Source: a virus | Reading direction: 5' to 3' (one strand) | Virus record (IMG/VR): IMGVR_UViG_3300021197_001279 | Location: 22,005 to 86,004 of that record | DNA length: 64,000 bases | Shown here: positions 1 to 64,000 of the stretch, piece by piece | Layout of the letters: every line of letters begins with the position of its first letter | Numbering within the stretch: the first letter of the stretch is position 1 | Position numbers and translations under genes: made by a program | Notes under the pieces: generated by a model | The model's input: the letters and a program-made list of their open reading frames with translations, nothing else | Told to the model about the DNA's origin: nothing | The model's database searches: none

Positions 1-44
1 TCACGGCTCACTATACCTTCAGTCAATTTTGATACAATAGACAT
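1..44 (-). CDS. Probable major capsid protein, N-terminal 14 codons only (MSIVSKLTEGIVSR...), runs off the window
   Basis: ATG at 44 with AAGGAG SD upstream; directly follows the scaffold-like gene as in T4 gp22-gp23 order; LTE protease-type site. Product inferred from position. Confidence 0.55.
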   Translation of the reverse strand, partial: MSIVSKLTEGIVSR

Positions 45-65
45 TTTTTTACTCCTTATAAATTA

Positions 66-1319
66 TTATTTAATGCCTGCGAGTTTTTGCATCTTTTCCA
101 TAAATGGATCAGCGCTTTTGTTCTCGCTTAAGTTTTGTCTCGAATTAAGCATAGCCGAAAGATTCGCTCTTCGGTTGACTGACTCGCTTAGTGATTGTGG
201 ACCTCTCTTTTTGGAGTTAGATCCCACTGTTGCTTTGAGTGTCTCATGAAGTTGCTTTGCTTCTTTTGGAGACTCCGCTGCGGCAATGGCTTCGACAATT
301 TTTTCTTTTTGTCGCTCATTCAAGGAGGCATCGCTTAAAGTGCGGTTTTTGTAAATTAACTTTGCGTTTGATAGCAAAGTTGCTTCAAGTTGTTCTTGAA
401 GTCTGTATATCACGTTTTCAAGTTTCTCATTTTGAGAAGCAAGTACGGAAACTGTTTCGTGAAGGTCAGAGACTACACCAGGGTTTTCTGTAAGGGAGTC
501 ATCTTCCTCTTCTTCTAATTCGTCTTTATCACTGTGAGCATCATGTGCTTCTTGCTTTGCATGTTCATATTCTAAAGTGGCTTCATTTGTTTGAAACGTT
601 CCATCCTTATCTTCTCCCAAGTCAACAGTGATTTTTTCTTCTAGTACTTCATCTTCACCGAGAAGGTCAAGTAATTCTTGTAATTGAAGATCCATGTCGT
701 CTTTTTCTGCATCTTCTGTGTCCACGGTATCATCAGTGTCGGACAAAAGGCTGTCAAGGTTACCCAGATCATCAGAACCAAATTCAGCAGCAACATCATC
801 ACGAGGAAGTGCATCTTCTAATGGCGCATCATCCATAACATTCATTGCTTTCTCAAGAGCATCAAGGTCAATACTAACCATTCCATCGCCAAGGTCTTCA
901 ACATCAAGTGAAAACTCAACAGATTGATCAGCAGACATAGATGGATTACCAGCAAAAGGTGCTTCAATTTCACCAGCAGGTGCACCAGCATCCATTCCCA
1001 TCTCTTCTTCTTGCAAGATGTCTTCTTCGTTTAGTTCTTGAAGATCCATCTCATTAACAAGATAAGGCTTCTCGCCTTCGGCTTGAACAAGATACTGTCC
1101 TTCTTGATTGAGGTCTTCGATGATCTCAACTATTTTTTCTTCGTGTCTTCTTTTAGACCCACAACGGGATTCCGCCACGGGTTCCCCTTCAAGCATGGAC
1201 TCTACGGCCTCTTTGATGTGTGGAGCATATTTTTCTATGATAGCCTGCTCGGCGTTTTTGAGTGCTGCTTCGCGCAAAGCGGCAGCATCAACAATGGCTT
1301 GTTCTAACATGCTAGACAT
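66..1319 (-). CDS. Prohead core/scaffold protein (gp22-like)
   Basis: 417 aa, very acidic, helical/coiled-coil ends, many L/I-x-E sites (LNE, LQE, LTE, LSE); AGGAG SD; position before the capsid gene. Confidence 0.7.
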   Translation of the reverse strand: MSSMLEQAIVDAAALREAALKNAEQAIIEKYAPHIKEAVESMLEGEPVAESRCGSKRRHEEKIVEIIEDLNQEGQYLVQAEGEKPYLVNEMDLQELNEEDILQEEEMGMDAGAPAGEIEAPFAGNPSMSADQSVEFSLDVEDLGDGMVSIDLDALEKAMNVMDDAPLEDALPRDDVAAEFGSDDLGNLDSLLSDTDDTVDTEDAEKDDMDLQLQELLDLLGEDEVLEEKITVDLGEDKDGTFQTNEATLEYEHAKQEAHDAHSDKDELEEEEDDSLTENPGVVSDLHETVSVLASQNEKLENVIYRLQEQLEATLLSNAKLIYKNRTLSDASLNERQKEKIVEAIAAAESPKEAKQLHETLKATVGSNSKKRGPQSLSESVNRRANLSAMLNSRQNLSENKSADPFMEKMQKLAGIK

Positions 1320-1352
1320 TAATGGGTCTCCTGAGAATACGTATTTCTTTAT

Positions 1353-1359
1353 TAAATAG
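1353..1359 (-). promoter_or_regulatory. Putative late promoter CTATTTA
   Basis: Recurrent intergenic motif, 33 nt upstream of the scaffold ATG. Confidence 0.65.
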
Positions 1360-1398
1360 TGTTCTCGATAAGAAAAGGAAGTTTATTCGCCGTAGTGG

Positions 1399-2172
1399 TT
1401 ATTCTGTTACTGTTACTAAATTTCTCATTAGATTCGCATCTACTCTGTGAGTATAAACATAAAATCTTAATGGCTGGTTAGGGTCAAAATTAGAATTGAA
1501 AGTAGAATTGTTACTAACTGTAACACGATCAACATAATAACCGTGAGTAGTGTTGTATGTCTGCCATTTGACAGTTAAATTTCCGCTGCCATCTTTTGAG
1601 AATCTAACCGCATTGACGGCGAGAAATTTAACACTATTCCCGATAAGGTTCCTATTGGTTGTGTAAACCTGGCCTTTATTATTTCCTGATCTCTGATCTA
1701 GCCAAAGAACCGAGTTTCTTTCAACATCAGAGTATTGGAATGACTCTAGATCATCCTCAGCCATGAAGCCATAGAAAGCACCTTTACTCTCAACCTCAAA
1801 CCTAATAACAAGGTCTGTTCCGTTTGAGATGCTAGCGATGCTTGGTAAAGTAGCAGTCAGAAGTGCATAGACTTGATCATCATTACCGTTTGGAAATTTG
1901 TCTGCTCTAATTCTAAAAATGCTAGCGCCCGTGCCATCATCTTCGTACTCATATGTTAAGTCTGATTGAGGGCTTTGGATAACTTGATCTAGGTATGATT
2001 GATTTTGTACGCCTTGCATGACAACCATAGCACCATACTGGTCGATTCCCTCTTCATCTCCGCCACCATCTGGTGTTAAGCCGTCAACCTTCTCAATGCT
2101 ATCAGCACTAATACCCTGTATCTTACTTAAATTACCAAGACTAATGTTAATTATTTTTGTGAAATCTGGCAT
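1399..2172 (-). CDS. Hypothetical fibre-tip/adhesin-like protein
   Basis: N-terminal K(I/V)xG(I/L)-type short repeats (KIINIS..KIQGIS..KVDGL) followed by a beta-rich domain; TAATG-coupled to the upstream fibre gene. Confidence 0.45.
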   Translation of the reverse strand: MPDFTKIINISLGNLSKIQGISADSIEKVDGLTPDGGGDEEGIDQYGAMVVMQGVQNQSYLDQVIQSPQSDLTYEYEDDGTGASIFRIRADKFPNGNDDQVYALLTATLPSIASISNGTDLVIRFEVESKGAFYGFMAEDDLESFQYSDVERNSVLWLDQRSGNNKGQVYTTNRNLIGNSVKFLAVNAVRFSKDGSGNLTVKWQTYNTTHGYYVDRVTVSNNSTFNSNFDPNQPLRFYVYTHRVDANLMRNLVTVTE

Positions 2173-2732
2173 TACAACTCTATCCAGGTACTTGATGGAT
2201 TAAAATAGATAACATTAGAGGTGTTCGTACAGTAACCAACGATCCTTACATAGTCTCCTCCGCCGCTTGGTGCGGTTGTATCCATACCACCAGCAGTTGC
2301 GCTAATGTAGACAGCCTTACCGGCAGAGAAATTTGATAGATAACTATGGGCATCAAACATTCCTCGGATTAAAACACCTGCACCGGCAGGGTCTGAGCCT
2401 AATGCAATTCCTAGCAATTGATCTGCACCGGATGCCACAGCATCGGCATCCACTTCTGTCCATGCTGAACTGCCATTAAGGTAATACAATTTTCCAGCAG
2501 TCAATGTGCCTGTTCCAAACTTTACAATCTCGCCCATTCCGGTATCATTTCCGTACTGTGTTGGGTCGTAATAAGTGCTTGCACCACCGTTTTTAACCTG
2601 AAATCTTAATGAGCCACTTGTTTCTAGATCAATCTGGTCTTCACCGAAATCTATTTGCGTATTCCTTTCAGCATCATCTGCTGCTTTAAGATCTCCAATT
2701 ACTTGAGCACCTTTTGAATAATTGTATCCCAT
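2172..2732 (-). CDS. Short fibre/cement-like virion protein (start revised to MGYNYSKG)
   Basis: ATG at 2732 has a GGGAGG SD and lies downstream of a terminator and promoter; C-terminal small beta domain (LLGIALG...VYIS.TAG...RIVGY) is typical of fibre/cement proteins. Confidence 0.6.
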   Translation of the reverse strand: MGYNYSKGAQVIGDLKAADDAERNTQIDFGEDQIDLETSGSLRFQVKNGGASTYYDPTQYGNDTGMGEIVKFGTGTLTAGKLYYLNGSSAWTEVDADAVASGADQLLGIALGSDPAGAGVLIRGMFDAHSYLSNFSAGKAVYISATAGGMDTTAPSGGGDYVRIVGYCTNTSNVIYFNPSSTWIEL

Positions 2733-2759
2733 CTGGTTATCCTCCCGTAGATTACCTAA

Positions 2760-2766
2760 TAAATAG
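2760..2766 (-). promoter_or_regulatory. Putative late promoter CTATTTA
   Basis: Motif directly after the terminator U-tract and 27 nt before ATG 2732. Confidence 0.65.
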
Positions 2767-2772
2767 AAATGT

Positions 2773-2805
2773 AAAAAGAAAAACGGACAACCCGAAGGTT
2801 GTCCG
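2773..2805 (-). terminator. Intrinsic terminator with cUUCGg tetraloop
   Basis: CGGACAACC-TTCG-GGTTGTCCG 9-bp stem followed by TTTTTCTTTTT. Confidence 0.85.
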
Positions 2806-2830
2806 CCCAAGTAAAACTTGTAGGAAATAA

Positions 2831-2850
2831 TCCCAATCCGAAGATTAGAA
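2831..2850 (-). other. Second cUUCGg hairpin, overlapping the stop codon of the 724-aa fibre gene
   Basis: TTCTAATC-TTCG-GATTGGGA, 8 pairs including G-U. Confidence 0.55.
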
Positions 2851-5019
2851 TACTCTCCAAAGATCACTAGCTACATAGACCAATTCAACAGCAGCAAATG
2901 GTGACTCAAGACGAATTGAGGCAGCGCCATCAATTAGTTGAGAACCAGCACGGTTGATTGTAATGTAACGTGCAACAGAGCAGTCAGATGGAGCCTTAAC
3001 TTTAACTGATTGTCCTATAGCAGGAGAAGCAGGAAGAGTTACAGCATCTTCACCGTCAGCACTCATGTCAGCGAAGTAGTTAACTCCAACAACAAGAGTA
3101 CCAGCAGCAGCAACGTTCTGAACTGGAACAGCGACATCAGACATGTATGTCTTCAGAACTGACATGTCCATTCTCTTAAGAGAACCGGCATCAGAGAAGA
3201 TCATTTCATCGGTATCAGCAAGGGTACCAGTGAAATCTGTCTGTCCGCTAATAACGTTGTCATTAAGCATAGAGCCTTCAACAGCGTTAGCAGCGATAGT
3301 CAAAGCACCACCAGCAGCGATAGTAGCATCACCACTAACATTTCCGAAGATTTGATCTTCAAGATTTGAGAAAGTGATTTTCTTGGTAACATCACCACCA
3401 GCAGAATCAACAAGTGCAAGACTGTCTGCTTGAGCAACACTAGTCTTTGAAGCACCGAGGCCATTAAGACTAACTTCCAACTTACCAGAAGCAGCAACGA
3501 GACCATCACTGGCCAAGAAGTCACCAATCTTACCGATTTGAGTCTGCTTCATAGTTCCATTGTCATTGTGCAAGAAACCATCACCAGCAGCAAGTGCAGT
3601 AGTACCGATTGAAGAAGCACCATCAAGGAGTGCAAATTCAGCAGCAGTTACAGCAGCAGAAGCATCAGTAGCAGCATCAGCCAAAGCAGGAAGGAAGTAA
3701 GATCCAGCGCTCAAAGTTGGCAATGTAAGAGTAGTATCGGCACCTGGGGCACCTGAACTAAGTACAGTCTCGTGATCATCAGCAGGTCCTTCAAAAGTGA
3801 AAGAACTGGTAATGTTGATTGTGGTTGAGTTAACAGAAGTAACAGAACCATTTACAGTCAAGTTTCCACCAACAGTAAGGTGACCAGTTGTAGAAATAGT
3901 ATCATCAGACTGACTACCGAAAGTAACGTTTCCACCAAGATCAACGTTAAAGTCAATCTTGCTAGCAGCGATAGCAGCATTTGAAGCAACAGAAGCATTA
4001 ACAACAGCATCTGAAGCAAGTTGATCTGCACCAACAGCATCGTCTGCAATCATTGCCTGCTCTACAGCATCATTAGCAATAGTCAAAGCACCACCAGCAG
4101 CAACAGTAGCATCACCAGAAACGTCAGTAAAAACAGCATCACGAAGAACACTGAAATCGATACGCTTAAGGGTACCATCATCAGAAATCATCAACTCGTC
4201 AGCATCAGCAACATCACCAGTCATTGCAGTTTGACCAGTAATAGCAGCAGCGGCAAGTGACAATGCACCACCAGCAGCAATACTTGCTTGACTAGAAACA
4301 TTTGCAAAGATTTGATCTTCAAGATTTGAGAAAGTGATTTTCTTAGAGACATCACCGCCAGCAGAATCAACAAGAGCAAGACTGTCAGCCTGAGCAAGAC
4401 TAGTCTTTGAAGCACCTAGACTGTTAATGTCAAGAGTAAGCTTGTTGTTTCCAACAGTAAGACCTTCATCAGCCAAGTAAGTAGAGAGACGAGAAATATC
4501 GGTTCTCTTAATAGTACCATTGTCACTAACGATTAACTCATCAGTAGCAACAATAGCAGCACCAATGTCATCAAGTCCAGAAACGATGTTGTCGTTAAGC
4601 ATAGAGCCTTCAACAGCGCTTGCTTGGATAGTAGTAGCACCACTAGAAGCGATAGCAACATCACCACTCATAGCAACTTCTTCATATGAAGTGCCATCAG
4701 CAACAAGGATCTTACCAGATGTAACATCTGGCATGATGAACTTAGTTCCTGATTGCATTTCGAGATCCTTATGAACCTCAACACCTTCACTACCATCAGC
4801 AGTAGATAGTTTCATGTAAATGTTTGAACCTTCTTTGATAACAAAAGCAGTTGCTCTAGCATCAGTCAAATTGATTTCCATGTCGTTACCATCAGCAGAG
4901 ATAGAATCTAGTGCAATGTCAGCGACGTTCGTTATGTTCGCATCACCAGCGCTGAGACCATCCTCAGCAGTGATTGAACCGGAAGCAACGAATGCTCCCA
5001 ATTGAAATTTATAAGCCAT
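2845..5019 (-). CDS. Repetitive Ala/Asp/Gly-rich fibre protein, probably high copy
   Basis: Repeats SGDATIAAGGALTIA, VEGSMLNDN, DE(L/M)..SD.GTLKR; C-terminal VTLP...IDG..SI.LESP(F/Y)AAV domain; GGAGG SD; strong GCT/GGT codon bias. Confidence 0.7.
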   Translation of the reverse strand: MAYKFQLGAFVASGSITAEDGLSAGDANITNVADIALDSISADGNDMEINLTDARATAFVIKEGSNIYMKLSTADGSEGVEVHKDLEMQSGTKFIMPDVTSGKILVADGTSYEEVAMSGDVAIASSGATTIQASAVEGSMLNDNIVSGLDDIGAAIVATDELIVSDNGTIKRTDISRLSTYLADEGLTVGNNKLTLDINSLGASKTSLAQADSLALVDSAGGDVSKKITFSNLEDQIFANVSSQASIAAGGALSLAAAAITGQTAMTGDVADADELMISDDGTLKRIDFSVLRDAVFTDVSGDATVAAGGALTIANDAVEQAMIADDAVGADQLASDAVVNASVASNAAIAASKIDFNVDLGGNVTFGSQSDDTISTTGHLTVGGNLTVNGSVTSVNSTTINITSSFTFEGPADDHETVLSSGAPGADTTLTLPTLSAGSYFLPALADAATDASAAVTAAEFALLDGASSIGTTALAAGDGFLHNDNGTMKQTQIGKIGDFLASDGLVAASGKLEVSLNGLGASKTSVAQADSLALVDSAGGDVTKKITFSNLEDQIFGNVSGDATIAAGGALTIAANAVEGSMLNDNVISGQTDFTGTLADTDEMIFSDAGSLKRMDMSVLKTYMSDVAVPVQNVAAAGTLVVGVNYFADMSADGEDAVTLPASPAIGQSVKVKAPSDCSVARYITINRAGSQLIDGAASIRLESPFAAVELVYVASDLWRVF
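3347..3456. repeat. Intragenic direct repeat, copy 1 (110 nt)
   Basis: Matches 4307-4416 at an offset of 960 nt with 8 mismatches; first 38 nt identical. Confidence 0.9.
4307..4416. repeat. Intragenic direct repeat, copy 2 (110 nt)
   Basis: Matches 3347-3456. Confidence 0.9.
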
Positions 5020-5052
5020 ATATTTTTTCCTCCATTAGTATAATATTATGAC

Positions 5053-5088
5053 GAGATGCACAAGCCAACCAGTGACAGAGTACACCTC
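5053..5088 (-). promoter_or_regulatory. 5' leader stem-loop of the fibre mRNA
   Basis: GAGGTGTAC pairs with GTGCATCTC (9 bp, two G-U), inner GTCA/TGGC stem; begins 5 nt after the CTATTTA motif. Confidence 0.55.
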
Positions 5089-5092
5089 CTAA

Positions 5093-5099
5093 TAAATAG
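5093..5099 (-). promoter_or_regulatory. Putative late promoter CTATTTA
   Basis: ACTATTTATT in the intergenic gap upstream of the 724-aa fibre gene. Confidence 0.65.
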
Positions 5100-5121
5100 T
5101 AAATCTTTGTGACAAAGTCTA

Positions 5122-6219
5122 TCAATAAATAAAGAATTTATCACTACCATTGGTATAAACATTAACAGCAGCGTAAGGTGATTCTAGTATAACTGACGTT
5201 TGCCCGTCAATTTTGTCTGCACCAGTTGTCTTGATTGTTATGTTAAAATTATTTGAATTTCCTGCCTCATCTTTTATTATAAAGTTGGCACCACTTGAAA
5301 AACCAGAAGCAGCAGGTAGTCGTATGTCAAGAGCAGCAGAAGCAGAAACACCAAGTATTCGATCATTAACAGATGACGTTATTGTCGATGTCACCGCAGT
5401 TCTGGAGAAAACTGCAGATGAAAGTGTCACGGTAACATCGTTGCCACTATTAGATGCAACAACAGCAGCGCCAACAAAGTCAATACTTGTTGCAGCAGTT
5501 GTTATGTTTGAGCCTTCATCTTTAATAGTTAGATTCCCACCAGCAGAGGATGAGATGTCTGTTAATTTTTCGTTAAGGTATTTTCCTGTATAAATGTAAG
5601 CAGAGGCAGTGACTGGTATTGTAGAGGAGTTATAGTCCTGGATGAAAACAACACCGGAGTAATAATCGACCTGCCAATCTACAGTGTCACCGCTTGTAAT
5701 TTCATTGGCTGCATCCGTTGGGTCACCCTTGTACAACTTAAGGAAGTATTTGTTGGGACTAGCATTTGAAATAAGAGGTGGTACTAATTGTAACGCACCC
5801 CTGGTATCATAAACTCTTTGGCTATTAACAAAGGCACCTGAACCCTTTTGCGGGTTGTTTGAAGTGGTTTGGTAATCCGACGGCAGTTTGAGGTAGTAAC
5901 CATGAGCACCACTTGTTGATGCCTCGTCTCCACCACCGCCTGTATCATTAGCATCATAAATTGTGTCTGACAGTGAGACAACATCTAAATATACTCTCTC
6001 AACAGTGGCAGGCCCACCAGCAGATGCACTCTGTACAGTAAGAAAGGTGTCACCAGGGCTGTTTGGAATAGTCTCCGCAAAAACACCATCTGATGGCATT
6101 GATACGTTTGATGGAATTGCCTCGTTAACGTCTCCCTTTAAGTTAGACGTGTGTGCTTTACCAAGAAGTTTCTTGGCGGCAAATTGCGTTGATGTTAAGT
6201 TAGTTTTTCCCGTACTCAT
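5122..6219 (-). CDS. Virion fibre-associated structural protein
   Basis: S/T/G-rich; C-terminal IRLP...KDEAG...IDGQTSVILESPYAAV domain is paralogous to the C-terminus of 2845-5019. Confidence 0.6.
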   Translation of the reverse strand: MSTGKTNLTSTQFAAKKLLGKAHTSNLKGDVNEAIPSNVSMPSDGVFAETIPNSPGDTFLTVQSASAGGPATVERVYLDVVSLSDTIYDANDTGGGGDEASTSGAHGYYLKLPSDYQTTSNNPQKGSGAFVNSQRVYDTRGALQLVPPLISNASPNKYFLKLYKGDPTDAANEITSGDTVDWQVDYYSGVVFIQDYNSSTIPVTASAYIYTGKYLNEKLTDISSSAGGNLTIKDEGSNITTAATSIDFVGAAVVASNSGNDVTVTLSSAVFSRTAVTSTITSSVNDRILGVSASAALDIRLPAASGFSSGANFIIKDEAGNSNNFNITIKTTGADKIDGQTSVILESPYAAVNVYTNGSDKFFIY

Positions 6220-6228
6220 TTATTTGCC

Positions 6229-9200
6229 TTAATAAGAGATGTTTATCCTAGATAAATATCCTGTCCAATCTTTGTGTGCCGTAATTTTTACAATTACATA
6301 CTGATTATTTCTAATTTGTCTCTGTTGAAGCTGAAGTTGGAAGCTGTTTCCGTTCGCATCAACTGTCTGATCTAGTCCCGATCCACCACCACCATAGACA
6401 CCAACACCATCAGTGCTGGGCTGTACTCCTGCGGAGTATGGCTTAACAGCATCACCCCAAGCAGTTGATGTATCATCTAAACCAGTAAAAGATGGATCAG
6501 ACGGTATCTTAATTTCTACATTAATAAATTTGTTTGCCCCTGGTGTGCCTGTGTAAAAAGCGCCAGACTTAGCAACTATTGTTGCATCACCATAAAGTTG
6601 TAGCGTTGGCGTTGCCGATGATACACCAGTCTGGTTTCTAAAGTACCTGTAGAATGTTCTGGTGGCTTTTGTTAGAGATGAATAATTTGGATTGTTTACA
6701 GGTGCCTGTAGTGTTCCACCGTTTGCAACGTTTCTTGTATCTCCAGCGTTTCCGATTTTTAGTGGAGAGATAGCGTAACCATTCACAGTCACCATGCCAT
6801 CACAATATGCAGCATAATTTTCGTTATCATTAACAGAATTAGAAGAGTCCCAGGTATTACCACTGTTAGTTACGGCAGCTTGGTTTGCATAATTACCAGA
6901 GACAATTCTGTAGGTTTCTGTATTAAAATACTCATTAGTGTTTAAATTAGTTGAACCAACAGAGCCAGAGTAAACCATGAAAGCAGTTTTTGAATATGTT
7001 GTCGTTGTAAGGTTTGTTTTTATTGGGTGATCAACGGTTGATGCAACGGATACGTCATAAGCAGTAAATAAGCTAAGACCCTCTTTGATACTTGTTAGGT
7101 TATCAAACAAGACACTACCAGTAACCTGTATGTCTTCAGCCTCGCAGTTAGCACTATTGTTTAAAGCAGGTAGTGCAGAAGTTGCAGCAGAGACCTCCGA
7201 ATTACTAACACCATCTCCATTTATGTTAATTTTTGTAACAGAAGAATTGGTAGTTGTTCCATAAGAAACAGCAGTTGAAGAATTCGAGTAAACGTTTGAG
7301 TAAACCTCAGAGGCTATATATTTAAAACTGGCACTTGGTCTACTAGCAAAGTATCCAACTCCTGACTGGTAATACCTATCAAGGTGATCGAAGTTATCTA
7401 AACCAGCCGATGAAGAAGTCATAGCAACAGAACTAGAAGCATCATTGACCCAATCAACATAATTTGTTGTCGTATCTGATCCACCAATTCTATGAATTAC
7501 ACGAGCATAGTTCCATCCGTTTCGCTGGTCAGTCGTACCAATTGTGTAAGTACCAGTCCTATAGTTCTTATTGTAATCAGGGATACCATCTGTTGTCTCA
7601 GAGAAACTTAACGCATTTGCAACAAAACCAGTGCCATTACTGTTTTGACTATTTATTGTACTCACTGAACTAGCCAATTGTATTGTATGTAATTCGCTTC
7701 CGTTCACCTCAATAACAAGAGAGCCTGTGTAAGCATTCTTAAAGGCATTAGTAGTATAGCTTGGGCTGTTGGCTGAGACATCTTCGTTTAAGTTACCGTT
7801 TATGACTCTCAAAGATGTTATAACACCTCGCTGGTCTCCAGAAAAAGAATACACACCATTTGAATCTATGTTGGAACTGCCAATCGTTGAGCGTGTAGCG
7901 TTTGAATATCCAGTAACATCATTAGATGCTCCAAATGACAATTTAGAAGTTGTACCCTGGTCATCAGCATCGATGTCATCAAGAGTTGGGGCTTCTGTCG
8001 GAGCAGACACATCAGATGCTCCAAGTTGAAAATCAATTTGGCTAAATGTACCTGTCCAGCCTGCATCTGCAATCATCTTAACAACGACATAATCATCATC
8101 TGCCACACTCTGTGTGCCAAAAGTTACGCAATGTACAGCATTAGAACTAACAGTTTCACTAGTGTTTGAGTTATCATCTGCGCCATTTATCAAAGCACCA
8201 TTGCCTTCTGCGTAACTGCCAAAGGCAAAGTTTTGTGAAACATCCAAGAAACCAGTTTTATCCGGGAACTTTACGAACATCTGCACGTTATTAGTGGTAA
8301 GCGAGTCGTTGTTAATCCTACTGCTCTTGGTTGTTGTTATTTTTAGATCTCGAATTGTTGCGCCTGATGTGTTTTGTACTTTTCGGAAGTAAGTCCTTGT
8401 CCCGGACACGCTAGAGTAATCAGGCTGGCCGCCATAAGCATTACCAGGGCCAGTGAAATCACCATTAGTAATCCCAGTACCAGAGGTGTTCTTTGGTGAT
8501 TGTACTTTTTGTGCGAATACCAATAGCCCATTTGCATGATCCGAACCAGTCATGTGAGACCCAGAGTGCCAAGTTGCTGATGTTACTGCCGATTGATTTG
8601 CAAAAGAACCAGATGGTAGACGGAAGGCTTCACTAGTAAACCTTTCAGATAAATTAGTTGTGTTGTTCGTAGTGTTGTCTAGTAGGATTCCACTACCAGT
8701 CGCCGGCCCAACACCAGTTTGAGATTTAAACGGATGCGTGACGGTCACTTCATTTGTAAATGATGTGCCATAATATGTTGTGGTTGAGTTTGTAAAGCTA
8801 GCAGTTAATAAAATCTGCTTGGTGTAATCTTCTGATCCTCCAATTGCTGGAGGGGCTTGTGCCGTTGCAGATCCGTTAGTAGATGAGAATGTAATTACAC
8901 TCCCTGTTGGGTAAGTGTTTCTGTAGAAATTTGAAACCTGTGCATTGTAAACTGGAGCAGCAGAAGTATGGTATTTAACACCAGATAAATACTTATCGCC
9001 TGAGAGGCCCAAGGATGAGATTCTAGGGTTGGTAAATGTAATTGCACTACCAGAAGCCTCTCCGTCGTTTAACCACTCTAAGAAGTTGGTTGTCTTCGTG
9101 CTAGCACCTATTACGTGTTTGACCTGAGCATAGTTCCAACCATTTCTCTGATCTCTGGTATCAATCACAACTTTTGAGGTTCTGTGCTTAAAGATTGTAA

Positions 9201-11208
9201 ATGTTTTATTGTTTGCATCTGTAGCCGGATCAGCAACTGAAAGATTGATAAAACCAGATCCGTTTGCATTTAGGGCAATACCAGTACCTGAACCGGCGCT
9301 GCCTGTGCCTAAATCAACTGCTAGATTAATTGAATGAACGGAAGCACCGTTAACAAACAATTGTAGCGAACCAACCTCTGCATTACCAAAAGCATCTGCT
9401 GGGTGGTTCTCATTGGAACCTTCCATATCCTGAGCAACATTATAATTAACCGTCCCGGTAATCTCTTGATCTTTCTGATAAACGCCGAGTCTAAGATTCG
9501 CACCAGATGATGCGATTGTAACTTGGTCGTTCACATCCAGTTCAGTAAAACCGGCAGTTGCTGCTTGCTGTGTATATCCTGTTGGGTCATTTGTCGTGTC
9601 AAAAGAAATCTTCATGGCATGACCAGCAGGAACGTTGTAATCAAGTTGGCTTACATCTGGTGCCGCATTTGGTACTAGAACAGAGAACAACTCATTAAAA
9701 CGGTCTATCGGTGTACCAACAGGGGTCTCAGTTGTAAAGTCTAGGAAGAGTCCATCATTGTAATTTCCATCCTCGGCTGCACCAATAGTTGCGCCACCAG
9801 AACCAAAATCAGCCCAATCACCACCAGAATTCTTAAATTGTAAGGTCCCAGAGTTATCTCTAAATCCATAGCCGCTAGCAGTGTCTGTGTCTCCAAATGA
9901 AATGTAGCCACTACCTTGCACTCGTAAATTGTTTTTGGCAGACAAATACTTACCAGAAACCTCAAGGTCATCTGTTGTTGAATTGAATCCAAGTTTTACG
10001 TCTTGTGAATCTCCAAAGTTTATTTCTCTATCGTCTCCAACAAACACATCTCCCCAACGAAGGCTTGGTGTTCCGAGGGAAAAGTTGTCTGTTGGTATTG
10101 CAGTTGCATCAGCATTATTTGCGGCGATTGATTTAGGAACAACGTTTCCGAAAACAACAAGACCTCTTTGTTGATCAAAATTGTTTTTATAAACTGTTCC
10201 TTGAAAATCACCAAGGACAGCAATTTCTTGAGTCCTGTCTGAGCCGCTAACAACACCATTGGAGGCGGATAATGGAGCAACTGTCTTTAGGGCAAATCTA
10301 AAAAACGATTGTTTGGCTGTCGTATTCTCAGTTCTTTTAAACTGAATAGATCCTACTTCTTCCGCAACAGATGGAGATTCGTTAGTGGGCAGCTTAAAGC
10401 TTATCTCTCCTGCATGTAGTTGATTCGAGGTAGAACCAGAAGAAAATGTCCCGCCAAGTGTGTTAGCCAAAAAGATCTGTGGTCTTTGAGTAGCGGTAGC
10501 ATTTCTATTTTCCATTTCAATTCTTGGTAAACAAACGCCAACATTATTAGAGTTCATCTTCAATGAACCCATATTTATTTCCATACCATCAGCAGGGCCT
10601 GAGCCGGTGATTGTTACGGCACCAGTTACACGAAGGTTTCCTTTAAATTGGCCACCCTTAATATCAAAGGTTTCGCCCGAACTTCCAATAGATCTCAAAG
10701 GGGCAAAGATTTTAATTGGTGATGCCCCAAAGATGCCGCCCTTAAGGGCAACCGGTGCTTCGAACACAGCAGTGCCAGAAACAGTCAGTGCAGGATCTAC
10801 GGCTCTATTGAATGTAGCGGCATCTGGAATAGAAGAGTCGGCAGCAACAGAGGCTGTAGCGCTATATTCTGTGCTTCCTTCTTTGTAAATTAAATCTGAA
10901 TTGTTAGATGATGTTACTCTTATTTGCCCTGTGAATATGTGAGTATCATCAGTAGTGTTTCCAATTTGTGTTGAGCCGGTTTGTGATAAAATTATGGTCT
11001 CGTTAACATTAAGGGTATCAATGTTAAGAGTACCACTTAAATCCATGTCTCCTTTGATAAGAAGACTACCCGTCAAAACTACTGAGGAGCCATCGTAAAC
11101 AAAGCTTTGGCTACCAGAGAGATTACTGGCCGAGTCCGATGTTTGGACTGCATGTGTGCCACCTCTACCAAGCGCACCTGAAACATATGCCCAACCGAAT
11201 TCTGCCAT
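6229..11208 (-). CDS. Large fibre/appendage protein (1659 aa) with an internal tandem duplication
   Basis: S/T/G/N-rich; fibre-like N-terminal third; two ~550-aa repeats (DQRNGWNYAQVKHVIG / DQRNGWNYARVIHRIG; RTYFRKVQNTSG / RTFYRYFRNQTG). Confidence 0.7.
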   Translation of the reverse strand: MAEFGWAYVSGALGRGGTHAVQTSDSASNLSGSQSFVYDGSSVVLTGSLLIKGDMDLSGTLNIDTLNVNETIILSQTGSTQIGNTTDDTHIFTGQIRVTSSNNSDLIYKEGSTEYSATASVAADSSIPDAATFNRAVDPALTVSGTAVFEAPVALKGGIFGASPIKIFAPLRSIGSSGETFDIKGGQFKGNLRVTGAVTITGSGPADGMEINMGSLKMNSNNVGVCLPRIEMENRNATATQRPQIFLANTLGGTFSSGSTSNQLHAGEISFKLPTNESPSVAEEVGSIQFKRTENTTAKQSFFRFALKTVAPLSASNGVVSGSDRTQEIAVLGDFQGTVYKNNFDQQRGLVVFGNVVPKSIAANNADATAIPTDNFSLGTPSLRWGDVFVGDDREINFGDSQDVKLGFNSTTDDLEVSGKYLSAKNNLRVQGSGYISFGDTDTASGYGFRDNSGTLQFKNSGGDWADFGSGGATIGAAEDGNYNDGLFLDFTTETPVGTPIDRFNELFSVLVPNAAPDVSQLDYNVPAGHAMKISFDTTNDPTGYTQQAATAGFTELDVNDQVTIASSGANLRLGVYQKDQEITGTVNYNVAQDMEGSNENHPADAFGNAEVGSLQLFVNGASVHSINLAVDLGTGSAGSGTGIALNANGSGFINLSVADPATDANNKTFTIFKHRTSKVVIDTRDQRNGWNYAQVKHVIGASTKTTNFLEWLNDGEASGSAITFTNPRISSLGLSGDKYLSGVKYHTSAAPVYNAQVSNFYRNTYPTGSVITFSSTNGSATAQAPPAIGGSEDYTKQILLTASFTNSTTTYYGTSFTNEVTVTHPFKSQTGVGPATGSGILLDNTTNNTTNLSERFTSEAFRLPSGSFANQSAVTSATWHSGSHMTGSDHANGLLVFAQKVQSPKNTSGTGITNGDFTGPGNAYGGQPDYSSVSGTRTYFRKVQNTSGATIRDLKITTTKSSRINNDSLTTNNVQMFVKFPDKTGFLDVSQNFAFGSYAEGNGALINGADDNSNTSETVSSNAVHCVTFGTQSVADDDYVVVKMIADAGWTGTFSQIDFQLGASDVSAPTEAPTLDDIDADDQGTTSKLSFGASNDVTGYSNATRSTIGSSNIDSNGVYSFSGDQRGVITSLRVINGNLNEDVSANSPSYTTNAFKNAYTGSLVIEVNGSELHTIQLASSVSTINSQNSNGTGFVANALSFSETTDGIPDYNKNYRTGTYTIGTTDQRNGWNYARVIHRIGGSDTTTNYVDWVNDASSSVAMTSSSAGLDNFDHLDRYYQSGVGYFASRPSASFKYIASEVYSNVYSNSSTAVSYGTTTNSSVTKININGDGVSNSEVSAATSALPALNNSANCEAEDIQVTGSVLFDNLTSIKEGLSLFTAYDVSVASTVDHPIKTNLTTTTYSKTAFMVYSGSVGSTNLNTNEYFNTETYRIVSGNYANQAAVTNSGNTWDSSNSVNDNENYAAYCDGMVTVNGYAISPLKIGNAGDTRNVANGGTLQAPVNNPNYSSLTKATRTFYRYFRNQTGVSSATPTLQLYGDATIVAKSGAFYTGTPGANKFINVEIKIPSDPSFTGLDDTSTAWGDAVKPYSAGVQPSTDGVGVYGGGGSGLDQTVDANGNSFQLQLQQRQIRNNQYVIVKITAHKDWTGYLSRINISY

Positions 11209-12329
11209 TATTCATCGACCCCAGACCCTGATAGTTCATACATTCTAGCAGCAGGAATCTCTGTTAGTGCTGCTTGAAGTTGATAATCTATAGCAGAACC
11301 AGAGGCGGATAAAAATACTTGCTTGCACTTTACTGGTATTGTTACTTCATCTCCGTTACCTGCCAGTGGCCAGAAGTGAAGATTTCGATAAACGTTGTTA
11401 GTCAAAAAGAAAGGGCCAATTACAGGATTTAACTCATCTGACCCTCCAAAGTTTGTTAGATCATTTAGGTCATCATTATTACCACTTGAGTCTTTAATGA
11501 TTGTATTTGCTCCATCAATGACATCATTTTCATTATCGCCAAATTGATACCATAGTTTTAAGTTGGCGCCCTCTATGTTTCTAGGATCTGCTTTCCCACC
11601 GGTATTGTAAAGCGACGTAACGTTAGCCGCACTTAACTCCGCACTCCATACTGCTACTTCATCAATACCAACTACTTTATCTAAATCAATTCCATTAAAT
11701 AGAACGAACTTGGTTGAACCAGTGAGAGGGTTCCCAGTGGCCCCAGTTGTTGTCGCGACAGCGCTACCATTCCTGTAAACATTAATGGCGCCACCCGCAG
11801 CACCATCAAAGGCCACTACAAAGTGATTCCAGCCATTTGTGAATTGGTTTGCATCAGAATCTGAGAAACTCTTATATGTTCCACCGGCTGTATCCACTGA
11901 TCTGATCTGAAACCTTCCGTTAAGACCGGAGGGGTTTCTTGGTCTAAATTCAATTGCATTATCTCCAGCTTCGTTTTGCAAAGCAATGAAGTTTTCATTA
12001 GCATTGAAAGTGCCATTACCATCACTACCGCTAATCCAAAAGGCAAATGATGCTCCGCTTCCGTTTGGAATATCGAAAACATTATCAGAAGTTCTGAAAT
12101 CCATAGTCCCTTTGGCCGCCAATGCATTGTTACTTAAAGAGCCGAAATGAACACGCAGTTCACCAGAGCCACTGGTTTTCTTAACCTTAATCTCTTTTGT
12201 GACTTGATAAAAAGATATTTTTTCTTCATTCTCATCAGAAATCTGAGATCCGGTTATAAATGGAATACCAGAAACTAAGTAAGAGCCAGCGTTTTGAAGA
12301 CCAGTGGTGTATTTAAATTTTTCACTCAT
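11208..12329 (-). CDS. Virion protein, paralog family A, carrying an inserted LamG/ConA-like domain
   Basis: Ends are shared with the two neighbouring ~137-aa genes; middle has SFAFWI...GWNHFVVAFD...YRNG...IDEVAVWSAELSA..V..LYN. Confidence 0.7.
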   Translation of the reverse strand: MSEKFKYTTGLQNAGSYLVSGIPFITGSQISDENEEKISFYQVTKEIKVKKTSGSGELRVHFGSLSNNALAAKGTMDFRTSDNVFDIPNGSGASFAFWISGSDGNGTFNANENFIALQNEAGDNAIEFRPRNPSGLNGRFQIRSVDTAGGTYKSFSDSDANQFTNGWNHFVVAFDGAAGGAINVYRNGSAVATTTGATGNPLTGSTKFVLFNGIDLDKVVGIDEVAVWSAELSAANVTSLYNTGGKADPRNIEGANLKLWYQFGDNENDVIDGANTIIKDSSGNNDDLNDLTNFGGSDELNPVIGPFFLTNNVYRNLHFWPLAGNGDEVTIPVKCKQVFLSASGSAIDYQLQAALTEIPAARMYELSGSGVDE

Positions 12330-12339
12330 TTGGTCCCCC

Positions 12340-12753
12340 TCACGTATTTATGCCAGAACCAGTAAGTTCATACATGCGCCCTACTGGAATTTGGGTTTGT
12401 GAGGCAAATACTGAAAATGTAATTGATCCGCCACTGGCATTGGAGAAGTAAATTTCTTTACATTTTAGATCTAAAGTAAGACTAGTGTTATTTGGAACGT
12501 CGTAGTAATGCTTGTTCGCAACAACATTTGCAGTAGAACTAGTTGAGACAAGGTGCACCCTAAGATCTCTATTACTAGTGGTTTCTGTGTTTGTTATTAC
12601 TACCTGCTTTGTTACATGTAAAAACTCAAGTTCTTGCTCACTAACTCCACTACCGGCGGTATGACCTAGTGTGTAAGTCTTAAGGTAAGGGTAGCCTGAG
12701 GAGACATAACAACCTGCTGCCTGCAGGCCTGGTGTATAGTGAAAGACTGACAT
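12340..12753 (-). CDS. Virion protein, paralog family A
   Basis: Y.PGL..AG.Y.SSG.PY ... LKCKEIYFS ... IP.GRMYELTGSG. Confidence 0.6.
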   Translation of the reverse strand: MSVFHYTPGLQAAGCYVSSGYPYLKTYTLGHTAGSGVSEQELEFLHVTKQVVITNTETTSNRDLRVHLVSTSSTANVVANKHYYDVPNNTSLTLDLKCKEIYFSNASGGSITFSVFASQTQIPVGRMYELTGSGINT

Positions 12754-13163
12754 TATGAAGCAACTCCTACTACTCCGTCAAGAGTAAACATTCTTTGGTC
12801 GGGTATCTCGGTTAACTCAGCATACACTTGAGCCTCAGAGGTTCCAGAGCCAGTCCAGATAAATATCTCTTTACATTTAACGTTAAAGCTTATTTCTTTA
12901 CCAGCATTTACAATAAAATAATTGGCGTTATCATTTGCACCGTGAGTGTAGCCATGTTCGCCATCTGCTCTTGGCGCAAAGCCAACCCTAATTGCAGTTG
13001 AACCATCGGTGTTTTTCACTAAAATTGACTTAGAAACTTGAGGAAAAACAAACCTCTCGCTAGTACTAGCATTAATCCCAGTAGAACCAGAAAGGTAAGG
13101 ACGACCAGCAACTTGATAAGAGCCAACGTTATGAAGACCAGCGGTATAATAAAAATTTGACAT
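12753..13163 (-). CDS. Virion protein, paralog family A
   Basis: YTAGLHNVGSYQVAGRPY ... VKCKEIFI ... ELTEIPDQRMFTL; AGGAG SD. Confidence 0.6.
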   Translation of the reverse strand: MSNFYYTAGLHNVGSYQVAGRPYLSGSTGINASTSERFVFPQVSKSILVKNTDGSTAIRVGFAPRADGEHGYTHGANDNANYFIVNAGKEISFNVKCKEIFIWTGSGTSEAQVYAELTEIPDQRMFTLDGVVGVAS

Positions 13164-13180
13164 TTTGGACTCCTATAAGT

Positions 13181-13187
13181 TAATTAG
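13181..13187 (-). promoter_or_regulatory. Putative late promoter variant CTAATTA
   Basis: One mismatch to CTATTTA; overlaps the bS21 stop codon; same spacing to TAGGAG as the copy at 52497. Confidence 0.5.
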
Positions 13188-13396
13188 TTGTTTTGGGCCA
13201 TTTTTCTCATTCTTTTTTTATGCCTGGCAATCGCCTTTTTCTTTGCTAAACGCTTCTTTTCAGAAGGTTTACGAAAATACCTTCTTTCCCGAACCTCGTC
13301 AAAAATTCCAGATTTTTTACATTTTCTCTGGAATCTTTTGATGAATCGATTTGGGTCTTCATTTTTTCTGGGTTTTACCGTAATGTTAGTTGCCAT
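13184..13396 (-). CDS. rpsU: Phage-encoded 30S ribosomal protein bS21
   Basis: 70 aa basic protein, NED.NRFIKRFQRKCKKSGIFDEVRERRYFRKPSEKKRLAKKKA matches the bS21 signature. Confidence 0.92.
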   Translation of the reverse strand: MATNITVKPRKNEDPNRFIKRFQRKCKKSGIFDEVRERRYFRKPSEKKRLAKKKAIARHKKRMRKMAQNN

Positions 13397-13397
13397 T

Positions 13398-13835
13398 TTA
13401 ATTTCCTGCTAGTTTTTTCCAAACGCCACTTGAAGCAAAAGCCCCAATGTTAACGCCCGGGTCGTTAGGTGCCATACCGTCTAATGCTTTTGATCCATGT
13501 GGCGCATTTGACGTGCCGCTGTTTCTATTGGACATTGGTGTAGTCCCCTCAAAAAGATCAACACCATTATATGCACCTTGTCCAATAGAGTCAAGAAGAG
13601 CCTTTCGCCTCTGCTTTTCTGCTTCTGCACGTTCATGTAATCTTCGGTTTGCTTGCTCATCAGACTCTAATTGCACTCTCTGTTTGTTCTCTTGCATTAA
13701 AGGTTGTTGGTGTTGAGATGTACCTATCATAACTTCACTAATGATAGTTGACAGGGTACCTTCTTCAAAAATAACTTCTTTAATGCACTCCTTAATTAGA
13801 GGTCTTAGCATTTTCTTTAATTCTGTCTTGTTCAT
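13398..13835 (-). CDS. Hypothetical head-associated protein
   Basis: N-terminal MNKTELKKMLRPLIKECIKEVIFEE amphipathic motif; located between the protease and bS21. Confidence 0.55.
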   Translation of the reverse strand: MNKTELKKMLRPLIKECIKEVIFEEGTLSTIISEVMIGTSQHQQPLMQENKQRVQLESDEQANRRLHERAEAEKQRRKALLDSIGQGAYNGVDLFEGTTPMSNRNSGTSNAPHGSKALDGMAPNDPGVNIGAFASSGVWKKLAGN

Positions 13836-14453
13836 TTAATCCCCTAGAATTCTTCTAAATAGCCCATCGATGTTGTTCTCTTTTCTCTCCTTAAGGCGAG
13901 ATGAAACAACCTCAGACATCCCTCTACCAGGATAAACATAGGCATCTGGAGTGGAAGGTTCGGACACAATGTCAAAACAAATCAATTGGAAGTCAGCCTC
14001 TACAACTGTCTTTCCCATGCTTTCTCGGACAGATCCAAGTCCACGAGAAGAAATACCAAGTTTAACCCCGGCATTCACTAGGTCTTTAAGAATTCTACCT
14101 GAAGGAGTGTCGAGGACTTTAATCTTACCCATAACATCCTTTCCTTCCCACCAAACTTGAGTTATAATGTGAGAAACATTCTTAAGGTTAACAACTGAAT
14201 CGTCTGGGTGATCTAGTTCACCGCATGCGCGATTGTCTTTGACTACCCGACTATAGTTGTCCATTTCTCTCTTAAGAACCTCGTAAGGGTACACACGGCC
14301 ATTTCCGTTCTGCTTGTCTGCAGTTTGAATACGACCAGAAAGAAACATTGTTCCATCGTTCATAGCCTCTCTCTTCTCGGCCTCTGTTAAGAGATCAAGA
14401 CAGACACCATCTTTGCAAAGTTCATAAAATTCTTGTAAAAGTTCTTTTCCCAT
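13836..14453 (-). CDS. Prohead protease (T4 gp21-like); start revised to MGKELLQE
   Basis: NGNGRVYP, GELDHP, LGISSRGLGS and FDIVSEPS motifs. Confidence 0.92.
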   Translation of the reverse strand: MGKELLQEFYELCKDGVCLDLLTEAEKREAMNDGTMFLSGRIQTADKQNGNGRVYPYEVLKREMDNYSRVVKDNRACGELDHPDDSVVNLKNVSHIITQVWWEGKDVMGKIKVLDTPSGRILKDLVNAGVKLGISSRGLGSVRESMGKTVVEADFQLICFDIVSEPSTPDAYVYPGRGMSEVVSSRLKERKENNIDGLFRRILGD

Positions 14454-14463
14454 ACCTTCCCTC

Positions 14464-14495
14464 AAAATAAAAAATAGAGTGGGCGCCACCCACTC
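14464..14495 (-). terminator. Terminator/attenuator-like hairpin before the protease gene
   Basis: GAGTGGG-TGGCG-CCCACTC followed by TATTTTTTATTTT. Confidence 0.7.
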
Positions 14496-14498
14496 GCG

Positions 14499-14558
14499 TT
14501 AAGAACCGCTGCAACAACGGCGGACTGGCTGTAATGTCCAACGCTTAATCACCAACAT
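14499..14558 (-). CDS. 19-aa micropeptide MLVIKRWTLQPVRRCCSGS
   Basis: ATG preceded by AGGGGGTGA SD-like sequence; overlaps the end of the upstream gene; fills the gap up to the hairpin. Confidence 0.55.
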   Translation of the reverse strand: MLVIKRWTLQPVRRCCSGS

Positions 14559-14874
14559 GTTCACCCCCTGGTCTTGGTGATACTCTTAGGCCAAAGTCAT
14601 TGACTAAAACCGAGAGCAAATAAGTAGTACCCGCCCCTAAACAGGCTAGGCAAAAAGCATTCGCAAGCGAATACTCGAATGTAAATAGTTCCGTAAAGCC
14701 GTTAATGCCAAAAAGAAACAAGGAACACCACCAACCCATGCATAACGGGCAGTTCCATAAAGTGTTCCATTTTTTTGTGTAATCTTTTTTTGGCCTTATG
14801 TTCTCAAAAATCTTTCCGTAGACAATAATAAATGTCATTCCGTAAGCAGTTAAGATGAAATGTAACGTATCCAA
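14545..14874 (-). CDS. Small membrane protein with CxxC (DUF1360-like)
   Basis: Three hydrophobic segments, LWNCPLCMGWW motif; TTG start with GAGGT SD. Confidence 0.6.
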   Translation of the reverse strand: MDTLHFILTAYGMTFIIVYGKIFENIRPKKDYTKKWNTLWNCPLCMGWWCSLFLFGINGFTELFTFEYSLANAFCLACLGAGTTYLLSVLVNDFGLRVSPRPGGEHVGD

Positions 14875-14875
14875 T

Positions 14876-15385
14876 TTAACCTCGCTGTAATCCGTAAGTT
14901 ATTAAAAACCATAGGTCACGATCAAAATAATCTTCTTCTATGTGTTCTTCGCTTTTACCAAAAAATCTTATTTCCACTGGGATTGGCTGGTCTGTTTGGC
15001 ACCCTAGTCGTATACGATGGTTGCCCTCATACACTCTGGCTATGATATCATCACCTTTCCATTCGGCAACAATAAGCACAGGTTCTTGTATTCCCCTTTC
15101 GGCAACGTCGGCTTTGAGATCAGCCCATTCATCAAAATCATAACGACCGGTTCCTAGCCCAGAACCTCTCCTGAAGCCTCTTTCGTGCTCTCCTGCCTTG
15201 CCTTTCATTCTTGTGATTGGACCACCATTATCCTTACAAATAGCAAAACCTCTGTACGTTGCAGTTAAGTGGTCGTTGTCTTTCTCTGTATGATACCCAG
15301 GGTGTTTTTTTAATTTACCCTCAAACTCTTTGTTTTCGTTTAGAAACTTACGCCAACTCTCAAGTATGATTCGTTGTTTACTCAT
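14876..15385 (-). CDS. ParB/Srx-like domain protein with head-targeting-like N-terminus
   Basis: LKADVAERGIQEPVLIV...VYEGNHRIR ParB-N motif; N-terminus IILESWRKFLNE. Confidence 0.65.
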   Translation of the reverse strand: MSKQRIILESWRKFLNENKEFEGKLKKHPGYHTEKDNDHLTATYRGFAICKDNGGPITRMKGKAGEHERGFRRGSGLGTGRYDFDEWADLKADVAERGIQEPVLIVAEWKGDDIIARVYEGNHRIRLGCQTDQPIPVEIRFFGKSEEHIEEDYFDRDLWFLITYGLQRG

Positions 15386-15915
15386 TAGTAACTGTACCTT
15401 CCATAAAGGTAAGGAGCAAACAGATTATTTTGATTGATTGATCCCTTCTCGGCCTCGGCAGGAACTTCACCAAGTTCTGTTGACTCTTCTTTATCAGGCT
15501 CAAGTAACGCATCGTCTTGCATGGCATCGTAAGCAGTTGTGCCGGCAATGTAAGACTGTTCTGTCTTAAACCACTCAGATAATGATAGGAGGGTGGCTTT
15601 TATTGAGTCAAGTTTCTCTGACTCCATTATTGTACCTTCCATTGATCCATAAACATTACCGCCCTGGATTGAATCGTATTCAATGATACCTTGCTTTCTA
15701 AGGAACTCTAGCATTCTAGATTCCGCACCGTAAACAAGATCCGACATGATGTCTTTTGGGAAAGCAATTACCTTGTTGTCTTTTTGTTTAATAATGATGT
15801 CAATGTCTTTATGTTCCATAATCATCAAGTCGCCGTTGAGAGCAGACCTAATGTTCATCTCAAATGTTATGTTAAACTCTTTTTCCAACTCTTCAATGTT
15901 AATTTTAATGGCCAT
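15385..15915 (-). CDS. Hypothetical protein (head module)
   Basis: 176-aa ORF tightly overlapping its neighbours; GGAGGT SD. Confidence 0.6.
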   Translation of the reverse strand: MAIKINIEELEKEFNITFEMNIRSALNGDLMIMEHKDIDIIIKQKDNKVIAFPKDIMSDLVYGAESRMLEFLRKQGIIEYDSIQGGNVYGSMEGTIMESEKLDSIKATLLSLSEWFKTEQSYIAGTTAYDAMQDDALLEPDKEESTELGEVPAEAEKGSINQNNLFAPYLYGRYSY

Positions 15916-16720
15916 TTCTTTTTACCTCCGCAATGAGGTCTTGAATGTAGAAAATCTCTTCAATAATTTGCTGATTTAGGGGGCTTTGTGCATAGTCATC
16001 CAACTTTGCTCTAACTTTTTGAAAATTTTCGGAAAAGGCATTATTGGCGTTTGCTACAATCTCGGCATCTACGGACTCTTTGAGACGCCCAATCTCTTCA
16101 TTTAGATAAGACTTCAGTCCAAGCCCATTATCAGAAAATGATGTAATGTAATTGGTCAATAATTCTTTTTGTTCTTCTCTCAAAGTTCTATCGTATGTTT
16201 CGTTAAACTTGTTAACAAATGTTTTGTAGGTTAAATTATCAACATGAGCCATCTCTTTTTCTTCTACATCTTCACGAGATAGCAATTCTACCATTCTCTC
16301 TTCTAACATAATTCTCTTTTTAGCATTGAGGGATTTGTTCTGGAAGAATAAGCCAACAGTCGCAATGTCTTTGTAGTTTGGCATAAAGTTAGAATAGACA
16401 CTCGCCCCAAGTTGCTTATTGATCTTATTGATCAAGCTTGTTTGAGAATTGAAAACTTGAGTTCTATCAAGTGATTCGAAGTCAACTCTAGATTCCGTCA
16501 AGAGTCTTGTATGGTACTTGTCTTCTAAGTCTTTTGCTTCTAGCAATTCTCTATAGATACCTAATTCATTTGATAGAATTGTGCCTCTTGAAAAATACTC
16601 TTTAAGAATAGACTTGATTGTTGACTGTCTGCCAGTATCTTCTCTGACTACTGATCTGGTCAATTCTTTGATCAAGCATTCGTAAAGAAAAGCGGTATTT
16701 CTTTTCTTATTGTGTTTCAT
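15905..16720 (-). CDS. Hypothetical helical protein downstream of portal
   Basis: 271 aa, overlaps the portal stop; a CTATTTA copy lies at 16775-16781 upstream. Confidence 0.6.
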   Translation of the reverse strand: MKHNKKRNTAFLYECLIKELTRSVVREDTGRQSTIKSILKEYFSRGTILSNELGIYRELLEAKDLEDKYHTRLLTESRVDFESLDRTQVFNSQTSLINKINKQLGASVYSNFMPNYKDIATVGLFFQNKSLNAKKRIMLEERMVELLSREDVEEKEMAHVDNLTYKTFVNKFNETYDRTLREEQKELLTNYITSFSDNGLGLKSYLNEEIGRLKESVDAEIVANANNAFSENFQKVRAKLDDYAQSPLNQQIIEEIFYIQDLIAEVKRNGH

Positions 16721-18641
16721 CTTGATTTCCCTTTGTTAAAGATTCAATTAAATTTTGAAGTTCTGCACTGGTATTAAATAGTTTTGTCTCTTCCAAAACA
16801 TCCACTGATTCTTGAACTACGCCACGAGCAAGAGAATCTAATCCGCCGAAGCCAACCTTTCCAGGAAATGTTTTGCGAGAAGTTCCAACTTCACCACTGG
16901 CCTGGTTTCTCATTTGCTTAGATAGTCCGCCTTTTCTATACGATGCCTGGTGACTCTTATAAGGCCCTCTTTTCTTAGGTCGATCATCTCTTTTAGCAGG
17001 AGGCGCTGCAAGAAGAGGGCTGTCATCCCCATCAGTGTCACCACCAGTGTCACCTCCGGTATCTCCAGCTGTAGGTGTTGCTGGTGTATCGTCGGTGTCC
17101 CCACCTCCTCCAAGATCACCAAGGCCAAGGTCTCCTCCGGTATCGCCACCTAAATCACCTAGTCCGCCACCGGCATCACCTGGTGCATCACCAGCACCTG
17201 CGGCTTCAAGACTAGCTAAGAACTTACGGTCATGATACATTTCTCTTTGCATCCGGATAAACTCATCCTCTGACAATCCAAGAAGGTTCTCGGCAACCCA
17301 ACGCTTAGAGAAGTACCCTTCGTTAGCGCCTTTAGCAACATCAAACTTTGTCTTCCAGTTTTCAAGTTCTTGCATCTCGGCAATCTTTGAAGGATTATTA
17401 AGAGATAGACTAAAGTTAAGAAGATCGTCTCCGCGATACCCTAGAGTGTAAAGATGGACAATTCCAATCTTTTCAAGTTCTGCGATTACAACCCTCTGAA
17501 GTCTTTGGATTGTTCTCGCGAATCTAATGTCTTTCTGAGCAAGGGTTGTCTTGTCCTCAGTTGCGCCCTCGCCCATAGACAAGTATGACTGGGGAACTTT
17601 CAGGGCAGAAAACAACTTATCGCGGAGATACTTAACGTCCTCGATCTGTGAGGTAAAAGTGCCACCAGGAAGGTTAGTAATGTCTGTAGAGGATTGTCCG
17701 CCTCTAATTGGTACAAAGTAGTCTTCTTCAATTGAAAGAGGGTTGTAACGTAAATCTACGCGGCCTGTGGTAGGGTCTACAACCTGGTGTCTTTTCATTT
17801 GGGTCATAACCTTTTGCATGTACTGCTCCACATCTTGTGGTGCGATTCCGCCAACGTCAATCTTAAATACACGACGATCAGTGGCACGAACAATTCGGTA
17901 TGCCATCATAGCATCTTCAAGAAGCGTTAACTGTCTCCAGATTCGCCGAGCCGGCTCAAGAACAGATGTACCATAAGGAGCATGTTTATCATGACCGAGA
18001 ACTCTGAAGTGAGCAACCTGCCAATTTTCCAGGGTCAAACCAGCGGTGTTCCATTGGAACTGAATGTAATTTGGATTTGTCTTATCCTCGCCCTCTAATC
18101 TCTCAATCTCTTGAGATGGGAGACCAATGCAGTTTGTAATACCACGCAAGTCGTCAATGTCCAAGTACAAGAACAAATCTCCATACTTACACATGGTACG
18201 TGCCCAACCAAATAGATTGTGTTCGATGTTCAGTGTGTCACGATACAAAGAGTCAAGAACAAACTTTATCTCTTCATTAGCACACTTAATGTGCATCATT
18301 GGGGTAAGGGTCGAATGGGTTGTCATCTCGTCTGCATAGATGTCAAGCGAAGAAGCAATCTCTGGTGTGTATTCCATCTGGTCAAAATCTACGTAACGTT
18401 CAGAACGATTACGGTTAGAGATCATGTTAACCGTGGTGACATTCATCGGGTTGTATTCTGACTTCTTAAATTGTTGACCTGAGGCTGACCTGAATCTTGA
18501 AGCGTACATATCCAAATGTCTTCTTCTTAATTGTCTTCCAGACTGTGTTCTTCGCCTAACAAGAGGCCCAGAGAATACTTTTGTCAATGACTTGAACAAA
18601 TCATTTTGATTATTGTTTGGGTTTCTATCGTTCTTTGCCAT
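16707..18641 (-). CDS. Portal protein (T4 gp20-like)
   Basis: PEIASSLDIYADE, PYGTSVLEPARRIWRQLTLLEDAMMAYRIVRA.DRRVFKIDVG, EDYFVPIRG, LPGG, ALKVP. Confidence 0.93.
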   Translation of the reverse strand: MAKNDRNPNNNQNDLFKSLTKVFSGPLVRRRTQSGRQLRRRHLDMYASRFRSASGQQFKKSEYNPMNVTTVNMISNRNRSERYVDFDQMEYTPEIASSLDIYADEMTTHSTLTPMMHIKCANEEIKFVLDSLYRDTLNIEHNLFGWARTMCKYGDLFLYLDIDDLRGITNCIGLPSQEIERLEGEDKTNPNYIQFQWNTAGLTLENWQVAHFRVLGHDKHAPYGTSVLEPARRIWRQLTLLEDAMMAYRIVRATDRRVFKIDVGGIAPQDVEQYMQKVMTQMKRHQVVDPTTGRVDLRYNPLSIEEDYFVPIRGGQSSTDITNLPGGTFTSQIEDVKYLRDKLFSALKVPQSYLSMGEGATEDKTTLAQKDIRFARTIQRLQRVVIAELEKIGIVHLYTLGYRGDDLLNFSLSLNNPSKIAEMQELENWKTKFDVAKGANEGYFSKRWVAENLLGLSEDEFIRMQREMYHDRKFLASLEAAGAGDAPGDAGGGLGDLGGDTGGDLGLGDLGGGGDTDDTPATPTAGDTGGDTGGDTDGDDSPLLAAPPAKRDDRPKKRGPYKSHQASYRKGGLSKQMRNQASGEVGTSRKTFPGKVGFGGLDSLARGVVQESVDVLEETKLFNTSAELQNLIESLTKGNQDETQ

Positions 18642-18644
18642 TTT

Positions 18645-20228
18645 TTATCCTTTGTAAATCCAGAAAAATTCTTTTGCTTGCTTTATCTCTTCTTCATACT
18701 TTTGAGAAAATGATTGAGAATATCCTTGCTGTCCTCTAATCTGTGTATTCATTCTTGTCTCTGACTTCATTATGCCACCAAGCATAGCTTTTTTGTATTC
18801 GACCTCCACTTGGTTGGCCTGCAGGGCTGTGTCTCGAACCCAACAACCAATTGCTAATGCCATAACTAGATCGTCATGATAAGAACGCATGGCTTGGGGT
18901 TTGCCGTTATGCCAAATAAAAGTCTTTAATTCGTGAAATAACCTCGTAGAGTGTATACTAATTAGTTTGTTTCTGATGAACTCTTCTAATTTTGCTACAA
19001 TAAGGGGCCTTGTTTTTGTTGAAGTAGTAAATCCAGGCACTGCTCTATCATCATAAGCACCTTTGTATGCTTCAACATATTCATGAGTTCCCTTTATTGA
19101 GTAGTACAAGTTTGGATAAGCAAGGTCCTTTAGTTTTTCCAAAACAGAGATCCCAATACCGTTGTTCTCAACAACAAGCAGACAATCTCCATACTCTTTA
19201 CCTGCATCAAACAGGATCTGTGAGTAGAGGTCTAACGATGGCTTACCTTGATACTCAGCAACAATAGACATGTTATCAACACGTATTACGTGAAAAACAG
19301 ATGAGTCCTGACCATCGCCCCTCGCAACGTCCGCTACCAAGAGATAAGATGCTTCCTCAATGTGCTTCTCCCAAATCCAAAAGTTTCTATCGTGTCCTGT
19401 TCTATAGATTGGATCTTGCTGGCATTCGAACAACCACTGCATGTCATCAGGGTGAACTACAGTATCACCGGATGTATTGAAGTTACACTCTAACTCCTGT
19501 GCAATTTGTCTTCGAGACATGTTCTTTGTCTCTTTCTCAAACCATTCTTGGTTCCTATCGGGATGCACATCCCAGGGTAAATTAATTGGGTGAAAATCGT
19601 TCTCTTCTGACTCTGCATCAACGTAAGTCTTGTGGAACCAATTTCCTACCCCATTTGGGGTTGACAATGCGATACAACGTCCACCAGTTGACAAGGTAGG
19701 GTAAAGACCGGTCCATAGATCTTCCAGGCCGTCTACGTGCGCTGCCTCGTCTATAACGAGCAGTGATAATGCTTCCGAACGACCAGCATCACCAGAGGTG
19801 GTTCCTGCTTTAATTTGTGATCCGTTATTAAGTTCAAATGCTGTCCTATTGTCAACAGAGATTTTTGCAATCTTGATAAAGTCTGGTAGATTGTTTGTAA
19901 TTGCCTTTACTTTCTTTACAAGGTTTGCTGCTGTCTGAAACTTGGTTGCGATGACAAGAATGTTCTTGTCTCGATGAAACATCATAAACCAGACAATGTA
20001 CCCGGCAGAGATTGTCGAGATACCTAACTGTCTGGCTTTCAGAATGATGTTGAAACGATAATCGTTAAAATCCTTAAGCAGGTCCTTCTGGTAGTCGTAA
20101 GTCTTGAATGGAATCAAGCCGTGCATAGGATGAGAAATGCGACAGTAGTTATCAATGAAGTATTGAGGACTCTTGCCGCATCTAATTATCTCTTGAACTT
20201 TTTCGTTTTTGGAAAGTTTATAACCCAT
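18645..20228 (-). CDS. terL: Terminase large subunit (gp17-like)
   Basis: KARQLGIST Walker A, LLVIDEAAH Walker B, STPNG coupling motif, ADVARG and HDDLVMA nuclease motifs. Confidence 0.95.
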   Translation of the reverse strand: MGYKLSKNEKVQEIIRCGKSPQYFIDNYCRISHPMHGLIPFKTYDYQKDLLKDFNDYRFNIILKARQLGISTISAGYIVWFMMFHRDKNILVIATKFQTAANLVKKVKAITNNLPDFIKIAKISVDNRTAFELNNGSQIKAGTTSGDAGRSEALSLLVIDEAAHVDGLEDLWTGLYPTLSTGGRCIALSTPNGVGNWFHKTYVDAESEENDFHPINLPWDVHPDRNQEWFEKETKNMSRRQIAQELECNFNTSGDTVVHPDDMQWLFECQQDPIYRTGHDRNFWIWEKHIEEASYLLVADVARGDGQDSSVFHVIRVDNMSIVAEYQGKPSLDLYSQILFDAGKEYGDCLLVVENNGIGISVLEKLKDLAYPNLYYSIKGTHEYVEAYKGAYDDRAVPGFTTSTKTRPLIVAKLEEFIRNKLISIHSTRLFHELKTFIWHNGKPQAMRSYHDDLVMALAIGCWVRDTALQANQVEVEYKKAMLGGIMKSETRMNTQIRGQQGYSQSFSQKYEEEIKQAKEFFWIYKG

Positions 20229-20237
20229 TTAATCCTT

Positions 20238-20714
20238 TTATAGATTTCCCTGTTGCTTCAGGAGGTTTTGTATTTCTTTAACAAGCGAATCCGAAATGTC
20301 TTCTTCTAGTTCCTCTGGTTCATCAGGAATAGCGGCAAGAGATGCTTCAACTGCTTCCGGATCATTACGCATTAAATCAACCGAGCGTGGAGTCTGCCCA
20401 GGGAAAAGAAGTGGGTTTCGGAGAATAAGCGCCTTAAAGACATCAGATAATTCTGGATCTATCTGTGAGATCTTTTCAAAGTCCATGTCCATCTGAGCCG
20501 TGTCTCTACCGCCGTTGTAACGTGCGAATAATTCTGCAAAGGCCGCTTGAGAACCTAAATCAAAACCAAGACCAGGCTGATTGTCCAGGACATCATCAGC
20601 GCTAATGTCTTCGATACCAGCGCCAACAGGCTCGGCATGCTCTTCTTCTTTAATTCTCTGATACTCTTCTTTGACGATTTGGTCAAGTCTTTCTTTTGTA
20701 ATCTTAAGTTTCAT
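20238..20714 (-). CDS. Hypothetical acidic protein with head-targeting-like N-terminus
   Basis: MKLKITKERLDQIVKEEY; GAGG SD. Confidence 0.6.
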   Translation of the reverse strand: MKLKITKERLDQIVKEEYQRIKEEEHAEPVGAGIEDISADDVLDNQPGLGFDLGSQAAFAELFARYNGGRDTAQMDMDFEKISQIDPELSDVFKALILRNPLLFPGQTPRSVDLMRNDPEAVEASLAAIPDEPEELEEDISDSLVKEIQNLLKQQGNL

Positions 20715-21253
20715 TGTTCGGTTCCTCTTGTATCATTTGAAGGTCTCTTATCAGAGAATTGTTCTAAAAATTTTCTTGTGACATCACGTTCAGTGTCTTC
20801 AGAAGGCTGGAGGATTGGATCTGACTTCATTCCTGAGATTGTGTAGTGTTGGTATGCCTGAACGAAAGTTCGAACACGAGAGGTGCTTTGTACGAGGATT
20901 TGAGGCTGTCCCTTGGCAGACAAGCGAACAGAGTTTCCTGTAAGTGCCTTATATTCTCTTTGAAGGAACTTCTTGATCTCATTAAGCATTCTGGCGATTT
21001 CTTGGTCGTACTTTGGATCTTTAACATCCTCAAGACGAGTATCGCTTTGATAATTAATAATCATTGAGTTTCCGTAGAACTTTACAGAAAAACCATCGTT
21101 AACTCTTTTATCAATAATTGGATGCCCTTGCTCTCGATTAAGGCCAACTTTTCTTGCTTGACCGTCAAGAGAGTATCTCTCATCATGTGCGCCATCGTAG
21201 GCGTTTGCGGCTGCTTGAGCAAGCCCTTGAACAATTTCGTATGTTGAACTCAT
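20711..21253 (-). CDS. Hypothetical protein
   Basis: 180-aa ORF with ATGA overlaps on both sides. Confidence 0.65.
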   Translation of the reverse strand: MSSTYEIVQGLAQAAANAYDGAHDERYSLDGQARKVGLNREQGHPIIDKRVNDGFSVKFYGNSMIINYQSDTRLEDVKDPKYDQEIARMLNEIKKFLQREYKALTGNSVRLSAKGQPQILVQSTSRVRTFVQAYQHYTISGMKSDPILQPSEDTERDVTRKFLEQFSDKRPSNDTRGTEQ

Positions 21254-21624
21254 TTATTTGGTCTCCATCCCGTTTTCCATCTTTCTTCTCTGCCCTCGAC
21301 CCATTGTATGTAACATTCTTCGCAACATTCAAATTTGGTCATGTACACATCATCATTTGATTTAAACGAATAAGTATTACAAACTGGGCAAGAGCGCTTG
21401 GACTCTTCTTTAACTAGTTTTCTCGGAATAAAAACGCCTTCGACCTCTACTTTGTCATAGTCTTCTAACGTCTCTCTCACGTAAGTTTCTTTGAGTCCGG
21501 CAACGTACTGTTGTTCTTTTTCGTTGTCCCATAATGATTTTGGGTTTACAACAGTATCTTTGCCATACTTTTTTGCTATCGCTTGCTCTATCTTAACAGC
21601 GTAGTTTGGATCTTTATTGGGCAC
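21250..21624 (-). CDS. Hypothetical zinc-finger protein (start revised to GTG, MPNKDP)
   Basis: CPVC...CCEEC; GAGGTGA SD before GTG 21624. Confidence 0.6.
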   Translation of the reverse strand: MPNKDPNYAVKIEQAIAKKYGKDTVVNPKSLWDNEKEQQYVAGLKETYVRETLEDYDKVEVEGVFIPRKLVKEESKRSCPVCNTYSFKSNDDVYMTKFECCEECYIQWVEGREERWKTGWRPNK

Positions 21625-22045
21625 TCTCACCTCTCTCTTGCCAATCGTAAGAAATAGTGTCCTCCTCAATCGGGCCGCCTTTTGCCCATGTTCTGCATGA
21701 GCGTGCGCTATGACACTTAAAATGATGCATCCAGCAATAACCTAAACGACCATCGTCATCAGAAGTAACACCGGGCATACAGTCATCCATCCTTGGACTA
21801 ATGTCAAAAGCAACACAATTGCCGCAATTTGATTTTTTAGCGGCTTTCTCAGTTGTGTTCCAGTACTCAGCAATGTCTTTCCAGTAATCACCTGGCTCTT
21901 CTACATTAAGAGGGCCGTACTGGATGTGTTCTGCTTTGATTGAAGCATCACGATTCTTTGTGTTTAACTCCAAATCCTGTGTTGCCTCAGGGCATGCAAA
22001 TCCCATAAGTTGCTTCATTGCTTTGATAATTCTAATTTTAATCAT
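21614..22045 (-). CDS. Cys-rich, HiPIP-like metal-binding protein (start revised to MIKIRII)
   Basis: CGNC..F-...-GYC-x12-C..W pattern; ATGA overlap with the upstream gene. Confidence 0.55.
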   Translation of the reverse strand: MIKIRIIKAMKQLMGFACPEATQDLELNTKNRDASIKAEHIQYGPLNVEEPGDYWKDIAEYWNTTEKAAKKSNCGNCVAFDISPRMDDCMPGVTSDDDGRLGYCWMHHFKCHSARSCRTWAKGGPIEEDTISYDWQERGESAQ

Positions 22046-22440
22046 TGTATGTTTTTCGCTGCGTAATAAGTCGCAATCGATGCTCCTGTTCCTATTCCGA
22101 AACCTGCTAAAAACCAACCAATTGTGCGGTATGGGCTTTGTTGTTTCTGTAGTATTTCTATTTCTTCATCTCGCAAACCAATTAAAGTCTCGCTTTTCTT
22201 CTTTTCAATTTCAAGTTCTGCCTTTACGTATTCCATCTCTAAAGCATGTTGAGCAGCAAGAGTCTTCCCTTGGTACTGTAAAGAAATTTGGCACTGCTCT
22301 TGCAACTCTTCGTTGCTAGCAATTAAATTAACAACTGCTTCGTCGTTGAATAGTCTACCATCAATAGGGGCAGGATCACCCTTCTTTATAGTATAACTCA
22401 AAGGCTCAGCAATTGCAAGCGAAAAAAACAAAAAAATCAT
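22042..22440 (-). CDS. Exported coiled-coil protein with C-terminal membrane anchor (spanin-like?)
   Basis: Short signal peptide ending AIA, heptad region, C-terminal IGWFLAGFGIGTGASIATYYAA. Confidence 0.5.
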   Translation of the reverse strand: MIFLFFSLAIAEPLSYTIKKGDPAPIDGRLFNDEAVVNLIASNEELQEQCQISLQYQGKTLAAQHALEMEYVKAELEIEKKKSETLIGLRDEEIEILQKQQSPYRTIGWFLAGFGIGTGASIATYYAAKNIQ

Positions 22441-22820
22441 TTATTTTTAATCCCAAATTCTTTGTAGAGTATGTCGTCAATAACTTTTGGGTCATGACTG
22501 TTCTCTATCAACAGTTCCTTAACCCGCTCTGCTCGTCTTTTCTTTAACTCGTCACGAGATTCGTGCATCTGTCTGTCCGCAACTGCAATTGCTTTCTTGT
22601 ACTTCTCTTGCGCTTTTTGCTTAAGATCATCTTCTTCAGCATCTAGATTTTTTAGAGCCTTGCGTTCTTTTTTATACAACTCTCTTGTTGACTTAAGTTG
22701 TTCCTTGGCAGCAGCAGTTCTTCTGTTTCCGGCAAGAAATGCAATTAAGATGGATGCACCAATGACCAGCACTTTCCAATTGTGTTTACACCACAGTTTA
22801 AATGCTGGCCACCAGGTCAT
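22437..22820 (-). CDS. N-terminally anchored coiled-coil protein (i-spanin-like); start revised to MTWW
   Basis: TM segment VLVIGASILIAFLAG followed by a long charged helix; TAATG overlap with the holin-like gene. Confidence 0.5.
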   Translation of the reverse strand: MTWWPAFKLWCKHNWKVLVIGASILIAFLAGNRRTAAAKEQLKSTRELYKKERKALKNLDAEEDDLKQKAQEKYKKAIAVADRQMHESRDELKKRRAERVKELLIENSHDPKVIDDILYKEFGIKNK

Positions 22821-23098
22821 TATCCATGTCTCCAAGTCTTAGCAAGGTCAATGGCAGATTGTCCGCCGATGTACATCATTGCAATAAGACCCCAGGTATC
22901 CGGGTCAAGAGTTGACCAGATCATAAGAGCGGTTGCAACACCAAACACAAGAAGCTTTCTTGAGATTAGTTTTTCTTGAACCCCATCAAGGATTCCTTTC
23001 TCTGGGTCATCAAGGTGCAACTGAGCAGCAACACTTTCGCAATCGATGCTTTCAACGACAGCTTCTACTCTGTCTATTACTTCTTCTTTTAAATCCAT
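22820..23098 (-). CDS. Holin-like membrane protein
   Basis: KLISRKLLVF followed by two short TM segments (…YIGGQSAID). Confidence 0.55.
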   Translation of the reverse strand: MDLKEEVIDRVEAVVESIDCESVAAQLHLDDPEKGILDGVQEKLISRKLLVFGVATALMIWSTLDPDTWGLIAMMYIGGQSAIDLAKTWRHG

Positions 23099-23101
23099 TT
23101 T

Positions 23102-23422
23102 TTACTTCTCCTCTTCGAGTTTTCTAAGTCTTTCAATCTCTCTTTTAAGTTCTTTAGAAATAGGAGGTGTCTTTTTACCATCATCCATTAATCTCATGAA
23201 CATCCGAGCAGTACTGGTAAGTTTAGCGGCAGCTTTTTCCTCTGGTGTTTTTCCAGCAGAGCGAGGTGTCCCCATTCTTCCGAGTCCTTTTGCACCTGAC
23301 TGAGCATCAGCCTTTCGTTTAGCATACTCCTCATCGCTTTCACCTTTGGCCCTGTAGACCTCACCCATTGCATCAAGTTCTTCTAAGATCATCTTTACTA
23401 ATCTTTCTTCTGTAAGTTTCAT
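23102..23422 (-). CDS. Hypothetical basic protein with head-targeting-like N-terminus (start revised to MKLTEER)
   Basis: MKLTEERLVKMILEEL; GGAG SD. Confidence 0.6.
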   Translation of the reverse strand: MKLTEERLVKMILEELDAMGEVYRAKGESDEEYAKRKADAQSGAKGLGRMGTPRSAGKTPEEKAAAKLTSTARMFMRLMDDGKKTPPISKELKREIERLRKLEEEK

Positions 23423-23441
23423 TTTTTTGTCTCCATAAAGC

Positions 23442-23473
23442 AAAAAACCTATCTAGATTTTACTCTAAATAGG
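23442..23473 (-). terminator. Intrinsic terminator of the early island, containing a late promoter motif
   Basis: CCTATTTAGA-GTAAAA-TCTAGATAGG 10-bp stem followed by TTTTTTGCTTT. Confidence 0.7.
23466..23472 (-). promoter_or_regulatory. Putative late promoter CTATTTA (in the 5' arm of the terminator)
   Basis: Exact motif at the head of the lysis/packaging/head gene run. Confidence 0.6.
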
Positions 23474-23481
23474 CTTCAAGT

Positions 23482-26400
23482 TTAGATTTGGACGTGTGCG
23501 TATCCGTCTTTCTTCTGTATGTCAATTGTCATATCAACAACGTCTTTGAGAGTTTCGAGGTGTGAAATCAACAGAACCGTCTTAAATTGTGACTTAATCA
23601 TTTGAAGAAGTCTGATAAAACCGTCCATGTGTTCTGCATCCAATGCCGTTGCCGGTTCGTCAAGAATAAACAATTCCGATTTTGGAAGATTGGTTATCGA
23701 GATTAGACCTAAGCGAATAGCCATCGAAGCAATTGTCTTTTCTGCTCCGGAACCCATCGATAAAGGTCGAGGATCGTATTTTGGATGTTTAATGTAGATT
23801 TCAAGTTTGCTGCCAACGTTATCAAAGAATACTTCAAAGTCAACAATACTGTTTAGAATCTTTGCAATCTCTGAGTTGATGACTGATAGCATTGACCTGA
23901 TAACTCTATAAGAAACCCCATTGGGATGCATTGCCTGGATGAAAAGATCGTATGCAATGTAATCTCTCTCATAAGTTTGAATCTCTGCTAGTTTTGCTTC
24001 TGCCTCCTTTATTTGTTGTCGGGTTGCCCCTTCTTCAGATACAAGACCCATTGTCTTCTTTTCGCACCGAGTGAGATCACGAGTCTTGTTTTCAATCATT
24101 GCCCTGACAGATCTAACGTCTCTTTTTAGAGAATCAATGTTATCAAATGCTTCTTGGTTTTCATAGTAGTGATCTTTCTTCTTTCTTAGTTCTCTAATCT
24201 CTGACTTAACGAGTTGCTTTGTTGCTTGCCACATTTGAATTTGAGTTGTGATCTTTTGGATCTTGGCCTCAAAGTCTGACTTTTGCTCTTCAAAGCTGAC
24301 AAGTTGTTCGCGTTGCTGCGTTATGGTATCAAAGTCAAGTGCTTCCATTTCGGACTCTAAGAATGCAATCTCATCTTGTAGATTACTAATTTGCGCTTCA
24401 ATAGCTGGGGCATCTGCCTTTGCTTTGTTAGCATCCTTAACAAACTTGTTGTCAGAACAAAATCTACAATTAGGATCGTATTCGTGATCATGCAGCATAG
24501 CAATCTTTTTATTTAGATTACGCAACTTGGTTTCTTTTGGCCTAAGATCGAGTGTCATCTGTTCATGTTCGTACAGTAATTCTTTATGCTTTTGAACTAA
24601 AACATCCAATCTAGATAATTCTTCTGGGTCAATCTTGGATACTACATCTTCAAGTTTTGTTTGAAACTCAGTACGAGAGATTCCCATTAATTTAATTTTA
24701 CCAACAAGATTAGATTTCTCTCTTGTCTTTTCCTCCAGGTCAGTTTCAATCTGAGTTATGTCAATCCACCCATCTTCTACGGAACGAAGCTGGTCTTCGA
24801 TGAGGTCCGATTCTTCTTCCAGTTCCTTTATTCTTGCTTTAAGTTTCTCGCATAAACCAGACTGTTGCGCTATCTCTTCTAAAATTTCTTCTAGCGCCTC
24901 TTGTCCATGAACCAGTTTCTTATGCCAATCAATGGTACTAAGGTGTTTAATAATACCCTTAAGTTCCGCAGAGTCTTTCTTGGCGAGTTTATGTTTCTCT
25001 TCAAACATCTGTAGATCAAGGAATTTAGCCAGAATCTCTTTACGCTTTGTAGACCCCTCGTTAATGAAGCCTAGAGAATCAAGTTGGGAGGACATAGAGG
25101 TGATCATGAAATCTTCAAAGGTACCAAATGCTCTTCTGATGTTCAGGTCTGTCTCATTACGAGTTGTGCCATTCTTGCTTTCTGCCATCGTTCCAAGAGC
25201 ATACTTGGTAAAGTCTAGGTCTGTTTTTGCTTCTTTTGTTACAGTACCTTTGCTCTTCTTCTCATAGGATTCAAGGGAGCGAGTGATTTTGAATGTGTCG
25301 TTCCCTACCCCTATTTCAAGCTGTACCCTGGCCCTGTCTTTGTTCTGGTTAATAAGGTGGACATTCTTCCTTTCAGTCTTTGAAGTTGTATTGAACATCC
25401 CAAAAAGAACAGAGTCAATGATACTTGACTTTCCAGAGTAGTTCTTTCCAAAGATACCTACAAGCCCGTTGAGTTTAGTGAAATCAAGTTCATTTTTCTC
25501 TCCATAGTTAAACAAGTTGTTCCACTTCATCTTTCGAAGCTTCCAAATAATGTTTCTGGAGATATCTTCACTTGTTTCAATTTGCTTGTTATAGTTGGAG
25601 TTTAATTCAATAATCCTATCCAAAACATCATCAGTGATTTCTTTATCACCCAAGAATTCTTTAATGTACTTCTCTTGTGTATTTGGGTCTCGCATGTTGA
25701 TAATCTTGCTGTCTGGATTATCTCCATCCAAGCCCAGACCAGAATAGCCTGCCTTGTTGACGAAATTGACCGTATAGGCACTCCATTTGGTTCGGGCATA
25801 GTCACAGGCCCTACGCAACTTTGCTAGCGGTAGATTGTAATGTGAGACCAATCTGAGCCTAGCGTTCCTTGGGACATCAGCCTTTGGTAAAGTACCATCT
25901 TGATTAATCTGAACTGTTACAAATGGTCGTGGCGACATAAACAGTCTTGGTTCAACTTTAAACTTCTTTTTGCCTCGAATGTCCCATAGCAAATAACCTT
26001 TGAGGAGAGATTCTCCAAAGTTCTGTTGTACTGTTGATCCGGCGTACCAAATACGACCTTCTTCATCAAGCTTTTGTTTTCTGTGGATATCTCCGAGCAT
26101 AGCATAATCAAACTCATCAAAAATGTTGATTGAATCTTCACCGCTTTCTAGAGTGAACCCGTCCGAGATCTTGCAGCCACGAATCGCTCCATGATAAAGG
26201 GCAATGTTAATCCTAGACTTGCTGCTCGGAGCCATCCAGTTATCTCGGTCAAATACCGAAAGAACATTAAGGGTTATCTTTTTTCCCAATCTTGTTTCCC
26301 CAGAATTCTTCAAAAGGTGTAAGTTGGGGTGCCCAAGGGTTTCTATAATTGGCGTTATTGCATCCTGTCTATTATCGTTCTTTAGGTTACCATCGTGGTT

Positions 26401-26637
26401 ACCAAGAATAAGATAAGTTGGTGCAATGTCAGCCAAGTTTTTAAGAAAGTCAGAGCATAGTTCAAAATACTCTGGGGATAGTTGCGTTTTAGTATGGGCA
26501 ATGTCTCCAGTGTGAATGATGTAATCTGGTTGTTCTCTTTCAAGAGATTCGTAAATCTGTTTGAAAACTATTTTGTATTCTTCTTGATACTTTACATTTC
26601 GAATGTGCGTATCACTAATGTGAGCAAATCTAGTCAT
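23482..26637 (-). CDS. Fused Mre11-Rad50 (SbcD-SbcC, gp47-gp46) nuclease/ATPase
   Basis: ISDTH, GDIAH, GNHD, HG and GDIH phosphoesterase motifs; GKNYSGKSS Walker A; CRFC zinc hook within coiled coil; FILDEP Walker B; ISH switch. Confidence 0.92.
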   Translation of the reverse strand: MTRFAHISDTHIRNVKYQEEYKIVFKQIYESLEREQPDYIIHTGDIAHTKTQLSPEYFELCSDFLKNLADIAPTYLILGNHDGNLKNDNRQDAITPIIETLGHPNLHLLKNSGETRLGKKITLNVLSVFDRDNWMAPSSKSRINIALYHGAIRGCKISDGFTLESGEDSINIFDEFDYAMLGDIHRKQKLDEEGRIWYAGSTVQQNFGESLLKGYLLWDIRGKKKFKVEPRLFMSPRPFVTVQINQDGTLPKADVPRNARLRLVSHYNLPLAKLRRACDYARTKWSAYTVNFVNKAGYSGLGLDGDNPDSKIINMRDPNTQEKYIKEFLGDKEITDDVLDRIIELNSNYNKQIETSEDISRNIIWKLRKMKWNNLFNYGEKNELDFTKLNGLVGIFGKNYSGKSSIIDSVLFGMFNTTSKTERKNVHLINQNKDRARVQLEIGVGNDTFKITRSLESYEKKSKGTVTKEAKTDLDFTKYALGTMAESKNGTTRNETDLNIRRAFGTFEDFMITSMSSQLDSLGFINEGSTKRKEILAKFLDLQMFEEKHKLAKKDSAELKGIIKHLSTIDWHKKLVHGQEALEEILEEIAQQSGLCEKLKARIKELEEESDLIEDQLRSVEDGWIDITQIETDLEEKTREKSNLVGKIKLMGISRTEFQTKLEDVVSKIDPEELSRLDVLVQKHKELLYEHEQMTLDLRPKETKLRNLNKKIAMLHDHEYDPNCRFCSDNKFVKDANKAKADAPAIEAQISNLQDEIAFLESEMEALDFDTITQQREQLVSFEEQKSDFEAKIQKITTQIQMWQATKQLVKSEIRELRKKKDHYYENQEAFDNIDSLKRDVRSVRAMIENKTRDLTRCEKKTMGLVSEEGATRQQIKEAEAKLAEIQTYERDYIAYDLFIQAMHPNGVSYRVIRSMLSVINSEIAKILNSIVDFEVFFDNVGSKLEIYIKHPKYDPRPLSMGSGAEKTIASMAIRLGLISITNLPKSELFILDEPATALDAEHMDGFIRLLQMIKSQFKTVLLISHLETLKDVVDMTIDIQKKDGYAHVQI

Positions 26638-26672
26638 TGTTCCTCCTACGTATAGATTCGATATCCTCGGGA

Positions 26673-26679
26673 CTATTTA
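26673..26679 (+). promoter_or_regulatory. Putative late promoter CTATTTA on the + strand
   Basis: ACTATTTAC, 22 nt before the + strand ATG at 26702. Confidence 0.6.
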
Positions 26680-26701
26680 CAAATACCGGGGGGCCTCATG
26701 A

Positions 26702-26869
26702 ATGAACTGGGCGGTTGTTATACTGTTTATTGTAATGTCAATTTTCACATCTGAACTCGTGGATTCTGTGAGGAATCGTCGTAAGTTTGACCTTGCAGAT
26801 CAGTATGTAACTGCACCATTTCTTGGCATTATTTTCCTTGCTGCTTTACTAAGCGGACTCCTCCTCTAG
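26702..26869 (+). CDS. 55-aa two-TM membrane microprotein (MNWAVVILFIVMSIFTSELVDSVRNRRKFDLADQYVTAPFLGIIFLAALLSGLLL)
   Basis: Fills an otherwise empty ~210-nt gap; GGGGGG 8 nt before ATG; hydrophobic-basic loop-hydrophobic layout; own late-promoter motif. Confidence 0.7.
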   Translation: MNWAVVILFIVMSIFTSELVDSVRNRRKFDLADQYVTAPFLGIIFLAALLSGLLL

Positions 26870-27064
26870 GCCGTCTAGGGGAATCTTCAACTCCTCTAGA
26901 GCCGACATGGCAGCCTCCATGTCATCATAGCCATCTCTAATGAAGCCATAATAAAGGGCTTCAACATCATCTGTTAAATTATAGTTATCTGCGTGTCGCT
27001 CGGCTGCTTCTAGCCATGTTTCGTCTTCATCGCGATAAAATGGAATAAAAATATCTTTGCTCAT
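26849..27064 (-). CDS. Small acidic hypothetical protein
   Basis: 71 aa; AAGGAG SD; ATGA overlap with thioredoxin. Confidence 0.65.
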   Translation of the reverse strand: MSKDIFIPFYRDEDETWLEAAERHADNYNLTDDVEALYYGFIRDGYDDMEAAMSALEELKIPLDGLEEESA

Positions 27065-27381
27065 GAGTTCTCCTTATTTGTATTAATAAAACTGTTAATT
27101 TCATCTGCACCTCTGGCACCAATAAGTTCTGCCACATCTTCACCGTTAACAAACATAAGCAGTCTTGGCACAGATCTAACGTTATAATTATTAATTAGTG
27201 ATCTATCCATTGAGTCAATGTCCACCTTATAAAAATAAACATCTGAATGTTCCGGTGTCACACTAGTCATTGTCCTACTCAATACTTTGCACGGTTGGCA
27301 CCATCCGGCTGAAAACTGTATTATAACGTTTCCTGCGGATGTTAACTCTTCAAATTTCTCTCTATTGTCTATAATTTGCAT
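27061..27381 (-). CDS. Thioredoxin
   Basis: FSAGWCQPCK active site, KVDID, VRSVP cis-Pro loop. Confidence 0.9.
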   Translation of the reverse strand: MQIIDNREKFEELTSAGNVIIQFSAGWCQPCKVLSRTMTSVTPEHSDVYFYKVDIDSMDRSLINNYNVRSVPRLLMFVNGEDVAELIGARGADEINSFINTNKENS

Positions 27382-27404
27382 TTTTCTTCCTTTGTTGATT
27401 TATG

Positions 27405-27487
27405 TGGGATTGGGGGGACTTGAACCCCCACGCTCAATGAGCATAGCATTTTAAGTGCCATGTGTCTACCTATTCCACCACAATCCC
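27405..27487 (-). tRNA. trnL: tRNA-Leu (anticodon UAA), CCA end not encoded
   Basis: GGGATTG/CAATCCC acceptor stem; TGGCA-CTTAAAA-TGCTA anticodon arm; long variable arm GCTCATTGAGC; GGGGG-TTCAAGT-CCCCC T arm. Confidence 0.93.
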
Positions 27488-27495
27488 ATAATTTT

Positions 27496-27523
27496 AATGT
27501 AACATGTTCACAAAATTTGTCAA
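27496..27523 (-). promoter_or_regulatory. sigma70-type promoter for tRNA-Leu
   Basis: TTGACA-16 nt-TACATT with extended -10 TG. Confidence 0.6.
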
Positions 27524-28458
27524 ATACTATTGAGCATTTTTTCTAAAAAATACATTTCATTATCTATCGGTACTGATAACTTTAATTTGTCTCGAAATGT
27601 TTCTGGACTCATTGAGCCGATGTCCTCGTAATCATCAATTGGAACCTTATGAATTTCAACATCGTATTGAAGCATCGACATAATAATCCACTTTGCTTTC
27701 TTTTCAGCATCCGGGTCTAAGGCAAGATACACAGGAGTATCATGAGCAGCGATTGCTTGAAACAGTAATGACTCAGGTCGCAGTGTTGAACCAAGAATAG
27801 GGATGGAATTCTCACCAGCAACAATAGCATCAAATGCACCTTCAACAAGAACCAGTGGCTCATCCCAATCAACGCTCAATTCATTAAAGATAATATCTCT
27901 GCCACAAGGCGGATTAAGATACCTACGGTTATGCCCAACATAAGAGCGAGCGATAAAATAGTTAACGTCCCCATCTGAATTAAACGATGGGATAATGACC
28001 CTTCCGCTGTATCTTCCTTTCTCACAGTATCCGATTTTCCATTTAAGGATCTCATTTCTTTCTATACCTCGATTACGTAAATAGTCTAAAGCACGTTTTG
28101 AACCCAAAGGTAGGTGCTTATTGCATAAAGAGACAAACTCAGGAGGAAGATCAATCACTTGCCTTTCTATAACATCGTTCATTTCGTTTAAGATTTTATC
28201 AAACTCAGACAGGTCCATTCGACCAATCAGTTCTAGATACTGTTGTCGTTGCTTGTAATTGCCAAACTTGCGGACAAGACGATAGATGTTCTTGCCACGC
28301 TGATCACATACCCAGCACTTGAAAGCGTTCAGTGAAAAGTTAACTGACATCTTTTTCTTGTGATGACCACAGTATGGACAGTGAAAGAGAAATTCATCAT
28401 TGGATCTTCTATAAGACCCTAGAACTTCTGTTAAAATTTTAAGTTTGTTGTGTTGCAT
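27520..28458 (-). CDS. DNA primase (zinc ribbon + TOPRIM)
   Basis: CPYC..H...CWVC zinc finger; RVIIP; VLVEGAFDA; LALDPDA. Confidence 0.85.
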   Translation of the reverse strand: MQHNKLKILTEVLGSYRRSNDEFLFHCPYCGHHKKKMSVNFSLNAFKCWVCDQRGKNIYRLVRKFGNYKQRQQYLELIGRMDLSEFDKILNEMNDVIERQVIDLPPEFVSLCNKHLPLGSKRALDYLRNRGIERNEILKWKIGYCEKGRYSGRVIIPSFNSDGDVNYFIARSYVGHNRRYLNPPCGRDIIFNELSVDWDEPLVLVEGAFDAIVAGENSIPILGSTLRPESLLFQAIAAHDTPVYLALDPDAEKKAKWIIMSMLQYDVEIHKVPIDDYEDIGSMSPETFRDKLKLSVPIDNEMYFLEKMLNSI

Positions 28459-28474
28459 TTTTACCCCTCATGAA

Positions 28475-28503
28475 AACCTATCACGGCGAGGCAAAGTTGT
28501 CAA
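28475..28503 (-). promoter_or_regulatory. sigma70-type promoter for primase
   Basis: TTGACA-17 nt-TAGGTT with extended -10 TG. Confidence 0.6.
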
Positions 28504-28513
28504 GTATTTTTGG

Positions 28514-29017
28514 TTAAATTCCTGAGAGGGCAACAATAACAGAGTCAGCCATGTCGTCTGTTCCGGGTCTTGGGTTACCGTGTCGTGTTAGTTCTACAAC
28601 AAAATCATTAGGGTATTCGTTAGCAACCCATTCAATGATCATTTTCTTGGTATCGTCTCCACGCTTGATCTTAAGTCCAACTTTCTTTCTGGCTGATGAT
28701 GCGTTGACAAGTTCGGCTTCCATCTCAAAAACAATTGGTACCAAGATAGAAATCATACCATTAAATCGTTGAAGCTTGCTCATGGTCATGGCAGTTGTCT
28801 TCCCGCCAGAGAAAGCCATGAAAGGTGCTTCAATTACAACTTTATTTATATTATAATTATTATTTATATTATTTAATATATCATAAAACTCTAATGCTCT
28901 TGTCTCTAAAGAAACAGAGGATTTAAATTTTTTAAATTGACACATAAGAAGTTTTTTGTCTTGATCAATTATTGAGTAGCCGATCTTACTGCTACTTACA
29001 TCTAAACCTAAAATCAT
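28514..29017 (-). CDS. RuvC-like Holliday junction resolvase
   Basis: ILGLDVSSSKIGYSI, VVIEAP and DDMADS acidic RNase H-fold motifs. Confidence 0.82.
   Translation of the reverse strand: MILGLDVSSSKIGYSIIDQDKKLLMCQFKKFKSSVSLETRALEFYDILNNINNNYNINKVVIEAPFMAFSGGKTTAMTMSKLQRFNGMISILVPIVFEMEAELVNASSARKKVGLKIKRGDDTKKMIIEWVANEYPNDFVVELTRHGNPRPGTDDMADSVIVALSGI
28841..28881. repeat. 41-nt pure A/T tract with a duplicated 13-mer
   Basis: TTATTTATATTAT at 28842-28854 and 28860-28872. Confidence 0.8.
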
Positions 29018-29193
29018 TTGTTACTCTTTAGCAATTGCTCTTCAAGGTCTCTAATCTCTTTCATTAACCTTGAGTATTCTCTAATGTTTCCATTTCTTTG
29101 AAACTCAATGGACTGCTCGTACTTCTTGTCGATCTGGGATCTTATCTTTTCATCCTCAGTCGGAAAGAACAAATTATATATAAATTTAAACAT
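29014..29193 (-). CDS. 59-aa helical protein (DUF6435/Lacal_2735-like)
   Basis: MFKFIYNLFFPTEDEKIRSQIDKKYEQSIEFQRNGNIREYSRLMKEIRDLEEQLLKSNK; GAGG SD; ATGA overlap with the RuvC-like gene; below the ORF track cutoff. Confidence 0.75.
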   Translation of the reverse strand: MFKFIYNLFFPTEDEKIRSQIDKKYEQSIEFQRNGNIREYSRLMKEIRDLEEQLLKSNK

Positions 29194-29214
29194 AAAAAAC
29201 CTCTACTATGTTAA

Positions 29215-29243
29215 ATTATAACACATTTAATCTTAAATGTCAA
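29215..29243 (-). promoter_or_regulatory. Consensus sigma70 promoter opening the early island
   Basis: TTGACA-17 nt-TATAAT with extended -10 TG. Confidence 0.85.
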
Positions 29244-30420
29244 GCTTTAACTTAAACAAAAACTCTCTATCTTCTGTTTTTCTAACAGGGGTTGCAAGTT
29301 TGGCATAACCAATCAGATTCTTCTCATCATCATACAAGGCAACCTTGGAAATGTATGTCTCTTTCCTAAACGGCGGAGTAGAGCCTGTAAATGGCGAATG
29401 CACAACGTTTGCTATCTCCATGCTAGGTTCGGTATACATGTAAGAGGAGGTTGCTTTCGTTGCAAATCTCCTAGAAGCATTGGTATCTTTCAAGTATGTT
29501 GGGTTGTTTGAATGGTTAAGTTCATTATATGGCGCCTTAGCTAGCATAGTTAATGTTTGAATGTCATTGGTACCTTGAAATTCAATGGCGCACGAAGCAG
29601 ATAAAGTTGTCAATGCAACATTAGCCGGTGTTAGGCCGTCGTTAGCACCTCGGCCAAAGTAAATCCATCGAGGACTACCGTTCGTTGAATTGTCAATTAA
29701 GTTCCCAATCACTGCTGGTCCAAGATCAGTTGATCCCGTTAGTAGAATAATTCCTTCGTTGTAAAGTATGGAACCCACAACCCCACCGGTAGTTGAACCA
29801 GAAACTTGAACTAGATCACCATTAAAACGAGAGTCAGATGCTTGCGCTGCAAGTGTCCCAGATACATACCATTTAAGATTAACAGTACCTTTCTTAATCG
29901 ATGAGCCGTAGAAGATACTTGGTATGGTAATCATGTTTACAGCATCAGTGTTCGAACTTGGTGTGGAATAGTAAGTCTCAAAATCATAGCGCGGAGAAAG
30001 ATAGGCATAATGATTGACGGTATTCTTAAGGGCCTGTAGTCTGCGAAAGTCTGTGCCCGTTGTGCTATTTACAAAATACCTTGTGATGGAGGCTGATAGG
30101 TTGTAGCTTGATGTTATTTCTTCTCCACCGTACCCGTATTGCGTGTTCCAATCCTTCTTACTTATTGTCTTGAACGTATTTTTAAAGCCATCCTTGACAA
30201 CAAACGGATAAATTGTTTGCGCAGTGGGCCTATTAATGTTATACTCATAAAGTGAAATAAAACCTACGGGCACCCCTTTAATGTTATCAAAGTGTGTACC
30301 AGAGATGTTTGTTTCGTTATTGATGTATACAGAGCCACTTTGAATGTAGAATTCTACATTCGGGTATGTCTTTATTGTATTGACGAAAAGATCGTCTTCT
30401 GTAAATTTGTAGTATGACAT
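29233..30420 (-). CDS. Baseplate/tail structural protein
   Basis: C-terminal YISKVALYDDEKNLIGYAKLATPVRK motif shared with 30427-31545. Confidence 0.65.
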   Translation of the reverse strand: MSYYKFTEDDLFVNTIKTYPNVEFYIQSGSVYINNETNISGTHFDNIKGVPVGFISLYEYNINRPTAQTIYPFVVKDGFKNTFKTISKKDWNTQYGYGGEEITSSYNLSASITRYFVNSTTGTDFRRLQALKNTVNHYAYLSPRYDFETYYSTPSSNTDAVNMITIPSIFYGSSIKKGTVNLKWYVSGTLAAQASDSRFNGDLVQVSGSTTGGVVGSILYNEGIILLTGSTDLGPAVIGNLIDNSTNGSPRWIYFGRGANDGLTPANVALTTLSASCAIEFQGTNDIQTLTMLAKAPYNELNHSNNPTYLKDTNASRRFATKATSSYMYTEPSMEIANVVHSPFTGSTPPFRKETYISKVALYDDEKNLIGYAKLATPVRKTEDREFLFKLKLDI

Positions 30421-30426
30421 AACATT

Positions 30427-31545
30427 TTAGTAATCCAATCTGGCCCGGATGGTAAATTCTGTATCTGGTGATTTCTTCAGAGGTTCTGATAGTTTGGCAG
30501 TCGCCATCAACTCATTGTTGTCGTTGTAAAGCCCAACAGTAGTAATGTATGCTACAGGGTTGTCAGTAGACTGTGACTTGACACGAATTTTTGAAGAGTC
30601 AACATAAGTTGGGTTTGAACTATAGTTGAATTCATTGTGATTTGCGCGACAGAAGTAAACAGTTGAATTTAACTCAGTTGTGTTATTAAATTGCATGTTG
30701 TAAATTCTACTTCTGATTGCATCGGCAGATGATGAAATCTCAGAACCAGACAGGAATTGAAAACCTGTTACTCCGCTGGTAGCAGAGAAGGCTGTGCTGT
30801 TTAAGGAATTATTTAAGATACCGGCATCAGCCTGATCGTTAAATACAGAACCTGAAATGACAGCGATTCCTGCTTGATAAAAGATCAAACCAACGGAAAA
30901 ACGATTGTTGTTCTTTAACTGTTGTCCGTTTGAAACAGATGCAGTTGCAGACAAGATTCCATATTCTCCAGCAGGTGAATTGACAAGATAACTTGGTGAT
31001 GCTAAAGAAGCACTGTAATCTGTAATTTTAATTCTGTTATTAAAGTTTGTACCAGTGTGAGTGAAAACATCATCAATACCAAGTTCTAATTCAAACGTTC
31101 CTTTTTTAATTTCATCCTTGTTAAGGAGTCTTGAAAAATTAATAAAGAAAACACTGTCTAATTTTGTTCCACCGTCAAGTAGGTTTCCGTCCTCATCAAA
31201 AGCAAGAATAGAACCGGTTGCATCATAACCCATAAGAACCTGAGCCATCTGGTTGTAGATGTTCTTTTTCTTAGTTACTTGTACTGTGGTGTCATCAAAA
31301 AGCGGAGTATCAACACGCAAACCAAAAGTAATATCAAAAATATGGTTCGCCGAAGAACTTAGGTAAGGGTAGTCATAAACTGACTGGAACATTCCGTGGG
31401 TGTAGTTTTTAATGTTTGGCTCAGCACCATAGGTACCTCCAGCACCATACGTACCAGAAATAATTGTTCCAGTTAGTGGGATGGCCTCATGTAGAAGGGT
31501 TCTTGTTGAAACTACATCGTTTTCGTTTAGTGGTTTATACGTCAT
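30427..31545 (-). CDS. Baseplate/tail structural protein
   Basis: C-terminal EFNYSSNPTY...YITTVGLYNDNNELMATAKLSEPLKK. Confidence 0.65.
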   Translation of the reverse strand: MTYKPLNENDVVSTRTLLHEAIPLTGTIISGTYGAGGTYGAEPNIKNYTHGMFQSVYDYPYLSSSANHIFDITFGLRVDTPLFDDTTVQVTKKKNIYNQMAQVLMGYDATGSILAFDEDGNLLDGGTKLDSVFFINFSRLLNKDEIKKGTFELELGIDDVFTHTGTNFNNRIKITDYSASLASPSYLVNSPAGEYGILSATASVSNGQQLKNNNRFSVGLIFYQAGIAVISGSVFNDQADAGILNNSLNSTAFSATSGVTGFQFLSGSEISSSADAIRSRIYNMQFNNTTELNSTVYFCRANHNEFNYSSNPTYVDSSKIRVKSQSTDNPVAYITTVGLYNDNNELMATAKLSEPLKKSPDTEFTIRARLDY

Positions 31546-31554
31546 TTTTTATCC

Positions 31555-32505
31555 TTATGCAAGTCTAATGTACCTAACCGGTACGTCTAAAATACTACCT
31601 GTCTTAACGCCGGTAATTCTAACGTTGGTGTCGATGAAGCGAACACTACTGGTTCCACCACCGCCGGCTGTTCTGTTTGTCAAGGTATCAGTGCCACCTA
31701 GTTCAGTAAATAGGTATGAACTTGTGTTTGTGTCCATTGAGGACTTGATCTTGAACGATACTCGTGTTCCTCTTGGTCCGCTGATTGCTTCAGTTGTCAC
31801 ATTACCATCCTCAAGGATCTCGGTTACAAAAGTGTCTCCAAGGTCTACAGTATAATATGCAACATTATCATCATCGATATAATCAGGGGTCGCCTCGGTG
31901 CCTTCGCGATCTGCTAGCTTACCAAGTCTATTATCCATCTGGACAATATAACTAGTTTCTTTCAACTCATCATCAAGCTTTCTCTTTGGAGAAATTTCTG
32001 TAGTGTTAAGGCCTTGGTCAACCTGTATGTAGTTTTCACTAGCAAGAGTCTCGCCTCGGATAAATCCTTGAACAATGGAGCCATCAGCAGCGACAGCTAC
32101 ACCAGTAGTTGTTGAGGTGCTTCCATCATTATCTTCTGTTTCTGCGTTAACAGCAACCAAAAACGCATTCTTTGTCGCATGTCGCTTGGTGTTATTGTTT
32201 CTTTCGTTAAGAACACAAACAGGCAAAAACAATAACTCAAGATTGTCATAGGTCAGAAGCCTAGTTTTAACGCTAGAAGCGTTGTTTGTGAATGCCTCTA
32301 GAATAGGTGTCTGCAGGATTTCAAGGTCGTAGTATGAACTACCACTAGCATGATTCTTGTTGTAAAGAGAATAATCAATCTCTTCATCTGCAAGAGCAAA
32401 TTTTGTGATCTGGAATGAACCATCACCCTTTGCTAAAACTTTTCTTCCGTGGTCTGTGAGCACGACATCTAGAATAATGTCACCGCTGTTGTCTAAAAAG
32501 GCCAT
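31555..32505 (-). CDS. Baseplate/tail structural protein
   Basis: N-terminal VLTDHGRKVLAKG..FQITKFALADEEIDY, like the start of a tail-collar fibre domain. Confidence 0.65.
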   Translation of the reverse strand: MAFLDNSGDIILDVVLTDHGRKVLAKGDGSFQITKFALADEEIDYSLYNKNHASGSSYYDLEILQTPILEAFTNNASSVKTRLLTYDNLELLFLPVCVLNERNNNTKRHATKNAFLVAVNAETEDNDGSTSTTTGVAVAADGSIVQGFIRGETLASENYIQVDQGLNTTEISPKRKLDDELKETSYIVQMDNRLGKLADREGTEATPDYIDDDNVAYYTVDLGDTFVTEILEDGNVTTEAISGPRGTRVSFKIKSSMDTNTSSYLFTELGGTDTLTNRTAGGGGTSSVRFIDTNVRITGVKTGSILDVPVRYIRLA

Positions 32506-32530
32506 TTAATAACTCCCATTACGTCTTTAA

Positions 32531-32537
32531 TAAATAG
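32531..32537 (-). promoter_or_regulatory. Putative late promoter CTATTTA
   Basis: In a 39-nt gap, 25 nt before ATG 32505. Confidence 0.65.
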
Positions 32538-32544
32538 AATTAAC

Positions 32545-34440
32545 TTAGAATTCTTCTTCTGATTTATTTTTCTTCAATTTAAAATTCACATTATAATCAA
32601 TTATTTTACCTGTTGTTGTAGATTTAACTCGTATTTTGAACCTTCTACCCCAAACAGATTCCTGGGCAACACCCAGTTTTAATCGATCAACCGTCCCCTT
32701 ATAAGTATCTTTGTTGAACAAAACATTCTGTTGTTCGTCAAATAAAGTTTGCTCAATAACCGGAGTTACTTGAAAAAGGCTCTTGAATGCCTTCGACATT
32801 TGATAGACATCCGGCTGTGGAAACTCATATTTACTAACCACTACTTTGGCATCATCTGCATCTGTCAACAGTTCTACTTCATAAACAGGTGAAGGATTTG
32901 ATACCAAGTCTTTTTCATTTATCTTACGAAACATGTAGTAATACTTAGTGTTAGGAGCAACCCGATCAGTAAACATTGCATCTTCAGTCTTGAAAGGTGC
33001 GCCAATTTCAATTAATTTCTTGTCCCTAAAGTCATCATAAGATGATGGTGGCATTTTTGTTTTAAAGATCTCGTACAAACCATCTTCTCGGCTTGTACTA
33101 AATTGAAACAATTGTTGCCCTTCTCGCCTGTTTATTGTCATTTCTTCAAGTTGTCTTTCATCTTCTGGTAAAACAGTGATAAACTCACTCATCATTCTGC
33201 CCTTTGTGGGAGATAAGTAAATGTTTATTTTGTTCTCTGAGTTCATTCTCGTAACAAATCGAACGTCTGGTGGTAGTGACGGAGGCTGGATAACCTTGAT
33301 TGTTTGGGTAAACATCTCAAAAGGTACAATCATGACTGTTGGCTTGTTAACTACGTCTACAAGTGCCTCATCCTCTACAAAACGGAGATTGGTGTACCGA
33401 TAACTATTACCTACCAGAATGTAGTGCGCGGTACCTTTGTACGCATAGGTTTCACCATACTTTATTTGCGAATCCATAAATGTTGAGATGTCATCCTCTG
33501 CCGGTATGTAAACCTGTTGTGCCTTGGGGTCCACTGGTACTCCCAAGTATTTGTCTATGCTGTAACAAAAGTCCTCTTTGTAACACTCAGTGTTGGCCAC
33601 AATGTCCTTAAAGCTTCTGAAGTTTTTTGACAACTGTCTTACATAAGAAAGAAACAGGGTTTTCTTAAAGGTGTTAATCATCTCAGAATCATCTATCTTG
33701 TCCTCGGAGTACAAGTCAGACTCAAATGATTCAGAATTAACCCAATTCAATAAACTGTAGATTGGAACTGGTGTGTCTTCTGAGACTGTCTGATTATTTT
33801 GGACACTAAAGGGAATCTCTACTTTTTCTCCCTCAAGATAATCATTCAGCACTGTATCATACAATCCAACTTTTCTCAGGAAGTTCGTAAAGTCATTTGT
33901 CACTCTGTTCTTAATAGCAATCTCGTTGTAGTAAGGCTTATCGTCAACCTCTTGATGGCCACCTGGTAAAATCAATCGTGATAAATCAGCGCCCTCAGGA
34001 GCCTGAAAGGCTGGGGGTAGTGCAGCTTCTGGAACTGCAACTGAAATTCTGTCGTATTCTGGGGAGTTAAAATTAAAGTTACTAAACACATCATAGGTTG
34101 CGGCAGTTTTATTTAGTGAAATTGTCTCTACATCAAGGGCGTTTTGAGGAATCTCAAATGTTGTGTAGTGGTCTGTGTAGTCTACATCTAACGTTAGATT
34201 TTGAGAGACTAAGGATCTGACCGAAGTACTCACTTTTGAGGTTAATTTAATTGTCTGAACTTCTGCGATAATTCCATCTTTCTCTTCTATTTTACGTCCA
34301 CCGTATTCAAGGTTAAAAAGCCTAGAGTCTATGACTTTAATTCTAGCAGTGCCAAAACCATAATTGTCAACCACTTTGGCAAAACCAGTGGCTACTTTTA
34401 AATTGTCCTGTGTTGATTCGGCTATCTTTACTTTTGGCAT
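32545..34440 (-). CDS. Hypothetical structural protein with FN3-like segments
   Basis: D.QIKYGETYAYK and DRVAPNTKYYYMFR motifs; located in the baseplate block. Confidence 0.55.
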   Translation of the reverse strand: MPKVKIAESTQDNLKVATGFAKVVDNYGFGTARIKVIDSRLFNLEYGGRKIEEKDGIIAEVQTIKLTSKVSTSVRSLVSQNLTLDVDYTDHYTTFEIPQNALDVETISLNKTAATYDVFSNFNFNSPEYDRISVAVPEAALPPAFQAPEGADLSRLILPGGHQEVDDKPYYNEIAIKNRVTNDFTNFLRKVGLYDTVLNDYLEGEKVEIPFSVQNNQTVSEDTPVPIYSLLNWVNSESFESDLYSEDKIDDSEMINTFKKTLFLSYVRQLSKNFRSFKDIVANTECYKEDFCYSIDKYLGVPVDPKAQQVYIPAEDDISTFMDSQIKYGETYAYKGTAHYILVGNSYRYTNLRFVEDEALVDVVNKPTVMIVPFEMFTQTIKVIQPPSLPPDVRFVTRMNSENKINIYLSPTKGRMMSEFITVLPEDERQLEEMTINRREGQQLFQFSTSREDGLYEIFKTKMPPSSYDDFRDKKLIEIGAPFKTEDAMFTDRVAPNTKYYYMFRKINEKDLVSNPSPVYEVELLTDADDAKVVVSKYEFPQPDVYQMSKAFKSLFQVTPVIEQTLFDEQQNVLFNKDTYKGTVDRLKLGVAQESVWGRRFKIRVKSTTTGKIIDYNVNFKLKKNKSEEEF

Positions 34441-37406
34441 TAGTATCCTCCTCCACCACGTCTTCTGGTTGTTGAGGTAGTTGCGGCTTGCCGTCTTTGT
34501 CTTCTAGTAGAAGAAGAATCAGTTACCTGACCTCTATTTGAAACCCTAGAGCCAACTCTCTGATTTGTTGTTTGACTGGTTCCGATTATCTTTGTAGATT
34601 TAACATAAGAACTATCTAATCTCTGTGTAACTATGTTTGTGGTGGAGTATTTTACAATCGGGGATACCACTGTGGAAATATTGGAAATCGTTAGTGATGG
34701 TATCTCACTGTATTGGGGTGTGGACAGATCTTTATTGGACACAACAAAAGTTTGGTTCCGTACGGGGAACATTAGGTTAGCGCTTGGCCCTAGGTCCATA
34801 GGGGCATCCTCATAGTACCTCATTCTACACAAAAGAGTTGAGTCTTCTGTTACATCCGATGTCTTTAGCATCTCGAAAATAGGCTGCGTTACAATCTCTA
34901 CACCGTTTGAATCAGTAGCAAAGCCAGTGATTTTTTCAATTTTTTGCATGGCTTTGAAAGCAATCTCAAATGCATTTAGGGATGATACTTCCTTGAGCGG
35001 GTCAACGGGCGACTGTAAAATGTTGTTTTTGACAGAATTAGACCTTGAGTTAATCAGCGCCTTGGTTTGTATTGGTTGATTGGCCACATCTTCAGCACTG
35101 TATTTTGCGGAACCTAGAATGTAAGATAAAACATTATCAGCGGAGGCAAAATTATAAGCAGCTGACCCAAGAGTAGGATTGTTATTAAAAGTAGCAACAA
35201 TTTGCCCTACTGCTAGTTGGGTATCTTCGGTCGCCGGTGGTGTGAATTCATTGTCAACATTAATAAATTCAGAATTCTCTCCTAAGTAATGGACACTTTC
35301 AATTAATGTTTTTTGTGCCTCTTCTTCATTCTGGCCTGAGGTGTCTTGTACTTCAGTTTTTAATGATGGATTAGAAAAGCCAAAGCCACGCATTAAATTT
35401 TTTGCCAAACCATGATTATTTTTCTTTCCGACTCTTGTCCGACCTGTCGTGGTTTGACTGGAGGTTCTTCTTATACTAGTTGCAATTTGTCGTGCACCAG
35501 CCACAAGGTCGTTTGTTTTCTTCAAATCAAGGCTATCAACATTCTCAATTGATACCGTCTCGTCCCTGTACTGTAATGATAAAGGCGAAAAGTAAGAAAC
35601 CTTTACGGACTCAAGTGTAGTCAATGCACTCTGCATTTCCTTAGGCAGGGACTTTAACTCTTCTGCTGTTGCAATGTTGGAATCGTAATAAAATCTACTA
35701 AGTTCCTGTGACCCTCTACTAAGTAAATCTTCTGGTCTTAAAACTGGTAGGCCCTTTGTTACAACTGGTGGTATGTAATTGTACGAACGATTGTAATCAA
35801 AGAAATTAACATTGTCCTCGAAAGTCTTATTAAGAAAGATACGAGCCGGCATGAAAGTCGTCTTGGTTGTTTTTGGTGTCTTGCTGTTGTATTCATTACG
35901 AACACCGAAGCGCTCAAACATGAGACTGCTTAAATCGTCTAAATCGGCAATAAATTTTTCTGATGTTGTTGGGTTGTAAGAGGCAACAGAGAAGCCTTTA
36001 ATTTTTTCATTAATGAGTCTTCTTTTCTCTGTGTCGTTAAAATCTTTGAAATACTGTAAATTATTGTAGTAAACTTCTATGATTGAAGATACATCAGCAG
36101 GGACAAAGACTCCATCCCTAAGCCTTCTCATCTCATAATCATAAGAGCCTTTCCTGCTTAATGCGTGATGTATCTCTTTCATTCTGCTCAAAGAAGAGCG
36201 AAGTTGTAAAATTATGTTATCGATGTATTCTTGTGATTTATCTTTAATTGTTAACTCAACTGAATATTTAAAATTACCCTTGTTCTTTCTTGTTTTAGAG
36301 TCATCGGTAAACTCAAACGCACGAATGTTTCTGTTCGTGAACAGGTATCTTTCCTTCAATAGTTCTTGAGGCCTCAGGGAATAAGGCGCTATGTCTGTAG
36401 AAGAGGCAATTATGACACTCTTTTTCGTATTGAGTGTGCTATTTTGGTAAGACCCCATTTTTCCTTTAACTAATCTAACATTGGCATTAAACCTCTTGAC
36501 AATCATTTGGGAGATTTGAATCTGGTTTAGAAAGTCGTTAAACATCCTCGCACTTAAATCTGCTATCTTTGTACCAAGTTTTGTTCTAGTAAGCAATAGT
36601 TGCTTCATGTTGACGAAAAACATTCCATTCAAATCATCATTGTTATTAACAGACAAATGAAGGTTGCTAATCACTGGGTTATTTTGGATTGAGTCTCTTT
36701 GTCTATCAGAAAAGCTTCTCCCTCTTCGGTCTACTAGTTTTAGGTTTTGAACGGTTGCTGTTCTAAGCACGCTATGGGGTGCTGCTGTGTGTCTAGATCC
36801 TTCCATGTACATTCCGTCATGTTGATGGACAGGGCCACTCCAGACCGTATTATCAGGCTTGTAGAACACAGTAGATGTCTTAACAGCAGTGCCTCTTGCT
36901 AATACCCGTTCTGAAACCAGTGCTCCGTGATAAGAGGACAACTCGCCGGTCATGTCAAGTTGTAAAAAGCCACTAAGAGCCTTTGTATCAATGTAGCATA
37001 CTGCAAAGATGGACAAATTTTCTGTATCAGAAGGGACGGTAAACTTAACTTTTTTTACATAAGCACCGTTTAATTTTTTAAATTGTTTAATCGGAAATTC
37101 ATGAATCTTAGTGGTATCATCAAAGAAAGCGTTTTTTTGTAATTCTGATGGTAGTGGAGAAACAGTGCCCTCAGTCAAACGCTGTGAAAGCGATGGTCTT
37201 CTGGTTTCAATCAAGGCAACCTTTAAAAAATCAGAAAACAAAGAGTTGTAGCCCCAGATGGTTCTATCCCCTTCCGTGGCATCAAACAACTCCAAGTTAA
37301 CTGAGCATGTAAAGGACTTGGTTGTGTTATCATCCAAGACTATTCTGGCAATGTAACAGTTCGGGACATTTTCCAAACCTACTAATTCATTCGGCATTAG
37401 TCGCAA
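34440..37406 (-). CDS. Hypothetical baseplate-region protein (988 aa)
   Basis: His cluster WSGPVHQHDGMYMEGSRH...H; Arg/Thr/Ser-rich tail. Confidence 0.55.
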   Translation of the reverse strand: MRLMPNELVGLENVPNCYIARIVLDDNTTKSFTCSVNLELFDATEGDRTIWGYNSLFSDFLKVALIETRRPSLSQRLTEGTVSPLPSELQKNAFFDDTTKIHEFPIKQFKKLNGAYVKKVKFTVPSDTENLSIFAVCYIDTKALSGFLQLDMTGELSSYHGALVSERVLARGTAVKTSTVFYKPDNTVWSGPVHQHDGMYMEGSRHTAAPHSVLRTATVQNLKLVDRRGRSFSDRQRDSIQNNPVISNLHLSVNNNDDLNGMFFVNMKQLLLTRTKLGTKIADLSARMFNDFLNQIQISQMIVKRFNANVRLVKGKMGSYQNSTLNTKKSVIIASSTDIAPYSLRPQELLKERYLFTNRNIRAFEFTDDSKTRKNKGNFKYSVELTIKDKSQEYIDNIILQLRSSLSRMKEIHHALSRKGSYDYEMRRLRDGVFVPADVSSIIEVYYNNLQYFKDFNDTEKRRLINEKIKGFSVASYNPTTSEKFIADLDDLSSLMFERFGVRNEYNSKTPKTTKTTFMPARIFLNKTFEDNVNFFDYNRSYNYIPPVVTKGLPVLRPEDLLSRGSQELSRFYYDSNIATAEELKSLPKEMQSALTTLESVKVSYFSPLSLQYRDETVSIENVDSLDLKKTNDLVAGARQIATSIRRTSSQTTTGRTRVGKKNNHGLAKNLMRGFGFSNPSLKTEVQDTSGQNEEEAQKTLIESVHYLGENSEFINVDNEFTPPATEDTQLAVGQIVATFNNNPTLGSAAYNFASADNVLSYILGSAKYSAEDVANQPIQTKALINSRSNSVKNNILQSPVDPLKEVSSLNAFEIAFKAMQKIEKITGFATDSNGVEIVTQPIFEMLKTSDVTEDSTLLCRMRYYEDAPMDLGPSANLMFPVRNQTFVVSNKDLSTPQYSEIPSLTISNISTVVSPIVKYSTTNIVTQRLDSSYVKSTKIIGTSQTTNQRVGSRVSNRGQVTDSSSTRRQRRQAATTSTTRRRGGGGY

Positions 37407-38362
37407 ACCTCCACATCAGTAACTCTTGTTCCGTAAATGTCAAAATCAATAGCCTCACGGTCTGGGCAGTTAACTTCGGCATCAATAAAGATTTCTTTTG
37501 ACTTTAGGCTCTCAAGACCATCGCAAATGTCACTCTCTGGTATCTCACTGTCTGTTAGAAAGTTAAAGTAATGCTCGACATAATCAGGAGTTGGGTCTAC
37601 CGAAACAGGAGTTGAGTCAACCATTAAGTCGTCAACTATTGTTTTTTGTTCTGGTAGGAATTTTAGCGATTTAAATGTTTCATTTCCAGAAACCTCGTCA
37701 TACATAAACACTTCCACTTCTAGACCGTCTTTAAACTTAAACCCATTTAACTCAAGAAGTTCAACGAGTATTTGATCTTCATCAATTTTTATGTATGTGT
37801 TGTCAGGCTTAGTGGCACTCACAGATTTGTTGAGGCTTGATAGTCTACCTCGAACCCTTGGGTCATTTGCGGTATTGCCAACGCTCATTGTGTACTCTAC
37901 ATCACAATTGATTTGCGGAATGTGCTTTTCGTAATAAGAACCAGTCAGTGTAGACTCAACGCTACCAGAGATTTTACCTTGAATAAAAGATGTCTTAAAC
38001 CTTGGAGGCTCATCTTTTGCCGCATCGGAAGTCCCAAGGGGTTCGGTTAAAAAATGAACCCTTTGTTGTGTACTTGGTCTTCTGATTTTCTTAACTGAAA
38101 GGTAGTTTTCTGACTGGGTGATTGTACTACCGGGAGAATCTATGTCTCTCTGTGGTCTTAGGCGTGGTGTTTCTTCAATAATTCTGGTTCTGATAGCGGT
38201 GCTATCCTCGGTAAACCCACCAGCAGCAGCATCATAAAGAATGTCATCATCAAAAAATGCATAATAAGCCGGCTTCAATCTGCCGAGAGAAAGAAGATGA
38301 CGACCGTATGGGGTCAATTCAATTGAGATAACATCTTGTTTTTTATCAAAAAATGTTGTCAA
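37397..38362 (-). CDS. Baseplate/tail structural protein
   Basis: N-terminal ELTPYGRHLLSLG..KPAYYAFFDDDILYD is paralogous to the N-terminus of 31555-32505. Confidence 0.6.
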   Translation of the reverse strand: MTTFFDKKQDVISIELTPYGRHLLSLGRLKPAYYAFFDDDILYDAAAGGFTEDSTAIRTRIIEETPRLRPQRDIDSPGSTITQSENYLSVKKIRRPSTQQRVHFLTEPLGTSDAAKDEPPRFKTSFIQGKISGSVESTLTGSYYEKHIPQINCDVEYTMSVGNTANDPRVRGRLSSLNKSVSATKPDNTYIKIDEDQILVELLELNGFKFKDGLEVEVFMYDEVSGNETFKSLKFLPEQKTIVDDLMVDSTPVSVDPTPDYVEHYFNFLTDSEIPESDICDGLESLKSKEIFIDAEVNCPDREAIDFDIYGTRVTDVEVCD

Positions 38363-41300
38363 AGCCCAACTCCTCCGCCACCAGAAAATCCAGGACCAGA
38401 GCCTCCTCCAGAATTACTACCACCAGATGTCCCTCCGGCTAACAAAGAAGCAGCAGTGGAACCAGCAGAAGCAGCAGGTGTTGGTTTAGCTGCTTGAACA
38501 ACAGCTTTTTGTCTTGTACTCTTTGGAACGTCGGCTTTTATGTCTTGCATTATTTTATTATCCACCGGTGGAGGGAGGTTTCCAAGATTGACTTCCGCAT
38601 CTATTTTAACTAGTTCTACGAGCGAAAAGAAATCGTAAGGCCAGTTGTAAGTAATCCCCGTGTCATCACCTAGTTGACCAGAAGTAGTGCCCTCTAAATC
38701 AATACCTGATGTATCTGCTGTAGTTCCTTTCTTATCAACAACTTTATCGAAATAATTTGTCTTTGCTCTTTTCTTGGCTTTAAAAATCATCCATTGAATC
38801 TTGCTATCAAGATTTGTTTGAATGTTTTTACGAACCTCTCCAGCTTGAATCTCTGCTCCGCCACCAAGTAATTCTTCGCTAACAAGAGAGTGGCCAATAG
38901 TAACCTCTGACTCTTCGAAAGAACGACCAATTTGTGGGGGTAGATTCTGCCACATGTTAGTTACATCTTCTCTGGTAAGATTATGCTTGAATTCAAAAAC
39001 ATACATTGCAAATGGATCAATCTCGTTGTATTTTACAAAGTCCATTGAAGGGGGAAATACATACTTTTTCATGTTGCGAACCATGTCAACAATAGACTTT
39101 CCTGTCTTCGGTTCAACAAGGGGAGGGTACACACCTGGTGCAACTTCTCTTCTAATGCCATCTAGGGCCTCATCGATGTCTCGTCGAGCGATTGAGAAGA
39201 ATTTACGAGTACCGTCTTGTTCTAAGAAAGGCACTGCAACAACAGCCTCAGAAATTTCTTTTACTAGCGGGGCTTCACCAAGACGAACTGGTTCTTTAGA
39301 GAATCCGCATAGATCTGCCAAAGAGCGTACATAAGTATCCTGCTCTGTTCGACGTATTCCTAGTTGTCCTGTCATCCAGTCGGACGGCAGATCAGTTACT
39401 TGAAGGAAAATTCCTTTTGCTGGGTCTGTTTCTATCACACCTTTTTGGTGCCACATGCCTCTCGCTGATGATTCTGAAGCAAATGTCGGAATTGTTAAAG
39501 CACTATCTTCTAGACTGCTGTATGAATTGAAGTTCAGCATTGGAGTTTCGAATTTAGGCTGTATGATCCACCTTGCTTTCCTGTTGTTTGTGACATCTGT
39601 TGTCACATCAATGGTTTCTTCTCCAACATTCTGTGGGTTAATCTCGCCTTTTGAGAAAAGGTTAACGCTTGAGTTAAGTTGCATGGCATTGTAGTTGATA
39701 TAATAACTATTTTGTGGTGCTGAAACGACAGGAGGCTTTGGGACTGTAAATTGTCTTGATGTGTAGTTATAAAAACCTGTTGCGCCCAAGTTTGAATTAG
39801 ACCTGCCACTTGAAGAAGTTATGACCGTGTTGTCTAAAACACTAAGTATCAACTCTCTCCATACGTTATCAGAGCCTGAGTATTCACTGTAGGTTCCAGT
39901 TGCAAAGTGAAATCCTTCATAACCAGTCAAATCACGTACTGTTGAATTTTCTGGTGTCCAATGTCTTGTAAAGTAAGGGTACTTTGAAACGTTAGTTAGA
40001 ATCTCATCAAGTGAATACTTTCTTGATTCTGTCGGCCTAAAGATGACATCACACCAAGCCTCTCCATTATAATAAGGTGGGGTAAACGGATAATTTGAAC
40101 CGCTAAAAGAGTCTGGTCTTTGAAAAGTTCTTGAGCCTAATAGGCACTCGTTACCAAGAGATGGTATTCCGAAAGCCGATGGTCTGGAGTACATCGTAAA
40201 GTTTTCTCGTGCACCACCAATAGCATTTTCATCTTGGGGCGGTATGACTAAAAAATCAGCAGGAGCATTTGTCGTGTTTGCCGCGTACTGGTCCTTAAGA
40301 GAATCGGTTGATTTGTACATCTTGATTCTCATCATGTAGTACTTGCCGGCCTCTGCGTTACCGAATGATGGATTTTGTGACTCAAGCGAGGCTAGAGTTG
40401 TGAAATTACTATCTTTTAAGAAAAACTCTGGAACTTCAGCCAAGAAGTTATTGGCCAACTTCTTGTATAGATTATCGCCATCTCCGGCCCAAATAGCGGT
40501 TAGTTCTTCATCTTGAAGACCGAATGGGTGAGGCTCCTGGGTGGAATATTCATCCTGCGCTAAGAATGTCTCTGGCTCAACAAGTGCTTCAAAGGGTATT
40601 CTCTTACTGAATACTGAGTTTAGTTGATTATTAAATCCCTTATCATGAGCAGAGCCAGTACACAGAGAAGAACCTGTGATAACAAAGTTTATTTTGTCTT
40701 CAGAGCCGCCGAGTGTTACATCGAATGACCCGACTTCAATCGCACCGGCACCACCGTCTTTAGCAAATAAGACTGGGTAGTCACATGCAACACCGGCCTT
40801 AATGGTGTTAAATAAGGCACCTGGTGCAAACAATGGTTCTATCAATGGCTGGACGGCAAATGGCTGGTCTCCTGATGCAATTGTGCCTGTCTGGAATAAC
40901 TGGATGTTATTTGCATATGATGAATAAAACTGCTGACTCATTTGAGTTGCTCTTTCTGCCGGGTAGAAACCCTCGTATGGAAGAAATTTCTTAACAGCCT
41001 TACATCTCAAAGCAAGAGAGATTGGATTAGCAAAATCCTCATGATCTTTCTTGATCAAATCAAAGTGCTTTAAGAATTCACTGTTCGATAGAACTTTATA
41101 GAACGTTGAAGAACCACTAGTGGTCGTATTCTGCTCTAAGGCACCAGATAACTCAAAAATCTCTTTTAGTTCCTCAGTGACACCTTTGGTCTCGTAAGTA
41201 TTTACGTGAGAACTGATTCTAAACTCTGGTACAATTGAGTAGCCTTGACCTTTCAATCGGATGTTTTGATTGAATTCTTCATAAGAATCATAAGATGGAC

Positions 41301-42594
41301 CAGAACCGTGTTGCTTTGCTGCATCCCAAGCTGCGAGGCCTTCAAACAATGAACCGGTTGCAATCGCTGTTTTCCCTGCCGTCTCTGCAATGTCCATGCC
41401 CGGTTGAGGTGAAACAGATTGAATTGTGTTGAGAGTATGTCTTCGAGAATAAAAAGCGGATGATGTTAAGAACTGGTGCCTTGTTGGGGTTGGTGAGACT
41501 TCATAAATTGAAGGAGTACCATCGGCAGCGTATTGACCTCTGGCAATTTGACTATAAGAATTCATTAACATTCCAGCGCCACCAGCAGAAGCCGACAGTG
41601 CAGTGTTGAAAACTGTTGCACTAGTTCCTGTTTGTTTACCAGTATCATAGCCGCCTATACCTACTGCGGATACACCAGATACCAAAATACTGCCACCTCT
41701 AGAGCCGCCAACATAGTAACCGTAAGCAAAAATGCTATTAAAGTTAGTAGATGCACTGGCGATACTTCTTGTTGCCCAATCTTGTTGAACATCGAGAGGC
41801 CACATTGATTGAGACGGAACCGTAATTCCAAAGCCATTGCTAGTTCCAGATTCTGCCCTGTTCTCTCTTGCATCTCTCCAAGAGGTATTCACAAAGAACG
41901 TTCGTGATCTTGTCTTGTCAAGAAAAGCAAATTCCTGCTTTGGCCAAATCTGTTGCTTGTACGAAAGGAATTGGAATCTATCCATTGGTGATGAATCACT
42001 TGCAAGAGCATCATTAAGATATAATTTCTTAAGATTCTCATAGTTCTCATCAGTCTCGAAAACCAATTCATAGTAGCGATTCGGCTCATCATTTGCAAAG
42101 AACATCATCTGACTACCGAAAGATGTCTTTAAACGAACGCTATGCTTGATTTCCTCGTCTTTTGTTGAGTCATAGACACTTACCCCTCCATACAACTCAA
42201 GCGGCTTGTGAGAGGCGTTTACGACCGGTTCTGTGAATACATTAATTGCACCATAACGGTCGGTGATTTGATTTGTTCTTCCTCCGATGGTTACATCGCG
42301 AGAAGTTCCTGGTTCGGTGACGTAAGTAAATGTGTTATTAAGGATTTGATTTCTTGTTAAATGGTTTTGCCCTGCTCGGATTTGTTTCCACATGGGAGAA
42401 CCGTATGGGCCATTTCTGTAAACGTTTAGTCCGTTAAAATAATGACTTGCTAATGAAGTTGAAGTAACATTTGGATTAAAGTATTCACCAGTATCGGTCC
42501 CAAGAGGGTAACCGAGTGTGTTAGAGCCATCAGAGGCGCTAACTGGTTGATTAAAAAGTGTATTTAGTCCGACAAAATCCTGATAGATTGCCAT
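38359..42594 (-). CDS. Large hypothetical virion protein (~1411 aa; start revised to MAIYQ)
   Basis: Long ORF in the baseplate block; GGAG SD before ATG 42594. Confidence 0.6.
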   Translation of the reverse strand: MAIYQDFVGLNTLFNQPVSASDGSNTLGYPLGTDTGEYFNPNVTSTSLASHYFNGLNVYRNGPYGSPMWKQIRAGQNHLTRNQILNNTFTYVTEPGTSRDVTIGGRTNQITDRYGAINVFTEPVVNASHKPLELYGGVSVYDSTKDEEIKHSVRLKTSFGSQMMFFANDEPNRYYELVFETDENYENLKKLYLNDALASDSSPMDRFQFLSYKQQIWPKQEFAFLDKTRSRTFFVNTSWRDARENRAESGTSNGFGITVPSQSMWPLDVQQDWATRSIASASTNFNSIFAYGYYVGGSRGGSILVSGVSAVGIGGYDTGKQTGTSATVFNTALSASAGGAGMLMNSYSQIARGQYAADGTPSIYEVSPTPTRHQFLTSSAFYSRRHTLNTIQSVSPQPGMDIAETAGKTAIATGSLFEGLAAWDAAKQHGSGPSYDSYEEFNQNIRLKGQGYSIVPEFRISSHVNTYETKGVTEELKEIFELSGALEQNTTTSGSSTFYKVLSNSEFLKHFDLIKKDHEDFANPISLALRCKAVKKFLPYEGFYPAERATQMSQQFYSSYANNIQLFQTGTIASGDQPFAVQPLIEPLFAPGALFNTIKAGVACDYPVLFAKDGGAGAIEVGSFDVTLGGSEDKINFVITGSSLCTGSAHDKGFNNQLNSVFSKRIPFEALVEPETFLAQDEYSTQEPHPFGLQDEELTAIWAGDGDNLYKKLANNFLAEVPEFFLKDSNFTTLASLESQNPSFGNAEAGKYYMMRIKMYKSTDSLKDQYAANTTNAPADFLVIPPQDENAIGGARENFTMYSRPSAFGIPSLGNECLLGSRTFQRPDSFSGSNYPFTPPYYNGEAWCDVIFRPTESRKYSLDEILTNVSKYPYFTRHWTPENSTVRDLTGYEGFHFATGTYSEYSGSDNVWRELILSVLDNTVITSSSGRSNSNLGATGFYNYTSRQFTVPKPPVVSAPQNSYYINYNAMQLNSSVNLFSKGEINPQNVGEETIDVTTDVTNNRKARWIIQPKFETPMLNFNSYSSLEDSALTIPTFASESSARGMWHQKGVIETDPAKGIFLQVTDLPSDWMTGQLGIRRTEQDTYVRSLADLCGFSKEPVRLGEAPLVKEISEAVVAVPFLEQDGTRKFFSIARRDIDEALDGIRREVAPGVYPPLVEPKTGKSIVDMVRNMKKYVFPPSMDFVKYNEIDPFAMYVFEFKHNLTREDVTNMWQNLPPQIGRSFEESEVTIGHSLVSEELLGGGAEIQAGEVRKNIQTNLDSKIQWMIFKAKKRAKTNYFDKVVDKKGTTADTSGIDLEGTTSGQLGDDTGITYNWPYDFFSLVELVKIDAEVNLGNLPPPVDNKIMQDIKADVPKSTRQKAVVQAAKPTPAASAGSTAASLLAGGTSGGSNSGGGSGPGFSGGGGVGL

Positions 42595-42595
42595 T

Positions 42596-45500
42596 TTATT
42601 CTCCAAATAATGCTGATGATGATGGGAACACGATTGCTTCTGTGAATCCTACTGATGAACTTACAATGCCGTTTCGTGGTGCGTAACCGTAAATCTTCTG
42701 ATCTTCTCGCCAATTTGCAGATCCGCTAACAGAATTGTTGATCCAACTGTATTGAAAATCAGATGCAGGAACCAGTGAAGTAATTAGGGCCGTATTATGG
42801 AATTGAGCCTCGACTTCCGCATCGTAAACATCATAAAAACCCTCTGCTATGTCAAAGTCAGTGGTTCCAGTATTCGCGGCTGTGGTAAGGGTGGCGCTGG
42901 TGCTTAGGGAACCTTGAGTTGCTTTAAAGGCAAAACCCTCTGGTACAGCATCGTTAATTTTGTCTCTTTTTGTGTAATCAGTCTCTCCGAGAGGGAAAAA
43001 CTGAGTCAAAGAACCCATCCCACTAGTTGTACCATCTGTGTCTGCGAAGATCTTGGCGGTATCGAGAGCAGTTGCATCAGTTCTTTCGAACACCATGAAA
43101 TTTGAGATAGCGCCGTTAAAAAGTACGTCGGCAAAGTCTAGCCCCATCATGTTGAATTCCGTGGTGTTGGAATTGTATGCCGACGGAGAGCCGCTGTCTG
43201 TAGGTCCGGATGCCTTTGACAATTTTACGTTATTAATTCTAACCTCTGGGTCTGATCCGAATGTTTTAAAGTCAATAATGTAATTGTTCCAATTTGTGTG
43301 TACATGGCCACCAGGTATTGTGTACACAAAAGACCTATGGTTTCCGGCATCTTGATAGATTATCAATCCAACCTCGGTGCTGGATAGAATCTGCACAATA
43401 ATCTTATTCTGCTCGGACATCAAGTATCTATTCGCAGGACTAGCATCATCAAGCTTGACCCACAAAGAAATAGCAGGGGATCTTGTAAAGTCAACACCGA
43501 AATTGGATAATAATGTAGGTTTAACTTCATCCCCTCGATGGACTGCTCTCGCTTTTCTGTCCTGTTGTTCAACCCTCACCATTGTATTTCTGTGTTGTTT
43601 GTGAAATGCTGGCTGTGTGACATAGGTTGCACTTACAACTGATCCAAATGTTGGGTCTGCTCCAAATTTGCCTGAATGAGTGTTAAGGAGTGTTCTAAGC
43701 CCTCGCCTCTCATTAAGTTGATCATTGACTCTTGTCTCGGTAGGCTCACCAGAACCAGAACCTCTTACGGTTAAATTGCGGAAGTTGATTGAGTTATAGA
43801 CTGACTTCTCGCCTGTTGCGATGTCAAGATAACCGCGAGTGTTAACTTGAGGCCCACCAGGAGCAGAGAATCTAGTTGTAATGATGTTCTTTGAGCCTGT
43901 GATGGTCTCTTCTGGTACCTGAAAATCTGTTGACTTATCAGTATAAGAAAGAACCTGTGTGGTCTCTGGGAATGCCGATAGTTCTGCTGGTAAAGCAAAC
44001 CCTGCTGACTTGACAAAATGGCGTTTATTGTTCCCAAATGAATTTAGGAATTCGTATGAATGAAAGTAGTTTCCAACATTTGCAGAGGCTGTTGTTGTCT
44101 GAATGTTCTTTACATTAATCGGTCTCTTGGCTTTTTCTTCTCGGAAATAAATGGCATGTTGTCTTGTAATGTTGGGATAAGGCCCACCATAATCAGGGCC
44201 AACAAATCCAACAGCGCCGTCACGATTTGACACAGTACTATGTTCACCGATAAGAAGTCGCCATGCCTCTGGTCTTGAATACTGATCGTCAAGATTGTTA
44301 ACGGTTGCGCCACCACCCTCAGTAACGAGAGTTGTATCGCGCCTGTTTAAATCAACGTGTCTTGCTTGGTTTCCACCTACCCATTGGTTTGTAAATGGAC
44401 CCTGCATAGGAACTTCATTTGTGATGTCAATAGTATCAGCGTGTATGTTTGTAAAAACTACATTGTTTCTAAATTCATCATCAACTCTTTTGTTGTAACC
44501 GGTTGTTATCGACCCAGAAACAATATTAAACGGCCAGTAGTGTTCTGATTTCAACTTGAACTCAGCATCTGCAAGTGGAGACAACGGAGCGGTACCTTGC
44601 TCATCGGATGATCGTCCAACGATACATTCCGCGTTGAATTTGTAAAGTAAATTTGGATTCAAAACATCATCACACTTTTGCTTTTCTTGAATGCCCTGTC
44701 CGGTACCAAGACCAATACCAAAAACATTCTTTGGCGCACCTGATGCGAACTCTCCACCATGAGGAGTTGTTACCTCACGAACAAAGTTGCGGTTCTTCTG
44801 GAGGGAGTAATTTGTCCCTCCATGAATTGAGTTGTTAAAGCCAATAGAAATAGCGTAGGGGCGAGACAGTTTTCTTCTGGCATAAGTTGAACCTTGGTAA
44901 ATTGTCTTGTCTGGTTGGGCTAAATTGGAACTTGTTTGATTAGTCTGGTTAACTAAAACCTGTCGGATAATCTCACGATCAGCAATGTCTGATCTTTCTT
45001 CCCTCTCTTTCATCCACAGGCAGTTTACATTCTCTCTATTTTGAACAAACTGTCCTTGATCAAACACATCGTTGGTGAGAGATACGCTACTGTTCGGGTT
45101 TATAACAAAATTCTGCCCAGACACTACATCTTGAATAAGGGCATTTGTGTCTCCTGGTGTATCGCCCATTCTCCAGTGGGCAACAACAGAGTTGTTGTCA
45201 GAAAATGCATCAGAAGTAGGGTCAAAATATTTCCCACTATTATAAAGTTCAGAAATCTGAGAGTTTGTTAGTGACCCAGTGAAGAAAGTTATTTCATCAA
45301 ATTCAGTGTCATAGCTACTGTTTGATGCTAATTCTACCCTATCAACAGCACCCTCGATTAAAAAAGCACTAGTATTAGTGTTATCCGAGCCAGGACTGCT
45401 AACAACTGCCTCTGTACCGTTAATGAAAAGTTTTAAATTAGATGTTGGGTCTCCGCTTGAAGCCGTATGAATAATACTTGACACACTGTCTTCTACCTTG

Positions 45501-48500
45501 AAAAGTAGATGTGCCCATGTATCATCTGTGACTGTGGTTCCAGTAAATGTTGCCAGGTTTTGCCCACCTGCTGGGGCAGCGGAACCTGTGGCCTTAATTC
45601 TAACTCTCCAGGCACCAGCAGCTTGTCTATAGTCAATCCTAAATACTTCACTAGATGCTTTCCTGAGGGTTATTTGCCCAGAAGTTGAGGTATCACAGTC
45701 TGCTTTTGTCCAGAATGCCAAGCAAAATTTGTCAGCACCTGTTGATAGGTTTGCTGTTGCTTTATCGTTAGCATCTTGAGCCATTAACAAGGATGTGGTG
45801 TTTTGATATGCATAGGTCTCATAGTTTGGAGCGTGACCAAACTGCCAGTTGTATGTTAATTCGTTAATCCCTCTAATAGAGCCTTCTGTGCTGTCGTGCC
45901 TATCAAGCAGACCGATTCTGTTCTGAAGCTTGTTTCTCTCTAGAATGTGAGACTCTACAACATTTGATGCTGCCTCGCCGAACCTAACAGATGCAGGATA
46001 CAATTGAGATATCATAGCAGAAACAGAAGAGTCTATCCACTTATAATAATTGGTAAATGTTTCAAAGTCAATGTCTGCTGTTACCCTGTTAAAAAACAAT
46101 TCTCTGGCTTTGTCTAGGCGTTTGTAATTTTGCCTATATCTATCTTCTGGCCTTCCAATTAAATTGGCAAACTCTTGAATTGTAGAAAATGTCTCAAGCA
46201 TCTTCTCAGATACAATTGCATTCATGCTCTTTTCTAGGAGATAAAAGTTATCAGATACATCATCATCTTTAATAAAGTTTATCTCTCTATCGCCCTTGAT
46301 AAAAACGTTATCATTGGTATACGAGATTTCAGGTAATTCTTTCTTAAGTGCAAATACAAATCTATTATCAACAAAGGCAGTTTTTGATGCGCCGAAACTC
46401 CTTCCTCTACCCTTGTGTTCTCTTCGAATAATCGTATCTGGCCAGCCGTAAATTGTATCGATAGAACCAGAGGTTATATCATCAACTACAAAATCACCAG
46501 AGGCATCGGAACCGGTTACTGTATCGAAATCCCAGTTTAATATTTTGAGATCCTGGCTTGGGATGTGCTTGTTGGCTATCGTAAACATGTTGGATGTTTG
46601 GAAAGATTCTTGGTTCCCAAAATTACTAGCATCTTTGTTATGTGATTTAATTGCCTCGTTTGGAAGAAAATCTAGCCATGCTCGACATCCACCGACCATA
46701 ATATCAGACTGTTGTTGAGCAGATCCAGTAAAGTTTTCTAATTCAGCACCAACGTAAATTCTTTTTGGGTTTGTTAAGAATGCTGACCCTGAAGCATTAT
46801 TAATTGATGCTGTAAGGCTGATCTCGTAAATTAACTCATCTAAATTGTGATTTACGGCATAGAAATCAACTGTGTAATTTGGAGTTGTATTTGTTACATT
46901 ACCAGCGTAAGGGTATGTGTCTGGTTTTACCCGAACTGCTAAATTCCAGTGGGTATTATCATAAATGTTTTCAATGTAACTTGAGGTCAAATTGATAGAG
47001 CCGTCACGGCTTTTCATTTGAAACTTTGCTCTTTTTGACTCTAGTTCATCTCTCACGAGAAATACCTGAATAGATGCGGTCTCGGGAGTTACCCAGGTGT
47101 AGTCCTCGTGATCATCCGCTGCTTCATGGAAACCGAATAATGAAGATGTTGTGAAAGGAGTATAGAAAAATCCGTTATCCTGCTCTTCTTTTTTGTGAGG
47201 AACAATCATGTCCAATTCTACGGAGAACGCATTGTTCTTCTCGTTACCTGTTGCTCTAGAGCCGGTGATAAAGGTGTTAGTGTTTAGCGTTGAGCCGGTT
47301 TGATAAATCGTAGATGAAAAGTTGTCTAATGAATTAAAATTAATGTAATTTTTGCGTATTGATGTACTTTTTGATTTGTCCGTAAAATAATGTGTTCCCT
47401 GATCAGTATAAACATTAAGCTTAAGCAACTCATCATCAACACCAAAGCATCTAATCAAATTGCGGATTGATCTCTCGGTCCCTTTTGATTTATAGATTCC
47501 TTCAAGGTTATTGTATATATTTGTGTAGATTAGATTCTTGATCTCGTCAACATTCTTGTTAAACTTATTTGTGTTTTCATCGTATGATGTCAATGTTTCA
47601 AAAACATCAGAACTAACAAAAATATCACGGGTCATGAACCCTTTGTCATCAAGTACATTTTTCATGAAAGGGATTGCTTTAAAATTACCATCATTACTTT
47701 GTTGAACGTATTCTTTTGCTTTTAGGTTTGGCAGCGCTGTTATTTGAGCGTGTAGGGTGTCAAAGTAACTGGCTATGATTTGATTTAGATATTTGAGGTT
47801 TTCGTTATCATCCTCATCTTTCATCCATTGCGGCATAGAGTTGTAAATTGACCCACCGTATTCTTCATCGTAATTTGACCCCGAGGTTTCCATTTCAGAG
47901 ATTAAAGAAACAACATCAGGATGGGTAGAGTAAATGATTGGATCAGAGATCTCTGTCGTTGCAAAAGCTGAGCCTGTGTTTCTACCTTGTGTCCCGTCAG
48001 CACCATACCCTGTCCATGCACCATTTGCAATTCGACCCGAGTAATCTAAAATAATAGAGTCTGTTGCTGATGTTCCGGTTATACCCTCATTGAACTTAAA
48101 ATAAAGACCCAAGTCTTTTGTGGCATCATCTGTGTTTGCTCCTCCACCAACATTCTTAAAGTAGTTTAGGCCGACCTCTCTACCTGTCCTTTGAGTTTTC
48201 CAGAACCTAAACTCATCTAGAGAACCTGATAACTTACCATCACCTGATACTTCTGTTCCAGTTCCGTTAGAGGACGATGGAGCGGTAAGCAGCGCACCAA
48301 TTCGACCTTTGACTAATCCACCAATTTCAGAGACAGCTGCTCCGTGGTCTGTTGTTGTTGTCAAAGCACCATTTGTATAGAGGCGACTTTTAATAGATGT
48401 CACTGATTCGTTGAGAACAGTCACAGCGTAGTGATTAAAAGAACTCAAAGCTAGACTTGTACCAATAGTAGTTTGGAAGAAACCATTGGTTCCATTCTGA

Positions 48501-49195
48501 ATTGTTAAAATTAAGTCACTGTCGCTACCGCCGTTATCATCAAGTTCTAGAGTTAATCTACCATAATTAGCCGAACTTGAAATCTCACTGTTCCAAAGGT
48601 CAATAACTACTTCTTTGTCTGAGTTTGAGGCAAATGCTGTTTTTTGGAGATAGAACTCAAATGTTACACCAACATCAAAGTCTAAATTAAATGTTTTCTC
48701 TCGATTTTTTGTAGCATCATACTTAGAGTTTAAATCAAACGCTTTTGATAGGGGGTCCGTCGCTGTGAAGTCCGATGAAATGTGAAGACCACCGGCTATG
48801 TCAATAAATTCTTGATCTTTGTATCCGGACCCGTAACCTCTTGCAGTTTTACTAGTAGCCCCTGCTGATAGTCCGTGAATAATATACCCAGTCGTCTTGG
48901 GGTACTTTTTCTCAAACATCCATCGATCAAGGTAGGATGAAGATAGATGAAATTCTAATTTTTCTTTTTCTGAGCCATCGTAAGGATAATCATCATAGAT
49001 TCTCTCAATAGACTTGGAATAGTAAACCTCGGCCAAACCATACTTAACAAAATTTGAAGCACTGCCAAAATCAATCGGCGGAAGAAAGGTCTCCCTCTCT
49101 TTCGCAACGTTATCGGCAAACTTAGTTGATTCTACATCAGCGCTGCTGCTTTCATAACTTTTTATTGATTTCGAAAATAAATTTTTAATACTCAT
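42596..49195 (-). CDS. Large baseplate wedge-like protein with several LamG/ConA-like domains (2199 aa)
   Basis: IYKSKGTERSIRNLIRCFG (gp7/gpI-type wedge motif); LamG-like blocks (GSLDEFRFW; FDEITFF..L...QISELYN..HWRMGD; ISLWVK..WNNY). Confidence 0.7.
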   Translation of the reverse strand: MSIKNLFSKSIKSYESSSADVESTKFADNVAKERETFLPPIDFGSASNFVKYGLAEVYYSKSIERIYDDYPYDGSEKEKLEFHLSSSYLDRWMFEKKYPKTTGYIIHGLSAGATSKTARGYGSGYKDQEFIDIAGGLHISSDFTATDPLSKAFDLNSKYDATKNREKTFNLDFDVGVTFEFYLQKTAFASNSDKEVVIDLWNSEISSSANYGRLTLELDDNGGSDSDLILTIQNGTNGFFQTTIGTSLALSSFNHYAVTVLNESVTSIKSRLYTNGALTTTTDHGAAVSEIGGLVKGRIGALLTAPSSSNGTGTEVSGDGKLSGSLDEFRFWKTQRTGREVGLNYFKNVGGGANTDDATKDLGLYFKFNEGITGTSATDSIILDYSGRIANGAWTGYGADGTQGRNTGSAFATTEISDPIIYSTHPDVVSLISEMETSGSNYDEEYGGSIYNSMPQWMKDEDDNENLKYLNQIIASYFDTLHAQITALPNLKAKEYVQQSNDGNFKAIPFMKNVLDDKGFMTRDIFVSSDVFETLTSYDENTNKFNKNVDEIKNLIYTNIYNNLEGIYKSKGTERSIRNLIRCFGVDDELLKLNVYTDQGTHYFTDKSKSTSIRKNYINFNSLDNFSSTIYQTGSTLNTNTFITGSRATGNEKNNAFSVELDMIVPHKKEEQDNGFFYTPFTTSSLFGFHEAADDHEDYTWVTPETASIQVFLVRDELESKRAKFQMKSRDGSINLTSSYIENIYDNTHWNLAVRVKPDTYPYAGNVTNTTPNYTVDFYAVNHNLDELIYEISLTASINNASGSAFLTNPKRIYVGAELENFTGSAQQQSDIMVGGCRAWLDFLPNEAIKSHNKDASNFGNQESFQTSNMFTIANKHIPSQDLKILNWDFDTVTGSDASGDFVVDDITSGSIDTIYGWPDTIIRREHKGRGRSFGASKTAFVDNRFVFALKKELPEISYTNDNVFIKGDREINFIKDDDVSDNFYLLEKSMNAIVSEKMLETFSTIQEFANLIGRPEDRYRQNYKRLDKARELFFNRVTADIDFETFTNYYKWIDSSVSAMISQLYPASVRFGEAASNVVESHILERNKLQNRIGLLDRHDSTEGSIRGINELTYNWQFGHAPNYETYAYQNTTSLLMAQDANDKATANLSTGADKFCLAFWTKADCDTSTSGQITLRKASSEVFRIDYRQAAGAWRVRIKATGSAAPAGGQNLATFTGTTVTDDTWAHLLFKVEDSVSSIIHTASSGDPTSNLKLFINGTEAVVSSPGSDNTNTSAFLIEGAVDRVELASNSSYDTEFDEITFFTGSLTNSQISELYNSGKYFDPTSDAFSDNNSVVAHWRMGDTPGDTNALIQDVVSGQNFVINPNSSVSLTNDVFDQGQFVQNRENVNCLWMKEREERSDIADREIIRQVLVNQTNQTSSNLAQPDKTIYQGSTYARRKLSRPYAISIGFNNSIHGGTNYSLQKNRNFVREVTTPHGGEFASGAPKNVFGIGLGTGQGIQEKQKCDDVLNPNLLYKFNAECIVGRSSDEQGTAPLSPLADAEFKLKSEHYWPFNIVSGSITTGYNKRVDDEFRNNVVFTNIHADTIDITNEVPMQGPFTNQWVGGNQARHVDLNRRDTTLVTEGGGATVNNLDDQYSRPEAWRLLIGEHSTVSNRDGAVGFVGPDYGGPYPNITRQHAIYFREEKAKRPINVKNIQTTTASANVGNYFHSYEFLNSFGNNKRHFVKSAGFALPAELSAFPETTQVLSYTDKSTDFQVPEETITGSKNIITTRFSAPGGPQVNTRGYLDIATGEKSVYNSINFRNLTVRGSGSGEPTETRVNDQLNERRGLRTLLNTHSGKFGADPTFGSVVSATYVTQPAFHKQHRNTMVRVEQQDRKARAVHRGDEVKPTLLSNFGVDFTRSPAISLWVKLDDASPANRYLMSEQNKIIVQILSSTEVGLIIYQDAGNHRSFVYTIPGGHVHTNWNNYIIDFKTFGSDPEVRINNVKLSKASGPTDSGSPSAYNSNTTEFNMMGLDFADVLFNGAISNFMVFERTDATALDTAKIFADTDGTTSGMGSLTQFFPLGETDYTKRDKINDAVPEGFAFKATQGSLSTSATLTTAANTGTTDFDIAEGFYDVYDAEVEAQFHNTALITSLVPASDFQYSWINNSVSGSANWREDQKIYGYAPRNGIVSSSVGFTEAIVFPSSSALFGE

Positions 49196-50675
49196 TCTTA
49201 ACTACTCTGAACTTATATGAGAAAGGCTGCTCTTCGTAAGTACTTACGTCTGGGTCGTAAACCGAAAGCTTCACTTCATAAATGTAATTAGGTTCGAGAA
49301 TAGAAGTGTCTAGGTCAAAGTAACTACCCGACACGTCATAAGAAAGTCTAGTGTGATTCGTTGATCCTGTTCCGTATGGTATAACCACGCGGTCATCGAC
49401 AGTTCTACAAATTTGATAAGATGCACTAGGGAACACCAAAGAATCAGGAATAGTGCTTGCTACATTGTAAATGTTTGGAGACCAGTTCTTTGTTCTAGCA
49501 TAAACTCTAATTCTGTGTGTCTGATCACAGGCATAAGAATTATTTCTGTTACTAACAGAGAAAACATATTTTTCAGTCTCAGAATAGGAGTATGCTGCGA
49601 GAGTCTTTGGGCTTATTGTTCCAGTGTGAAATTGATTTGCGGTATCTCCTGCTCCGGCTGCGGAATCTGCCAATTTAAACCAAACATCATTTACTGTTGT
49701 CAAATCTGCTGATCCTGTAAAGGCCACAGAAGCAGAGTAAATCCCGGTAGATACAATACCACCAGTGACTGCTAATTGACTAGCGGCTCTAACGTGTGTG
49801 CCGTCGGCCACCAAAATTAACTCATCACCAGTTGGCGCATCTGCTGAACTGGAAAACAGACTTAATCCAATCTTGCCATCTGTCAATGACGGTATGTTTC
49901 TAAGCCTACCTCTAACATAATTGTATAAATACAAAGTGTTTAGGTTATCCTCTCCAGTGGCTAAAGATGATGAGAGATAAAATTGCCCTCTGTCATCTTG
50001 CTTAGAATCGTCAAATCTTGCTTCAAGCACTGGTCGGCTAAAGTAGAACTCAGTTGATCTAGCAAAAAATTTCTTTGTAAAGAAAGACTCAGGGGCACTC
50101 TCTAAAGATGAAGACATCCTAATCATCATTCCATAGTTTGTTTTTGATCCCGCAATCCACTGGTCAACAAGCGTTGTAACATCGACCTCCAGGTCCTCAT
50201 CTCCCACAGGAAAATTAGCAGTAAAAATTGGACTAGCATGTGTAGAACCTCCTTGTGTGCCCCAGCTTGTGGAGCCTTTTCTTCTGATCCAGTTTGAACC
50301 TGTTATATCATAAGTCAGGTCTGTGTAGTTATCCATATCCAGGCCTCGGCCCTCTTCCCACTCAGCAGAAAGCGCTAAGATTTCCATGGTGTAATCTCTC
50401 GGCAAAGTGAAAGGGTGTTTTGCATTATACATCTTTAGGAAATATTTTGTCCCAGTTGGATTACTATCAGCGGTGATTTCACTTAGATCAAACTCAATAA
50501 TCCCTCGCGACTTTTCAGTAGAAAGGCCGCTAGAGTTAGAAACTTGAGCGTAAATTGTAAAAACCTCAATTATGTCTGCTTGGCCCATGTTAGAACCAGT
50601 ACCGCGAATCGTGAGTGAACGGTCAAAGGCATTTGTAATTGTATTATCTTTTAGTGCGAAATATCTTTTAATCAT
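49185..50675 (-). CDS. DNRLRE-like domain virion protein
   Basis: KDNTI...SRGIIEFDLS...WEEG.G...VDVTTLVDQWI.G..NYG...RPVLE. Confidence 0.65.
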   Translation of the reverse strand: MIKRYFALKDNTITNAFDRSLTIRGTGSNMGQADIIEVFTIYAQVSNSSGLSTEKSRGIIEFDLSEITADSNPTGTKYFLKMYNAKHPFTLPRDYTMEILALSAEWEEGRGLDMDNYTDLTYDITGSNWIRRKGSTSWGTQGGSTHASPIFTANFPVGDEDLEVDVTTLVDQWIAGSKTNYGMMIRMSSSLESAPESFFTKKFFARSTEFYFSRPVLEARFDDSKQDDRGQFYLSSSLATGEDNLNTLYLYNYVRGRLRNIPSLTDGKIGLSLFSSSADAPTGDELILVADGTHVRAASQLAVTGGIVSTGIYSASVAFTGSADLTTVNDVWFKLADSAAGAGDTANQFHTGTISPKTLAAYSYSETEKYVFSVSNRNNSYACDQTHRIRVYARTKNWSPNIYNVASTIPDSLVFPSASYQICRTVDDRVVIPYGTGSTNHTRLSYDVSGSYFDLDTSILEPNYIYEVKLSVYDPDVSTYEEQPFSYKFRVVKNEY

Positions 50676-52474
50676 CTGATAATTGTCCCTTTAATGTCTC
50701 GGTCAGGAAACTTAAGTTCCATAATGACGTTTTTTGGTGCCTTAATAAAAGAGCCGTCTCTAGACATCATATCATCTAGATTAACTCTGTTACTCGAATA
50801 GGAGGAGCCAGAGCGTTGTAGAATCTTGAGGTGTCTAACTTCTGCCACCCCATCTACTTTACCAAGTAAAGAGTAAAGCCTATTAATGTATACAGGTTCA
50901 CCAATGTACAACTTATCTTCAAAGTATTCTTGAAGTTTGCGTATTGACCTACTCAAAACATCTGTATCTGTGAAGCGACTGTCTATTCTTAGCTTAAATT
51001 CAATTCCAAAATTCACAATTTTAGCATCAAAAATGTCAATCACGTCATTCATTGATTTGTAATGAGTGATCCAGTTTTTAAGGTTTGTCTTAACCTTTTG
51101 ATTAACATCCTGAAGTTGACCATCTGAGTTCAGTCCAGTTACATAAAGCGCCATTCTTCTATTGGTCGCACTTGGGTCGTTAACAATAGATGCCCTTTTG
51201 ATCTCTCCAAACTTCTTTGGCATGTTGTATACCGCAGACTCGTAGTCTTGCCTAGTAACTGCTCTGTTTTGCATTGCATAGTAAGCCTTTGCTCTTTCTT
51301 TAATCTCTTCGTTTGTAATTGTAGATGCATCACCAGATACAGGCTCTTCATTTGTTACCTCTAAGGACCCAACAACTCCATCGATCAATACTTGTGATAG
51401 ATCTTGCGGATCTTCAAATTCAATAAATCTGCTGGTGACATTTTGAATAGTGTTCGCCCCAGCATTAACAGAATCTGTTGTGTTAACTTTAAACACAATT
51501 GTTAACTCTGTACCCTGCGGTGCTAATCCTAATTTAGATGTACCCACTAGTTGTGTTGGGTCAAAGCTAAGGTCTGTTACCTGTCTTTGACCATGCATAC
51601 GCAAGAAAACTTTGGCTGGGTCTATTAAGCCGTCTGGTTCATCATTTTCATCTCCAAAACCAAACTGAATGTATGTTCCCGTGTCGTCTTGTTCCATAAC
51701 GAATCTTCTGGCGGCAATAAATGGCTTAAGAATGCTGCGAACGCCATCAGCGGCAGCATCTTTGTTGGTTGTTTCGTTAAACACAACCTCTTGCGTTAAG
51801 TTCTCCACCTGATAGTACTCGTTTCCATCAGTGTCAACCACAGAAATAATTTCAGAAACATTATCGCCACCCACTCGTATTCTTCTAAATTTTTCAAAGT
51901 TTGCATTCGTCAGGTTAGCTGTTGCTCTCTGGAAGATTCCGGACGTAATTTGTCCGTAAGCACGAACTGCGAAGAATGTTGTTGCACCTGTTGAGTCATT
52001 AAATCTTGCGGCCACAACTTCATTGTCCGCATCATCAAACCTAACATCTTCAGTTAAAACATAACTTGCACCGGCAGAGGACTCAAATGTTGTACCTCTT
52101 TTGATAATTGGCAAATAGGCTGTGTCCGGTGCTGTACCATCACTAACAGCCGGAACAAGTACATACATCGCAACGGTGCCGTATGAACTAGGGGTTCCGG
52201 AAAACCTATATCCAAGTGATCTAGCATGCTTTCTTACGTTCTTTCGCTCAAGCGCTGTGTCAAGGAAGGACTCGTTAACACTATAGTCCAGATAGAATGA
52301 CAGAACATCACCCACATAAGCAACTTGGTCCATAAGTAGAGAATTAACTGTACCAACAGAAAAGTCCTTACTTGTTTCTGGGTAAAATCTTTTTGCGTGT
52401 TCTACCAAATCTTCCTTGATCGTAGAGAAGTCTCTAGAGGTGTATTTGATAGGAGTGTTTTTTGTTTTTGGCAT
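50672..52474 (-). CDS. Baseplate wedge subunit (T4 gp6 / baseplate J-like)
   Basis: YTSRDFSTIK, AYVGDVLSFYLD...NESFLDTA, ARSLGY, IQFG.G, QNRAVTRQDY. Confidence 0.88.
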   Translation of the reverse strand: MPKTKNTPIKYTSRDFSTIKEDLVEHAKRFYPETSKDFSVGTVNSLLMDQVAYVGDVLSFYLDYSVNESFLDTALERKNVRKHARSLGYRFSGTPSSYGTVAMYVLVPAVSDGTAPDTAYLPIIKRGTTFESSAGASYVLTEDVRFDDADNEVVAARFNDSTGATTFFAVRAYGQITSGIFQRATANLTNANFEKFRRIRVGGDNVSEIISVVDTDGNEYYQVENLTQEVVFNETTNKDAAADGVRSILKPFIAARRFVMEQDDTGTYIQFGFGDENDEPDGLIDPAKVFLRMHGQRQVTDLSFDPTQLVGTSKLGLAPQGTELTIVFKVNTTDSVNAGANTIQNVTSRFIEFEDPQDLSQVLIDGVVGSLEVTNEEPVSGDASTITNEEIKERAKAYYAMQNRAVTRQDYESAVYNMPKKFGEIKRASIVNDPSATNRRMALYVTGLNSDGQLQDVNQKVKTNLKNWITHYKSMNDVIDIFDAKIVNFGIEFKLRIDSRFTDTDVLSRSIRKLQEYFEDKLYIGEPVYINRLYSLLGKVDGVAEVRHLKILQRSGSSYSSNRVNLDDMMSRDGSFIKAPKNVIMELKFPDRDIKGTIIR

Positions 52475-52496
52475 ATTAAAGGGTACTCCTAAAACT

Positions 52497-52503
52497 TAAA
52501 TAG
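52497..52503 (-). promoter_or_regulatory. Putative late promoter CTATTTA
   Basis: In a 44-nt gap, followed by TAGGAG. Confidence 0.65.
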
Positions 52504-52518
52504 TTTTTTGAACAAAAG

Positions 52519-52887
52519 TTATGCTGCTGTCGTAGTTAATTCAAAGTATTGCACTTCTGATGTTTGATCAATCCTATATTGTATTCTAATGTTCATAGAC
52601 ATCTCTTCAAAACTAATATCAGTACTAAGAATTGTTAAGTAGGGCAAGAATCTTCTTGCTTGGCTTAAAATGTTAGCTTTCGCGGCCTCTTCGGTGTTTG
52701 GGTTTCCAAACTCAAATAGATACTGCTGTATGTTTACGCCAAAATCTGGGTATTCAAAAAATGTTCCGGGAACTGTCAGCATCATAAATTTTAAATTCTG
52801 GTCGATTGCATCACTTGTTTGATCGTCGGCAAACTGTAAGAAGCCTGTTCTGTCTATTACTAACGGAAACTGTATACTAATTGGCAT
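52519..52887 (-). CDS. Baseplate gp25-like (GPW/gp25) protein
   Basis: IDQNLKFMMLTVPG....PDFGVNIQQYLFE...RFLPYLTI. Confidence 0.8.
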   Translation of the reverse strand: MPISIQFPLVIDRTGFLQFADDQTSDAIDQNLKFMMLTVPGTFFEYPDFGVNIQQYLFEFGNPNTEEAAKANILSQARRFLPYLTILSTDISFEEMSMNIRIQYRIDQTSEVQYFELTTTAA

Positions 52888-52889
52888 GA

Positions 52890-55800
52890 TTAATCCTTGT
52901 CAAATAAACTCTGGAATGCGTTTTTGCAATCTTTACCATCCGCATCAAATGGTTTCTCACTAACAATTCTTCTACGTTGCCACCAAGAAATACTACTATC
53001 CAAATTTAAATACAGTTGAGGTGCAATATTTTCTAAAAATTTACGAGAAGAATCTCTAGATCGTTCTTGACTATCTTGCGGATCGTCGTCATCTGATCGG
53101 TAAACTGAGTTAAACAATTTCCTAGCGATGTCCTTTGAGTCATTGAAAACAAAGCCTTTCCATAAGTCAGCGCCTAAACCAAGTCCCAATAGACCGGCAT
53201 CGTTCTTTTCGCTTGGGTCTCTACCAATTGATTCAAAAAATCCATAGTAAGAATAGATACCAAACACAGACACATAAGATTTAAGAGGGAAACAGTAGTC
53301 AATAAGAACTTGATACTCTTCTGTCTGCACAAGCTTGTCTATGTAGCACTTGAGTTCTTCTCCCATGTTCTCGTCTTCATAATTTATCTCTTTTATCTTC
53401 TTGTCGAAAACATCCTGCTCAAAAGATGCAATAGGTATTGTTCGAGAAGTAAGTGCCCAAGGTCGTGGTTCTTCTTCTCCCTCTATCAGGATTGAAGCAG
53501 GTTTGTGAAAAAATGCTCGGTTTGTCTCTGCGTTTAAATCTGTCAGGTCATAAGAGAAAGCAGATGGAGGGCAATACATTAATCTCACGCCAAATTGAAC
53601 CCCTAATGAACCAACAAGTATCCTATCATCGCTGATTAAATCTAGGTTGCCAAAATAATCTGAAAGCTTTAAACTCTCGTCATAAACAGCCCTGTCGCTA
53701 AGTAACTCTTGGAATTCTCTAATGTTATATACCTGCTCGGCACCATCTTTATCAGTAGCCCTCACATATCTCTCTAGGTAAAATACACCTTTTTTATTTA
53801 AGTCTTGGAACTCCTCTGATGTCATCTCGAGATTGTCAAATACATTCTCTTCTAAAACGTTCCTTGGAACATCAAAAATTGAGCCATACTCAAGCCCAGA
53901 GGCACCACCAGCCACAGGAGCCTCAATTCTGCTCTCTCCCGCTCTTAAAGTTGAACCCCTTACGATACCATTCCTTGACAGCAGATACTTGTTTATGTCG
54001 TACACATGAGGTCGTGGGCGCATGTTGAAGTTAAGCTTGTTGGACAAGATAGTCATTTCTGTCTTTACAATTTCTCGCAAGAATATTTTGGCGGCATCTC
54101 GTGCTTTCCAAATGGTATTTATCTTATTTGCTAATCCAAGTCGGAACGGAGTAAGGGCTATCACTCCGAGACCTGTCCAGATACCAGCCACAGCAGTTAA
54201 ACTAAGCTTGAGCGGGTTATTAGCCTCTTCTTGCCAGTTTTCTCCGTAAGCGATGATTGCAGATCCTGTCGCTATGTCGTTAGCAGCTTGTTCGAAATCC
54301 TGAGTTACAGACTTAAATTCAGACTTGAATCTATCTATTTCCTCTTTGGCCTCTCTAAGTGCAGGGGTCATTTCGATCATACCATCCAACACCATTCTTT
54401 CAACTGCCTGAACTGCTTGCTCTAAAAACAACAACCAATAAGTATAACCCTGTATCACATTGAACAACTTTGTTTGGTCCACGAGACCTTCTTGCATCTC
54501 ATTTACCAAAACATCAACAAACATATCCTCAATGTTTCTATCGGTCATTTCAATACTACCAAATGCTGGAAGGGTTTTGAGAATAAATTCAGTAACGTAA
54601 ACCCGCACAGTAGAAATTACAACACCGTCCATTAAGCCATGGTTGATTGGACTAAACTGTCTATCGAATGGCAACTCAACGCGACACTCAGGGGACAACT
54701 CTAGGCGCTTATCAAAGGGCAGGTTGTCCTCAATCTGCTTTACTCGGTTTGTGACCTGGGCAAGGTCCAAGAAATTAGTCGTGTCCTCATCGCAGCTTGA
54801 AATTTCTGGGATAAATGTTCTAACCAAACCGAGCCAACCATTGTATGTTGCAGGTTCGATGTAAATCTTTGGCCTCTTAAATGAGCCACCATGCAAAGCA
54901 GGGTCCAGAAAATGAACTCGTGGATTCTCTGTGGCGCTTTTACCTAACTTCCTATCTTCTTCCTCAAAAGTATATTCCCAGGTACCAGGATTGTCTGGGT
55001 TTGCATCCGGATTTACATAAATCAGGTCTTTAAACTCAATCTTTTGATCTATGTCATAACCAAATTTGTATCCTACAGGAAGGTTTCCTTCCGGATCATT
55101 TAGAACTGAACTCTTTACAAATTCAAAGATTTCTTGATTAATCGCCTCGTAAACATTTTCGCTCTCTACGTTATCGATTTCTACGGGCCTGTCGAGGGCA
55201 CGTTTTAGTAAATTTTCAAAAACTTGAACGTATGCCTTAGGTTGGTCCGCTAAGGGGAACTCTATGCCCTCTAAAAAGGATTCATCATGGGTAAATGGCT
55301 TAAAGTACACCAAATCGTCTTTATCAACAACAGGTGCGTTACTAAACAGATCCCCTAAGTCTTGATCTGGCCTGAAAGAAAGAAATGTCTCTGTCGTATT
55401 CACATTAAACTGGTTGCCTAATCTGCCTCTTCTCGAGATAATCATTCTAAGTGTGTAATCAGCATCTTCATCACCAGCAGCATTTGTAAAGGAAGAGTCG
55501 ATAACCATACGACCGTCATCTGCTAATTTCGGTGCAGGGACGTTACTTTCCATTTGTTTTCTCAAATGTATACCAACCGTATCGGGGAATTGACCCTTTG
55601 CTTTATCAGGTTCTGACATAATAAAGTCGTTAGCATAAAGAATAGAGCCATTTTCTTTCCGGAACTGCCAGTCCTCGTCTGAGTTAACATAATTCGGGAA
55701 CAAAATAGGAGTATTAGCGAACAATTCGTGTAACTTAAGTGAGTTATCAGCAGTGTCTCGCAATATACTTACCAAGACAGAAGTGAAGTCGCCAATTAAA

Positions 55801-58800
55801 TCGCCATAGAATCCCTTTTCCAAGGTGCTAAAGAAATCATTTATCAGTCCTTTCTTTTGTTGGCGACTCTCTGGTGTCTCAAGAGTAAGTGCGCTTTTAT
55901 TTACAGAACATGTTGGGTCAGCACGGGACATCAGATCATCAATTGCTTGATCCATTAGGCCTTGTGGGCCTTCTTGCATAATCTTCGCAATGTCCCCTAG
56001 ATCATCAAGAACCCTGTCGTTTGCCTTATTGATTAGGTCACGGGCAGTCTCTTCGTCCAAGCCATTATCTGTCAGTAGGCGCTCACGATCTCTGTTCCAT
56101 TGGTCTAACTCGTCCTGGCTTAAACAGATTGAGTCATAGATAGGGCCATCAGGAACTGTGTTTACCTGGTCGATTAATTCTGCCATCAGTTCTGGTGGAC
56201 ACAGAGAACCCGCCTGTTGATAGAATTGCTCAACATCTTCGGGTCTTCCCATTACACCACTATAGTCTGGGCAGAAAGTGTTCACAGCAGCTGCGATTCT
56301 TGCTGATGCATTAGGGCTTCCTTGTCCTGCTAATAGTTGGACGTTTTCTTTCCTAGATGACACAGAGTTGATTGTTCGATACAGGCAACCAATGTCACCG
56401 CCGAAGCCACCAACACCGCCAAAAATACCATCCTTAGTGGCAGCAAGATCATTGTCGTCGCCATCAGGGCAAAAGGCGTCTTTAAATGCCTGATCTAGGC
56501 CATTACCTCCACCACTCAATTCATCAGCAACAAACGCACCAAGCGCATTAATTGAATCACACAGGGCAGAATCAACTGTCTCTAACAACTTGAACAGCAT
56601 ACTAACCATCACTTTTGCCATGGTTTGGCTAAACTTTTGTATGAAGATGTTTGATAAAGTAGTGAGCAAAGAACTATCAAAAAAGTTAGGTACCTTAGGT
56701 ATCTCTGGCATTGTCAGGCCATTCCTAAGATCACCGCAAACATCAAGAGTTAGGGTGCTTAAAAAGCTGTCAAAAGAAGGGTCTGCTGGTGATTGCGAAG
56801 CACACTGGACAGAGGCTATTAATCTTGGCAGCAATTCACTTACAAGAGGAACCCTATCAAGAGTCTGTAGCAATACATCGATCTGTAGGGAGTCCATCAT
56901 GTAGTCAATGTAAGCCGCTGTAATTGTCTTTTGAAGAGACCCAAGTGCATTACCATAAGTACCCGGAGGAGTGTTCTCTGGTGCGTTTGCTTCTCTATTT
57001 GCGGCATCAGACAACATTTCCTTTTCGGCAGCCGGTAGTGCTCTCCACAAAGCAAGTTCTGCACTTCCTGTTTCCAAATCTTTAATCTCTGCCTCAATTG
57101 CTTTGATGTTCTCAAGTTCATTATTTTTAGAAGTCAAGAGAGATTGATAGTCTTGGTTTATGGCGTTTATTCTACCTTGGATGGTATCAACTCGTATTGA
57201 TAATCCCAACTCTTCTGCTTCTACTTGTTCTTTCTCGAGTTTTAGTATTTCTTCAGTGAAAAAGTTAAATTCATTATCGTAGCCATTAATCTCTTCTATA
57301 ATTTCTTGAATCTCGGCTCTTTTTTCTTCTATTAGCTTCTCTACGCTAGCGCCTCCTATCATTTGTGATAGACTGCCATCTTTGTATTTCTGATAAGGGT
57401 TTGAATTTGACATTGAGCCAGGGTCATAACCTGCTTCCCATGGTAATGGTAAATTGCCAAAGTCTCTTTCATACTGCTGACGGATCTTAATTTGGTCCGC
57501 AGGTGGAAGGTTTTCAATGAAAAATCCAAGTACATCAATGTTCATGGACTCAAGCGCAACTCGAACAAGCTTGTCCATAGCATCATCATAGGTGGTGCCT
57601 GACATTAAACAGCGAACAGCACTCATTCCGATGGTCTTAACATTGCAGAGACTCAATACACTTAGGGCATAATTGCTTTGAGAGCCTTGAGGTGAGTCTT
57701 TTAAATTCTGTAACACTGTGCTGTTTGAATTTTTACTGTATGACTTCAAAGTATCTGGTGGTATCAGAGACTTTAGAAGCGTGTCTTGTGCAAAAAACTT
57801 ATCAAACTGTGTCTGGTACGCTACTTCATTGACTTTATCCGCAGTATCAAAAAAGCTTAAGGGCTTTGGCTTATCGCCTGGTCTTGAACAAGAGACATTG
57901 TTGAATTCGTATTCTAATGCCTTCATTAAATCAACGGAATCATTTAAGATAGTGTCTCGCAACTCAACAGCATAATCAATTGCATTGTTGGCAATGCAAC
58001 TTCCAAAATTTTGCTCAACACTCTCGTTACTAAGTTTTCCATAGATAACGGAAAGTTGTGGATAGGTGTATGCTACAAGAAAATCAAGCCACGGATAAGA
58101 CTGTGATGCACGTAAGGACATGTCGATCTTCTTTAGATTTGCGACATAATGCATTGTAGTTGGGTGTTCATCACACCACTCCTTGAAAGCATCAAAGCCG
58201 TTAGTTAATTTACGATATCCACAACCATCAACCTCTACCTTAATTGCCTTAAGTTTGTAAATTTCTCCATCTTTAAACTCTAGCTTGACTTTTCTAACAA
58301 GATTTCCAAAGCCGCTAAGGAGACTGCTAAGTTTATACCCATTAGCCTCAATGATTTGCTGGATTTTATCTTTAAACTGGTCTATTTTTGATTTCTGAAC
58401 CGATGCATAGTAATCAACCTTCTGCGTGTCCTCAGCGCTAAGAGGTTCCACGTCTTGAGTGTCAGAAAAAATTAGATAACCATCTTGGTTGCGCCAGAAG
58501 AGCGATTGGTATGCAGCATAAATACCAAGTGTTGTTGAAAGCCTTGTCAATTGAGGCCCAAGGTCCTCGGACAAAAACTCAACAAAATCAATAGAACGTA
58601 ATTCCGAAACAGTATCGGTAGCGCCGCTTAATTCAATGCTGGGCTTGTTTGGGACTTGATCAAAAACAAAAGCTGGAACTGTAACCTTAACCTTGAGATA
58701 GTTTTCAAACGGGTCAATGTCAAAATCACTAACCACCGCATACAACTCTAGGGCGTAAGGGTTTGTAATCTCGGGATACTGACCTGTTGCAAACTTGGCT

Positions 58801-59381
58801 GCATCAAACACTTCAAAACTATTACCATCCTCGGTTGTCCTGTTCTCTCCTGCATTAGTTGAGTTGGTTGCATCCACTATCACTCTATCAATAGGCGGAC
58901 ATGAATTTCTCTGTGACAGTGGGGCATCCGATAAATCAACCTCATTGACACCTTCAAGAGTTTTTTGATAAGCTAAACTGTAGTTGTTCTGAAGATCAAG
59001 TAATTCTTCTGTTGCCAGCCCTTCAAGCTTAAGGCCAGGGAACGAAGCGCAAATAATTGCATCAGCCTCAAGCTTACCAAACTCTCGCAACATTAAACGC
59101 AAAGCAGGCTCGATGTATTGCCTCAAAGCGACTTCGCGACCTCTTGGTGGGTTTCTAAACTCTGCACCAGTAAGGTAATCACCATTTCTATCTAAACTAA
59201 CAACGCAAGTGTACTCACAAGTTTTCTCGTTTAGATAAGGTCTGTTAACAGTGTTTCTCCAGTCTGGCTCAATGTAGTCTGGGTTTGTAATACAAGTCGG
59301 GCAAATCTTTTTTATCGGCGGTGGTGCAGGAACATCATCGCAAACATCTTTTTGGAATTTTGAGAAATCTTTTTCGGCCAT
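52890..59381 (-). CDS. Very large acidic, helical, Cys-rich virion protein (2163 aa), function unknown
   Basis: Between the spike and gp25 genes; central coiled coil; one hydrophobic segment; about 28 Cys by eye. Confidence 0.55.
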   Translation of the reverse strand: MAEKDFSKFQKDVCDDVPAPPPIKKICPTCITNPDYIEPDWRNTVNRPYLNEKTCEYTCVVSLDRNGDYLTGAEFRNPPRGREVALRQYIEPALRLMLREFGKLEADAIICASFPGLKLEGLATEELLDLQNNYSLAYQKTLEGVNEVDLSDAPLSQRNSCPPIDRVIVDATNSTNAGENRTTEDGNSFEVFDAAKFATGQYPEITNPYALELYAVVSDFDIDPFENYLKVKVTVPAFVFDQVPNKPSIELSGATDTVSELRSIDFVEFLSEDLGPQLTRLSTTLGIYAAYQSLFWRNQDGYLIFSDTQDVEPLSAEDTQKVDYYASVQKSKIDQFKDKIQQIIEANGYKLSSLLSGFGNLVRKVKLEFKDGEIYKLKAIKVEVDGCGYRKLTNGFDAFKEWCDEHPTTMHYVANLKKIDMSLRASQSYPWLDFLVAYTYPQLSVIYGKLSNESVEQNFGSCIANNAIDYAVELRDTILNDSVDLMKALEYEFNNVSCSRPGDKPKPLSFFDTADKVNEVAYQTQFDKFFAQDTLLKSLIPPDTLKSYSKNSNSTVLQNLKDSPQGSQSNYALSVLSLCNVKTIGMSAVRCLMSGTTYDDAMDKLVRVALESMNIDVLGFFIENLPPADQIKIRQQYERDFGNLPLPWEAGYDPGSMSNSNPYQKYKDGSLSQMIGGASVEKLIEEKRAEIQEIIEEINGYDNEFNFFTEEILKLEKEQVEAEELGLSIRVDTIQGRINAINQDYQSLLTSKNNELENIKAIEAEIKDLETGSAELALWRALPAAEKEMLSDAANREANAPENTPPGTYGNALGSLQKTITAAYIDYMMDSLQIDVLLQTLDRVPLVSELLPRLIASVQCASQSPADPSFDSFLSTLTLDVCGDLRNGLTMPEIPKVPNFFDSSLLTTLSNIFIQKFSQTMAKVMVSMLFKLLETVDSALCDSINALGAFVADELSGGGNGLDQAFKDAFCPDGDDNDLAATKDGIFGGVGGFGGDIGCLYRTINSVSSRKENVQLLAGQGSPNASARIAAAVNTFCPDYSGVMGRPEDVEQFYQQAGSLCPPELMAELIDQVNTVPDGPIYDSICLSQDELDQWNRDRERLLTDNGLDEETARDLINKANDRVLDDLGDIAKIMQEGPQGLMDQAIDDLMSRADPTCSVNKSALTLETPESRQQKKGLINDFFSTLEKGFYGDLIGDFTSVLVSILRDTADNSLKLHELFANTPILFPNYVNSDEDWQFRKENGSILYANDFIMSEPDKAKGQFPDTVGIHLRKQMESNVPAPKLADDGRMVIDSSFTNAAGDEDADYTLRMIISRRGRLGNQFNVNTTETFLSFRPDQDLGDLFSNAPVVDKDDLVYFKPFTHDESFLEGIEFPLADQPKAYVQVFENLLKRALDRPVEIDNVESENVYEAINQEIFEFVKSSVLNDPEGNLPVGYKFGYDIDQKIEFKDLIYVNPDANPDNPGTWEYTFEEEDRKLGKSATENPRVHFLDPALHGGSFKRPKIYIEPATYNGWLGLVRTFIPEISSCDEDTTNFLDLAQVTNRVKQIEDNLPFDKRLELSPECRVELPFDRQFSPINHGLMDGVVISTVRVYVTEFILKTLPAFGSIEMTDRNIEDMFVDVLVNEMQEGLVDQTKLFNVIQGYTYWLLFLEQAVQAVERMVLDGMIEMTPALREAKEEIDRFKSEFKSVTQDFEQAANDIATGSAIIAYGENWQEEANNPLKLSLTAVAGIWTGLGVIALTPFRLGLANKINTIWKARDAAKIFLREIVKTEMTILSNKLNFNMRPRPHVYDINKYLLSRNGIVRGSTLRAGESRIEAPVAGGASGLEYGSIFDVPRNVLEENVFDNLEMTSEEFQDLNKKGVFYLERYVRATDKDGAEQVYNIREFQELLSDRAVYDESLKLSDYFGNLDLISDDRILVGSLGVQFGVRLMYCPPSAFSYDLTDLNAETNRAFFHKPASILIEGEEEPRPWALTSRTIPIASFEQDVFDKKIKEINYEDENMGEELKCYIDKLVQTEEYQVLIDYCFPLKSYVSVFGIYSYYGFFESIGRDPSEKNDAGLLGLGLGADLWKGFVFNDSKDIARKLFNSVYRSDDDDPQDSQERSRDSSRKFLENIAPQLYLNLDSSISWWQRRRIVSEKPFDADGKDCKNAFQSLFDKD

Positions 59382-59382
59382 G

Positions 59383-60402
59383 TTATTTTCCTATGAATAC
59401 TGTTGTACTGCAAATGTCGTTAGTGCCATTTAGAATGGTTGAGTTATCATCACCAGCGATACCAAGAGAGTTTAGTTCATCAACATAAGAATTGAAATTA
59501 TTCTGTATGTTTCCTAGCGTATCTTTAAAGTATTTAGGTAAATCTTGAATTGCTTGTGGTACAGCTGCACTTGGGTCCGGTGCCACAACGACAACCCCCA
59601 CGCCTCCACCTTGGTGAAAGTGCCTAGCGAAAGCAACCTCAACCTGTATCAGCTTTGTCTCAAGCTGTTGGTGCTTTGATAACAACTTCGCAATCTGCTC
59701 TCGCATTGATTTAAGATAATTCTTTAAGGCTGTGCCACGAACTGCCGGTTCGTAATCATCACTGGTTGTGCTTCCAAGAATAATCCTTGGCTTTTGAGAA
59801 TGTTGCCCGGTCGCTAGCAAGTCTGCTTTTCCTTTGGGAGCAAAATTCCCTGGACCAACCAAGAGCCTTACTTCTTCTCGACCAATTACGTAAGTATGGT
59901 CAGCTTTAATTCCAATACCGGACTTCATTGCTGATGAGATACTTGGGGTTGGGGATGAAAGACCAAAGTAATGATCAATTGCGCCACGCTCAGTGAGGTA
60001 AATTCTAGCACCGTCAGAGGCGAAATTTGCTCGCGATTGTATCTCCGAGGTGTAGACGTCGGGTTCATTGCCAAGCGAGCCTACAACGATGTCTATGGCT
60101 TCGCATTGAGTGTTTCCTCCGCCACCAAGACCAGAGTTAATTGGTCCATAGTTGTCTTTTGTGAACAAGATACGGCCACCGGCTGGGTTGCCTTTTAGTC
60201 TTGTTCTGGACAGTACTTTCTCTACCGGCATTTGAGGGCCGAAAAGAGGTAAGTCCTCTCCGTCTTTGGTAAGAAAGATTCCAGGCTTTGCACTAACTTC
60301 AAAGTTATCATAGGCCTGTTGTAGGGATTCTGATAGTTTTCTTCTTTCATCAAATCCTGTTATGTAGGCCGAGCCTAGATTTACAAATTTCTTATTGCTC
60401 AT
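59383..60402 (-). CDS. Baseplate central spike (gp5/gpV C-terminal-like); start revised to MSNKKF
   Basis: AIDIVVG, ARIYL, IGIKADH..VIGRE.VRL beta-helix-like strands; EPAVRGTAL and HFH apex motif; ATGA overlap. Confidence 0.65.
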   Translation of the reverse strand: MSNKKFVNLGSAYITGFDERRKLSESLQQAYDNFEVSAKPGIFLTKDGEDLPLFGPQMPVEKVLSRTRLKGNPAGGRILFTKDNYGPINSGLGGGGNTQCEAIDIVVGSLGNEPDVYTSEIQSRANFASDGARIYLTERGAIDHYFGLSSPTPSISSAMKSGIGIKADHTYVIGREEVRLLVGPGNFAPKGKADLLATGQHSQKPRIILGSTTSDDYEPAVRGTALKNYLKSMREQIAKLLSKHQQLETKLIQVEVAFARHFHQGGGVGVVVVAPDPSAAVPQAIQDLPKYFKDTLGNIQNNFNSYVDELNSLGIAGDDNSTILNGTNDICSTTVFIGK

Positions 60403-61637
60403 GTTATCCCTAATATTTGCTTTACTTTTGCGTTGTTCAAGAAAGTTGTTTTCCATCCGGCAAGTCTTTCTGCAACACCCTCTGGGTATTTGCTATCACC
60501 TTTAGCGGCTGCATTATTTCCAACACCTTGATAATAACTTTCACCTTTTTTAACATTTCTGTCTGGTAAGTCAAATTGGGATGGGTAAGATGCCCATTCC
60601 CGTGCCATTGCTTGAGCAGCAGCGATTGCATCGTCATGTTTGCCAACCATGTACCCATGTAAAGTAGGCTGCTTATTACTAAGAATCAAATAAGCACCCA
60701 TGACATCTTGAATCTCTTTGCCGAAAACTTGATTCTGGTTAATATTTAAGTCTGCTATTACGTTTTGGAACGTCTGGGTACTGTTAACAGAAAAAGATCC
60801 ACCTAGCTGGTATCTTCCAACCGCAAATACTCCAACACCCTTGTTGTTTGCGCTTCTTGAGTTTTGAGATGCTCTAATTTCTGCTATGGTTTTAGTTGAT
60901 AACTTACCAGTGCCGGCACGGTAATCTCCAAATTCTTGAACAACCGTGCTATCACACGTAGTTTTCTCGCCACAATTGTATGCATTGTAAGACTTGGGAC
61001 CTTTGTAGCCTGTCTCGTGTGATGCGATATCATCAAGAAAATCTTTGAGAGCGGGTATGAAATCTTTGTATTCTTGTAGGGTATAAATCTTAAAGCTTTT
61101 CTGTGCAGTGCTTTTCTTTGCTGGTGCGGCATTACCAACTAAAGCTGGTGGTTGGCCCAAGAATGCAGCTTGGGCTGCCTTCCTTTGTTGTTGAACGGTT
61201 CTTTGACCAGGTACTCTTGTTTTTATTTTAGTTGATAAAATTACAGAGCGTTGACCATTTGACTCTTTCATCAAACGACACTCGATTACATCTCCGCTAC
61301 TAGGGATTGTAGTGTTTTCTGGCATCTCGACAACGCACTGTGGATGTAGATTAATAAGTTTGTTAGAAATGTCTGCACAACTTGGCAAGAATGGGTCGGG
61401 GTAGATAAGATTATGTATCCCTATTGGTCTAATCCTAAGCAATACGTAAGTGGTATCGCCAACTTGAACCTTCGTTCCATTGCTGTCTGCCGGTTCGTTA
61501 TCAGATAAAACAATAGCATCAAACACCTGTGGCAGGTTACTGTAAACAGAATCAATGAACGCTTCTTGAAACAAGTCTGCACGACTGCTTAAGCGATCAG
61601 AAAAATTACGTACCTGTTGGGGTGTCAAAATGCTCAT
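60399..61637 (-). CDS. Baseplate hub protein with C-terminal lambda-R-like lysozyme (GH104-type)
   Basis: N-terminal OB-like (P..GDVIEC); FLDDIASHETG...YN...AVGRYQ...QD...AREWASYP. Confidence 0.72.
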   Translation of the reverse strand: MSILTPQQVRNFSDRLSSRADLFQEAFIDSVYSNLPQVFDAIVLSDNEPADSNGTKVQVGDTTYVLLRIRPIGIHNLIYPDPFLPSCADISNKLINLHPQCVVEMPENTTIPSSGDVIECRLMKESNGQRSVILSTKIKTRVPGQRTVQQQRKAAQAAFLGQPPALVGNAAPAKKSTAQKSFKIYTLQEYKDFIPALKDFLDDIASHETGYKGPKSYNAYNCGEKTTCDSTVVQEFGDYRAGTGKLSTKTIAEIRASQNSRSANNKGVGVFAVGRYQLGGSFSVNSTQTFQNVIADLNINQNQVFGKEIQDVMGAYLILSNKQPTLHGYMVGKHDDAIAAAQAMAREWASYPSQFDLPDRNVKKGESYYQGVGNNAAAKGDSKYPEGVAERLAGWKTTFLNNAKVKQILGIT

Positions 61638-61930
61638 TTATCTTCTTTCTCGGAATTCTGTATTACGTCAAAAATCCCTGCGAAGTCCTTATCGGTCAAT
61701 TCGTCAGAAGTGCTTTCGCCTTTTTTCATAAGGCCACACAACTTGACCAACTGCTCGTTGGACCTCTGCAGGGTTTCTACGTACTTTGCCAGAACGCCAC
61801 CAATTTGATTGTGTCGGGCCTCATCCACAGAAAGCCACTTGATGGCATCATCAAGCAACTCTCGTGTGATTTGTCGGTCATCTTCAATGTTTTTAATGGC
61901 TTCTTTAATGTGTTTTTCGCTATTACTCAT
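61634..61930 (-). CDS. Small helical hypothetical protein, probably leaderless
   Basis: 98 aa; no SD; CTATTTA ends 5 nt before the ATG. Confidence 0.65.
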   Translation of the reverse strand: MSNSEKHIKEAIKNIEDDRQITRELLDDAIKWLSVDEARHNQIGGVLAKYVETLQRSNEQLVKLCGLMKKGESTSDELTDKDFAGIFDVIQNSEKEDK

Positions 61931-61935
61931 ACATT

Positions 61936-61942
61936 TAAATAG
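61936..61942 (-). promoter_or_regulatory. Putative late promoter CTATTTA opening the baseplate block
   Basis: In the 19-nt gap after the sigma factor stop codon. Confidence 0.65.
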
Positions 61943-61949
61943 GTTTCAG

Positions 61950-62651
61950 TTAGATTTTACCGTCATCCCAGTCCACCTTGAACTCCCTGTATCTCTCCCT
62001 CATTTTATTGAGTTGAGTCACAATTTGCTTGGTGTTCATACCCGTGATTTCTCGTAGGTAAAGATAAATTGCTTTCTTGTTAAAGATGTCTATTTCTTCA
62101 ACAGATGACAAAACAATTTTTACGGCCTCATAAACTTTCCGCTCTTGTTCTTTATCAAAGTCAGAATCCCAAGTATCAATCTCTACCCATAGGTTGTTCC
62201 AAAACTCAGTGTTTATGGACTCCTTGATGAATTGATCTCCTGGGTCAACAAAGTTGGTTTGAAGTTCCAACTCTGCTTCTTCATAAGGCACTTCACGTTG
62301 TAGACGTTTGGTGTTCTTTTTTACCTTGTGAATAAACCAGTTTTTTGTGATAACTGAAAAGTACGAGAACGCTTTTGAGCCTCTGTTCGGATCGTACTTG
62401 TCTAAAATTGTTGTTAACCATACCTTGCACTCCATTCTTAGTTCGTCAATGTTTGGGAGAGAGGTAAACTTGTACGCGAATACAATTTTATCAACCATTT
62501 CGTTAAAAGCTGGTTGAATCCAGTCTCCATATAATACTTCTTTCTCTGCTCGGTCTTCAGAGACACAATACTTAAGTATTGCGTTCTCGTGATCCTGCGT
62601 AAAATACATTCTCCCCATAGGGTTTTTGCTCCTGGATTTCTTTTTCTTCAC
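61950..62651 (-). CDS. Phage sigma factor for late transcription (gp55-like)
   Basis: Region 2 motif LDKYDPNRGSKAFSYFSVITKNWF; C-terminal helix-turn-helix-like LREITGMNTKQIV; GAGGAG SD before GTG. Confidence 0.78.
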   Translation of the reverse strand: MKKKKSRSKNPMGRMYFTQDHENAILKYCVSEDRAEKEVLYGDWIQPAFNEMVDKIVFAYKFTSLPNIDELRMECKVWLTTILDKYDPNRGSKAFSYFSVITKNWFIHKVKKNTKRLQREVPYEEAELELQTNFVDPGDQFIKESINTEFWNNLWVEIDTWDSDFDKEQERKVYEAVKIVLSSVEEIDIFNKKAIYLYLREITGMNTKQIVTQLNKMRERYREFKVDWDDGKI

Positions 62652-62967
62652 GATCAGACTCCTCGGAATATTCGATCTCTAAAGCATCTGTCAATGATGA
62701 TACGTCCGCATACTCTTCTTCCAAAATGTCGAGAAGAGAACGCGTATGGGCGAAAAGGTGTTGGATGTTTTCGTCCCCATAATACGTATCAAGTTGATAG
62801 ATAGCCTTAAGATGATCACGATAATTAGCAACTAGTTCAACTAAATCCCCTATGTTTTGAGAAACATAGGTAATTCTTGTTGATTGCTCTCGTGAAAACC
62901 AGATCAAAAACCCATTAAGAATGAGTGAGATTATTAATGCAAATATGAGCCATAGTTCTAGTGTCAT
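62572..62967 (-). CDS. Membrane-anchored hypothetical protein (start revised to MTLELW)
   Basis: N-terminal TM segment, then helical domain (YQLDTYYGDENIQHL); ATGA overlap. Confidence 0.6.
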   Translation of the reverse strand: MTLELWLIFALIISLILNGFLIWFSREQSTRITYVSQNIGDLVELVANYRDHLKAIYQLDTYYGDENIQHLFAHTRSLLDILEEEYADVSSLTDALEIEYSEESDREEKEIQEQKPYGENVFYAGSRERNT

Positions 62968-63227
62968 GTGTTTGGTTCCCAATTGTTATTGCGTGCCTTC
63001 TTCTTTGCTTCGTCAAGAATCGCTCTATTTTCCTCTATAGCGTTCTTAACTTCGTCCCCTACCTTACCACTCTCCGTCTTAGTTTCGCGACGAATAAAGG
63101 GCATTTCAGGTACTCTATGGATAGTTTCCAATCCACATTGAAGACACTCATTGTGCTCCTCGCTCATACCATGATAAATATAGTATCCAGTATCACAAGT
63201 TTTGCACATGTAGTGATACTTTGGCAT
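62964..63227 (-). CDS. FmdB-family zinc ribbon protein
   Basis: MPKYHYMCKTC...HGMSE...CLQCG...RV. Confidence 0.78.
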   Translation of the reverse strand: MPKYHYMCKTCDTGYYIYHGMSEEHNECLQCGLETIHRVPEMPFIRRETKTESGKVGDEVKNAIEENRAILDEAKKKARNNNWEPNT

Positions 63228-63433
63228 CACTCATCCCCGGTGAGGATAGTCGGCGTTGCTTTGGCTTGAGGAGCCTTCACGGTGGGCGGGTTAACGATTA
63301 CAAGTTCTCCTGTGTCGTCCACCTGCACGCTGAACCCTCGAAGAACCGGAGTGATGTCCGATTGTTCCATGAGGGATTTTTGAAGCGCCATCATAATTGC
63401 TCCGACGGCTTGATTTGATAATTTATGGTTCAT
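63227..63433 (-). CDS. Small hypothetical protein (start revised to MNHKLS)
   Basis: AAGGAG SD; TGATG overlap downstream. Confidence 0.6.
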   Translation of the reverse strand: MNHKLSNQAVGAIMMALQKSLMEQSDITPVLRGFSVQVDDTGELVIVNPPTVKAPQAKATPTILTGDE

Positions 63434-63447
63434 TTTTTCTCCTTGGT

Positions 63448-64000
63448 TTACCATTTAAAGTTTTTTAAGTAATACTTCACGATCTTCTGAAGTTCTTCGT
63501 CAAATTGTCTTTCGGGTTTCCACCCTAACGATCTTAGTTTGTCATCATTCAATGCATACCTAACGTCTTGGCCGGGTCTTTTAAAAGTTAGATCTAAATA
63601 ATCTTCAACAGGATCTTCCTTTTCGAGATATTGTCCTGTATGATACTTAAAGGAATTAATTACCTTAACTGCTGTTGTTAAATTCTTTTGTTCAAAACCG
63701 CCGGCTACGTTATAAATTTCGTTAGTAGAGCCAGACTCTATGATTGTTATAGCAGCTTTGGCCGTGTCATCTGCGTGAAGCCAGTTTCTAATCGGCTCAC
63801 CCTCATCATGTAATCTAATTTTCTTGCCTCTTTGAAGATGCTTAACGCAAATTGGTATTAGCTTTTCAGGATATTGACCAACTCCATAATTGTTTGTAGG
63901 TCGCAAAATTAAATACTTAATAACGTATGTCCTTGCCCAAGCAAAAATTAACATTTCAGCTGCTGCTTTTGATGCAGAATAGGGGTTGGAAGGCTTTAAA
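63448..64000 (-). CDS. rmlB: dTDP-glucose 4,6-dehydratase (extended SDR), 3' part; 5' end outside the window
   Basis: Frame is open to the edge: LKPSNPYSASKAAAEML (YxxxK), RPTNNYG..QYPEKLIP, RNWLHADD, RPGQDVRYALNDDKLRSLGW. Confidence 0.85.
   Translation of the reverse strand, partial: LKPSNPYSASKAAAEMLIFAWARTYVIKYLILRPTNNYGVGQYPEKLIPICVKHLQRGKKIRLHDEGEPIRNWLHADDTAKAAITIIESGSTNEIYNVAGGFEQKNLTTAVKVINSFKYHTGQYLEKEDPVEDYLDLTFKRPGQDVRYALNDDKLRSLGWKPERQFDEELQKIVKYYLKNFKW

Follow-up and report, generated by a model that had tools for sequence, protein, structure and literature searches.

An [ST]-G-S tripeptide on outward tail proteins of aquatic T4-like phages is coupled to a swappable sugar cassette and is a probable glycosylation site

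Introduction

Why should the tail, baseplate and fibre proteins of a phage be filled with the same short tripeptide, and why should the genes encoding them lie close to a sugar-nucleotide gene? Both features were noticed in a 64,000-nucleotide stretch of the viral record IMGVR_UViG_3300021197_001279 (positions 22,005 to 86,004; hereafter the window). An earlier note, made from the letters alone, had read the tripeptide [S/T]-[G/A/S]-S as a recognition sequon for a phage O-glycosyltransferase or other modifier that coats exposed virion surfaces. In mycobacteriophages, virion O-glycosylation is carried out by glycosyltransferases that the phage itself encodes (Freeman et al. 2023, Cell Host Microbe 31:1216, as cited in PMC12619734). 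Phage-made virion glycosylation of this type is already known, and what is new here is the tripeptide rule; in the literature we found no description of an [ST]GS phage tag.

Results

The [ST]GS tripeptide is enriched in outward-facing tail proteins

The [ST]-G-S tripeptide was directly observed 62 times in ten proteins of the tail, baseplate and fibres, 7,682 aa in all, against 12.4 expected, which is about five times chance, and it occurred at the expected level in the other 50 ORFs of the genome (15 vs 14.1), so that the enrichment claimed for surface-type virion proteins was confirmed (Table 1). When all tripeptides were scanned for over-representation, TGS ranked first (30 vs 5.7) and SGS second (28 vs 6.2) by a wide margin. 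The enrichment was kept under composition-preserving shuffles as well as under shuffles within segments of 30 and 15 residues, which ruled out local S/T/G-rich composition, the outcome that would have refuted the earlier reading. Residue order mattered, with 32 TGS vs 11 of the mirror SGT in this genome and 831 vs 217 across 80 related loci. The codons at tag sites were varied, Ser being encoded by both TCN and AGY and Gly by all four GGN codons, and this mixture ruled out a DNA word as the origin of the tag.

The specificity of the tag was equally open to direct observation. Only S or T was found at position 1, G was preferred over A and A over S at position 2, and S far exceeded T at position 3; the flanks were hydrophobic, as had been remarked for the preceding residue, and charged residues were depleted around the sites. 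The proposed extension to [ST]-A-S and [ST]-S-S was weak and non-directional in the window alone (x2.0 and x1.7) but evident in the wider clade, where TAS and SAS reached x3.3 vs x0.96 for the mirror SAT, and TSS reached x2.3 vs x1.2 for SST. Within the target proteins, neither the N-linked sequon N-x-[ST] of the PglB or HMW1C type (106 vs 105.0, x1.01) nor the Bacteroidota O-glycosylation sequon D-[ST]-[AILVMT] (28 vs 33.9, x0.83) was enriched.

Table 1. Tagged proteins and landmark genes of the window; [ST]GS counts are given as observed vs expected.
Feature	Coordinates	Strand	Evidence
1659-aa fibre-type protein, tagged	6229..11208	-	16 [ST]GS vs 4.3, z 5.9, kept in 15-aa local shuffles
373-aa LamG-domain protein, tagged	11208..12329	-	6 [ST]GS vs 0.5; Laminin_G_3 match
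136-aa paralogue of the 373-aa protein, without LamG insert, tagged	12753..13163	-	2 [ST]GS vs 0.2
395-aa tail protein, tagged	29233..30420	-	4 [ST]GS vs 0.5, p 0.002
372-aa tail protein, tagged, clade-core family	30427..31545	-	3 [ST]GS vs 0.6
316-aa tail protein, weakly tagged	31555..32505	-	2 [ST]GS vs 0.3, p 0.05
321-aa tail protein, weakly tagged	37397..38362	-	2 [ST]GS vs 0.2, p 0.02
1415-aa baseplate/fibre protein, tagged	38359..42606	-	6 [ST]GS vs 1.9; local shuffles weaker, p 0.07-0.09
2199-aa giant LamG-containing baseplate protein, tagged	42596..49195	-	16 [ST]GS vs 2.8, z 8.2
496-aa CBM-like + Ig/FN3-like protein, tagged, just after gp6	49185..50675	-	5 [ST]GS vs 0.8
gp6-like baseplate wedge protein, untagged	50672..52474	-	phrog_219 and phrog_6 baseplate wedge; 1 [ST]GS vs 0.4
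Late sigma factor homologue	61950..62651	-	phrog_234 late sigma transcription factor, E 1.5e-5
NAD-dependent sugar epimerase/dehydratase, 3' part	63448..63999	-	Pfam Epimerase 8e-24, GDP_Man_Dehyd 1.5e-22

Most of the counts made earlier by eye were reproduced (16 and 16 in the two largest carriers, and 4, 6 and 5 in the three proteins given as 4-6), and two were corrected: the 373-aa protein has six sites rather than five, and a 2163-aa protein has two rather than one. Portal, terminase and Mre11-Rad50, whose identities were all confirmed, carried no [ST]GS, as stated before, and none was found in the tube proteins; the major capsid protein had 1 vs 0.5 expected. Within the range first drawn for the tag, 2172-50675, the ORFs at 2172-6219 showed no enrichment. 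The carriers had also been described as having unrelated folds, which is only partly true because some of them are paralogous (the 373-aa/136-aa proteins and the 372-aa family). Both tag sites of the 136-aa paralogue are at positions common with the 373-aa protein, in which four tag sites were conserved down to about 30% identity. Laminin_G_3 matched the 2199-aa protein in three stretches; no PHROG matched the tagged proteins, and the 1659-aa protein had no Pfam match either.

Avoidance of the tag by non-target proteins was also considered. The upstream proteins were at x0.55 with TGS below SGT, but T4 was also low (x0.7, TGS 5 vs SGT 14), and because T4 and Melnitz show the same, generic avoidance, none is claimed for this clade.

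The tag is confined to one clade of T4-like phages

The same enrichment was found in the Flavobacterium phage immuto (61 vs 13.6), the Microcystis phage Mel-JY01 (47 vs 7.5), the Rhodothermus phage RM378 (21 vs 3.2), and 80 metagenomic viral loci related to the window (1,785 vs 329). Homologues of the 372-aa tail protein were present in immuto and Mel-JY01, where they are tagged, and in RM378. Our comparative tests were based on the family of the 496-aa protein, for which metagenomes yield over 4,000 homologues, a large number of them marine (Tara), and in which 150 cluster representatives carried 959 [ST]GS vs 161 expected.

No enrichment was observed in T4 (7 vs 10, with no single ORF enriched), S-PM2 (11 vs 8.2) or Melnitz (16 vs 15.7), which ruled out that fibre and baseplate folds carry the tag in general. 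The tag is, as a direct observation, confined to one large clade of aquatic T4-like phages that infect three host phyla. An alternative tag (DGY) was not found in the huge phages LR756508 and LR756511. The tag was also absent from the siphoviruses TJE1 and S-CBS4, which have distant single GT4 genes; these GT4s are only ~23-25% identical, and the comparison is uninformative.

Tag sites are predicted to lie in loops and turns

We judged site exposure by secondary structure and domain position, without coordinates. In the AF2 model of the 496-aa protein (pLDDT 81.5), every tag site was seen in a loop or turn, and in the moderate-confidence model of the 373-aa LamG protein (pLDDT 62) the sites were at hairpin turns or strand ends. 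By the secondary-structure predictions of these two models, 10 of the 11 sites occupied loops, turns, strand ends or the disordered C-terminal tail, and three of the 11 were tight hairpin turns of two or three residues. All 15 tag sites of the sheath were outside its conserved, buried C-terminal inner core. At the level of predicted secondary structure, both models thus place the motif in loops or turns just after strands, as had been expected of it.

A sugar island is located next to the tail genes

The gene at the end of the window was correctly recognized before as a sugar-nucleotide gene close to the late sigma factor; it is an epimerase/dehydratase gene truncated at its 5' end by the contig end. 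The late sigma homologue separates the sugar-cassette slot from the baseplate genes, in synteny with the relatives G001 and G028. No glycosyltransferase was found in the window, as had been pointed out, nor in its 86-kb contig, which ends inside the first sugar gene.

The gp6-like baseplate wedge gene was the synteny anchor. The glycosyltransferases and sugar-nucleotide genes suspected beyond position 64000 were found in G001, a 92%-identical relative that runs past the contig end of the window; there, soluble glycosyltransferases and enzymes of sugar-nucleotide metabolism are encoded in an island of 16 kb. The island, with 6-7 transferases at the locus, encodes two GT4 enzymes, GT2, GT11, GT10, a GT29-like gene, a CMP-sugar synthetase, Gmd, aminotransferases and a sulfotransferase; its 20 proteins are soluble without exception, with overlapping genes from GT4a through the 303-aa epimerase. 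No flippase, polymerase, exporter or membrane protein was found in it, no kinase or acyltransferase was found in it or in the window, and none of its Pfam hits was of the Aah/TibC heptosyltransferase kind. The late-promoter word CTATTTA did not occur on its coding strand, which gives no hint of late co-regulation.

Nucleotide synteny between the window and G001 ends exactly at the epimerase of the window, which is only 26% identical to the neighbouring epimerase of G001. As judged from gene order, this predicted epimerase is the last gene of the window phage's own sugar cassette. Several glycosyltransferases were found in every tagged relative examined, and no single gene family was found to be common to the cassettes of all tagged phages. 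PF00303 (ThyA-type hydroxymethylase) was found in immuto only; it was absent from the complete genomes of Mel-JY01 and RM378 and from the relatives G001 and G003.

The tag is coupled to the cassette

Across 45 contigs, those with a gap of less than 19 kb between GT4a and the tail gene, and without a cassette (n=7), had tag ratios of 0.64-1.99, and those with a gap of at least 20.7 kb, and with a cassette (n=38), had tag ratios of 2.89-6.58. The two groups did not overlap and there was no exception, so that the expected co-occurrence of tag bias and sugar genes was borne out. The tag is all-or-none coupled to the cassette, and this coupling is observed directly. In G028 the sugar cassette is precisely missing.

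In tag-less orthologues the flanks were retained and the tripeptide alone was swapped, such as RG-TGS-NMG to RG-IDA/VDA-NMG or RA-TDS-NMG. Orthologues in LR756508 (E down to 1e-88), which has only a weak tag, and in cassette-less clades had lost the tag even at universal sites with the flanks kept. The tag-less lineages were nearer to tagged members than to one another. The 45 contigs are kin and not independent, and tag losses number at least four on the tree and at least two when only those with cassette data are counted; with so few independent losses among related contigs, the significance of the split overstates independence. Seven GT4a-negative contigs, all of which stop within 20 kb upstream of gp6, were uninformative, and the tag-less lineages P0189/P0259 and P0273, for which there was no close viral contig, were outside the cassette comparison.

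Candidate enzymes that may read the tag

GT4a and GT4b were adjacent and in constant order in G001, G002, G003, immuto, Mel-JY01 and RM378 and in 44 of the 44 further contigs matching GT4a. Both paralogues kept the EX7E signature in most lineages, as EGFGLSTLE (GT4a) and EGFGLPMFE (GT4b). The pair is retained in tag-less phages, which rules it out as a sufficient determinant of the tag, and it may therefore not be the reader. GT4b is missing from the weakly tagged LR756508, and the pair may accordingly be necessary, though not sufficient, an inference drawn from gene content alone. GT2 was ruled out as the determinant by nine tagged contigs without it; given this and the lack of a universal cassette family, the reader enzyme is not identified.

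Discussion

The tag was found only where the sugar block is present (45 phages) and at five times chance, which makes it probable that the phage's own sugar coat is attached at [ST]GS. The evidence is comparative only, with no glycan observed, so the sequon for a phage O-glycosyltransferase proposed in the earlier note has gained computational support without chemical proof, and no transferase that reads the tag has been pinpointed. We infer enzymatic glycosylation behind the coupling, and the modified residue and a transferase reading the tag are likewise inferred. The acceptor would be hydrophobic-[Ser/Thr]-[Gly > Ala > Ser]-Ser on outward tail, baseplate, fibre and sheath-surface proteins, usually where a beta-strand gives way to a loop or hairpin turn. 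Soluble phage enzymes in the host cytoplasm would add a sugar to the Ser/Thr hydroxyl of the tag and then extend the glycan; they would be supplied by the swappable glycosyltransferase/sugar-nucleotide cassette, which has the GT4a-GT4b pair on one side and the late-sigma and baseplate genes on the other. The virion parts that meet the outside world would thereby carry a sugar coat made by the phage.

A wider claim, for and against which we hold the case to be evenly balanced, is that a world-wide abundant aquatic T4-like clade practises sequon-directed cytoplasmic O-glycosylation at dozens of sites on every outward tail protein. The cassette would set the glycan as an exchangeable 'serotype', and the reader would be a new kind of O-glycosyltransferase, either the GT4a/GT4b pair acting only with a cassette-supplied donor or a cassette gene not yet recognised as such.

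Host group, habitat or another third factor could instead drive both tag and cassette without any attachment of cassette products to the tag, for example if the cassette remodelled the host surface or made a metabolite while the tag bound a receptor. The evidence is correlative and comes from kin contigs with about two independent losses having cassette data, and phage sugar cassettes have been proposed to change host surfaces or DNA (PMC12619734). We nevertheless regard a third factor as unlikely, because the tag is common to phages of Bacteroidota, Rhodothermota and Cyanobacteria and thus does not follow one host type, and because its presence on many non-homologous virion proteins, the sheath surface included, fits a receptor-binding motif poorly. 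The lack of a flippase, polymerase, exporter and membrane protein in the G001 island argues against the building of a host-surface polymer, and the lack of a ThyA-type hydroxymethylase in Mel-JY01 and RM378 argues against hydroxymethyl-base DNA glycosylation.

Ser/Thr hydroxyls can carry many kinds of modification, the reader is unidentified and the G001 cassette has a sulfotransferase, so the tag might be read by a kinase, by a sulfotransferase or acyltransferase that modifies Ser/Thr directly, or by a cassette-borne assembly chaperone. This is quite improbable: neither a kinase nor an acyltransferase turned up in the window or the G001 island, the slot of the window genome has no sulfotransferase, and sugar activation and transfer is the sole feature common to the cassettes examined. 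Poorest of all is the prospect that the tag is merely a tight-turn or strand-cap sequence favoured, without modification, in the beta-rich tail domains of the clade; it suits the strand ends, short hairpin turns and hydrophobic flanks, the invariance of some sites (e.g. W-x-S-G-S on a LamG core strand) and the turn glycine retained in tag-less orthologues, but it is largely refuted by same-fold orthologues that are tag-less with their flanks kept (LR756508 and cassette-less clades) and by homologous tail modules without the tag in T4, S-PM2 and Melnitz, and turn propensity would account neither for the preference of S to T/N at position 3 nor for the restriction of position 1 to S/T, and would not covary with sugar genes 14-40 kb away.

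If sugar attachment at the tag is true, glycosylation sites would be predictable from sequence clade-wide by a tripeptide rule, and it would become clear what marine T4-like phages decorate by means of their large sugar operons. A tail-fibre glycan coat would then be a variable in host recognition, in protease and grazer resistance, and in particle stickiness at sea. A short portable tag with soluble reading enzymes might also find use in glyco-engineering. With immuto, Mel-JY01 and RM378 as cultured members of the clade, the idea is directly testable.

Comparison with known glycosylation systems

To our knowledge, phage virion glycosylation is documented for mycobacteriophages only, and without a sequence rule. 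There, capsid and tail-tube subunits reportedly bear the glycans at their C-termini. The likeness is that of tailed phages whose own glycosyltransferases would coat structural proteins in the cytoplasm before lysis. In the clade studied here, by contrast, capsid and tube are untagged and the sites are internal loop tripeptides on tail, baseplate, fibre and outer sheath; the phages belong to the T4-like myoviruses, infect aquatic Gram-negative hosts and cyanobacteria, and have a large swappable sugar cassette, and there is no chemistry. From T4-type DNA glucosylation the clade differs in that, among immuto, Mel-JY01, RM378, G001 and G003, a base hydroxymethylase (thymidylate-synthase family) occurs only in immuto.

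In the E. coli cytoplasm, the heptosyltransferases Aah and TibC O-glycosylate the autotransporters AIDA-I and TibA (Charbonneau et al. 2012, as described in PMC3835316). These are likewise cytoplasmic O-glycosyltransferases that act at many sites on beta-rich surface proteins; unlike the sharp tripeptide here, Aah has no sequence consensus, the enzyme family is another, and the substrates are bacterial adhesins, not virion proteins.

SdgB chains were weak hits. SdgA/SdgB and GtfA-GtfB are GT4 enzymes of Gram-positive bacteria that add O-GlcNAc to adhesins with serine-rich repeats, GtfB being the non-catalytic partner of GtfA. The phage pair resembles GtfA-GtfB as adjacent paralogues of GT4 fold, and would resemble it in the cytoplasmic modification of Ser within S-x-S type sequences on surface proteins and in the later extension of the glycan by further transferases. 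It differs in that both phage GT4s keep EX7E, so that the feature of one inactive partner is not met, in that the phage substrates are isolated tripeptides in folded domains and not long Ser-rich repeats, and in that the presence of the pair does not go with the presence of the tag.

The glycans of the chlorovirus PBCV-1, a eukaryotic virus, are N-linked at atypical sequons on the major capsid protein, which sets them apart from the tag, and the role of its GT4 enzyme B736L is not established; the likeness is in virus-encoded soluble, cytoplasmic machinery and in the kinship of B736L to GT4b and GT4a. By profile, B736L (PDB 3OY2, E 2e-7) was the closest solved relative of GT4b and was also a top hit of GT4a, and the GT4a/GT4b pair itself was almost exclusively viral.

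Tripeptide enrichment in a distant T4-like myovirus

The window forms the terminal 64 kb of one 86,004-bp viral contig, has all of its genes on the minus strand and comes from a distant T4-like myovirus. Portal, large terminase, prohead protease and fused Mre11-Rad50 genes lie within it, and a Gp23-type major capsid protein, a sheath, two gp19-like tube proteins and a T4 baseplate protein are encoded in the preceding 22 kb; gp25-like and gp6-like wedge proteins and a late-sigma homologue were also identified. The closest cultured relatives by capsid protein were Flavobacterium phage immuto, Microcystis phage Mel-JY01 and Rhodothermus phage RM378 (only ~43-46% identity). Mre11 (Metallophos) and Rad50 (SMC_N/AAA_23) are joined in a single 1051-aa ORF; T4 encodes them separately, as genes 47 and 46.

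The expected number of [ST]-G-S tripeptides (the tag) was obtained from 1,000 whole-protein shuffles for each ORF. The earlier note had described several surface-type proteins as saturated with this word, and a 2163-aa protein, portal, terminase and Mre11-Rad50 as nearly free of it, and both halves of that contrast held. The shuffles predicted 4.3 tags in the 1659-aa fibre, which carried 16, and 2.8 in the 2199-aa protein, which also carried 16; five further ORFs were enriched (see the table of features), whereas all other window ORFs, including the four named for contrast, were at expectation, as were the 15 ORFs upstream of the window. Amino acid composition, raised in the note as a possible explanation, did not account for the excess, which persisted when shuffling was confined to 30- or 15-residue windows. 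Genome-wide, ten target proteins (7,682 aa) contained 62 tags against 12.4 expected (Poisson p ~1e-23), and the remaining 19,565 aa contained 15 against 14.1. When every tripeptide was scored without prior choice across eight target proteins, TGS (30 vs 5.7) and SGS (28 vs 6.2) stood well above any other word, and the surplus of GS, TG and SG dipeptides was wholly accounted for by these two. TGS (32) also outnumbered its mirror SGT (11), which has the same composition (p 0.002). Both TCN and AGY serine codons and all four glycine codons were used at the sites, which indicated selection at the protein level. Two Ser/Thr-rich ORFs of 631 and 988 aa, which lack a family match and lie amid the tagged tail genes, contained no tag; only 0.2 and 0.8 were expected, so the absence is not significant. 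Their products might serve in assembly or be buried parts.

Pooling of 37 tagged proteins from six phages (231 sites) and of 80 related loci (1,782 sites) yielded a graded, directional motif. Position 1 was only S or T (5-6-fold); at position 2, G (5-6-fold) exceeded A (3.3-fold; mirror SAT 0.96-fold) and S (2.3-fold; mirror SST 1.2-fold); at position 3, S was enriched 5-6-fold and T merely 1.5-fold. The wider form [S/T]-[G/A/S]-S originally proposed was thus borne out in the pooled sets, but the window alone is convincing for the G form only. I, V, F and L were enriched at the preceding residue, and F, L and A (six-phage pool) or V, A and L (80 loci) at the following one, with D, E, K and P depleted nearby. 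Of the sequons known from bacteria, neither N-x-S/T (1.01-fold) nor D-[ST]-[AILVMT] (0.83-fold) was enriched.

Coordinates of features in the window and in related phages
Feature	Source	Coordinates	[ST]GS observed vs expected
373-aa LamG protein	window	11208-12329	6 vs 0.5
136-aa protein	window	12753-13163	
Fused Mre11-Rad50	window	23482-26637	
Enriched ORF	window	29233-30420	
Enriched ORF	window	30427-31545	
631-aa and 988-aa ORFs	window	32545-37406	0 vs 0.2 and 0 vs 0.8
Enriched ORF	window	38359-42606	
496-aa protein	window	49185-50675	enriched
Syntenic block with G001	window	61472-63444 (G001 23734-21760)	
373-aa ORF	immuto (NC_055915.1)	135075-136196	12 vs 1.2
141-aa ORF	immuto (NC_055915.1)	131314-131739	4 vs 0.4
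1234-aa ORF	Mel-JY01 (PP395634.1)	635-5904	
GT4b-GT2 fusion	G002	L036:13331-15325	
Cassette genes	G001	L014:8543-19334 and L015:1332-3787	
Promoter-word search	G001	L014 1-20000	
Cys-containing tripeptides	LR756511.1	524000-563999	

Location of the sites and distribution among phages

The 496-aa protein adjoining gp6 has >4,000 metagenomic homologues. In 119 of these, 6.7 sites were present on average where 1.0 was expected; the sites occupied 34 alignment columns, and two were near-universal and many partial. Its AF2 model (pLDDT 81.5) consists of a CBM-like beta-sandwich followed by Ig/FN3-like domains, and 5/5 sites fell in loops or a two-residue hairpin turn, straight after strands. A similar pattern was found in the less reliable model of the 373-aa LamG protein (pLDDT 62), with two hairpin-turn sites, one strand cap, one site before a strand and one in the C-terminal tail. 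The turn positions anticipated in the note were seen in these predicted models, with no coordinate-based measure of exposure. Tail sheaths from four phages of the clade held 15 sites, all of them outside the conserved C-terminal core. This core aligns to T4 gp18 residues 428-659, which the published gp18 structure places in the inner sheath layer; the immuto sheath overall had 7 tags against 1.3. The 373-aa and 136-aa proteins share an N-terminal segment, SY.V.G.P[YF].[ST]GS, and a C-terminal one, VKCK..F..[ST]GS, and from sequence alone the former looks like a small 136-aa-type fold with a LamG domain inserted mid-way.

Tail proteins in general do not bear the tag: the same test gave no excess in T4 (baseplate and fibre proteins, 7 vs ~10; whole genome, 20 vs 28.3, with zero enriched ORFs), in the giant proteins downstream of gp6 in cyanophage S-PM2 (11 vs 8.2) or in Methylophilales phage Melnitz (16 vs 15.7). 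It was abundant in immuto (61 vs 13.6), Mel-JY01 (47 vs 7.5) and RM378 (21 vs ~3.2, six neighbouring proteins), and present in the metagenomic relatives G001, G002 and G003 (gp6 identity 92%, 41% and 30%). In 80 further viral contigs, 1,785 tags against 329 were found downstream of gp6 (230,227 aa) and 66 against 120 upstream (185,154 aa). Hosts of the tagged phages belong to Bacteroidota, Rhodothermota and Cyanobacteria, which favours a phage-borne cause over a host enzyme. Two immuto ORFs by the head/neck genes, distant from the baseplate module, are also tag-rich, possibly as tagged decoration or whisker proteins. Downstream of a gp6-like gene in the huge phage LR756511, FDC, SFC, DCI and CIS were each ~15-25x over expectation, which points to a putative repeated Cys-containing unit, roughly S-F-D-C-I-S.

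A conserved GT4 pair and a variable sugar island

G001, G002, G003, immuto, Mel-JY01 and RM378 share one gene order, in which a PD-(D/E)XK nuclease gene precedes two glycosyltransferase genes, GT4a and GT4b (GT4a-GT4b identity 30-58% for the first five); no other transferase was common to these phages. BLAST identified 15 ORFs common to all three complete genomes, and GT4a was the sole recognisable enzyme among the seven without a T4 counterpart. Save for three distant single GT4s, GT4a was restricted to the clade among 50,697 phage records; GT4b relatives were nearly all viral, with recurrent GT2 fusions. Both proteins keep the EX7E signature, their nearest solved relative being chlorovirus GT4 B736L. 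A ThyA-type hydroxymethylase occurred only in immuto, which argues against glycosylation of hydroxymethyl-base DNA as the clade-wide role of these enzymes. Fusions of GT4b with a C-terminal GT2 (~630-670 aa) occur in G002, G034, G037 and G042, with atlas clusters of >50 members, a Rosetta-stone hint that the two may act in one pathway. In Mel-JY01, a third GT4b-like domain (E 7e-23) lies in an ORF directly following two of the genome's most tag-rich proteins (805 aa, 37 vs 19; 508 aa, 13 vs 2.4), and this ORF may encode a structural protein with a transferase attached.

The window terminates within an NAD-dependent epimerase/dehydratase gene, and nucleotide synteny with G001 (91%) reaches exactly this boundary. 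Beyond it G001 carries a 16-kb island, so the glycosyltransferase and sugar-nucleotide genes that the earlier note proposed seeking past position 64000 do exist in this relative, the window's own cassette being unseen. The island encodes GT4a, GT4b, a 278-aa unknown, GT2, GT11, GT10, a GT29-like protein, a CMP-sugar synthetase-cupin fusion, an SDR, a DHQ-synthase-like enzyme, a class III aminotransferase, a SIS protein, an epimerase, DegT, GDP-mannose 4,6-dehydratase, a second epimerase and a sulfotransferase; overlaps of 1-16 nt join the genes from GT4a through that of the 303-aa epimerase. No transmembrane segment was found in 20 G001 proteins (the island genes and the three immediately upstream of GT4a), and the island has no flippase, polymerase, exporter or initiating phosphoglycosyl transferase, which indicates a soluble, cytoplasmic pathway. 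The window's terminal epimerase and that of G001 share only 26% identity, and the cassette thus differs even among close relatives. GT11, GT10 and GT29 enzymes make fucosylated and sialylated termini in animals; the presence of GT11, GT10 and GT29-like genes in G001 with GDP-mannose dehydratase, CMP-sugar synthetase, DHQ-synthase-like, aminotransferase and sulfotransferase genes suggests that the product may be a fucosylated, acidic, possibly sulfated glycan. The candidate late-promoter word CTATTTA was absent from the coding strand of the island (other strand 1; chance 4.5), which probably places the island outside that regulon.

Loss of the tag and loss of the cassette

Searching 1.84 billion cluster representatives with a profile of the 496-aa family recovered 150 members, with 959 sites against 161 expected. 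Site number was bimodal (mode 6-7; five members with zero), and tag-poor members fell in at least four places in the tree. P0189 and P0259, both without sites, were sister to P0023 with 10 (99-100% support), and each tag-less lineage was 43-49% identical to tagged members vs 37-41% to other tag-less ones. Viral contigs were recovered for two such lineages (P0279-like, L153-L158 and L215; P0248-like, L171-L172); the adjacent ~3,300-aa giant protein was also tag-less (5-6 vs ~3.8), and GT4a and GT4b were retained. In G028, PhoH, a hypothetical gene, PD-(D/E)XK, GT4a and GT4b are followed at once by an 85-aa ORF, late sigma and onwards to gp25-like and gp6; the genes right after GT4b are those that come after the island in G001, and the entire cassette is absent.

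With GT4a-to-tail-gene distance as a proxy for cassette size in 45 contigs, the observed/expected tag ratio was 0.64-1.99 (median 1.19) at gaps of 14.2-17.9 kb (n=7) and 2.89-6.58 (median 5.0) at 20.7-40.0 kb (n=38), without overlap (Mann-Whitney p 4e-8). The note had proposed testing whether motif bias and transferases co-occur; here the bias went with the sugar cassette, with p uncorrected for relatedness in a phylogenetically structured sample. The huge phage LR756508, with GT4a and without GT4b and GT2, had 5 tags against 1.5 in true orthologues of four tagged proteins (Mel-JY01, 28 vs 3.7); LR756511, with neither GT4a nor GT4b, had 3 against 3.0. GT2 was rejected as the key to the tag, as nine tagged contigs lack it.

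Together these results indicate that the tag is a genuine surface-loop motif, its exposure not derived from coordinates, that is specific to the clade and whose upkeep depends on the sugar-building cassette. The simplest mechanism, which we consider probable in the absence of chemistry, is cytoplasmic O-glycosylation: soluble phage enzymes would modify a Ser/Thr within the tag. The GT4 pair could start the chain but require a cassette-made donor, or the tag could be read by an unrecognised cassette gene, and the pair may have a wholly different role. Phage enzymes glycosylate mycobacteriophage virions at capsid and tube C-termini (Freeman et al. 2023, cited by PMC12619734); the literature searched described neither a sequon, nor glycosylation of T4-like tail proteins, nor any glycosyltransferase of immuto, Mel-JY01 or RM378.

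Coincident selection of tag and cassette by a third factor is unlikely but survives best among the alternatives: the evidence is correlative, and the split by gap is uncorrected for kinship. That the modification or its reader is of another kind seems still more doubtful. A purely structural role is the least credible, as tag-less orthologues keep the fold without the tag: the universal RG-TGS-NMG of the 496-aa family becomes RG-IDA-NMG, TG-KDA-NMG, RG-VDA-NMG or RA-TDS-NMG, and at another site SGS becomes KGN, NGN or LGS, so that the turn glycine is retained and the hydroxyls are lost. In the separate tag-less lineages of P0189, P0259, P0279 and P0248, the universal TGS is replaced by an Asp-centred tripeptide (IDA, KDA, VDA or TDS), which, as judged by sequence comparison only, is a convergent substitution and not random decay.
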